Assembly (NCBI GenBank): GCA_051362555.1
Contig: CM120641.1
Location: 49,296,401-49,360,400, forward strand
Direction of reading: 5' to 3'
DNA: 64,000 bases
Source of the DNA: Lingula anatina
Lineage: Eukaryota > Animalia > Brachiopoda
Position numbers and translations under genes: made by a program. Positions 1-64,000 of this stretch are shown piece after piece. Position 1 is the stretch's first letter; every line of letters starts with the position of its first letter. The notes beneath the pieces were generated by a model. It was not told where the DNA came from and searched no databases. It saw only the letters and a program-made list of their open reading frames with translations.

Positions 1-631
1 CGGTGTATAAAATGTAACTTAAGCATATACTGTATTGTCCCGTCAAATTCATTAGTATTTAAATCTACTGTTCATTCCACAAACACATGTACAACTTACC
101 TGTCTCTATGCCTTCGTCTCCCGCCAAATTTTTTTGGGGCTACCACTCCACGTTTTGAAAACGAGGCCAAATCTAATATTTTCCAAAATAACCGTCAAAT
201 CAGCCAGTGGCTCCCGGGCTGTGAAGTTAAATCATTTATGCATAATTTATGGGGGCGCTTTGCTCAGGTTTTGTATTATAAACTTTTTACGTGCCAAGGG
301 GGTGAACTCCTAAAAAGGTAGGTCCTCATCGTGCGTTTTGCCTCTTTTTGTATGTAAAGACAAGAGGTGCACACGAAATAATTAATACACGGAGGAACTA
401 GATGTCGTGAATCTCTGAGTCCCATATATGCCCATAAGATATGGCCCAGGTGCTGGAGGCCCCGATTTTAGGGCGCATTAAAATACATACGAAGGCTCAC
501 TAAAGGATATTGTCACCCTTCACCATAAACTCCTTATTTAATGCCTTACATTCATTCTTTTGGGTAATTAATAAACCTTCAGTGTTCAGTGACTAAATTA
601 ACATTTATGCATATGCCATTTATACATATGT

Positions 632-1079
632 CATAGGCAACTCAAAGCTTTAATCGTCAGTTTAACACCTTTCTATTTTGACGTCATAATTGCGATTTTG
701 GGGTAAAAACTGAAAAATAGGTTTCTCAAATTTCTCTTTTACCTTAGCAACCACGATCACCGTTTTATTGACACCATTTAGAACTCGAAAACCCTGCCAG
801 CGATTTTTCTTTAAAGTCTTAGTTCAGATTTTATCGTTGATAAAGCAAAATAATACCTTTGTTTATTGCAAATCTGTAATTAGGGGCTCATAACACCACA
901 ACAAAAACATTTAAACCAAAATGACGGCATGGGATTGGTGCCTATACTCTCCTGGTCAACTCTGCCAATTTTTGTGATTAAATGTTGTTCGGGGTTGAAG
1001 TCACGCCCTATATCGCTTGCTATCTCACCTCAAAATAGAAAAGTGTTAAACTGACGATTAAAGTTTTGAGTTACCTATG
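632..1079. mobile_element. MITE-like element with ~50-70 bp terminal inverted repeats (CATAGG... termini)
   Basis: 632 CATAGGCAACTCAAAGCTTTAATCGTCAGTTTAACACCTTTCTATTTTGA matches the reverse complement of ~1030-1079 (CATAGGTAACTCAAAACTTTAATCGTCAGTTTAACACTTTTCTATTTTGA). No convincing TSD. Confidence 0.7.
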
Positions 1080-1477
1080 CTTATACATTGCAACGAAAAA
1101 AATATAAACGCCGATATTTTATATTTTCGAGGGGTTTTTCATTTTTCTAAATCAGCACAAAGATATATGCATCATTGCATAATAAGATGCAGAAAAAACT
1201 CATTTTCGGTACCTGGATTATAATAAAAGGTTATACATGTAATTACCTTAATACAAATTTAAAATGCATAGGAAGGTTCAGTTCACTAAATGTACATTTG
1301 GGCCGAAGGAAATCAATATATATATAGCTGTTCCGTGCACACATTGCCTTGACTTTACCTCTTGTCTTTACATATGAAAAGAGCCAAAATATCCTCTCAG
1401 GTACATCATGTTTGGAAGTCAACCCCCTTTCGTCTGGGGAATATCTATACATGTACATCTCTCTGTCTTTCTATAAG

Positions 1478-2557
1478 GCTGTCTCCATAGAAGCCAATAA
1501 ATATGGAGGAGCTATTTCACAGACGAAGAACGCCTCGTCACGGATTAAGGTCCCTGCTGTGCCTAATAACAGTACAGGTGCCCGGTACGTGGTATACATG
1601 TGTCAACACTTATGTGGAGGTTGGGGAGACAGACTCCGTGGAATTATGTCCACCTTTGCCTGGTCCGTCCTCAATGGGAGACAGTTCATCATAGAACACA
1701 CTTGGCCTTGTGATTTACGTAAGTTTTTACAACCCAAGCCGCCTCTACGATGGGCCGACAACATTCCCCAGAGAAAAGGGATGACAACAAGACGCTTTAA
1801 CTTGATTGACAACAACAGCTTCTTGCAAGAAATTCAAAAAACCAAAAATTTGTCAGACACGTTCCATGAAAACGTCCTGAGATTTCACACGAACGGAGAC
1901 ATGTTCCCCGGGTTTCGATATAACAAAGATTTACATAAAACAATTAGGCAGAGATATGGGGTCGGCTTTAAGGAGTTTACTTTTGAGAAGATGTTCAAAA
2001 GACAATACGACACTATCTTCGAAATGACACCTTATTTCAGTGAAATGTTCCAAAGTATTTTATCAGAAGCAAAACCGACTATAAAGTCAAAATTAGCATG
2101 TTTGCAATTCCGACAACTATTCCAAGCGAACAATACACAAAAGAATGCATGGGCATTTTTGAAAAATATTACGAGCAGTTTCCAGTCCTATAAAATATTC
2201 GTAACGACTGACTCTGAGGAAATACGCAAGGAAGCAAAAGAGATATTTGGCAGCGTGATAGTGGACCCAGCAGGAGCTATTGGTAATATTGATCATGCCC
2301 CTAGGGCACAAAGGGAACACAACTGTCACCTGCTGGAAAAGACGCTTCTAGACTGGCATCTCCTGTCTCAGTGTGACGTTTTACTTCATAGCAGAAGTGG
2401 GTACGGTCAGCAGGCCTCCATGATGAAGGAACCCTTCACAGATATTTATGCATTAGCATTTAATGGAACGATAACGAAACTTCAGAAACCTGACTTTAAA
2501 CAACCTGGAGGATACATGGACACATTGTTCAGAAACATGACAGAAAAATATCAATAG
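1478..2557 (+). CDS. Terminal (catalytic) exon of a GT-B fucosyltransferase-like protein (GT23/GT37/NodZ-like); 5' exons not identified
   Basis: Long ORF with GGWGDRLRG, LQFR (HxR-like motif I), IFVTTDS (motif II) and DWHLLSQCDVLLHSRSGYG (motif III), as in alpha-1,2/1,6-type fucosyltransferases. Pyrimidine-rich acceptor ctctgtctttctataag| ends at 1477; AATAAA at 2613-2618. Confidence 0.75.
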   Translation, partial: AVSIEANKYGGAISQTKNASSRIKVPAVPNNSTGARYVVYMCQHLCGGWGDRLRGIMSTFAWSVLNGRQFIIEHTWPCDLRKFLQPKPPLRWADNIPQRKGMTTRRFNLIDNNSFLQEIQKTKNLSDTFHENVLRFHTNGDMFPGFRYNKDLHKTIRQRYGVGFKEFTFEKMFKRQYDTIFEMTPYFSEMFQSILSEAKPTIKSKLACLQFRQLFQANNTQKNAWAFLKNITSSFQSYKIFVTTDSEEIRKEAKEIFGSVIVDPAGAIGNIDHAPRAQREHNCHLLEKTLLDWHLLSQCDVLLHSRSGYGQQASMMKEPFTDIYALAFNGTITKLQKPDFKQPGGYMDTLFRNMTEKYQ

Positions 2558-4111
2558 TATCTCTTGTAGTAACTTTCATTTGCAATTATTCCTTCAAGTG
2601 AATATTTGTTAAAATAAAGTTAAACGTTTTTCTTGATTGATTTAGGATAAAGTGTCAATCCATTCGAACATGCAACTGCGTTCCTCATACACATGTATAA
2701 TTGAGCATTTGTATAAGTAAAGAATTTATCTATCCAATTATAAAAAGCGGAAATTGTAATCCTTTAGAGCAAAGTTTGATAAGTATAGAAGAAAAAGAAA
2801 AACAATAAATGATTATGAATTAGGGTTCAAAAACAATTTAAAATGCATTACTGTCACTCGGATGTAAACTGTTTAAAAAGCGTTTACTTCCTTTGAAAGT
2901 TAAGAGCGCGTCTATGAGAAAGCCAGACAGATCGGTCAGAAGGCGGCAAGGTGGGGGTCAGCAGATTTTAATAATTTTTGGTGTGGTAAACCATCAACAT
3001 AAAAGATATTGTGAGCCACTGGCTTTCCTATTTATTTCCTTTAGTTTTAGAGATATGGGGGCAGATCTTTTATTGGCAATTTTGCCAAAATATAGCATTT
3101 TTTAGCTCTTGAAAAGTTATAATTTAAAATATTCTTTTAAAAAATCATGTACATCATAAGGAATTATTTAGGTAAGCCACATGATAGGTTAAGGAAAGAC
3201 CTTTAATATCCAGTACAGATTTTTTGAAAAGGCACTGTCATGACCACACAAGGTTGATTCTAATAAGGCATGTTTTCAGTATGCTTGACCCCCTCCCCTT
3301 CTTTAAATGCACACAACTTCTTTTTTGCAGGTTGTATCCATATAATTTTGGTATGTGCTGATAGAAAAGGGTTAAAAAATAAATTTTGTAAAATAAAATC
3401 TGTGTTAAACCTTGTAAAATAAGAACTATAACAATTTTAAAAAGGGCCTAAAAACGAATATTTTTATACGCTTTAAATGCTAAACTGTTTCTTCAACTAA
3501 ATTAATAAGTCAAAACCATGTATAGGTTTGTGAAAAGCCCTTAAAATAATTATGTTTGCCTTGCAGACGAACTTATGAAGCTTAAATACATTTTTAAAAT
3601 TTGTTTATGCTGTAGAAACTAAATGTAAAATAACGATGCTAACTCTGTGACCTATTTTCAACATGGCGGGTACTAGGATTATCACCGGAGCAACTGTGAA
3701 GCAAAGCACATCGTCTTCACAGTGTTAAAACATAATACTTTCTTAAATTTATGAAGAACACGCACTAAAGATGCTTGGGTACATCTCAGAAGGATTGGTG
3801 TGCACCAGAATATAACAAGAAATGACCAGCAGCTGGTCGTCCTTAGAATTTGCATTTTTGGTTGAACCACTTTAGACTGTTGTCAGGCTTGGGTTCCTCA
3901 ATTATATCCATCTCATCGATTTAGCTCTGGATGTTTGTTGTGAGGTAAGTGATCAGTGGTGGCAAACATATACTAGAATCAGATACACTAAAAACTCAAA
4001 CCAGTTTAAATAATAAGTTTGAATTTTATTCAGTAATATAAAGAATATTAAGCAAATTTAAAAGACGTACTGGTATATTTTACTTGATTTCTGTTTCATG
4101 GTAAACATGTA

Positions 4112-4477
4112 CTCTGAAGTATCGAATAAAAGAACTGATGGAATAAAAGTACTGGGTGGAAAAAATCTCAACATTTAATAAAAGTACTGATGGAATAAAA
4201 GTACTGGGTGTAAAAAATCTCGAAATTTAATAAAAGTACTGGATGGAATAAAGGTACTGGGTGGAAAAAATCTCAACATTTAATAAAAGTACTGATGGAA
4301 TAAAAGTACTGGGTGTAAAAAATCTCGAAATTTAATAAAAGTACTGGATGGAATAAAGGTACTGGGTGGAAAAAACCTTTGCACCACTCCCCCCCCCCAA
4401 AAAAAAAAAAAAAAAAATGAAATAAATAAATAAAAGTAAAGAAGAAGAAGAGAAAGAAAAAAGTTAGCTATTGATCA

Positions 4478-4512
<35 letters not shown>

Positions 4513-5747
4513 CACCAGGTAAAATTCACTCAGTATTATAATTTATCTTAATATATATATATATATATATATATATTTGCCATGAGTTGAATTTCATAAT
4601 CGTCAGGGGCCGAAGACCCAGATATGTCGCACCTAAGCCGCCTCCGAGAGCCATACGGAGACGTTATTCATAGTAAATTTATTCTCAGATATAAGGTTCG
4701 TTTTGCATACCTGTAAACTCCTAAGGGTTTATCTTACATAGAAATGTGATTTAACATCGTTTAAATCATAAATCGGCATGAAATAATTGACGTTTGAAAA
4801 CAGGCACAACTTCTTTGCTGCACTTGAAATGACCTCCTTAGCTATAAATATGATCCTATCACCTTGCGACATTGCATCATTCGATCGATGTACATGAGTA
4901 GTTGTCACTGTTGAAGGGAAAGCACGTCTATTTATAGGAACTGAAATCAGGTGACGCATGTACTGTTGTGTTCAGAGAGCGACTTCCGCTTGACCTACTT
5001 TCCAGTGCTGTTGGTAGAACAGTCGGTAATGAGTTGAGATCTCAATTTTCTTCTCATTATACTTCAATTTAAGAAAATAAAAAGCGTGACTTGTACTTGT
5101 GTAATTTCCCACCGGTACAATATGTATTTAATAAACATACCGGGTGGAAGATTTTTGAAAAATTAATAAGCGTACCGGGTGAAAATGGAGCGTACCGGCG
5201 GGAAGAAATTTGGAAAATTAATTAACGTACCGGTGTCACGTGAAGAAACCGTCGTCGTGAATAAACCGTTCTGACGGATTATTCCCTCGGGGGTAGCAGT
5301 CTGTTGACTTACAGTAAGTAGCTGCACGTGCATTTCCAACATTGAAAGTTGTAGTATTATCAAACACACAATTTCTTTTTAATGAAAATGACTGTACTCT
5401 GAATTGAAAGAACATTGTAGCGCGAAAACATTTATACTACGAGTCTTAGATCTACCACGTTTTTCACACAAAGCCAAACAGTTCAGTCACGATCAAAAGC
5501 TCACTTCCAACATTCCCCCGTATACTGTAGTAATAAGATCATCAAATACATACTCTCTCATGACGAAAACCAATTAATTATGAATAGAAAGATCATAGTT
5601 CAGTGCAAACATAGCGCCTACTTAGGACGACATCGTCATACCGGAAGTTACTTCTTTCAATCTACCCTCAATGCGCATGTGCAGAACGGTTTCGTCACGG
5701 CACGGGTCTATCACGCCACACCGGTACGTTTATTTGATACTTCAGAG
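4112..5747. mobile_element. Non-autonomous TA-flanked DNA transposon (Tc1/mariner-pogo type) with subterminal direct repeats
   Basis: TA|CTCTGAAGTATCGAATAAA at 4110 and TTTATTTGATACTTCAGAG|TA ending 5749. Tandem AATAAAAGTACTG/AATAAxCGTACCGG motifs at 4120-4375 and 5110-5235. Confidence 0.75.
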
Positions 5748-6733
5748 TATGCTGAAAAGAATTAACTGTGTATCTAACTTATGAAGTATATTTTTGCATT
5801 AAATTCTAGGGCTTTGTTACATGTGTTATCATAACACAAACAGTTAAGGACTACTGAGCTTGAAGACAGCTTCGTTAGAAATTTCTTACCCAGAATCAAA
5901 GGTATGTAACACAAATTCAGTTTCAAGTTTTGGCATTTTAGGGGATGTTACTTGTGCCAGTTTTTTATATTTTAGTTTTATATTCACTATGCAGATTTAT
6001 GTGTGTTTACAATGAAGTTGAAGTTAACCGCCTAGCTTTATGTGACTTCGTAACACAGTGTGCTTCAATTTTCAAGACTTACATATTACACAGGACACTT
6101 GTAACTAAAGGTACTTTAGTAAAATCAGGAAAACTTTGCAGTCCATTATGTTGTTCATGTTGCTTTGCAAGGGGGCGTGCCAGACAATTAAGCTGTTTAC
6201 AACGACTGAGCCTGAGTGTGATACTCCGCTGAGATAGATTGATCCTGCTACAGTAGTTTCTATTCTGAACACAGTAAGCCTCTGTTGTTGTAAAGCCTTT
6301 ATTGTTGTAATGTTTATTTTTCGGATTTTACATTCTAGTCCTGTATGTGAACCTTGACCTGGACAATCCTACAGACAATAATAGAAAAGTCACCTGAAAT
6401 TGCACAGGCAAATTCATCAGATTCAGATGTGAGCACCAACTTTGTAATGCCTGGAACACTTCCACGGAGAAGAAAAAAGGTTTACATTTTTTTTTTTCAT
6501 TTGTTTCTTTTTCTATCATGAAATTCTGGTAGCTACAATCATGCATATTTGATTTCCTTTTTTATACTTATGCAATATGTTTGATCAGAATCAGAATATT
6601 ATTTAGTAATTGTTCTTATACAGCAATTAGCATGAGTTTAAAATATGTTTAATACATTTTCTTTTGACAGCCTGTCCTGCCATCTTCAGGTAGACGCAGT
6701 AGTGGATATCCTGGCAAACCTCTATTGGACTTA

Positions 6734-6948
6734 GGCTCTGTTCTCACAACTTTTAGATCGATCTATCACCGCGGGGAGTCTCACTAGATTACTGTCAGAT
6801 AATCCCCCTTAAGTGTCCGTCCCCGCCTACTACAAGCTTTAAGGGGTAATTAACTTTCGTGTCCGCCCGGCTGACAGCTATTTAGCGTGAACCCCCAGGG
6901 AGTTAGGTCGATCCAATGTAGGTCGATCTAATCTATGAGAATGGGGTG
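6734..6948 (+). mobile_element. 215-bp MITE, copy 1 (PIF/Harbinger-like ends)
   Basis: Clearly homologous to the reverse complement of 11095-11309 and the same length. Internal AGATCGATCTA palindromic motifs near both ends; flanked by TTA/TAA. Confidence 0.7.
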
Positions 6949-8731
6949 TAAGAGCCACCTTGGGTCAATCCCCCATAACAAATGTGCATCTTAGGCTTGG
7001 CAATCTCAATCAGTTTTGTAGGAAAGGAGGATTGGCGCCATTGAATTGACAAATATTGACAATTGACAGTTCAGTCACACTAAACTATAGTGGCATGTTG
7101 CTTCAAGTTACCACACTTATTCTAAGATTGCTGAATTATCATTACTGTAGGAGACCCTGGATCTCTCAACCAGAAGAAGAAACTTGGGGATCAATCAGTT
7201 ATAAGATTAAAATCTGTGGAACACTACCCATCACTGTTGTGTTCAGTATATGGAAAAGATGACCGTGATATTGGAACCTTGGAGATTCATAACTTGATTT
7301 CACTCCTGTAAAAAGTAACTGCTTTGTTCTTTTACTGCCCAATTGATAATATGAAAATAAAGTACTCCTCCAGTCATTGTATGTTGCTGACTCTGTTTTA
7401 ATTTTCTTTATAGAAAAAGAATATAGATATCAAGATATTACATGTATTTACAAAGCCTATGAATCACTTGAAAGGAAAAAGAATGGTTGAAAAATGCAAT
7501 ATAAATCATTTCAAGTGGATTAATTAGTGTTGCACTTGAGAAAACTGATAAAATGAGACAGTCATTCCCTTTTACCTTTAGAAAAATCATTTGTAATTTT
7601 TTTTCTCTATTGCTCCCTGAAAATAAGGTATATACACAATGCTGATGACACTTGATATGCACAGTAATAACTTATTAAATGGGGGGTGGGGGGTTAATAA
7701 CTTGTCACTAGTAATTTAAATTTATTCAGAAGTTGTATGGCTCTGTTTGAAAAGAATATTATTTGAGCAATCCTGTATTACAGATCTCAAAATAAAAAAA
7801 AAAACCTGCAAAAATGGGCCTCTTGATTATTTTGAGGAATTAGGGTAACTGTATTTTGGGACATATTTGATGGCAGCCATTTTGTATTTATAAAAATTGG
7901 ATAGATTTGCCCTTATCAAAGCATTGTTTGAATTCCTGGCTGTGAGTCTTTGATTAAATTTGATTATTGGAAGGTATTATCTCAAAATGTACTGATATCT
8001 TGATTTCGGCCGTTTGGTTTTCTGCTAAAATTGCTAAAGTTTGAGGCACTTTTTCAATATCTTCTGTTGTGTTTAACACACTTTTTGAAATTTGTATGAT
8101 GAGGCCAATATATGCTTAGGATCCCTAAAAAATTTTATGGCTGTCAAGCCTGCAAAAAGAGAGATATGAATGCTTGAACATTGCTTGGTAGAAAAGAGAG
8201 TTTGGGGGGTGGGGTCATAAAAATAATCGTGGCTCGTTAGTTTGTGGGTTAAACTGAAATTTAGTAACATATTCTCAGTGGCAAATGGCTGGTTTAAATA
8301 GGTTAATTTTCAATTAATTTTAAAAAGTCATCAGTTTTGACATATTTGCTTATGAAGTGGCTTTATTGACAGAAGCTGAAAATCAAGCCAAAAATGGCCA
8401 AAACATATAATATCATATTATAATTATATCCAATGATTTCTTTTGGGATTGTTGCCTTCAATCTTAATATCTCCTATATATGCAACAATATTATGAATTT
8501 GGTTGAAATCTGTTGACCCCCACCTTGCCACCCTCTGACTGGTCCTATCATGGACACACACTTAAGAGTCTACTATTAAAATGTAAAACGTGGTGATGCT
8601 GGGTGAGAACCCCCCCCCCCCCCCCCCCCCCCGTGTTGATTTCAGTTCTTTTCTCATGCAAAGGCTTCGATTGATACAATATAGTTATGAGTCATTACAC
8701 TGAATAAAACAACTGATGTTGATTGGATTTA

Positions 8732-10298
8732 CTATACAGGCCTGCCAGACTCTGGAAATCACATTACTTTGTACATAAATGTGACCCCCTATTCATTTAT
8801 ATCGGTAAAAGGCGGATCTCCACATGTTTCCTTTGCTTACGTGACAGTGATGAACCTAAATCAATTAGCAATTCCACTTACCTCCCACTGTTTCACAAAT
8901 GAATCCGTTGGTGACCGTGGAGCAGTCTATATCCTGCCAGAAGCTTCCCCCCGCCATCACGACACAGTCTCCACTCCCGTCTGGCTCGCTGGGTACTGAC
9001 GTCATGTCCCAGTTATCGTAGGTACTGTTGGTACCGTCCAGCCATACCCACTGACTACTGTTCTTGTGAAGACCTATCCAATACTTGATGGACGACGAAC
9101 CTCCAACAGTGCTACATAGGTTTAATAATAAACAGGAAACATTAAAATGAAAGTTAAAAAAAAAATACAATTTAAAAACAAACTTAAAAATAAGAACATT
9201 AATACAGACGGGAGTGAAACTCGATGTTTGAATATGGAAAGATGTAGTTGACGAAAGCAGCCATTTTAGGTCCTTCTTAGTTTGATTTTCTGTTGACATT
9301 CAAAAATCGATAAAAGTAGTTAAATATACATGTATGTGAATGGTCTTTCTATAACAGTTTTACTGAAAAAGTGTTTTTGTACTTCTTAAAACTAACTAAG
9401 TTATCTTGAAATGTGGTTTGGTTTTGTAAAATTTAAGTAAACTGGAGAGACCAGTCTTTAAAGAGTGTTACCCACTTACAGCAAGCTGGACAGGAAGGTG
9501 TTTTCATCCACTTCTTCAATTCCAACAAGATGAGCACCACTCTGCGTTTGGCACCAGTCCTCAGCGTCTTGAAAATTCTTCGATTGCTCCACTTTAACGT
9601 AACATTGGGTGGCCTCCAAATGCCAGGTTTCTCCCGCTGTAGTAGGACAAGCTGTGCCTGGTTGCATGATAAGATATGTGTGATATCGATCTATAGTCTC
9701 TTGCCTTGGATTACCGAAATGTAATAGTTGAATTGTACGTTTCAGCATACATTAAGGCACTGCTTACAAGTATCGATCAAACTCCATTGACTTTGTCACA
9801 GTTACAAAGATAATAGAGATTTTATAGATGCCAAGTACTTTCGTCTGTATTCACCAAGATATTACTTTGATATCGTAGCAACACAACAGGAAATAAGTAA
9901 TCATGTCTGAAGAGTCTTAACGTGGTTTGACCCATGAATGACATATATCTATTTTTCATTGAAGGGCTTTGACCAACCCGATGTGAGGTCAGGATGTGAG
10001 CTCAGGGATGTCATCATATACATGGGGGCTGGGGAGGGGGGGGGGGGGGCTGATGCAGCCCCTCGGTCCTTGGAAGAGTCGGTCATGTGATAAAACTCCT
10101 TTGATGAGGGGTCGACACGTCATTCCTGATAGGTAAAAACACGTTAAGTCTCTTCAGAGAGGATTTTAACCTTCGTTACACAAGATAAAGGAAAAAATCA
10201 CCATTACAACGTAGTTATAATGAAATTTACTAACCGCTTGTTTTTCTGCTCAAAGACAGCAGTATAAAGGTCACAGTGAGGTATTTCTTGCAGTACAT
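8732..10298 (-). CDS. Secreted single-domain C-type lectin; exons 10298-10235, 9657-9480, 9111-8882 and probable 8751-8732 (or read-through to stop at 8865)
   Basis: Exon 1 MYCKKYLTVTFILLSLSRKTS resembles a signal peptide. Exon 2 C-P..W....QCY...NFQDAEDWC....AHLV.I; exon 3 YWIGL..WVWLDG..W...EPDG.GDCV...WQDIDC...FICE. All GT-AG sites are phase compatible (1, 2, 1). Confidence 0.88.
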
Positions 10299-11094
10299 TG
10301 TAAGGCTCGGTTTTACACGCCCCAAGGTGGCGTCTGTGGATTTATTTGGTCACTCAAACGGATTCATACTGAAACTAAAGCAAACACAAAACAGTAATGA
10401 AATACATTGCATTCTGAATGGCTTTCATAAGATTCATTCAATAATCTAAACAATTATCGATAACGGCTGTTTTGTTTTATTAAGGGTCCAATCAATATAT
10501 GTTGAATGTACGTGGTAAAAGTCGTTTTATCAAACTGAAGAATTAGCAGGTATTAGGTATATAAAATCATGTTACCTTTTGTTGTTTATTTTGACAGAAA
10601 ACAAGGGTCAAGGAAGTCAACAGAACGTTATCCTCCTATGGGTTTGTGTAGTGTGGATAATGAGGGGATTGAGAAACGGAACATTGTATGCAAGCATTTA
10701 AACAAACGTGTCCACTAATAGATATTGACTTTCAAACACGGCACTGTGTTCTGGTCATGCAGTTGTAATACACTTTGTGTAAATGAGTTGTATAGGCAGC
10801 GTTTAAGACCTGAGTACTATGTACCGGGAAATAAATTATAAAAACGGCTATATTTAAATCAGTACGTGGGTGCTATGTACCAGGAAATAAGTTTAAATAG
10901 GCTGTATATAAATCAGTACTTGCTCGTTTTCAAAGCTCCAATCATGTGCGTATGACAGAAAAGAGGCATTTTAATGATAAAGTTATACATGTATGTTTAT
11001 GGACTAATGACGTCTTGACTGAATTTACTGTATTTTCAATGTACAATATATTAAGGATCGGAAGCGTACAATGTACATACTAAATCACATCAAA

Positions 11095-11309
11095 GACCCC
11101 ATTTCCAGAGATTAGATCGATCTACTTTAGATCGACCTAACTCCCTGGGGGTTAACGCTAAATAGCTGTCAGCCGAGCGGACACGAAAGTTAATTACCAG
11201 CTTACAGCTTGTAGTAGGCGGGACGGACATTTAAGCCGGATTATCTGACAGTAATATAGTGAGACTCCCCGCGGGGATAGATCGATCTAAAAGCTCTGGG
11301 AATACAGCC
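11095..11309 (-). mobile_element. 215-bp MITE, copy 2 (inverted relative to 6734-6948)
   Basis: Reverse-complement homology to 6734-6948 over the full length. Confidence 0.7.
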
Positions 11310-12140
11310 ATAGTCTAATTTTGACTGCCATGTGAAATTCAGGGATGTGGATCTCGTGTTACTGCCACATGTGAAGCAGTTATGTAATAACACTAACCCA
11401 AAGCGCAGAATTTTTATAACAACAATAGTCCAAAGCAGTAGATGATTGTGTTCCGCACTGTTCAGTGGTGAGACTTCAACTTGAGGTGTCAGAGAAAGCA
11501 AACATAATCTTTTCAAACCCCCAGAGAGATGTATTCCCAGTAATGGATGTTACTTTTGTTATAGTACAGTGCACAGAAGGCCTCTCACTTCCCATTTTTT
11601 ACGTGGAAGACAAGAAATGTAAACATCCCAATGTCGATGTGAAAGTAATGCAAATAAAGAAATAATATAAAAACGCACGATCAATATTTAAAAATGTGTC
11701 TTTGTTCCTAAGTAAGTCGTGTCTTTGAATCTTGGAGTGCATTTAGAACAGATAACTTAAAAGTGATGCCGCTAAATATCTGATTGGTGACGACACTGAT
11801 GTTGAGGAACCTGAAGACTTAATAGTAACTGTAGCCTACATACTATATGCCTTAAAATAATTATTCATACTGTTTATTGTCAAGACTTGTCTAAACTTCA
11901 AACCTCAAACTCCGTCACTCCATTTGCTTGCATGATTTGTGTACATGAAATTTGTCTCCATTTTCATAAATGTAGCTGTAATGGAATTTCTTCCCTGGCA
12001 TAATTTCAAAAAGTAACGAATAGTGGGTATATTATCCCTTAATATTTGGTTAAAATATAGGCCTATACTTTAGCTCATATGTTTTTTTAAAAATTATTCA
12101 AAATAACGACCCTTTTGAACTTTTTTGTTTTTGATGGAAA

Positions 12141-12178
<38 letters not shown>

Positions 12179-12860
12179 CTGTGATTCAGAATGATAAAGG
12201 TCTGATTAAAATTAAGATTCTTGGTTGTTATATTCCCTCTCCCATGCCTCAGTGACACCCGCCATATACCGGATAGACCCTTGGTAGGGAGAAACACTGA
12301 ACACTACAATAAGTGCCAACTTGCTTCAAGTTCACAGTGGTGTTGGTTCGTTATATTCTGGTACCGTGTACTCATTGCGCTGTATATTCTGTAAAGAGTC
12401 TACACTGAAGTTTTTTTTACCGGTGTGACTCTGGATTCTATTCCTTATACTACCATTCCTGTCATACCGGCTAACCCTAACCTGTGCAATTCATATAGGT
12501 CCCCAGACTTCCATTCTTAGGACTACCATTCCTTTCACTCCTACAGCTGTTCTTGATCATGAAGCTCTAATAATTTGTCGCGTCAAGGGGTATCACATTG
12601 TAAACAGAATACCGCAAGCAAATACCGCCAAGCTGCCATTTCCTCTTCCATTTATAGTTATAACACAGTTTATAACACTTTTATAACACAATATATAAAA
12701 TAGTATATTACATATTTATAACGTATGTGTGTAACGCATGCTAATATTGTTATATATCATTCATGAAACAAATTAGAACAGAGTAATAAATAATATGTGA
12801 ATCACATGGTTATATCGCTATATCATTTATAAAACAATTTTCTCAAACACATTTACAGCT

Positions 12861-13020
12861 AAAACACATGCTTATACCTACCTATTATTTATAACACAAT
12901 ATATATATAACACATTTATAACTAATATGTAAAACACATGCTTATACCTACCTATTATTTATAACACAATTTATATATAACACATTTATAACTGATATGT
13001 AAAACACATGCTTATACCTG
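12861..13020. repeat. 70-bp tandem repeat (~2.3 copies) in an AT-rich ATAACAC-type region
   Basis: AAAACACATGCTTATACCT recurs at 12861, 12931 and 13001. Confidence 0.8.
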
Positions 13021-15343
13021 TTATATCGATATATCGGTGCGCATTTCATGAAAGAACGCAATCTGTAGGTCACGGGCGAAAACTGACGATTTTATAATGT
13101 AAGGGTGATACCAAAAGAACACGATCACAATCATTAAATATTACCTTTCCTTTATACGCCGGATGTATTCTAAGGGACCTTTCATATCTCCCGTGTACAT
13201 CATATGGTAGGACTGGCTGTAAGTTATATCACAAACCAAAACACGAACTGCTTGTCTGTAGCTGTGGTAGCTATCAATAATTCAGTGGCGAATTGGTAAC
13301 TGATCAATAACATAAGAAAAGAAGAAATGCCTACGCTTTGTGCTGTCGTATGTATGGTAATGATCGATACGCCGGTAAAGGCAAGCAACCTGTTGCTATT
13401 GGTTTTAATGTGGTTCTCTGCAAGGTTATATCGTGGTGCACGGGAGACTCGTCCACGTGACGCCTCTATAATGGGTTGTCGGACAGGGTTAATCAGTCTC
13501 ATTTGAACATACATTTGTAGTAGGTAGTTTGAGAAATGCGCCAACTTCAATAGGAAAAAATTACAAGACGAACTCAGCGAAGAGACGGAATTATAAGAAA
13601 GAGTAAACAATTAACACGTGTCCCACAATCTCTAAATACTGAACAATTTTATTACGATACACCACTTCTGGATGATATTACATCATAAGTTAATGCAAAC
13701 GAGCACTGAGCACGTATGCCTGCGTGGATGTTTTATCATTTGTACAAGAGGTTTACTAAATAAATATTACGTCAGTAAGGTAAACACAGACCACTACAAC
13801 ACATCCCATTACAACATATCCCACCTACAGCACTGTGGCAAAATTCAGCTTGTCATGCATAAATGTATTACAAAATATAAATATTTATTACCGATAATAC
13901 AACATTTCCGATTAAAAATAGTAATAAAAGTGACAAAAGTAGGTTTTTTTAACACACGCTATGCATAATACTCACTCTTTGTTGAGCTTCTCCTATGACA
14001 AGTAACTTTTATTGATATTCAAATAGGTAATGCAATGAATTAATGTCGCAAAAATAATCAAATTTATCACTTGCTAATCACCCGTCATCCATTTTGACAC
14101 AAAATTGAGCCTCAAGGGATTGCGGTATTCGAAAATACATCATTAATTTAAGACTGTCAGTACTTTAAATTTCCCAGATTATACCATAGCTATGACATGT
14201 GTAAGGAAAGGAGGACCAAAGATTGGTAAGAGTAAAATACCTTTGCCCTAAAATATAAGTTATAATTAGGAGCTTTTCACGAGAAACGGCTTACACAGTG
14301 CATCTCTTAAGTTCAGTATAAATACAGCTGAAGTGTAAGTTATTTGTATTCACATGTTAAAACAGTTGCACAGCACTTTGTCTCACCAATATTCTAAAAA
14401 ATTACCATTGAAACATACCTGTAGACTAAGGTTATTTACATTGTTTCTAGAATAGCTTAGAAAACACATATACACGGTACAGGTAGCAGTGAAAAGTGAA
14501 CTTAACAGAACGCTCTTTACTCTGGAATGGCTATTTACATTAGCTAATATTGGACATACATAACTGTTGTGACCTTGCGGTTTTTCCATTTTTGCTTTAA
14601 TACCCTGAAAATGATGAAATACAGAATGCTGCATCTGCGTTTTCTTTAAGTTCAAACGAAGGCAAAGGTATCATTCAAACAGTTCGTTAGTGTTTTATTT
14701 TGATTTCATGCTCTGCCTTCGGTAAATTTCGGTATACTTCGGGATTTTTTTTCAGTCCTTCTGGTGATCAATTATAATTTTGGTAAATTATCGGAAGTTT
14801 AACACAAATCGCTTTCTCCGAAAATTGTAATTAAATTTCTAATGGTGAAGTATTGCCTTTCGATAACTATGATATTCTTCTCTGATCCATTTTTCCTTGA
14901 ACATAACATTTGCCTTTCCCTATAAATTGCCGATAACCAACCACATTTTTATTGATCACTAGAAAGAACCCAATTTTAAAAACCACCAAATATACTGTAA
15001 CTTACAGGTAGAAATCGAATTTATAATTAAACACTTACATGTATGAGATTTTTGACTAATACGTTCAGGTTCCTATTCTAATTAAACAAGTGTTCGTGTA
15101 TCATACGCAGTATATCCAAATCTTCATAAAACATAATGGAAATACATGTTGCTGTGCACTAAGTTTAAAGCACATTCCCGTATATTAATTTTTGACGCTG
15201 TATACACGTCTATATACTGTACTCGACACGCATCCTAATTGCAGCACTTACGATATCATCGTTTTGATTAAGATAAATGTAGCGTGCATTTGGTAAGGTC
15301 CCGCCGGATATCACAGGCATTTGGTAATGCCCCGGCAGTTACA

Positions 15344-15594
15344 TCAACGTGAGCCTTTAACTCGATGTGCATACTTGTGTTTTCTTGAAAATCTTCGGCG
15401 CGCTTTCCTTAAATTTGACACAAGCTTCTTTGTAATGTGATTAAACAGGGTGGAAGCATCTAATCCCACAATAAACACAACGATTCCCAGTATAATCAGG
15501 ATAGAAAACGTGCCGATTGCTGATGCCCCGGGCGCCTCGACAGGGTTTTGGTTGCGGCGTCTTCGTGGTGTCACTTTCAGAAGTTGATCTGGGG
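15344..15594 (-). CDS. Giant receptor last exon: RRRR site, TM helix, basic cytoplasmic tail
   Basis: Acceptor tttcatacttcag| (alternative in-frame AG 6 nt downstream). APDQLLKVTPRRRRNQNPVEAPGASAIGTFSILIILGIVVFIVGLDASTLF...RKARRRFSRKHK..stop. Confidence 0.85.
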
Positions 15595-18500
15595 CTGAAG
15601 TATGAAAGCAATAGTCGTTTTATTCTGTGCTGCTTCCCAGTAATCATTCAAAAAGTATTTGTATAGCTTTGTATAATTGTTGCTAAGTTGTTATGACTAG
15701 TGTAGAGAGCCTGTAAAATGTAATGTATGCATTTTAGTGCTCAATAAAGATTATTATTATTATTATGAAATTAAAATACTAAGTATCGATGGAATTTTAA
15801 AATATGGACCAAAAGGTCAAAATACACCCGAATTCTCAAAAACGCTTAAAAATCAGAACTAAATGATGTCGATGGGTAGCCATATCTCCACATTACCCCA
15901 CATTGTAAAGTTTATCTCACACACTGGGTTCCCATTACCCAGATATCTTTGGCAATAGCCTGGGTCTAATATTTAAACTGTTGCAAACAATTGCCATAAT
16001 AACACCATAATAAGTATGGTTAAATGCTTAATGTAAAAAAATCATCCAGCCCCAAGGGACAGCCCAATACATAAATTCTGAAGGGTCAGGCCACATCTCG
16101 AGACGAGATGGCAGAAATTACAGTGGGGAAAATTGGAACCATCCGTCCCCCGGAGACGGTACACTGAAATTCAGGCATGATTACATTATCTCTAACTTTT
16201 GTCAAAAAAGTGCGGGGATAATTAACAAAAAATTGCATATATGTTGAACGTTTAACCCTAAATATTCATTTGTGTTATGCACCATATATGTCAGTACCTG
16301 AACCGTCTAATCCTTTCCCATTCCCTGTACGCTAAATATGCACCCTATCTATCTATAGCAAAACGGTTTATTCCACGAATACCCTGTCATCAATTACTGT
16401 AATCAACTATCTTCAGAACAGTGGAACACGTTGTGTTCTAGATGTAAGTTATACCTATGCATGGGGGTAATTCTGGTCTCCAGGTACCATGAATAGTGCA
16501 GTGGATCCATCTGGTGGTCGAGCCATCCATGAAGTAAGTGTTGTTATCACATGTGTATACAATGGTACTGCCCATTGTCACGTTGTAGGTGTCTTGGTAC
16601 GTGGCATTCTGCACAGGTTGTGGGTCGGGACAGAGCGTAACTGAAACATTGGAAAATTACCTTGTGATGGCCGACACGAGCTCATTCCTTACTTTTGCAT
16701 GTGAGAAAAAGAGTTATGTGATACTGTTATGTGCGAGAAAGAATTTGAATGACATAAATCATTTTATGACCATATATGACGTGTAAAAATTTAAATTGAT
16801 ACACTCTTATTCATGAAGGTCTATCTCATTCACTCTAAAAAAATGAAAGAAATAAAGTTTGTCTAAAATATCTATTTCACCTTGACATAAAGTGATGGAA
16901 TCATTCCAAGTACCATTTTCCAAACAACTGACAACTTTTGTGATCACTCTGTTTGGAAATATATATCCGTGGTTGCAGGTCAGTGTCACTCGACTTCCAA
17001 CATAGGTGTCGCCACTTGATATGACCGCATGGTGAGTCTGAATATCGGAACAGGGTGCAGGCGACGTGATTGGCGAGACAGAAGTGGTAACTTGAGATGA
17101 AAACATGGCTAGAGCTGTGGTAGCAGGGAATGTAGTGGAAACGATTTTTGTTGATCTTGTGGTAGTGTTAGTTGATGCAGTGGTATTGCTTGTTGTTGAT
17201 GTTATGGTACTGTTTGTTGTTGATGTTGTGGTACTGTTTGTTGGTGATGTTGTGGTATTGTTTCTTGTTGGTGTTGTTATACTGTTTGTTGGTAATGTTG
17301 TGGTAGGCCTAATGCTTGTTTTTAATGTTGTGGAACTGTTAGGTGGTGTAGTGGTACTGTCAATTGCTGTTGTTGTCGTACTGTTTGTTGGTGATGTTGT
17401 GGTCCTGTTTGTTGGTGATATTGTGGTACTGTAAATTGGTGTTGTTGTCGCACTGTTTGGTGGAAATGTTGTGGTACTGTTAATTGTCGTATTGTTTGTT
17501 GGTGATGATGTTGTACCGTTTGTTGGAAATATTGTGGTACTGTTAATTAGTGGTGTTGTTGTGGTACTGTTTGTTGGTGATGTTGTGGTACCGTTTGTTG
17601 GAAATGCTGTGGTACTGTTAATCTGTGTTGTTGTGGTACTGTTTGTTGGTGATGTTGTGGTACTGTTTGTTGTTGGTGTAGTGGTACTGTTTGTTGCTGG
17701 TGTTGTCGTATTGTTTGTTGGTGATGTAGTGGCACTGTTTGTTGGTGTTGTTGTGGTACTGTTAATTGGTGTTGTTGCTGTACTGTTTGTTTGTGATGTT
17801 GTGGTACTGTTAATTGGTGTTGTTGCAGTACTGTTTGTAAGTGATGTTGTGGTACTGTTTGTTGGTGATGTTATGGTACTGTTAATTGGTGTTGTTGTCA
17901 TTATGTTTGTTGGTGATGTTGTGGTACTGTTTGGTGCTGATGTTGTGGTACTGTTTGTAAGTAATGTTGTGGTACTGTTATTTGGTGTTGTTGCTCTACC
18001 GTTTGTTGGTGATGTTTCAGTACTGTTTGTTGGTAATATTGTGGTACTATTATTTGCTGTTGTTATGGTACCGTTTGTTGTTGGTGTTGTGGTACCGTTT
18101 GTTGTTGGTATTGTGGTACTGTTTGTTGGTATAGTTGTGGTACCGTTTATTGGTGTTGTTGTGGTAATGCTTGTTGGTGATGTTGTGGTACTGTTAATTG
18201 GTGTTGTTGTCGTTATGTTTGTTGTTGATGTTGTGGTACTGTTAATTGGTGTTGCTGTACTGTTTGTTGGTGATGTTGTGGTACTGTTAATGGGTGTTGT
18301 TGCAGTACTGTTTGTTGGTAATGTTGTGGTACTGTTAATTAGTGTTGTTGCTGCACTGTTTGTTGGTGATGTTGTGGCACTGTTTGTTGATAATGTTGTG
18401 GTACTGTTCATTGGTGTTGTTATGGTACCGTTCGTTGGTGATGTTGTCATACTGTTTGTTGGTAATGTTGTGGTACTATAATTTGCTGTTGTTGTGGTAC

Positions 18501-21500
18501 TTTTTGGTGATGTTGTAGTACTGCTTGTTGGTGATGTTGTAGCACTGCTTGTTGGTGATGCAGTGGTACTACTTGTTGGTGATGTTATGGTACTACTTGT
18601 TGGTGATGTTTCAGTACTACTTGTTGGTGATGTTGTGGTACTACTTGTTGGTGCTGTTTCAGTACTACTTGTTGGTGCTGTTTCAGTACTACTTGTTGGT
18701 GATGTTTCAGTACTACTTGTTGGTGATGTTTCAGTACTACTCGTTGGTGATGTTGTGGTACTACTTGTTGGTGATGCAGTGGTACTACTTGTTGGTGATG
18801 CAGTGGTACTGCTTGTCGGTGATGTTGTGGTACTGCTTGTTGGTGATGATTCAGTACTGTTTGTTGGTGATGTTGCAGTGCTGTTGCTCATTGGTGATGT
18901 GGTGTTCAAAAGCACGGATGTGTATTCATTCGGAGAGGTGGCACCTGAAACAGATTTAAGATGGGTATATAGTTTTAGCTTATTGTTATATCAAACCTCG
19001 TGGAAACCATAAAATTAACATTTAACAGTGAGACAGTACTCACAGAGATTAAAAATAGCTCTATTGGCTTCTACATCCCATGATCATATTTCCCTCAGTA
19101 TTTTTTTATTTAAAAATGATCAAGTCTATTTATACTGTACAAATACATTAAGGGTACATTATCATCAGATCTAGTCGGTTGTGGCGATGTTCTTCAGCTC
19201 CTTTCATACGACAGTAGAAAACATTTTAAGGGTAACTTTTAAATTTAAACAATGGTAATGTAAGAATCGCGACGTACAAGTCACATTGTATGTAATAAGA
19301 CCGTGCTGTAGAAAACTGGGCACATTGTGTGCCACTTGATCAGGACGTACAAGATATCGTATGTCACATGAATCTTGACATACAATGTCACATGATCATG
19401 ACGTACCACCACTACAAGTCGGTGTATGTCACATGATCATGACCTGAATATCATGTACCAATCCCTGATCACTAAAGTAAATATTTAACACTACCTGAGG
19501 GAATCGCTTTTTTTTATAAGTACTTCATTCTTATGGCTAAACGAGAATTCGAAATGTTGCTCTGAAATGTATAAAAAGCGGCGGAAAATAATTCTCATCA
19601 GCGTCACTTATTTTGAATTAAAATACAATCTATTTATGCTAAATGATAAAACATTTAGCAATATCATACGCGAAGGACAGCGCTCTCAAGTGTAATATAT
19701 CTTTGATTGATGTGAGCATATCCCATGGTCGACTTTATAGCAAGGATGGCATTTATTTCCCTGCAGACATTTTATTAAAATAAAAAGACCAAATAAAAAA
19801 TAAATATTGTTAAAGTTTGAAAAATAAATATCTTCTATTTAGGTATTTTAGTATTTGTCACATCAACAACCGTAATGGTTTATCAAGAGTATAGATCCCA
19901 CCGTTTAATGCGGTGCATATAATGACCATTGGCAAGAAATGCAACTTTCCTTCAGTTAAAGACAATTCGATATTTTAACGCCAAAACGAATTTTCTTCAG
20001 GAAGAAGGAGTCTTCTTTACTCATGAATCATTGCTCGACCCATCCCTGATCTTGGATTTGATGTTTAATGCCAGTTTTATATACATACACTTTAAGAGTC
20101 TGTATTTATTCTGATCACTGTCTTTGTCAGTGTAATCGCCATTCGATCGAAATATACTAATAACAGTATATTTCTTCAAATTGCACCACACATTCCTCTC
20201 AGCGCTGTTTACATATAAAAATTGATTAACCAACATCAATTTAAACAAATATTAAAGCAATTACACCTATGGGACATAATCTAATCAAAATGTTCTTTGA
20301 ATATTTTTACAAAGTTTCTTTTAATTATTTGATGATTATCATTAAGAGAAAATATTGTATTTCTTAATGAAATTAGACCATGAAATTGGTACTCCAGTGT
20401 CAAAATTCTTATCCGAGCTTCACGAAATTAATTTCAAAGCCAAATGACGATCCAGTTTCGTTTTCGGTATCACAGCTCAATTCTGCATGTATGTTAAAGA
20501 AAGCCACCCTGAGCTTCAGAGATAACTTGACACTAACCTCTTCACTATAGCCTATCTTCATCGTGTCAAGTTACCTCTGACGAAAATAGTTTGACCTAGT
20601 TTATATAAGCCAATCGAATCCAAGTTTCAAAATTTTTCACCAAAGTTTGGTGAAAACGCTGATTGGTTGATCGTCAATCGGCAATCCTCGGCTGATTCCG
20701 CAAGCTCCATACTAACAACAAAGTTATTGTCGAGTGCGGAGACATCCGAGTAGTTCCGAGTGCATAACCCTACACAAAGAAAGCATGGCGTCTCCTACGA
20801 GTCACTACGTAAAATAATGTGTTAAGTTATCTCTTGATTCTTTGCAAAATATGAGTATATCGGAGTTGAAACCAGAGCAGTTTGAGGCCCTGCATCATTA
20901 TCTACTGAGGGATGATGTATTTTGCGTGCTGCCCACAGGTTACGGTAAGTCCCTGATATTCAGCCTTATCTTTGATTGGTCCGGATTTGAACAAAGCGCG
21001 CTTTGACTAGTTCGCGTTCATTGGCTAGAATCGTTCAATGAGTCATTGAGTGCGGGCTTTAAATTTGATTGGCGGGCGGCGGGGGCAATCGAATGTGGTC
21101 AGAGGTAACTTGACACGATGAAGATAGGCTATTGTGAAGAGGTTAGTGTCAAGTTATCTCTGAAGCTCAGGGTGAAGAAAGCATGATCTTAAGAGGAATA
21201 AAGAATGAAAAAGTCACCGAACCTCTGTAGTTTCTACATTTCATGAAATATTTTAATCTTAAAAGAGCACTTGGCTTACCGCACCAGCCAAGTTAAAACA
21301 ACACTGATATACTATCAAACACATATTAAACGGATGATGGGAGGCAATGGGAGGGCAACAATATAAAAGTCTTTATATCTGCATAATATTATCACGTGAG
21401 TATGTGTCCTTGGTGCTCAAAATCAAAGCTATCATTAAATATGCGGTCCTTAGCTTCGGACATGACTGATAAGAATAAATGTGTAAAATGAAACTCACCA

Positions 21501-24500
21501 TTTAGGTCGATGACACCGTCTGTATGTAGAAGTATGTCATTTTCACAGTCTAAGCCAATCCTCTCCCACAAGGTGGCCATATCTAGACGAGATAATGGGA
21601 TGCCATACACTCGCAAACACGACATACGCCCAGAAAACTCATAAAATCCATCAACACTTCCTAATGTTATATTTGTAATAGAAATGCCCTGCAGCAGTGA
21701 AATGGTGTTAACTGCTTGCAATTTACCATGTTCATATATTTGAACGAGTCCTGAATTACTGTTATGCGTTATTCCAAATGATAGCCATGTGGTCTCAGCC
21801 GATTTGATAAAATCAAAGAGCCATGTTTTATCCAAATAAACAAATTTAACTGTTATTGTAGAATCAGCCGCAGCTCGCAACTGCAACTTAATGTGTTTTC
21901 CTGGCGTGGTTCCCATTTGAACCAGTCCCCGTGCCTGTGTAGTCAGTGGTTCAAAGTTCAATATAACCGTGGTGGAGGTGCCGGGTACCAGGAAGTTGAC
22001 GGACACGGAAGAGGGAGGAGACACCCCATCGAAAGCTACCCCTCCCCAAAGCCAGTCTGGGTCTGAATACCACGTGGTCCCATCATATGTGATGAAGTCG
22101 TCATCAGACTCAAAGACACTTGTTTGCTGATCATCTGTGAGAGGCCACAAACCTTGCAGCGGAAAGAAGTCTGAAGATAAATACACCAGTAAGGTTATAA
22201 TACAAGCCGAACTTTTTGTCTACCATTGTTAGCTTAAGATCAACATCATCAGGGGCCTTCACCAGACTGATGTGTTATAGTGAACGTTGTAGATCTAACT
22301 GAGTTGGAATGTTAAGATCAACATCATGAGGGGCCTTCACCAGACTGATGTGTTATAGTGAACGTTGTAGATCTAACTGAGATGGAATGTTAAGATCAAC
22401 ATCATCAGGGGCCTTCACCAGACTGATGTGTTATAGTGAACGTTGTAGATCTAACTGAGATGGAATGTTAAGATCAACATCATCAGGGGCCTTCACCAGA
22501 CTGATGTGTTATAGTGAACGTTGTAGATCTAACTGAGATGGAATGTTAAGATCAACATCATGAGGGGCCTTCACCAGACTGATGTGTTATAGTGAACTTT
22601 GTAGATCTAACTGAGATGGAATGTTAAGATCAACATCATCAGGAGCCTTCACCAGACTGATGTGTTATAGTGAACGTTGTTGATCTAACTGAGGTGGAAT
22701 GTTAAGATCAACATCATCAGGGGCCTTCACCAGACTGATGTGTTATAGTGAACGTTGTAGATCTAACTGAGGTGGAATGTTAAGATCAACATCATGAGGG
22801 GCCTTCACCAGACTGATGTGTTATAGTGAACGTTGTAGATCTAACTGAGGTGGAATGTTAAGATCAACATCATCAGGGGCCTTCACCAGACTGATGTGTT
22901 ATAGTGAACGTTGTAGATCTAACTGAGATGGAATGTTAAGATCAACATCATGAGGGGCTTTCACCAGACTGATGTGTTATAGTGAACGTTGTAGATCGAA
23001 CTGATATGGAATGTTACGATCAACATCATCAGGGGCCTTCACCAGACTGATGTGTTATAGTGAACGTTGTAGATCTAACTGAGATGGAATGTTAAGATCA
23101 ACATCATCAGGGGCCTTCACCAGACTGATATGTTATAGTGAACGTTGTAGATCTAACTGAGATGGAATGTTAAGATCAACATCATCAGGGGCCTTCACCA
23201 GACTGATATGTTATAGTGAACGTTGTAGATCTAACTGAGTTGGAATGTTAAGATCAACATCATGAGGGGCCTTCACCAGACTGATGTGTTATAGTGAACG
23301 TTGTAGATCTAACTGAGTTGGAATGTTAAGATCAACATCATGAGGGGCCTTCACCAGACTGATGTGTTATAGTGAACGTTGTAGATCTAACTGAGATGGA
23401 ATGTTAAGATCAACATCATGAGGGGCCTTCACCAGACTGATGTGTTATAGTGAACGTTGTAGATCAAACTGATATGGAATGTTACGATCAACATCATCAG
23501 GGGCCTTCACCAGACTGGTGTGTTATAGTGAACGTTGTAGATCTAACTGAGATGGAATGTTAAGATCAACATCATGAGGGGCTTTCACCAGACTGATGTG
23601 TTATAGTGAACGTTGTAGATCGAACTGATATGGAATGTTACGATCAACATCATCAGGGGCCTTCACCAGACTGATGTGTTATAGTGAACGTTGTAGATCT
23701 AACTGAGATGGAATGTTAAGATCAACATCATCAGGGACCTTCACCAGACTGATGTGTTATAGTGAACGTTGTAGATCTAACTGAATTGGAATGTTAAGAT
23801 CAACATCATGAGGGGCCTTCACCAGAATGATGTGTTATAGTGAACGTTGTAGATCTAACTGAGTTGGAATGTTAAGATCAACATCATGAGGGGCCTTCAC
23901 CAGACTGATGTGTTATAGTGAACGTTGTAGATCTAACTGAGATGGAATGTTAAGATCAACATCATGAGGGGCCTTCACCAGACTGATGTGTTATAGTGAA
24001 CGTTGTAGATCTAACTGAGATGGAATGTTAAGATCAACATCATCAGGAGCCTTCACCAGACTGATGTGTTATAGTGAACGTTGTAGATCTAACTGAGGTG
24101 GAATGTTAAGATCAACATCATCAGGGGCCTTCACCAGACTGATGTGTTATAGTGAACGTTGTAGATCTAACTGAGATGGAATGTTAAGATCAACATCATG
24201 AGGGGCCTTCACCAGACTGATGTGTTATAGTGAACGTTGTAGATCTAACTGAGGTGGAATGTTAAGGTCCACATTATCAGGGGCCTTCACCAGACTGATG
24301 TGTTATAGTGAACGTTGTAGATCTAACTGAGATGGAATGTTAAGATCAACATCATGAGGGGCTTTCACCAGACTGATGTGTTATAGTGAACGTTGTATAT
24401 CGAACTGATATGGAATGTTACGATCAACATCATCAGGGGCCTTCACCAGACTGATGTGTTATAGTGAACGTTGTAGATCTAACTGAGATGGAATGTTAAG

Positions 24501-27500
24501 ATCAACATCATTAGGGGCCTTCACCAGACTGATAGACTGATGTGTTATAGTGAACGTTGTAGATCTAACTGAGTTGGAATGTTAAGATCAACATCATGAG
24601 GGGCTTTCACCAGACTGATGTGTTATAGTGAACGTTGTAGATCGAACAGAGATGGAATGTTAAGATCAACATAATGAGGGGCCTTCACCAGACTGATGTG
24701 TTATAGTGAACGTTGTAGATCTAACTGAGATGGAATGTTAAGATCAACATCATGAGGGGCTTTCACCAGACTGATGTGTTATAGTGAACGTTGTAGATCT
24801 AACTGAGATGGAATGTTAAGATCAACATCATGAGGGGCCTTCACCAGACTGATGTGTTATAGTGAACGTTGTAGATCTAACTGAGTTGGAATGTTAAGAT
24901 CAACATCATGAGGGGCCTTCACCAGACTGATGTGTTATAGTGAACGTTGTAGATCTAACTGAGATGGAATGTTAAGATCAACATCATGAGGGGCCTTCAC
25001 CAGACTGATGTGTTATAGTGAACGTTGTAGATCAAACTGATATGGAATGTTACGATCAACATCATCAGGGGCCTTCACCAGACTGGTGTGTTATAGTGAA
25101 CGTTGTAGATCTAACTGAGATGGAATGTTAAGATCAACATCATGAGGGGCTTTCACCAGACTGATGTGTTATAGTGAACGTTGTAGATCGAACTGATATG
25201 GAATGTTACGATCAACATCATCAGGGGCCTTCACCAGACTGATGTGTTATAGTGAACGTTGTAGATCTAACTGAGATGGAATGTTAAGATCAACATCATC
25301 AGGGACCTTCACCAGACTGATGTGTTATAGTGAACGTTGTAGATCTAACTGAATTGGAATGTTAAGATCAACATCATGAGGGGCCTTCACCAGAATGATG
25401 TGTTATAGTGAACGTTGTAGATCTAACTGAGTTGGAATGTTAAGATCAACATCATGAGGGGCCTTCACCAGACTGATGTGTTATAGTGAACGTTGTAGAT
25501 CTAACTGAGATGGAATGTTAAGATCAACATCATGAGGGGCCTTCACCAGACTGATGTGTTATAGTGAACGTTGTAGATCTAACTGAGATGGAATGTTAAG
25601 ATCAACATCATCAGGAGCCTTCACCAGACTGATGTGTTATAGTGAACGTTGTAGATCTAACTGAGGTGGAATGTTAAGATCAACATCATCAGGGGCCTTC
25701 ACCAGACTGATGTGTTATAGTGAACGTTGTAGATCTAACTGAGATGGAATGTTAAGATCAACATCATGAGGGGCCTTCACCAGACTGATGTGTTATAGTG
25801 AACGTTGTAGATCTAACTGAGGTGGAATGTTAAGGTCCACATTATCAGGGGCCTTCACCAGACTGATGTGTTATAGTGAACGTTGTAGATCTAACTGAGA
25901 TGGAATGTTAAGATCAACATCATGAGGGGCTTTCACCAGACTGATGTGTTATAGTGAACGTTGTATATCGAACTGATATGGAATGTTACGATCAACATCA
26001 TCAGGGGCCTTCACCAGACTGATGTGTTATAGTGAACGTTGTAGATCTAACTGAGTTGGAATGTTAAGATGAACATCATTAGGGGCCTTCACCAGACTGA
26101 TAGACTGATGTGTTATAGTGAACGTTGTAGATCTAACTGAGTTGGAATGTTAAGATCAACATCATGAGGGGCTTTCACCAGACTGATGTGTTATAGTGAA
26201 CGTTGTAGATCGAACAGAGATGGAATGTTAAGATCAACATAATGAGGGGCCTTCACCAGACTGATGTGTTATAGTGAACGTTGTAGATCTAACTGAGATG
26301 GAATGTTAAGATCAACATCATGAGGGGCTTTCACCAGACTGATGTGTTATAGTGAACGTTGTAGATCTAACTGAGATGGAATGTTAAGATCAACATCATG
26401 AGGGGCCTTCACCAGACTGATGCAAAGTTGTTAAATTTGTATATCCAACTGAGATGGGCTTTAAGCATTTTTGGGAACACTGTTTAACCATTAAAATAGA
26501 CAAATTTTGATGAGATGTTAACTTTTGTTTTTTCATGTTAACTTATGCTGTGAAATCTAGAAAAACACTATGCATTTTTTTTTTTTTGGGGGGGGGGGGG
26601 GGGCGGCCAAGAGCTTTTCCAGGAAGAAGGTTGGGTGTTTTAGTGATGTTTTTGACGAGAGCAAAGTTTTCTAACAAGTATTAACAAGCATTTGTATTCA
26701 TACTGGTTATGAAATTTTACTTACCGTGACTTGGGACTGACAAATTTCCAAACATAGCAATGGGGCAGTTTGACTCCATGATTTCAATAAATGTGCGCGC
26801 ATTTTCTATATTGAATCTTTCGTCAAATATACAAAGACAGGAAAGTTTCCCGGAAAACCCGTTTAACCCATGTGCGAGCCCTAGTGTTATATTGTATATG
26901 TATGGGAAAGCATCAGGTTCAAAATAATGAATACGTCCAAGACTCATCCCGTTGAATATGTATACTTGTCCCGAATTACTGTCAAAAACTATGCCAATCA
27001 GGTGCCATTCGGCCTGTGTATCAAAAAATATATTCAATTCCAGTTCTTCAAATTGTAATGTTACTTCTAAAATTCCATTTCTATGTTTGATAATGACAAC
27101 AATAACCCCATTACTCGATGATAGTTGCATCACTCTGCCCCCACCACCGGAGATGTAAAAATAGACTGCAAAGCTGCGGCCATGTTCGTTTAGCCGTAGG
27201 ATACCCGTGGAAGTTGTCGACAGAAAGCCAAGTGCCTCCATAGCATAGTGGGTGGGTCCAAAGACCAAATCCACGTTGTATATTTCTATCGCTTGTTCAC
27301 ACCCCGTGATATCTTCATTTAGGTAGTCGAAATTCAATGGATACACGGCAATGGGATATGGCACACCTGAAACAGATACATGGATAACTTGGTATTCTAT
27401 ACTTATGAAGCAACAAATGATAATTTATGGGATATGGTGCATCTGTATTGGGTACATATTGAATTTAATAATAGAATAGGGACAATAACGCCATTTCACA

Positions 27501-30500
27501 GAAGGCCATTCATTACATGTACATAATGTAGAAAATGTACAGCTGCTGACGATTACTATTAATATGTTAATAGATAAAGCAAATTGGTTTGGGCTGTCAA
27601 GTGTAAGGGATGCCCCAGAGAGCTGTTAAAATGTCTGTCTGGCATACCTCTATCGAACGGGACGGCTGGAAATGATTCCACGGGGCAACCATCGTTCAAG
27701 TAGTCTGCATAGTAATATATACTTTCGACAGGAAGAGCTACATCAAACAGAAGGGTGCAGGCTAATTCACCTATGAAACCGTCGTTACTACCGCTCGTTC
27801 CAAACAGAATGGATGTTATATTCCTAAGGGTTGTTTCTTTCACACTGTCTACTTTGAACAGGTAGTTTCCTTTGAAGATGAAAAGTTGTTCATTTTCCCT
27901 ATCTAAAGCCAAACAAAGCAGATGCCATTCATCGTTAGTTGAAAAAAAGGCCAATTTATACGTGATTCCAGGCAGGTCTACTCTGACAGTCAAGGTGCCC
28001 GAGTTCTGACACACCCTCACCACCATAATACCACCATTGTCATCAGACAGGGACACCAGACGTCTAGTGTTACTATTTTCTGGTTTCATATGGATAAACA
28101 AAGTAAACGACGATATTTTGGTGGCTAAGTTCACAGAAGCCTTGGATTGAGAAAACAGCTGTAGTGCTGATAACGACATGTTGGACATCCCCTCAGTAAA
28201 GTATGCTTGTGATATCTGGAGGTTGTTTCCATGTCCTGTGATGTCGATGTTCATATCCCTTTCCATCAAGGACCAAACTGCCAATGGGTTTGGTAAACTG
28301 GGTGAATCTGGAATATTGAAAAAGAAGGATTTAAATTTGTTAAAATAATCATCGATATTGTGGAAAACGTGACAATGACTGTCGTGTGCAAAAATGGAAT
28401 GGATCCAAATCTATTTAAGAATCAAGGAAATGACCTTGGAAATCTACCTAGGAATAATGTCATTTCCCATTCCTCTGTGGTGAACTTGCTGCAAGACAGA
28501 ATTCTATGACGTAAATATTGAAATATGTGTCATATAGCTAGTTAAGTGCCTTACCCAGATAAGCAGGTGTCGTAATGTTCGTTATATTCATGATATGGAG
28601 CACTTCCAGCACCAGAGGGGGGTCCAGAGCCTTTCTGTAGAGGACCATATCATTCATCCAGCCTTGAAAATACGATGTCCTACTTTTACCTATGCTTATG
28701 TAGTCCACTCTGTCATACGCCATATCCACAGCGCCGAGAGCTTGAAGAGAACCATCGTCTGCATACATCTTTACTTGACCTTCATGGTATGTTATTACAA
28801 CGGCGACCCACGCCCCTGTTCCTTGATATGAACTTTCTACATAGCGTAAAGAGCCTGTTGAGGAAAGGAGTCGAAGTGACATAGAAATGGTTGAGTCTTC
28901 AAGCCGTTGTCCATATAATTGTATCACAGAATATCCGAGATATTTCATCTCAAACAATCCCCTAAGAAAGTTGACCTCCGGGCGAAATTTTAAATATATG
29001 GAAAAACTATGCGCACTTTCATTTATTGTAGATTCCAAGTAAGTTCCGCTAAAATATATGCTCCCCCGCTGATCTCCGTGGGCGTTCTCTCCTGGCTCAG
29101 CATTGTGGATATGTAATTTGTATCCATGTCCACTCACATCCTGCCAAGGATAATATCCATTAAGAGGCCAAAAGGCACTTGGCGGAGGCATGTCTACAAT
29201 ATATAACAATGAATACACACAGTTATCTATTATATAACTACCTGGGATGGTAGGTATGATATTTTATATATACGTCGTGGTTGGGCTTGGAACTGAGTTC
29301 TCTAGGGAATCTAAGTCGACAATCTGCCTTTGCTTATTTTAAGTGTTAACCGCCCAAAATGCTTTTTGCAGGAATTTTTTTAGGGAATTTTAGCGTTTAG
29401 TCTTCAGTTTAAGTCCTTACAATTAGTCCTAATAGTCTTAACACTGGATTTTACTAACAGAGGACTATCTTGCCACGGTGACTGCATCTAAGGTTGGCCA
29501 GGCGTTCAAAAACGCTTAAAAACGTCAGTTTAAATGAGCTATCCGAGTACGCTATTATATTTGTTAAAGAAATTTATATATATATATTTTTATAATAAGA
29601 ATAAACTATCAGTTTCAAGTTTTGTGTCAACATTTTGAAAAAGATTCCTTTACATGATTAAAATTATCAAAAACGAGAGTATTTTGTTTTTTTTTTCCAA
29701 TTAATTACCAATTAATAACGAAATAAATATTTTTAAAATTAATTTTGTCAGTTAAAGGATAAGGAAAAAACACCTTCTGTTGTACATGACATTACAATTG
29801 ACCAAAGGGTAGAAACCTGACACAAATTGCAGGTAAAAAAGTTAATGTTTTGCCCAGCGCTGCCCAAATAAGTATGAAATTTTAAATTGTCAAGGTAGGC
29901 TGAGATAATCTGACCTTGCTTAGAGCAAGTATTACCGGTCAAGACAAGGCCAATACCAATATCCATCCAGTTTCAGACAACAATATATTGCCAACAAAAA
30001 TGAAAGGCATGACCAATGTTCCTTTGCAAATTCATACATGTTTGAAAGCCAAAGAACCTCTTTTCGTTTATATATGGCTTTTTAAAAATCGCTTTTCCCA
30101 AATATGATATTTAGGATGTGGTAAAATTACCCTCAGCTGATCTCACGGCCCCACTAACATGCTGTACAAAATAACAACATTTTTGTAACAGACTACTAGT
30201 GCATGCTGTGGTCAGAAAGCAGGGTAATATAAGTGTGTACAGTGTGAACATGTGAGTTACATGTTTAGTTTGAAAGGCTTAGGAAATTAATATTGATTAG
30301 AAATACATGACAAATGTATCTTCTAAATTAATATAACTAGATGAGGGGAAAATTAGCATGTATGTGTGTGCATGTCATTTTGCCGCACTTAACTGGGGCT
30401 AAGAAATACTTGCACTTAATCAACACCGATATATGAATCTGATGTTGACTATCAAATATTGTCTCAGTCTCAACTTTGATGGGACCTGGTGCCATTTCGA

Positions 30501-33500
30501 CCCGGTGTAAACTGCTGCATAGCCAGTCTTTCCTTAATGCACTACCAATACATAAATAAAGTTTTAAATTGGAAAGACTTAAGTCATACAGATAAATTTT
30601 GATCGGCGTTTAGAATATGTCGATTGGTACACGTACTGGTTCTTATAGCAAAGAATGCTGTTGCACGTAGACCTACATAACATAAGGACGCCTACCTTTA
30701 CCTTATGAAATAACATATCATAGATAATACATGGGATTGTTCGTGAAATAAACCATAAAAATGACAAAAAACGATTAATATACCTTGATCGTAACGTAGT
30801 TTGACGTTTACCAAGAGGTGCTGGCAGCCGGTTGCGTTCATTTGTGAGGAAAGTCTCCATAATTTCTCTAACGATAAAGCTTCTCTGTATAACTGCAGAC
30901 AAGACAGTGCCCCGCTGAATATGCCCCAGTTCCCGGTGCGGAACAATAACAGCGCATTTTCAACTGAAAAGCTGCTCCGGTAGTCTGCCACGATAAGATG
31001 GTTGCCCTCGTGGACGTACAGTTGCTGTCGGTCAGCATCATAAATGATGAAGAGATAAAACCAGCTTCTATTAGCATTGACTGCCAGATCTCCGATTATC
31101 ACGCCCGGATACAGGTACACGTTCACCGTCAAACGTTCACCGTCATATTTCACCCCAACCCTAAAACTGTTCTCCACCCCAATCATTCCAGTCGTGGCTA
31201 TGGGGCCAATCATGTTGAACGGAACACACAAAGTAAACGAAGTCAGGTTATATTTCGCCATGCTGTGTACTTCACCCAGACCAGAGCTAGTCGATGTAGG
31301 GAGCAAAGCTGCGTCCCGTGTATTCCCTGGTCCAGTGGTAGGGACCACACCACCTAACAACATAGCACCCTCTTCCACAGACATACTCATTACGTCCACA
31401 TTAGGGTACTCAGAACTAAGAGGCCAAACTGCCAGCGGTACTGGAAACACTGAAAAAATGATTAAATAAATATCTGATATTTAGATAATATTAAATAAGG
31501 GGCAACTACAGGTGTCAATACATGTAAGCTCAATCTATGTACAGGGTACGAAAAGAACTTGGGGTTTAAATAGCAATACTTCTTACAGTGCATTTAAATT
31601 CGGAAATGGTTAAGCACAAAATAAGTCATTTTGTCTGTTTTGACCTGTATTTAAGTAATATTCATCAGTCTTGTAAGTTTTAAGACAATAGGTTAAAGAG
31701 TTTCTCTCCAAATTTGTTATCTGTGTTGCATATTTGCTTAAAAAAAAAAACAAAAAAAACAGCCACATGTATTGAGAAATGATCCGAACAAACTCGGCCT
31801 ATATTTTATGAATATTCATCAGTTCTGAAATTTTGAAGACAACAGCTGTGTCTGTACATAAAATGTAATAGCCAGACAGTAACAGTAATGAGAGAGAGAG
31901 AAGGGGGAGAGAGAGCGTGCTATCAACAACAACGCTATGATAAAAGGCACTTTTAATATATGGAACTACGGACCTCGAATTTTGTTCACTACTGTTCAGT
32001 TCACAAATATTATCTCCAGACTTGTTAATTAATTTGATTGGAGTCGCTTGCTTGTGCACTCGACTCGTTTTATGGCCTTGCCTGTAATTATGTAACGTAA
32101 GTGGACGTGTGCAATTTGCGTAATTAAAATGATTGAACACCGCCAAATAATGCAGCGCAGAATCCACCATTGATAAGTAATACGTATAAAAGACGTTCAG
32201 AATTAATATCAGGGTTTCAGACTGAGAGACTCGAAGGAGACCGCTCGACAGAGCCATGTCTGAGATGACTTAAAAGTTGGAGACTTCACGTAGATGTTGT
32301 AGTTAGAGAGCGTCAACCAATAAACCATTAAACTGGTCATTATGTGGACTTGGGTTTTCTTTGAGCGACTTAACGTAAAGCTGACACGAACCGTGGAATC
32401 TTTGGATTGCGTTATCCACTAAGTTAGTCTAAATCGTAATGTCCTATTTCGAGCCCACGCTTGAATAAAGGGGTTCAAAATTATATTAGTTTAAGACATT
32501 CATTCGTCATATGTATATGAATAGGTTCATTACACTACCCTGTAGATTTACTCACCTGGATCTTGTGCAGGAATAGTTGTGTTCCATGATTGCAATGTAC
32601 AGAGACCTTCAGATATCCAATTGACAGTTTGCTTAATCTGCAGATCTATAAGTGACATGTTAAACAGGTGCACACATGCCACTGACATGGTTCCATATCC
32701 AATATTGAAAGTGTGAATGGGGCGTGTAGTCAGAGGGGCGGGCGGCAGGATGCTACCTAGAACTGTGTCGTTCTCGAAAACGACCAATTGGTTAGAGACA
32801 CTGTTGTAGGATAGTGAAAAGTACAACCATCGGCTTTCACCAACATCAAAAGTGTCTACTATCTTCCTGACGCCTGAGTGAAAAACAAAAAATGTGCACT
32901 GATCGGAGGCGTTCTCAACTACAATCATTTTAACGTCCATTTTGATGACGGTTTCCTGCTCACCATCTTCCAGAGTAAATAATGTCATATAGGACTGACT
33001 GGTTAGATAGACAGGTACAATGACTGTAAACGATGCCAACTGAAAATCCGATATATTAGCCGTAGTTCGTGAACTAGATTTGAACGAAAACGCCCCCCTC
33101 TCCTCGCCACGGACTCCCTCGGTCAAAGTGATGTAATGAAGTGTCAGCGGAATGTCAATGTCAGTGACACTATGGTAGAGGTAAACACTGTTCATAGGCC
33201 ACAGTCCAATAGGTTGATGTATATCTGAAATACACATTCCATTACAGCGATTATCTATCAACTGCGGTGATTATGGCCAAATCTATCTTATATTTAAATG
33301 CTTTTTGAAACATTCTTCTTTGGGCTTTAGTACATAAACATTAAAGGGATAATAACTCTTTGCATGAGATCTATATTTACCTCCGCCAAGGAGGCTATGT
33401 TTTCACCCCTGTTTGTTTGTTTTTTTTTTGTTTGTTGATCTGTCTGTCTGTCTGTCTGTCATCAACATAACTCAAAAAGTTATGGACCGATTTTGATGAA

Positions 33501-36500
33501 ATTTACAGGAACTGTCAGAAGTGGGCCAAGAAACATACTTAGTTTTTGGTGGTGATCCGGATCAATAATCAATCAATAATAAATAATAAAAAAACTTAAT
33601 CATTAAAGAATGAAAATTTAGGGGTGAAACGGCATTGGGTAGAGACTTTGCTGCCTTGGCGGAGGTCTGTGCTCTCGGAGTGCTTTTCTTGTTCACAATA
33701 AAAACATTTTGAACAACTCATAGAAATATAATATATTCTGTTTTACCACAAAAACGACAGTTATAACTATTATTCTGATATCTGAGCTTTTCTTTAGACC
33801 ACGTGACCTCCATTGATGGCTATACTCTGTTAAAACTTTTTTAGTTAAAGTTGTAGATCTACCTGAGGTGGAATGTTAAGATCAACATCACTGGGGGCCT
33901 TCACCAGACTAATGTGTTATACATGTAGTGAACGTTGTAGATCTAACTGAGATGGAATTTTAAAATCAACATCATCAGGGGCCTTCACCAGACCGATGTG
34001 TTATTGTGAACGTTGTAGATCTAACTGAGATGGAATGTTAAGATCAACATAATCAGGGGCCTTCACCAGACTGATGTGTTATAGTGAACGTTGTAGATCT
34101 TACTGAGATGGAATGTTAAGATCAACATCATGAGGGGCCTTCACCAGACTGATGTGTTATAGTGAACGTTGTAGATCTAACTGAGATGGAATGTTAAGAT
34201 CAACATCATCAGGGACCTTCACCAGACTGATGTGTTATTGTGAACGTTGTAGATCTAACTGAGATGGGATGTTAAGATCAACATCATCAGGGGCCTTCAC
34301 CAGACTGATGTGTTATAGTGAACGTTGTAGATCTAACTGAGATGGAATGTTAAGATCAACATCATCAGGGGCCTTCACCAGACTGATGTGTTATTGTGAA
34401 CGTTGTAGATCTAACTGAGATGGAATGTTAAGATCAACATCATCAGGGACCTTCACCAGACTGATGTGTTATTGTGAACGTTGTAGATCTAACTGAGATG
34501 GGATGTTAAGATCAACATCATCAGGGGCCTTCACCAGACTGATGTGTTATAGTGAACGTTGTAGATCTAACTGAGATGGAATGTTAAGATCAACATCATC
34601 AGGGGCCTTCACCAGACTGATGTGTTATTGTGAACGTTGTAGATCTAACTGAGATGGAATGTTAAGATCAACATCATCAGGGACCTTCACCAGACTGATG
34701 TGTTATTGTGAACGTTGTAGATCTAACTGAGATGGGATGTTAAGATCAACATAATCAGGGGCCTTCACCAGACTGATGTGTTATAGTGAACGCTGTAGAT
34801 CTAACTGAGATGGAATGTTAAGATCAACATCATGAGGGGCCTTCACCAGACTGATGTGTTATAGTGAACGCTGTAGATCTAACTGAGATGGAATGTTAAG
34901 ATCAACATAATTAGGAGCCTTCACCAGACTGATGTGTTATAGTGAACGCTGTAGATCTAACTGAGATGGAATGTTAAGATCAACATCATCAGGGGCCTTC
35001 ACCAGACTGATGTGTTATAGTGAACGCTGTAGATCTAACTGAGATGGAATGTTAAGATCAACATAATTAGGAGCCTGTGTTATAGTGAACGCTGTAGATC
35101 TCACTGAAATGGAATGTTAAGATCAACATCATGAGGGGCCTTCACCAGACTGATGTGTTATAGTGAACGCTGTAGATCTAAGTGACATGGAATGGTAAGA
35201 TCAACATCATCAGGGGCCTTCATCAGACTGATGTGTTAAAGTGAACGTTGTAGATCTAACTGAGGTGGAATGTTAAGCACTTTTTGGGAAAATGAAAGAA
35301 ACCATTAAATCAGACCTATTTTGATGAAATGTTAATTTTTGTTTTCTTAATGTATACTTATGCTTTGAAATCTAAAAAACACTATGCATTTGTTTTTCAG
35401 GAGGTTTTCTAGAAAGAAGGTTGGGTGTTTTAGTAATGTTTTTGACGAGAGCAAAGTTTTCTAGCAAGTATTAACAAGCATTTGTATTCATACTGGTTAT
35501 GAAATTTTACCTACCGTGACTTGGGACTGACAAATTTCCAAACATAGCAATGGGGCAGTTTGACTCCATGATTTCAATAAATGTGCGCGCATTTTCTATA
35601 TTGAATCCTTCGTCAAATATACAAAGACAGGAAAGTTTCCCGGAAAACCCGTTTAACTCATGTGCGAGCCCTAGTGTTATATTGTATATGTATGGGAAAG
35701 CATCAGGTTCAAAATAATGAATACGTCCAAGACTCATCCCGTTGAATATGTATACTTGTCCCGAATTACTGTCAAAAACTATGCCAATGAGGTGCCACTC
35801 GACTGGTGTATTAAAAACTCCATTTAAGACCAGTTCTTCAAATTGTAATGTTACTTCTAAAATTCCATTTCTATATTTGATAATGACAACAATAACCCCT
35901 TCAGTCGAAGACAGATGCATCACTCTGCCCCAGTTACCGGAGTCCATGGCGATGTAAAAATAGACTGCAAAGCTGGGGCCATGTTCGTTTAGCCGTAGGA
36001 TACCCGTGGAAGTTGACGCCAGAAAGCCAAGCGCCTCCATAGCATAATGGGGGGGTCCAGAGACCAAATCCACGTTGTATATTTCTATTGCTTGTTCACG
36101 TCCCGTGATATCTTCATTTAGGTAGTCGAAATCTAACGGATACACGGCAATGGGATAGGGCACACCTGAAACGGATACATGGATAACTTGGTATTCTATA
36201 TTTATGTTGCAACAAATGATAATTTATGGGCTATGGTGCATCTGTATTGGGTACATTTGTACATTGTAATTTAATAATGGAATAGGGACAATAACGCCAT
36301 TTCACACAAGGCCAATCATTACATGTAGATAATGTAGAAAATGTACAGTTGCTGACGATTACTATAAATATGTTCATAGATAAATAAGTTTGAGCTGTCT
36401 AGTGTAAGGGATGCCCCAGAAAACTGTTAAGATGTCTGTCTGACATACCTCTATCGAACGGGACGGCTGGAAAAGATTCCACGGGGCAACCCTCGTTCAA

Positions 36501-39500
36501 GTAGTCTGCATAGTAATATATACTTTCGACAGGAAGAGCTACATCAAACAGAAGGATGCAGGCTAATTCACCTATGAAACCGTCGTTACTACCGCTCGTT
36601 CCAAATAGAATTGACGTTATATTCCCGAGGATTGTTTCTTTCACACTGTCTACCTTGAACAGGTAGTTTCCTTTGAAGATGAACAGTTGTTCACTATCCC
36701 TATCTAAAGCCAAACAAAGCAGATGCCATTCATCGTTAGTTGAAAAAAAGGCCCATTTAGACGTAATTCCAGGCAGGTCTACTCTGACAGTCAAGGTGCC
36801 CGAGTTCTGACGCACCCGGACCACCATAGTGCCACCACTGTCATCAGACAGGGACACCAGACGTCTAAGGTCACTATTTTCTGGTTTCATATGGATAAAC
36901 AAAGTAAACGACGATATTTTGGTGGCTAAGTTCACAGAAGCCTTGGATTGAGAAAACAGCTGTAGTGCTGATAACGACATGTTGGACATCACCTCAGTAA
37001 AGTATGCTTGTGATATCTGGAGGTTGTTTCCATGTCCTGTGATGTCGATGTTCATATCCCTTTCCATCAAGGACCAAACTGCCAATGGGTTTGGTAAACT
37101 GGGTGAATCTGGAATATTGAAAAAGAAGGCTTTAAATTCCTGTCAAAATAATCATCGATATTGTGGAAAACGTAACAATGACTGTCGTGTGCAAAAATGG
37201 AATGGATCCAAATCTATTTAAGAATCAAGGAAATGACCTTGGAAATCTACCTAGGAATAATGTCATTTCCCATTCCTCTGTGGTGAACTTGCTGCAAGAC
37301 AGAATTCTATGACGTAAATATTGAAATATGTGTCATATAGCTAGTTAAGTGCCTTACCCAGATAAGCAGGTGTCGTAATGTTCGTTATATTCATGATATG
37401 GAGCACTTCCAGCACCAGAGGGGGGTCCAGAGCCTTTCTGTAGAGGACCATATCATTCATCCAGCCTTGAAAATACGATGTCCTACTTTTACCTATGCTT
37501 ATGTAGTCCACTCTGTCATACGCCATATCCACAGCGCCGAGAGCTTGAAGAGAACCATCGTCTGCATACATCTTTACTTGACCTTCATGGTATGTTATTA
37601 CAACGGCGACCCACGCCCCTGTTCCTTGATATGAACTTTCTACATAGCGTAAAGAGCCTGTTGAGGAAAGGAGTCGAAGTGACATAGAAATGGTTGAGTC
37701 TTCAAGCCGTTGTCCATATAATTGTATCACAGAATATCCGAGATATTTCATCTCAAACAATCCCCTAAGAAAGTTGACCTCCGGGCGAAATTTTAAATAT
37801 ATGGAAAAACTATGCGCACTTTCATTTATTGTAGATTCCAAGTAAGTTCCGCTAAAATATATGCTCCCCCGCTGATCTCCGTGGGCGTTCTCTCCTGGCT
37901 CAGCATTGTGGATATGTAATTTGTATCCATGTCCACTCACATCCTGCCAAGGATAATATCCATTAAGAGGCCAAAAGGCACTTGGCGGAGGCATGTCTAC
38001 AATATATAACAATGAATACACACAGTTATCTATTATATAACTACCTGGGATGGTAGGTATGATATTTTATATATACGTCGTGGTTGGGCTTGGAACTGAG
38101 TTCTCTAGGGAATCTAAGTCGACAATCTGCCTTTGCTTATTTTAAGTGTTAACCGCCCAAAATGCTTTTTGCAGGAATTTTTTTAGGGAATTTTAGCGTT
38201 TAGTCTTCAGTTTAAGTCCTTACAATTAGTCCTAATAGTCTTAACACTGGATTTTACTAACAGAGGACTATCTTGCCACGGTGACTGCATCTAAGGTTGG
38301 CCAGGCGTTCAAAAACGCTTAAAAACGTCAGTTTAAATGAGCTATCCGAGTACGCTATTATATTTGTTAAAGAAATTTATATATATATATATTTTTATAA
38401 TAAGAATAAACTATCAGTTTCAAGTTTTGTGTCAACATTTTGAAAAAGATTCCTTTACATGATTAAAATTATCAAAAACGAGAGTATTTTGTTTTTTTTT
38501 TCCAATTAATTACCAATTAATAACGAAATAAATATTTTTAAAATTAATTTTGTCAGTTAAAGGATAAGGAAAAAACACCTTCTGTTGTACATGACATTAC
38601 AATTGACCAAAGGGTAGAAACCTGACACAAATTGCAGGTAAAAAAGTTAATGTCTTGCCCAGCGCTGCCCAAATAAGTATGAAATTTTAAATTGTCAAGG
38701 TAGGCTGAGATAATCTGACCTTGCTTAGAGCAAGTATTACCGGTCAAGACAAGGCCAATACCAATATCCATCCAGTTTCAGACAACAATATATTGCCAAC
38801 AAAAATGAAAGGCATGACCAATGTTCCTTTGCAAATTCATACATGTTTGAAAGCCAAAGAACCTCTTTTCGTTTATATATGGCTTTTTAAAAATCGCTTT
38901 TCCCAAATATGATATTTAGGATGTGGTAAAATTACCCTCAGCTGATCTCACGGCCCCACTAACATGCTGTACAAAATAACAACATTTTTGTAACAGACTA
39001 CTAGTGCATGCTGTGGTCAGAAAGCAGGGTAATATAAGTGTGTACAGTGTGAACATGTGAGTTACATGTTTAGTTTGAAAGGCTTAGGAAATTAATATTG
39101 ATTAGAAATACATGACAAATGTATCTTCTAAATTAATATAACTAGATGAGGGGAAAATAGCATGTATGTGTGTGCATGTCATCTTGCCGCACTTAACTGG
39201 GGCTAAGAAATACTTGCACTTAATCAACACCGATATATGAATCTGATGTTGACTATCAAATATTGTCTCAGTCTCAACTTTGATGGGACCTGGTGCCATT
39301 TCGACCCGGTGTAAACTGCTGCATAGCCAGTCTTTCCTTAATGCACTACCAATACATAAATAAAGTTTTAAATTGGAAAGACTTAAGTCATACAGATAAA
39401 TTTTGATCGGCGTTTAGAATATGTCGATTGGTACACGTACTGGTTCTTATAGCAAAGAATGCTGTTGCACGTAGACCTACATAACATAAGGACGCCTACC

Positions 39501-41643
39501 TTTACCTTATGAAATAACATATCATAGATAATACATGGGATTGTTCGTGAAATAAACCATAAAAATGACAAAAAACGATTAATATACCTTGATCGTAACG
39601 TAGTTTGACGTTTACCAAGAGGTGCTGGCAGCCGGTTGCGTTCATTTGTGAGGAAAGTCTCCATAATTTCTCTAACGATAAAGCTTCTCTGTATAACTGC
39701 AGACAAGACAGTGCCCCGCTGAATATGCCCCAGTTCCCGGTGCGGAACAATAACAGCGCATTTTCAACTGAAAAGCTGCTCCGGTAGTCTGCCACGATAA
39801 GATGGTTGCCCTCGTGGACGTACAGTTGCTGTCGGTCAGCATCATAAATGATGAAGAGATAAAACCAGCTTCTATTAGCATTGACTGCCAGATCTCCGAT
39901 TATCACGCCCGGATACAGGTACACGTTCACCGTCAAACGTTCACCGTCATATTTCACCCCAACCCTAAAACTGTTCTCCACCCCAATCATTCCAGTCGTG
40001 GCTATGGGGCCAATCATGTTGAACGGAACACACAAAGTAAACGAAGTCAGGTTATATTTCGCCATGCTGTGTACTTCACCCAGACCAGAGCTAGTCGATG
40101 TAGGGAGCATAGCTGCGTCCCGTGTATTCCCTGGTCCAGTGGTAGGGACCACACCACCTAACAACATAGCACCCTCTTCCACAGACATACTCATTACGTC
40201 CACATTAGGGTACTCAGAACTAAGAGGCCAAACTGCTAGCGGTACTGGAAACACTGAAAAATGATTAAATAAATATCTGATGTTGAGATAACATTAAACT
40301 AGGGGCTACTACAGGTGTCAATACATGTAAGCTCAATCTTTGTATAGGGTACGGAATGAACTTGGAGTTGAAAGATGCATTTACATCTTACACATTTATT
40401 TCTTGGCAGAGGAGAGGAAAACATGTATTAAATGGTATCACCAAAATTTTTCATGCCAACACGATAATAGATTTAGGTAATTAAGGGCTCTCTGTGAACG
40501 ACACGAAACTGTTAGTATTTATTTGGATTAACTGCAATATGGTATCGGGACATTTTAATCTTACTGAAATTTAAAGCAAAAATTCATTATTATTAATTTT
40601 ATGCAGTTTCAAGTATATATTTTATGTTTATGAAGTCACGACTATTAATGTTCATCATCCGAGATAGCAAAAATTCATTATTATTATTATATGCAGTTTC
40701 AAGTATATATTTTATGTTTATGAAGTCACGACTATTAATGTTCATCATCCGAGATAGCAAAAATTCATTATTATTATTATATGCAGTTTCAAGTATATAT
40801 TTTATGTTTATGAAGTCACGACTATTAATGTTCATCATCCGAGATAGCCCAAAGTCTTGCAGAGTAAAATTAACAGATTTCGCTGGATTAAGAGGAGTCT
40901 AGGAGGGTCTAGCAACAATGGCAGACTAGCGAGTGACAAATGCGACAAACTTAATCTGACAGTGTCTATCAAAGGATATTGTCATAGCTATTTAATTTAA
41001 TGTTCTGTAAACTATGACAGTCTTTTGCACAACTGTATGCCTTCGCCATGTTTTGTGCGTTGCTTTTGTGTTGCATTTTAAGACGAAATGCCTGGCTTAT
41101 TGTCTTTTATCTTGTTGTGCTTTCATTCTAAATACTGGGGTTAAAATTAAATTCTTTATTTTATTAAAAAAATGCCCAAAACCGATTTCTTATAATATCT
41201 TCATAGGTCGTTCAAATTCAAGTATATAAGCACAGCAAGTATTATGCAGTACAATGTAACTAAGAAGCAGTAATACTTTATAAGGTCGCAAAGGTGTCAA
41301 ATGTACAGACAAAAGGCAGGAAATAATGATGCACAAAATAATCAATTTAATCAGTTTTGACGAAATATTACATAATACTGTTTTCGAACTGGACCTTATT
41401 AAAGTAATATTCATTAGTCTTGTAAGGTTTAAGACAACAGGTCAAAGAGTTTCCCTCCATATCTGTGTTGCAAATTTGATTAAAAAAAAAAAATAGCTTC
41501 ATGTACATGTCTTGAGAAATGATCCAGTCAAACTGATTTTCCAACTCGTCCTAAATTTTATGAATATTCATCAGTTCTGAAATTTGAAGACAACAGCTGT
41601 GTCTGTACATAAAAAATAATAGTCAGACAGTAATTATATAACA

Positions 41644-41681
<38 letters not shown>

Positions 41682-42745
41682 TGATATACATCCCCTTATA
41701 ACAACATCGCTATGATAAAAGGCACTTTTAATATATGGAACTACGGACCTCGAATTTTGTTCACTAACCTGTAGATTTACTCACCTGGATCTTGTGCAGG
41801 AATAGTAGTGTTCCATGATTCCAATGTACAGAGACCTTCAGATATCCAGTTGACAGTGTGCTTAATCTGCAGACTTATAAGTGACATGTTAAACAGGTGC
41901 GCACATGCCACTGACATGGTTCCATATCCAATATTGAAAGTGTGAATGGGGCGTGTAGTCAGAGGGGCGGGCAGCAGGATGCTACCAAGAACTGTGTCGT
42001 TCTCGAAAACGTCCAATCGGTTAGAGGTACTGTTGTAGGATAATGAAAAGTACAACCATCGGTTTTCTCCAACATCAAAAGTGTCTTGTATCTTCTTGAC
42101 GCCTGAGTGAAAAACTCCAAATGTACACTGATCGGAGGCGTTCTCAACTACAATCATTTTAACGGCCATTTTGATGACGGTTTCCTGCTCACCATCTTCC
42201 AGCGTAAATAATGTCATATAGGACTGACTGGTTAGATAGACAGGTACAATGACTGTAAACGATGCCAACTGAAAATCCGATATATTAGCCGTAGTTCGTG
42301 AACTAGATTTGAACGAAAACGCCCCCCTCTCCTCGCCACGGACTCCCTCTGTCAAAGTGATGTAATGAAGTGTCAGCGGAATGTCAATGTCAGTGACACT
42401 ATGGTAGAGGTAAACACTGTTCATAGGCCACAGTCCAATAGGTTGATGTATATCTGAAATACACATTCCATTACAGCGATTATCTATCAACTGCGGTTAT
42501 AATAATCTATCTTATATTTAAATTCTTTTTTGAAACATTCTGCTTTGGGCTTTAGTACATAAACATTAATTATATTATCGATATGTACATAAACACTGCG
42601 TGTTTTCAGTTCACAATGTACCAGTAGTAAACACCCTTAAGTTGTCTTATCAGATATTAATATCGTCCTTACCTGAAGAAGTTGTAGAAAAGGCTGGCAG
42701 GGTTATCAAGATGAGGACTACTTGTACTGAGGCAATGTGACGTGC
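15344..42745 (-). CDS. Giant type I membrane protein gene: signal peptide - 11x LamG/pentraxin-like (ConA-like jelly roll) - mucin stalk - 2x Sushi - TM - basic tail; 15 exons, 9807 nt identified, start-codon exon unresolved
   Basis: Every junction between the 15 exons is GT-AG and phase 1, and the 13 internal exons have lengths divisible by 3, so they splice into one open frame of ~3270 aa. Individual exons are listed below. Confidence 0.85.
16455..16640 (-). CDS. Giant receptor exon: Sushi/CCP domain 2 (not shown in the ORF track)
   Basis: 186 nt, phase 1-1. VTLCPDPQPVQNATY...GSTIVYTCDNNTYFMDGSTTRWIHCTIHGTWRPELPPCI has the Sushi C-P...Y-C...C...G-W...P-C pattern. Confidence 0.9.
16881..18944 (-). 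CDS. Giant receptor exon: Thr/Ser-rich mucin stalk (8-aa / 24-bp repeats) plus Sushi domain 1
   Basis: 2064 nt, phase 1-1 (tgtttcag|GT GCC ... TGT CAA G|gtgaaa). TTTSPT(S/N)S repeats, then CSDI...GSRVTLTCNHGY.F.....VSCLENGTWND.ITLC. Confidence 0.9.
20505..21174 (+). mobile_element. 670-bp non-autonomous DNA transposon with ~77-bp TIRs, 8-bp TSD and a RecQ-like helicase fragment (AcademH-like)
   Basis: TIR CACCCTGAGCTTCAGAGATAACTTGACACTAACC... is near perfect at both ends. TSD AAGAAAGC at 20497-20504 and 21175-21182. 20851-20964 reads MSISELKPEQFEALHHYLLRDDVFCVLPTGYGKSLIF (RecQ Q motif and Walker A). Confidence 0.85.
21499..22170 (-). CDS. Giant receptor exon F: LamG-like domain 11 (single copy)
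   Basis: 672 nt, phase 1-1, donor gtgagt. N-terminal GLWPL and C-terminal FSGRMSCLRVYGIPLS motifs typical of Laminin_G_3/pentraxin-like domains. Confidence 0.85.
22234..26455. repeat. 78-bp intronic minisatellite, ~54 copies
   Basis: Unit TTAAGATCAACATCAT(C/G)AGGGGCCTTCACCAGACTGATGTGTTATAGTGAACGTTGTAGATCTAACTGAGATGGAATG, period 78 (22234, 22312, ...). Confidence 0.97.
26725..27366 (-). CDS. Giant receptor exon E': LamG-like domain 10
   Basis: 642 nt, phase 1-1, donor gtaagt. PIAVYPL ... WHLIGIVFD ... FSGKLSCLCIFD. Confidence 0.88.
27648..28307 (-). CDS. Giant receptor exon D': LamG-like domain 9
   Basis: 660 nt, phase 1-1, donor gtatgc. PLAVWSL ... WHLLCLALD ... FIGELACTLLFDVAL. Confidence 0.88.
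28555..29193 (-). CDS. Giant receptor exon C': LamG-like domain 8
   Basis: 639 nt, phase 1-1, donor gtaagg. PSAFWPL ... WVAVVITY ... FQGWMNDMVLYRKAL. Confidence 0.88.
30784..31449 (-). CDS. Giant receptor exon B': LamG-like domain 7
   Basis: 666 nt, phase 1-1, donor gtatat. PLAVWPL ... WFYLFIIYD ... FSGALSCLQLYREALS. Confidence 0.88.
31991..32535. mobile_element. Unclassified ~545-bp insertion present only in the A'-B' intron
   Basis: The paralogous intron reads ...ttttgttcacta|acctgtagatttactcacc (41755-41785) without this block. Family not recognised. Confidence 0.55.
32556..33224 (-). CDS. Giant receptor exon A': LamG-like domain 6
   Basis: 669 nt, phase 1-1, donor gtgagt. PIGLWPM ... 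WLYFSLSYN ... VACVHLFNMSL. Confidence 0.88.
33376..33693 (+). mobile_element. Non-autonomous Helentron/HINE (DINE-1-like) element
   Basis: Subterminal inverted repeat ACCTCCGCCAAGG (33379) / CCTTGGCGGAGGT (~33654), internal GTTT/GTCT microsatellite, 3' short hairpin GTGCTCTCGGAGTGC, T-rich flanks. Confidence 0.75.
33850..35276. repeat. 78-bp intronic minisatellite, second array, ~18 copies
   Basis: Same unit as 22234-26455 with private variants (TTATTGTG, GGGATG, CGCTGTAG). Confidence 0.97.
35515..36165 (-). CDS. Giant receptor exon E: LamG-like domain 5
   Basis: 651 nt, phase 1-1, donor gtaggt. Paralog of 26725-27366 with 3 extra codons. Confidence 0.88.
36449..37108 (-). CDS. Giant receptor exon D: LamG-like domain 4
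   Basis: 660 nt, phase 1-1, donor gtatgt. Paralog of 27648-28307. Confidence 0.88.
37358..37996 (-). CDS. Giant receptor exon C: LamG-like domain 3
   Basis: 639 nt, phase 1-1. Protein identical to 28555-29193. Confidence 0.88.
39588..40253 (-). CDS. Giant receptor exon B: LamG-like domain 2
   Basis: 666 nt, phase 1-1. One amino acid different from 30784-31449. Confidence 0.88.
40575..40848. repeat. 90-bp tandem repeat, 3 copies, within sequence private to the A-B intron
   Basis: ATGCAGTTTCAAGTATATAT at 40601, 40691 and 40781. Confidence 0.92.
41785..42453 (-). CDS. Giant receptor exon A: LamG-like domain 1
   Basis: 669 nt, phase 1-1, donor gtgagt. Paralog of 32556-33224. Confidence 0.88.
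42673..42745 (-). CDS. Giant receptor signal-peptide exon (phase 0 to phase 1)
   Basis: tttgttttcatccag|GCA CGT ... TCT TCA G|gtaagg encodes ARHIASVQVVLILITLPAFSTTSS-G, a hydrophobic core with small residues at the end. Phase matches exon A. Confidence 0.75.
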
Positions 42746-43091
42746 CTGGATGAAAACAAACAAACATAATATACACTCTCTGTTGTAGAAAAGGCTGGCA
42801 GGGTTATCAAGATGAGGACTACTTGTACTGAGGCAATGTGACGTGCCTGGATGAAAACAAACAAACATAATATACACTCTCTGTTGTAGAAAAGGCTGGC
42901 AGGGTTATCAAGATGAGGACTACTTGTACTGAGGCAATGTGACGTGCCTGGATGAAAACAAATAAACATAATATACACTCTCTGTTGTAAAAAAAGGCTG
43001 GCAGGGTTATCAAGATGAGGACTACTTGTACTGAGGCAATGTGACGTGCCTGGATGAAAACAAACAAACACATAATATACACTCTCTGTTG
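42681..43091. repeat. 101-bp tandem repeat, 4 copies, containing the splice acceptor and most of the signal-peptide exon
   Basis: GTTGTA(G/A)AAAA starts at 42681, 42782, 42883 and 42984. Confidence 0.93.
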
Positions 43092-43117
43092 AAACCCCTC
43101 AAATATACAGCAAATTA

Positions 43118-46100
43118 CATATTGACATTCAATATGAAACATTTGTTTCAAAGGTATGTCTAGGAAAAAATGTATGATTTATTTCTTAAACGTGCATTTC
43201 GTGTGAATTATGAAAGCAGATAAATGTGTAGTATAAGTAACAATTAACTGCCTGCCTTGCCTAAGGCTTTGCTGCATTACGTAAAATGTGGTGATGTCTT
43301 TGGGTCGTACTCTTTGGGCTGGTCTAAGTATGATTATGGCAGAGCATGGTTCAGTCAAGATAGTCTCAATATTTCGGCAACGCCGGCACAGAAGATTTTG
43401 ACATTTTGCATAAAGTAGCGGATATTACCGTGCGTAACCTGAGCGAAGAAAAGAGTTACAACTTTGTTGCTCTGCGACATAATGGCGAAAATCAGAGACA
43501 TTGCCAGACAGATTATTGTGTTACAAGGAACACACTGCACAGGTTTACAAAGGTATGCTCAGACTGGTGTATCTCCACACAGACCATGCCCAAGGCATCC
43601 AAAACTTACCACCAGGGAACAAGATCCATTGTTTTGCTGTTACAAATAAACAAAAACAACCAGTTCCCTTTAGAATGAGGGCAAATATTCACCAAAAAGC
43701 GTTTTTCAAGGCCCATTGTAATCGACAGACTGGTTTTAGCAGGTCAACATACCAGGCAACCTCCGAGTAAAACCCTGTAACACCGTCACCTATTTCTGCA
43801 ATGAGTTGGGAACTATTAACGTTTCTGGGCACAGCACTAAAAACATGGTTTTTACTTCCCAGCAGGCATAGTGACATTGGATCAACGTTGAAAACAGGTT
43901 GGGCCGTTGATCTACCTAAATTCAACGTCAAATCAATGGTCATCAATGTTGATCCAGCCACATCAAAACGCCGTCATAATGTGACGTTGACTCAATGTTG
44001 TATTTTGGTCGTTGACTCAACGTTGTTGTTTGGTCGTCGTGATGCAAGACATGGATCGTTATTTAATTAGATTTAAGAAGGAATTTGTGTGTGAAAATTA
44101 TACCCACATGGCCCAAAAAAAATATCAGAGATAACTTCTGCAAATAACGTGTGAGCGCCCACAATCTCTTTATTGAACGGGGTAGGCACTGCAAGCCAAA
44201 AATCCCTGCAGAGTTGAGATTTTGTAAACTTTGCCACTCGTATAAAGTAGAAGATGAGTTCCACCTCCTGCTAGAGTGCAAAGCATATGACTCAATACGT
44301 GATTCTTTCAGAGGGCAGATGTCGGAGTTCCTGCTCCTAGGCGACCTCAGCAATAATGATCTGTTTAATTTTCTTATGGGTGCTCAAGATTTAGATATTC
44401 GAAGACTGGTCATGTTTTTACAAATAGATGCTTCCAACAAAGGGAACAAGGGAACAGACCCTCTTTTAATACATTCTACCTTTTCAGAATATGTATTTAA
44501 ATTCATCACATATAGCTTTCCACTAGGCTATACATTCTATTTATTTATTTATTAGACAATTTATTGTCATTTTTTACTACACATTTATTAAATTAAATCT
44601 AAATGTGTGTCCATGCCTTGTAGATTTAAGTGTCTGTAGTTGTTTATTTAACCACTGTGATTGTACATTATATGTAAATGTTGAGTTCAGTCAACATTCC
44701 ATTTCCAGTGTGAGATCTAATATGCGCTGTCAGCAGAGACTAGGCGTGCAGATCGGGCCTGGTTAAATGATTTCGAAACACACATATATCTCTCTATGTA
44801 GCCTTTATATAAACATTATAATCATATATATATATATATATATTTACTTGTTTGTGCTTTGTCATAGTTAGAAGTGCTGTCATTGCTTGTACCTTGTATG
44901 TGAAGGTGTTTATCAAGAAAGAATCCGTTGTAACAACATGATTTGCCCGCTGGGTTATGAGGTCGGATTCCATCTGTTCTGCCAAGGAATTCAAGTTAAA
45001 GTTCACAAACATTCCCAAGAGGCCTACGGCTAAGCATGTGTCGCTCCCAGAGCAACTTGGTGCGGTGGGGGCATCTGCATTTAATTCTGAGCAAAATTCC
45101 CGTTGGTGTAACATTTTTTGATAATGTTAGAGTAGTTTAATTTAGTCTGTTATCCTTAGCTACAAGCAGAGGCTATCAAGTCCAGGTATCACATGTCCAG
45201 CAGCTGAGCTGGAGTGCTTAACCCACTTTAAGTGCAAATGGTCATCAAAAGCTAATCAATCAATTGTCACAGATAGGCATTTTTGGGAGTAGAAGTAGTT
45301 CCACCCATTAGAGAAAAAATCCAACAATTTTACAAGTCAGAACAGATAATCTAATTTTATATTTATGAAAATCGTTTAGGCAGTGACACCAAGAAACCAA
45401 GGTAACAATATTTTATATTTTAATGCAATTTTAAAGGTATATTTTAATGATAGAAGATTGTATCACCCTCAGTGCTTCGTTCCCTGAGCATGCCACATGG
45501 TTTAAACTAAACTTGCTTCTACAGATAAATGTTATGTACATTTCTACCTAATTTTCTTCTTAAAAAAGTGCACATGATTAATATCAAAGTTATATAATTA
45601 TTATTTGTCACAGCATTTTATAAAAAGTTAGTTAAAAAGCAGTTTTAATTAGTTTATCAGGTTTTAAGTAGTGTCATATTCATTTTCTTTTTAGATTGAA
45701 AATTATTGTTAGTAGAATTAAATGTCTGTTTGCTAAAGAACATATCTATTCTATAGGAAAACTTGAGATTACGTGCACAAGGGCAAAAGGGGCCAAAGTT
45801 GTTAGTGTTAAACTGTATTTACTTGTTTATTTAAGTTAGAGACATGTTATTAATAGTCCATTCTTTATGTTACAAATACTATATTAGAAATAATTTATTT
45901 TTTGATATATTTCGATGTCACTACATTCATAGTGTGTCAAATGATTCAACATACATTAAATAACTAAAAAGTACATACATAACAATGTTGCCTCCACGTA
46001 TTCGCTAACTGTACAATACCGGGCATGTTCAAATCATGACTATGTTTAATAAATTGAGCAGTGTCATGTTACAAGTTAAGTGTTATTGTTTACTTTGAGC

Positions 46101-47087
46101 CACTAGTAAATGTATGCTGTGTGTACAAACTGTCACATTTAATATTTGTCTGAGTGCAGTCAGAACATGTGTTAGTTTAAGACAATGTAACAAGGTCAGA
46201 ATATTGGTTAGACATTTTATTTTTTCTTTGATTTTTGTTTAATTATTTTATTATTTCAGATTCACGATAATTTGGTATTAAAATACTCCGGTATTCTGAT
46301 ACTACCTCTCAGTGAATAAAAGGTTCCATCATCTAGTTACATAATCTTGTTACGTCATCATCTCGTCAAATGCACGCAAACTCTACAGTTGGTGCCAAAA
46401 CCTAACTGGCAGTCAGCTATAGAAACCTGAACCAGATCCAATACAGGGATATTCTGGAAAACAACTGCCTTATATTTGCTAAAAGGCACATGGTGAACAC
46501 TTTTACATTACAAAATGAAAATATCCGTCCAAGTAGAGCAACTGTATTTGCAGATAACTTGAAGCACCAAGAGTCTGAGCAGCTACCATCAAGATTGTAA
46601 GATCTGAAGCCTATGGGCAATCTGTGGGTAGCCAGTACTCGCCAATCAGCCAATCAACGGCCTACTGGTCCTACAATAAATCTGAACCAAATTGGACTAG
46701 CATCTGATAGCTATCTGGAATATTATTCCAGTTCGAACTCTAAGAAACCTGTCAGAAGGAATATCTTGCCGCTTCAAAGCCCTACTAGCAGCCAGACGAG
46801 GCCAGACGCACCACAGACTGTGACCGTACTTCACAAATGATAGTTTCGAAAATATGGAGATCGAAATAAGTCTTATCATGGTGTTTGTTTGACCAAGAAT
46901 GAGCCATGCATTTTTGTTTGCTTAATTGGGTAAATTCAATTAAGGAACTGATGTCCCGATTACATTGGAAAGATTAAGATATTGAAACAAAAATCAAATC
47001 CTTGTTTTCATTATTAAGTCGGAAAAGTAGGAAAAATTAAAATAAAAAATGTTTGGAAAAAACATGCCATATTAAATGTCAAGTCTG
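43118..47087 (+). mobile_element. Decayed Tc1 transposon split by nested insertions
   Basis: N-terminal HTH remnant at ~43430-43650 (RDIARQ...RYAQTG...RP.PRHPKLTTREQD). DDE C-terminal remnant at 46391-46710 (NLNQIQYRDILENNCLIFAK...LQNENIRP.RA...LPSRL*DLKPMGNLW, cf. QDDNARPH / SPDLNPIEHLW). Degenerate TIRs near 43118 and 47087. Confidence 0.7.
44130..44440 (+). mobile_element. 3' fragment of a non-LTR retrotransposon ORF2 (RTEX-like C-terminal zinc knuckle)
   Basis: SAHNLFIERGRH..P..LRFCKLC...VEDEFHLLLECKAYDSIR. Confidence 0.8.
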
Positions 47088-48211
47088 TATAATAGGGTGG
47101 ACTTGTATCACTATCGCACTTTATTCCTGTTACAGCTATGATAGCAATCTATCTCCGTGCATTAAGGCGTCCCCTCAATCTGTTTTAACATTGTAAAGTA
47201 AGCTAAAAATATAATGAAATATCTGAAGGTTTGTCAACTCGCCTCATCTGAAAGGTTAGTATGCTAAGGTAGTGATATTTTTCCCTTGGTTTCATGTCCA
47301 AGCAACGGCCGTCTTTCCACTTTTTTCGCTTGGACAACGCAGGAAGGTAAGACATCAAGCGTCTGATATTCCAGATATACAAGATAGCAGTATTAAGGCA
47401 AAAGGCGCCTATGTTTTGGTATAAAGATTAAGTTAACAGCGCACTATCCGTGGCGCCTGTAGCGAATGACAACACAAATATTGAATGGAGGAATACATTA
47501 ATTTTCATGCGTGTCTAGAGGCTAGATGATGGCGGTGAACTGAAATTATAAGTGAAATAAATAAAACAAATGAAAGTAAAAGAATAAACATAAATTTTAA
47601 AACTTTAACTCAATACAAAAAATATCATGAAGAAATTACAATGCAACACATACATTAAATAACTAAAAAGTACATACATAACAATGTTGCCTCCACGTAT
47701 TCGCTAACTGTACAATACCGGGCATGTTCAAATCATGACTATACATGGTGACGTTTTCCACTGAACTGAACACCAATCATCCAACATATAGGAGGGCGCC
47801 ACTCACACCAAGTAAACAAGACAAACAAACAAACAAAAATAAATTAAATAGCTGACGACACTGACGGCAACAAAAAAAAAAAAAAACACTATTTTCTGTG
47901 TCGGTGTTCAGAATAAGCAAGCAGCGAACTACCCGGGGTGACTTTTTTCTGTGTCTTTGTGTTAAGATAAAGCAAAAATGTTAGAAGAAGATTAAATACA
48001 GACATGACTACTTTTCAGGTAATGATACAAATAAACTGTACACACCACGGAAGATCACACTCATTACTTCATAAAAGGTCTTAACATCCGGCATCACCAG
48101 ACCTCTGATGACTGTTTTAAATGACATGAATAATTTCAACTACTCGTCTGCCATGCAATATCTGATAAACAAATCATCTTCTTCAAAAACGAATTATGGA
48201 TATTCATATGC

Positions 48212-48449
48212 AAAATTAGTACGATGATATCCCAAACTGTAGAAAATAAGGCACTAGGGCCTATAGTTCAATTTGTATATACTTGTATAAAATTAGTACG
48301 AAGATATCCCAAACTGTAGAAAATAAGGCACTAGGGCCTATAGTTCAATTTGTATATACTTGTATAAAATTAGTACGATGATATCCCAAACTGTAGAAAA
48401 TAAGGCACTAGGGCCTATAGTTCAATTTGTATATACTTGTATAAAATTA
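48212..48449. repeat. 77-bp tandem repeat, 3 copies
   Basis: AAAATTAGTACGA starts at 48212, 48289 and 48366. Confidence 0.93.
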
Positions 48450-48677
48450 TATAAAGTTTTCACTCTCTTCATTTACTTCTTGTCGTACATGTAACTAGTA
48501 TTGTTTTGTTCACGTCTTATTCATAACCTATCTGTTAGTTTTCCATCATAATTTTATCATAATAATTTCCAATTATAAACAATAAATATTTCAAACCACC
48601 AGCCTGCTTCTTTTCCCCCTCTTTTTATCTCTTATAGGTATACACTGGGAAGATATATATGTAATGAAACATTAATT

Positions 48678-49503
48678 AATCCTAATAGCCGTCGAAATGA
48701 TAGAAATGACTGACATTAAAACAGCACGATTGTATTACCATTTTTCGCGTTCTCCAGTTTCCCGAGAAAACCATCCTCTTCTCCTACATGTATATCTTCA
48801 AGTGAACAACAGCCAGTGCTCAATAACAACGTCTTAGCAGCTATGACATTAAGTTATTGGATTTTCACTATATGTTATGTCTTTCTCTAGCTGTAGATAA
48901 AAAGATGATTTATCATCTGAAGGCTTTTGTGTTAAACAGTCTGTTAGAATTTCAGAAAAGTGTTGCAAAAGGTAATAACTAGTATTTGCCTCCCAGGAAA
49001 CCATTACAATCAATTTGTTAAAGAGACATGCTTGTCAGCAATGAAGCTTTGTTAATAGAACAAACAATTCTTATCAGTTTGTTTGTCTTCAGGAACCCCC
49101 TTTAAGGGCTAAGGAAAGTCATCATGAATTACAATATAAAGATGTCATCACATTATGAATAAATAATGTTTTGTTTACTGTAACTTATCAAAAAGTTTTT
49201 TTTTAGAAAACAATTTGTATTTCATTTTAGAATCGCCATAGGATGTGCTTGTTTGCATGAACATAGCGTGAATTATTAAGAAACATGTGGACTGAATCAC
49301 ATAGCGAAATCAATGTAAAACACTGGCGCTATATTTTGACATTTATCATGAGCAAAATTCATCAGAATCAAAACCTAAGGGTAAATGCTTAGGAATTAAA
49401 TTTTAAGTTGAGGGTAAGGGTTTTTATGGTTTTGGGGTTAGAGTCAGAATAACGGTTTGGGATAGGGAAGGGCTTAAGATGATTGTTTCTCATTAACAAT
49501 CTA

Positions 49504-49540
<37 letters not shown>

Positions 49541-50297
49541 TCATCAAATCCGATTAGCCGTCGATATGATAGAATAAATTGACATTAAAAACACCGCGAT
49601 GGAATTAACGTTTTTATAAATCTCCCCGTCTCCTGCAAATATACCTCTCCTGTATCTTAAAATGTATAACATACAGTACCAATGAACAATGTGTTAACAC
49701 TTATGTACCTCCTCATAGTATGTCTTCAAGTAAACAGCCAGAAGTCATGAACAATGCAACATTAAACTCCAATACCATATATAAAGGTATTGGAATCTCA
49801 CTTTCTCTGTCTTTTTCAAGGTGTAGAACGGCAAAAATCAGTTTTATCACATGAAAGTTTTTGCGCGTTAAAGAATCTATTGGGATTTCAGAAAAAGATA
49901 GAAGGAGGAAACAACTAATACCAACCCGAATACCTTGATGCTTTATTTCTTAAAGATAATTGATTGTCTTAGATAAATCATTGTTTGCAGAGAAAACACT
50001 TCTTACCAGGTTGTTTGTCGTCAGGACTCCCCTGAAGGGCTAAGGTAAGTCATCAATGGTTTACATTGTAAAGATGTTGCGGTTCTTTCATCACATTAAA
50101 ATAAATGGCATATTGTTTGTAGCTTATCAAAATATTTTCTAGGAGACGTTTTGTAATTAATTTTACAATTGCTATAGGGTGTACATATTTGCATGGGCAT
50201 GACATCAATTATTTAGAGACATGTGGTGCGAATCCCATAACAAAACCAATGTAAGCAGTGGTGCTACCTTTGCACATTTATCTTGAACAAAATTCAA
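48678..50297. repeat. Old diverged tandem duplication (~48678-49365 vs ~49547-50297) separated by degenerate G-rich sequence and (CA)n
   Basis: Colinear matches such as TAGCCGTCGA.ATGATAGAA, GTTTGTC.TCAGGA..CCC.T.AAGGGCTAAGG.AAGTCATCA, ACATGTGG and ACATTTATC.TGA.CAAAATTCA. Confidence 0.75.
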
Positions 50298-50899
50298 GTT
50301 TTATTTATTTTGTATTTCAGGCCTTCAGTCCCTGCAGAGTACATATTTCAACACATTATCTTAGAGGATGAACACATATAGTAAAAGTAACAAAGGTATA
50401 AATATGAAAATAGAGATATACATGGCGTCCACTTAGTCAGCGGTCTTGTTATAATTTTTCTTTTTTGTTACAATGATACAATTAACCTGCCAATCTTTTA
50501 TTAAAGTCACTGTTTCTCGAAGAAATAGCATCTGTTATGGTCATTGTTTGTATGTCATTTTTGTACTGATTTCTTAAGTCTGTATATAAAGTACACTCTT
50601 GTAGGACATGAATCTCGTTTTTGACATAACTATATCATTTTGAAAAACATAAAGGATCAATAAGTGCATACATCATCATCAGCAGCAGGCAGTCCTCGTG
50701 GTGCCCATGTATTAAGGATTATTGGTACACTCCATGGACTAAGCCCCCTCCACTTCTTTCTTTCAACTGCCGTCCTTGTGGTCTCTATTTAATTTCTTCC
50801 TGTCCTTTTTTTGTGTGCAGGGGTGGATCCAGGAGTTCCAAGAGGGGGGTTCCTTTTTTATCCACCCCTCCAAAAAAAAAAAAAAAATAATAAAAAAAA

Positions 50900-50934
<35 letters not shown>

Positions 50935-51487
50935 ATACATAAATAAATAAATGTTAACACGTGAACAGAACGATATAAATATAGAATTAAATAAATTATA
51001 ATTTAATATATACATTAAAAAAATCATCAAATTACAGCGTAAGACCGTAATGTAAGCCTTATGACATTTGATCACGGTCATGTTTCTCAGTTTCAGAAAC
51101 TTTGTTTCTAGGCATGGATTGAGCTGAGTTTTGTCTGTAACAGTATAACTATCTAAAATCGAAATTGGGAGTGATTTAAGGGAGTGGTGTAAAGGCACAT
51201 GAGTAAATTGTAAAAGGTGTTTCTACCGGGAGTGTCATGTAGCAGGAAGGAGGGAGGGGTGGTCGCGAATTCAGGCCTACCCAACTACCAGACTCCGCAC
51301 CGAAACGAAAACAGGGGAAATGTCAGTAGCGCGTGAATGTTGATGAGATGCACTATTTTCCAACACTGCTCAGAATCAACGCTATCATACTGCGTACCAG
51401 GCAAGAAGGTGCCGTGTCTGATATATGTACATTCAGTAACAGTTATCTTTACACCACTGTACAAGAGGGTGCCGTGTCTGATATATG

Positions 51488-64000: not shown

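Follow-up and report, generated by a model that had tools for sequence, protein, structure and literature searches.

A predicted eleven-head LamG3 membrane glycoprotein gene near a telomere of the brachiopod Lingula anatina

Genomic location and gene model

The window described here is a stretch of 64,000 nucleotides from Lingula anatina (assembly GCA_051362555.1, contig CM120641.1, positions 49,296,401 to 49,360,400 of the forward strand). It carries on its minus strand, between positions 15344 and 42745, 15 exons that code for a predicted membrane protein with eleven LamG3-like heads, a mucin-like stalk, two Sushi domains and a transmembrane helix. On the plus strand, 10.6 kb from the signal-peptide-like exon, begins a telomeric (TTAGGG)n array (53364..64000) of 1770 copies; 10.6 kb of clean telomere in the assembly suggests a long-read origin. 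None of the 54 ORF pieces between 43200 and 53363 reaches a Pfam cut-off, in agreement with the first-pass annotation of this DNA, which had named the gene as the last recognisable one before the telomere. A C-type lectin gene sits just downstream of the multi-head gene, and a neighbouring gene shares 97% identity with a Lingula anatina gene.

Joined together, the 15 exons give a frame of 9,807 nt, corresponding to 3,268 amino acids and a stop codon, with no internal stop. The exon lengths, AG and GT ends and total frame claimed by the first-pass annotation were all reproduced, with 12 of 12 long exons bounded by AG and GT and in phase 1. With a generic home-made score, applied to 6-15 candidates per site within +/-90 nt, 23 of the 29 chosen splice sites rank first and the other six second or third. 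A scan of ORFs in the introns between head F and the mucin exon, between heads E2 and F and between heads E and A2 found no signal-peptide ORF with a donor, so the stalk exon must be joined to the head exons to gain a signal peptide. Eleven independent genes were rejected as an explanation on the basis of these three introns and of the exact phase-1 ends. We strongly infer from the sequence that the 15 exons form a single gene with the predicted splicing.

The one-gene claim agrees with the open frame, the phase-1 ends and the splice ranking but finds no counterpart in RNA. Junction mapping, proposed as a check by the first-pass annotation, gave 0 of 13 exon-exon joints among the listed RNA-read joints of four out of nine runs (reads over 35300-53300). 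In these runs, which were polyA or unspecified and identified by species label, with 6-30% of each read, depth in exon-only bins was at most 1.0 and exon reads were nearly absent over the same stretch. Fully fitting reads amounted to 13/800, 4/654, 25/2154 and 19/2046, the rest being mostly repeat-derived partial matches; as the stretch was compared without an expressed control gene, these counts are weak evidence on expression. Expression is likely confined to a tissue or stage outside the four runs.

Domain features

With pI values of 4.4-5.8 the heads are acidic; they are arranged as (A-E) x 2 + F, that is, eleven heads of six types, each encoded by one minus-strand exon. Head A (41785..42453, 669 nt) is LamG3-like, with 28.8 bits on an external Lingula LamG3 HMM and no Pfam match. 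Head B (39588..40253, 666 nt) matches PF13385 with an E value of 0.01 and also the external HMM, while head C (37358..37996, 639 nt), the sole cysteine-free type, scores 28.5 bits on PF13385, above the cut-off of 27.6. Head D (36449..37108, 660 nt) matches PF13385 with E 0.006 and has an Atlas top match of 0.98 to a cluster that is 100% PF13385. Head E (35515..36165, 651 nt) reaches 33.3 bits on the external HMM, with no PF13385 match. The second block consists of A2 (32556..33224), B2 (30784..31449, one amino acid change), C2 (28555..29193, identical to C in DNA), D2 (27648..28307) and E2 (26725..27366, with a 3-codon indel). Head F (21499..22170, 672 nt) is present in a single copy and adjoins the stalk. 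Amino acid identity is 94, 100, 100, 94 and 90% within the pairs A/A2, B/B2, C/C2, D/D2 and E/E2, and 16-27% between different types. The earlier description of eleven highly diverged heads is not borne out, the paired copies being 90-100% identical.

The assignment of the heads to a ConA-like, Laminin_G_3 class by the first-pass annotation is supported by profile, by fold and by the Atlas match of head D. All 11 heads score 28.8-46.6 bits on the external HMM, which was built solely from four LamG3 domains of one L. anatina protein, compared with 4.8 bits for the best of 231 decoys; by profile they belong to Laminin_G_3 (PF13385). The Pfam scan that had been suggested recovered both Sushi domains, but only two of the 11 heads pass the PF13385 cut-off; seven show some PF13385 match and four none. 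Structure prediction gave a usable result for one of the six head types: head F (AlphaFold pLDDT 75.5) has a ConA-like/pentraxin beta-sandwich of the jelly-roll kind, with a Limulus SAP-like pentraxin as top Foldseek match (E 2.9e-9; VIA: Z 15.6, rmsd 3.6, 174 aligned), but the single-sequence model of head C (pLDDT 45.7) was too poor for use. A sequence-profile search of the PDB returned marginal matches to the TSP-1 N-terminal domain (E 0.001) and an SAP-like pentraxin (E 0.007). Toxin receptor-binding domains were rejected as a functional lead, their fold matches at 10-16% identity reflecting the shared ConA-like fold.

The mucin-like stalk and the first Sushi domain share one exon (16881..18944, minus strand), in which a 24-bp unit is repeated about 72 times. 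The 621-aa stalk consists of 42% Thr, 20% Ser, 10% Pro and 10% Asn (72% Pro/Thr/Ser) and contains 52 N-sequons. A second Sushi domain is encoded by an exon of 186 nt (16455..16640, minus strand; PF00084, E 1.2e-9), and the two domains score 33.0 and 38.8 bits against a Pfam cut-off of 20.7. The last exon (15344..15594, minus strand) encodes RRRR at residues 3196-3199, the protein's sole R-X-[KR]-R motif and 13 residues before the membrane helix, followed by the helix itself (residues 3212-3230, the most hydrophobic 19-mer of the protein, KD 2.84), a basic tail of 38 residues and the stop codon. This exon has an Atlas match of 0.95 to an unnamed cluster of 477 members in which Mollusca is the commonest phylum, and its sequence appears to resemble a common mollusc-type module. 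A tail this short and basic points more towards anchoring than towards signalling. Composition, Pfam, hydrophobicity and motif scans confirm the stalk, Sushi pair, multibasic site and helix listed by the first-pass annotation, and with the heads its identification of the modules is supported throughout.

The pentraxin match raises the question of an innate-immune pattern-recognition receptor or opsonin, with pentraxin-fold heads on microbial glycans and Sushi domains leading into complement-like reactions. The Limulus protein as top fold match, the two CCP/Sushi domains and the adjacent C-type lectin gene would fit such a role, but domains of ConA fold without an immune role come within a Z of 1 of the pentraxin match, a tie at 14-16% identity. 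Pentraxins are characterized by the signature H-x-C-x-[ST]-W-x-[ST] and by a two-Ca2+ site with an acidic loop of the G-Q-E-Q-D type. In the multi-head protein the signature occurs in 0 of 11 heads, no PF00354 match was obtained, and the Q/E-x-Q/E-D/E loop is absent from all 11 as judged by a loose regular expression and not by structural superposition. Pentraxins are moreover oligomers of single-domain protomers, whereas here the heads stand in tandem in one chain. Because the heads are acidic and devoid of the pentraxin signature, heparin-type basic patches or CRP-type phosphocholine binding appear unlikely. Together with a tail that has no obvious signalling motif and a near-zero expression in the four runs, which is unexpected for a constitutive receptor, these features make an immune role improbable.

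Still less probable is a structural matrix protein that mantle or pedicle would secrete and release into the shell, the periostracum or the mucus lining the burrow. Acidic heads and a furin site would suit it, PF13385 ranks with the most enriched domains in the shell proteome of L. anatina, where Sushi is also present (PMC13425148, accessible part), and mucins are expressed in the Lingula mantle (available text of PMC4595640). However, the table in PMC13425148 has five shell proteins with PF13385 and three with Sushi, and no protein belongs to both sets; the five have 390-1508 amino acids, three of them also carry chitin-binding domains, one is similar to hemicentin and one to collagen XII. 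Five short motifs of the multi-head protein are absent from the supplement of that paper, which may hold no sequences.

Duplication and the start of the gene

Block A-E appears from the sequence to have been doubled by a recent tandem duplication of about 9 kb. The first-pass annotation had overlooked this shared origin of ten of the eleven heads in one duplication with a homogenised core. This core (37175..40109) includes the intron between C and D, head C, the intron between B and C and most of B, and agrees to about 99.9% with the matching tract at about 28370-31305; its flanks are 86-96% identical. The pattern of this central 3-kb tract looks like recent gene conversion. Exons flanking the tract differ by 5.5-9.6% at synonymous sites between copies, and the duplicate head exons pooled give a dN/dS of 0.51 (Fisher p 0.003), pointing to purifying selection between the duplicates, with 0.51 indicating weak constraint. 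A 78-bp satellite occupies two introns, that from E to A2 (33842..35277) and that from E2 to F (22234..26422, 53.5 copies). Each head being confined to a single phase-1/phase-1 exon, a head can be added or dropped without breaking the reading frame. In yeast, subtelomeric genes for cell-surface adhesins form chimaeric alleles through ectopic recombination, according to the available text of PMC3512402.

The signal-peptide-like exon (42673..42745, minus strand, 73 nt, phase 0 to 1; ARHIASVQVVLILITLPAFSTTSS) holds the second most hydrophobic segment of the protein (KD 1.85), and both its acceptor and its donor rank first in splice scoring. Its frame opens with ARHIASV in phase 0 with neither a start codon nor an internal ATG, and it overlaps a tandem repeat of four 101-bp units (42681..43091) in which the frame shifts between copies; as the beginning of the gene, proposed earlier, this exon was not confirmed, and the first-pass annotation had missed that its model lacks a start codon. 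Among the four ATGs of the repeat only that at 42868 shares the frame of the donor, giving a 65-aa leader, and the other three are out of frame or meet a premature stop. The most natural-looking ATG, at 43073 (MCLFVFIQARHIASV...), runs into a stop after 84 codons. Upstream, nine first-exon candidates of the ATG/GT type were found.

The missing ATG, the early stop from position 43073, the near-identity of the 3-kb tract between the copies and the scarcity of RNA reads are what would be expected if this were not one working gene but a defective allele with a start broken by expansion of the 101-bp repeat, two genes, or a partly artefactual duplication. We regard this as unlikely: all 14 exons further downstream, 9.7 kb in total, are intact and under purifying selection, and the in-frame ATG at 42868 and the nine upstream candidates offer possible starts. 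The synonymous differences of the flanking exons lie well above the L. anatina heterozygosity of 1.6% (available text of PMC4595640), and the clean telomere suggests long reads.

Comparison with known proteins

A literature search, with most subscription papers outside its reach, found no description of this architecture. A full-database phmmer search with head D yielded nothing closer than 26-28% identity, and hence no orthologue backs the full architecture. Word-index searches gave no longer relatives for head C (953 candidates) and three weak multi-LamG matches in the alignment-based version (7,984 candidates scored); Sushi was in none of the Pfam lists of either result. Within these searches, the view of the first-pass annotation that this is not a named family stands.

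Among the nearest known proteins are the Lingula tandem-LamG3 proteins (LOC106169280/81, XP_013404145-6; P0015), which have the same PxxxWPL...C domain type in tandem; the cluster member P0015 has a signal peptide, seven PF13385 stretches and an internal duplication. Unlike the multi-head protein they are secreted, without Sushi by Pfam or a C-terminal membrane helix; they share 28% identity with head D, and their domains group apart as a clade of their own (99/94 support). In the tree of LamG3 domains the heads of the multi-head protein do not come together in a single group (2 changes), F is unplaced and the branches are long, so that no origin is claimed. The head branches measure about 1.0-2.35 changes per column, versus 0.5-1.3 for the domains of the related secreted protein.

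The layout of alpha-neurexin, with LNS heads, Ser/Thr stalk, one membrane helix and short tail (PMC10363586, available text), resembles that of the multi-head protein in signal peptide, array of ConA-fold heads, Ser/Thr-rich stalk, single helix and short tail. It differs in having six heads instead of 11 Laminin_G_3/pentraxin-like ones, with EGF domains between them; the multi-head protein shows no LNS-EGF-LNS arrangement of the alpha-neurexin/CASPR kind, neither EGF nor PF02210 being found and the LamG3 exons being joined head to tail. Further differences are its 621-aa, N-sequon-rich stalk, its two Sushi domains and its RRRR site. PDZ-type C-terminal ends are hydrophobic; the tail here ends in VKGSR and has no such motif.

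Selectins consist of an N-terminal C-type lectin domain, an EGF domain, CCP/Sushi repeats, a membrane helix and a short tail, and are not known to carry a mucin stalk. The multi-head protein shares a lectin-class head, Sushi repeats followed by the helix, and a short tail, but has 11 heads and a mucin stalk, and the Pfam scan of its 14 domain-coding segments, a set without the signal exon or the mucin repeat, gave neither PF00059 nor EGF. The earlier term selectin-like therefore holds as a loose analogy of layout and not for the domains, and the order of heads, Ser/Thr stalk and helix seems closer to alpha-neurexin.

Like membrane-tethered mucins, the protein has a long PTS tandem-repeat domain, one helix and a short tail. 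Such mucins carry a SEA or NIDO-AMOP-vWD module next to the membrane, where Pfam found only the two Sushi domains. A pentraxin- or LG-type domain combined with Sushi repeats also occurs in SVEP1/polydom and PifCCP, which in the accessible text are secreted and have many Sushi repeats with VWA, EGF or chitin-binding domains (PMC11291548; PMC6368272); Pfam found none of the latter three in the segments scanned. The Geodia sponge aggregation receptor likewise sits in the membrane and combines arrayed recognition heads with SCR (Sushi) repeats, but the heads are SRCR, not LamG, and the available text mentions no mucin stalk (PMC4557014). Selectin, pentraxin, neurexin and SVEP1 were rejected as identities, defining domains or signatures being missing. 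The gene is an undescribed arrangement of familiar modules, not a new kind of system.

The most interesting rival explanation is a gamete-recognition protein, an egg-coat or sperm-surface receptor with heads evolving by divergence and concerted evolution. The VERL repeat of abalone is ZP-N, and the Pfam scan of the gene segments found no ZP domain. Abalone VERL is also a surface glycoprotein of giant size, and concerted evolution has made its tandem heads alike, repeats 3-22 of its 22 being homogenised (PMC4063459, available text). The large, stalked and repeat-headed protein with a predicted furin site before the helix, the homogenised core between blocks, the long head branches and the near-silence in four polyA or unspecified runs agree with this precedent. 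Against it, the copies compared with each other give a dN/dS under 1 and thus no sign of positive selection, and there are only two blocks with six LamG3 types, compared with 22 copies of one repeat of about 153 residues in VERL (same source). On balance, gamete recognition has a small chance of being correct.

Proposed function and significance

The preferred reading, to which we give about an even chance, is that of a predicted type I membrane glycoprotein of the glycocalyx, likely a multivalent adhesion or recognition molecule, lineage-specific and exon-shuffled. The signal peptide would route the protein into the secretory path, and the repeat rich in Thr, Ser and Asn would, from its composition, be decorated with O- and N-glycans and form a stiff rod about 150 nm long, a glycosylated rod measuring about 0.25 nm per residue. 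The eleven ConA/LamG3-fold heads would thereby likely be held far above the cell coat, with the two Sushi domains spacing the rod from the membrane. Six head types, five of them doubled, may provide avidity and mixed specificity for putative glycan or protein ligands on another cell, matrix or particle, and furin cleavage at the predicted RRRR site would likely release or re-tether the heads.

Quite speculatively, and by analogy, the gene could be the first candidate for a gamete- or self-recognition receptor of brachiopods: a subtelomeric, exon-modular gene with fast-diverging LamG3 heads duplicated and homogenised between blocks, in which head number and composition, varying among alleles, populations or Lingula species, would set specificity, as a LamG-based counterpart of VERL.

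The importance is moderate, as the modules are known, tandem LamG3 arrays already exist in other Lingula-type proteins and the function is predicted only; lophotrochozoans commonly shuffle domains in this way. Should the model hold, brachiopods would gain an undescribed receptor architecture of LamG3 array, N/O-glycosylated stalk, Sushi pair and cleavable membrane anchor, and the locus would show cleanly how a block of exons is duplicated in frame and its copies are then homogenised within a subtelomeric gene for a surface protein.

Gene organization

The window is eukaryotic, with a GC content of 35-42%. The first-pass annotation had joined 15 minus-strand exons (15344-42745) into a single frame, and this frame was reproduced: the exons give 9,807 nt and 3,268 residues with the sole stop in terminal position, and in each of the 12 long minus-strand ORFs AG and GT bound a phase-1 interval whose length agrees exactly with the claim. 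The head B exon offers two weaker alternative AG/GT intervals besides, and the three short exons were taken by reading the sequence. According to a generic splice score of our own, which compared 6-15 candidate sites within 90 nt, 12 of the 15 acceptors and 11 of the 14 donors ranked first, the remainder second or third. Scans of the introns E-to-A2, E2-to-F and F-to-mucin turned up no hydrophobic ORF that opens with ATG and has a phase-1 donor. Because of the intact frame, the exact phase-1 intervals, the top-ranked splice sites and the lack of a rival signal ORF in the scanned introns, one gene is by far the simplest reading of the sequence.

The modelled 73-nt signal exon (42673-42745, minus strand; ARHIASVQVVLILITLPAFSTTSS) contains no ATG and is covered by a 101-bp tandem repeat (42681-43091; four copies, 98% identical), which shifts the frame with each copy. 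The ATG of the first repeat unit opens a natural-looking signal peptide, but a stop follows after 84 codons; only the ATG of the third unit (42868) is in frame with the donor, with a leader of 65 residues. An upstream first exon ending in ATG, for which nine ATG|GT sites are candidates, is an equally possible start. The copy number of the 101-bp repeat could turn translation on or off, or alter the leader.

RNA reads from four of nine runs (three studies; 6-30% of each run) were mapped to 35300-53300. One oligo-dT run peaked at a depth of 1.0 in exon-only bins, another at 0.5, and none of the 13 listed joints connects two exons, in reads of unspecified tissues and over a stretch without a control gene. 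The reads suggest low or restricted expression. A locus that is defective, split or partly mis-assembled is improbable; the gene is real and probably functional.

Domain composition

The first-pass identification of the heads as ConA-like Laminin_G_3 domains was borne out. Pfam detects PF13385 in 7 of the 11 heads, above the cut-off in two. With an HMM built from four L. anatina domains alone all heads score 28.8-46.6 bits (top decoy 4.8), and with one from eight external domains 56.5-111.5 (decoy 5.4; 231 shuffled or reversed decoys); the same search of the window delivered no twelfth head. Head F, which has no Pfam match, is predicted to form an all-beta sandwich of ConA type with a C-terminal helix (pLDDT 75.5). 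Its best structural match, a SAP-like pentraxin from Limulus (E 2.9e-9, TM 0.60, Z 15.6, rmsd 3.6, 174 residues aligned), ties with unrelated domains of the ConA fold. Motif patterns for the signature and the Ca-loop of pentraxins are absent from all 11 heads. The heads are without exception acidic, with pI values of 4.4-5.8, and apart from C/C2 they retain a Cys pair close to the C-terminus.

Head D adjoins clusters in the Atlas that are 100% PF13385 (0.98). A full-library phmmer search with this head matched six proteins, with identities of 26-28%. Three are unnamed Logan proteins (P0008, P0010 and P0011) that belong to the same diverged type, one comes from L. anatina and contains four PF13385 stretches, and the other two are large multidomain proteins with weak matches. 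The Logan proteins originate from 1.1-1.7-kb contigs and share the diverged head type and a C-terminal C-P-x-x-x-F tail; P0008 carries two heads within a single ORF. Judged from these three proteins, genes related to the heads exist in other samples.

The mucin stalk, two Sushi domains, TM helix and RRRR site described at first pass were likewise recovered. The stalk comprises 621 aa, of which Thr makes up 42%, Ser 20%, Pro 10% and Asn 10%, and 52 of the 89 N-sequons in the protein lie there; both CCP segments match Sushi in Pfam. The protein has a single R-X-[KR]-R site, the RRRR at 3196, and the TM segment (residues 3212-3230) is followed by a basic tail of 38 aa. The last exon is similar to an unnamed cluster of 477 members (0.95, 211 of 256 features) in which Mollusca is the phylum recorded most often; the anchor is therefore probably a module common to lophotrochozoans.

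Block duplication

The heads are not 11 highly diverged domains, as had been claimed, but six types, arranged as the block A-B-C-D-E, its second copy A2-E2 and the single head F. Identity is 90-100% within duplicate pairs and 16-27% between types. Self-BLAST aligns 25013-31587 with 33839-40392 (95.3%) and 32533-33344 with 41762-42569 (95.4%). A 78-bp intronic satellite lies at the edge of the duplicated unit in both blocks, after E2 (22234-26422, 53.5 copies) and after E (33842-35277, about 18 copies), and is a candidate substrate for unequal crossover.

Exons A, D and E match their copies at 94-96% identity and the flanking introns at 86-92%, whereas identity rises to 98.8-100% across intron C/D, C, intron B/C and B; the copies differ by 4 mismatches in 3 kb (37250 to 40250) versus 124 in the 2 kb below. 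Uneven divergence of this kind is what recent gene conversion or unequal exchange would leave; the near-identical core may also be a polishing artefact of the assembly. Synonymous divergence in the A, D and E pairs is 5.5-9.6%, above the heterozygosity of 1.6% that PMC4595640 reports for L. anatina, and this is evidence against a tandem assembly of two alleles. Between duplicate exons, the pooled dN/dS is 0.51 (35 synonymous changes at 777 sites, 58 non-synonymous at 2,485 sites; p 0.003). P0015, a secreted protein in the same cluster as L. anatina records, has seven LamG3 stretches with an internal duplication. In the tree, the heads of the window occupy longer branches, without a single supported clade.

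Chromosomal context

A nearly perfect TTAGGG array with a short degenerate start (53364-64000; 1,770 repeats, 10.6 kb) marks the window as a true chromosome end, and the receptor locus lies 10.6 kb from the telomere. About ten reads of one RNA run (X1) at 52729-53300, in one orientation and nine of ten with a substitution at 52809, lie about 600 bp away from the telomere, next to a strong GTAAGT donor at 52748 (minus strand). They are possibly a subtelomeric transcript or first exon, perhaps from a paralogous chromosome end; joining this donor to the acceptor at 42745 is out of frame. On visual inspection, the sequence at about 51500-52450 (minus strand) resembles a decayed non-LTR retroelement, with a KFADD-like motif near 51610, presumably of reverse transcriptase; the ORF pieces scanned there had no Pfam match.

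A single-exon ORF of about 404 aa (1340-2551, in the interval 1328-2554, plus strand) is 97% identical to L. anatina LOC106181515, which makes a Lingula brachiopod the very likely source of the DNA. The ORF has weak similarity to xyloglucan fucosyltransferase (PF03254) and relatives in a chiton and rotifers; its product is likely a fucosyltransferase-like enzyme. Two minus-strand exons at 8868-9750, both with PF00059, encode a C-type lectin domain that ends in a stop after ...GGKWNC. They belong to a separate small lectin gene, which lies about 5.6 kb downstream from that of the receptor and whose first exon was not located.

Proposed role

The gene combines exon-per-domain modularity with identified domains, a stalk of mucin-like composition, a TM segment and a multibasic site. 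The receptor would be secreted, and its stalk glycosylated to form a rod some 150 nm long, at about 0.25 nm per residue. The 11 heads would be displayed past the cell coat, their doubling adding avidity; furin would release the receptor, and the tail would anchor it with little signalling. A general role in adhesion or recognition, at the surface of a cell or an epithelium, has about an even chance of being correct, gamete recognition is unlikely, and immunity is slightly less likely still. A shell or cuticle matrix protein is very unlikely. The Lingula shell proteome is enriched in PF13385 (PMC13425148), but the five proteins with PF13385 and the three with Sushi in its supplement do not overlap and have other architectures, and five motifs of the receptor were not found in that supplement.

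The receptor was compared with known families, and membership of selectins, pentraxins, neurexins and SEA-type mucins failed on the features tested. Selectins combine heads with Sushi domains, an idea common to the receptor. The Geodia aggregation receptor (PMC4557014) shares it as well, and alpha-neurexin has the same order of heads, Ser/Thr stalk and TM (PMC10363586). Membership of SVEP1/PifCCP (PMC11291548 and PMC6368272) also failed on the features tested. The evolution of the repeats recalls that of VERL (PMC4063459) and subtelomeric yeast FLO genes (PMC3512402). The full architecture was neither described in the literature searched nor carried by any protein in the searches, of which those by word index covered proteins below about 2,450 aa. 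The receptor consists of known modules in an apparently undescribed combination. Its evolutionary anatomy, comprising the block duplication, the homogenised core, the repeat over the signal exon and the nearby telomere, is the most testable part.
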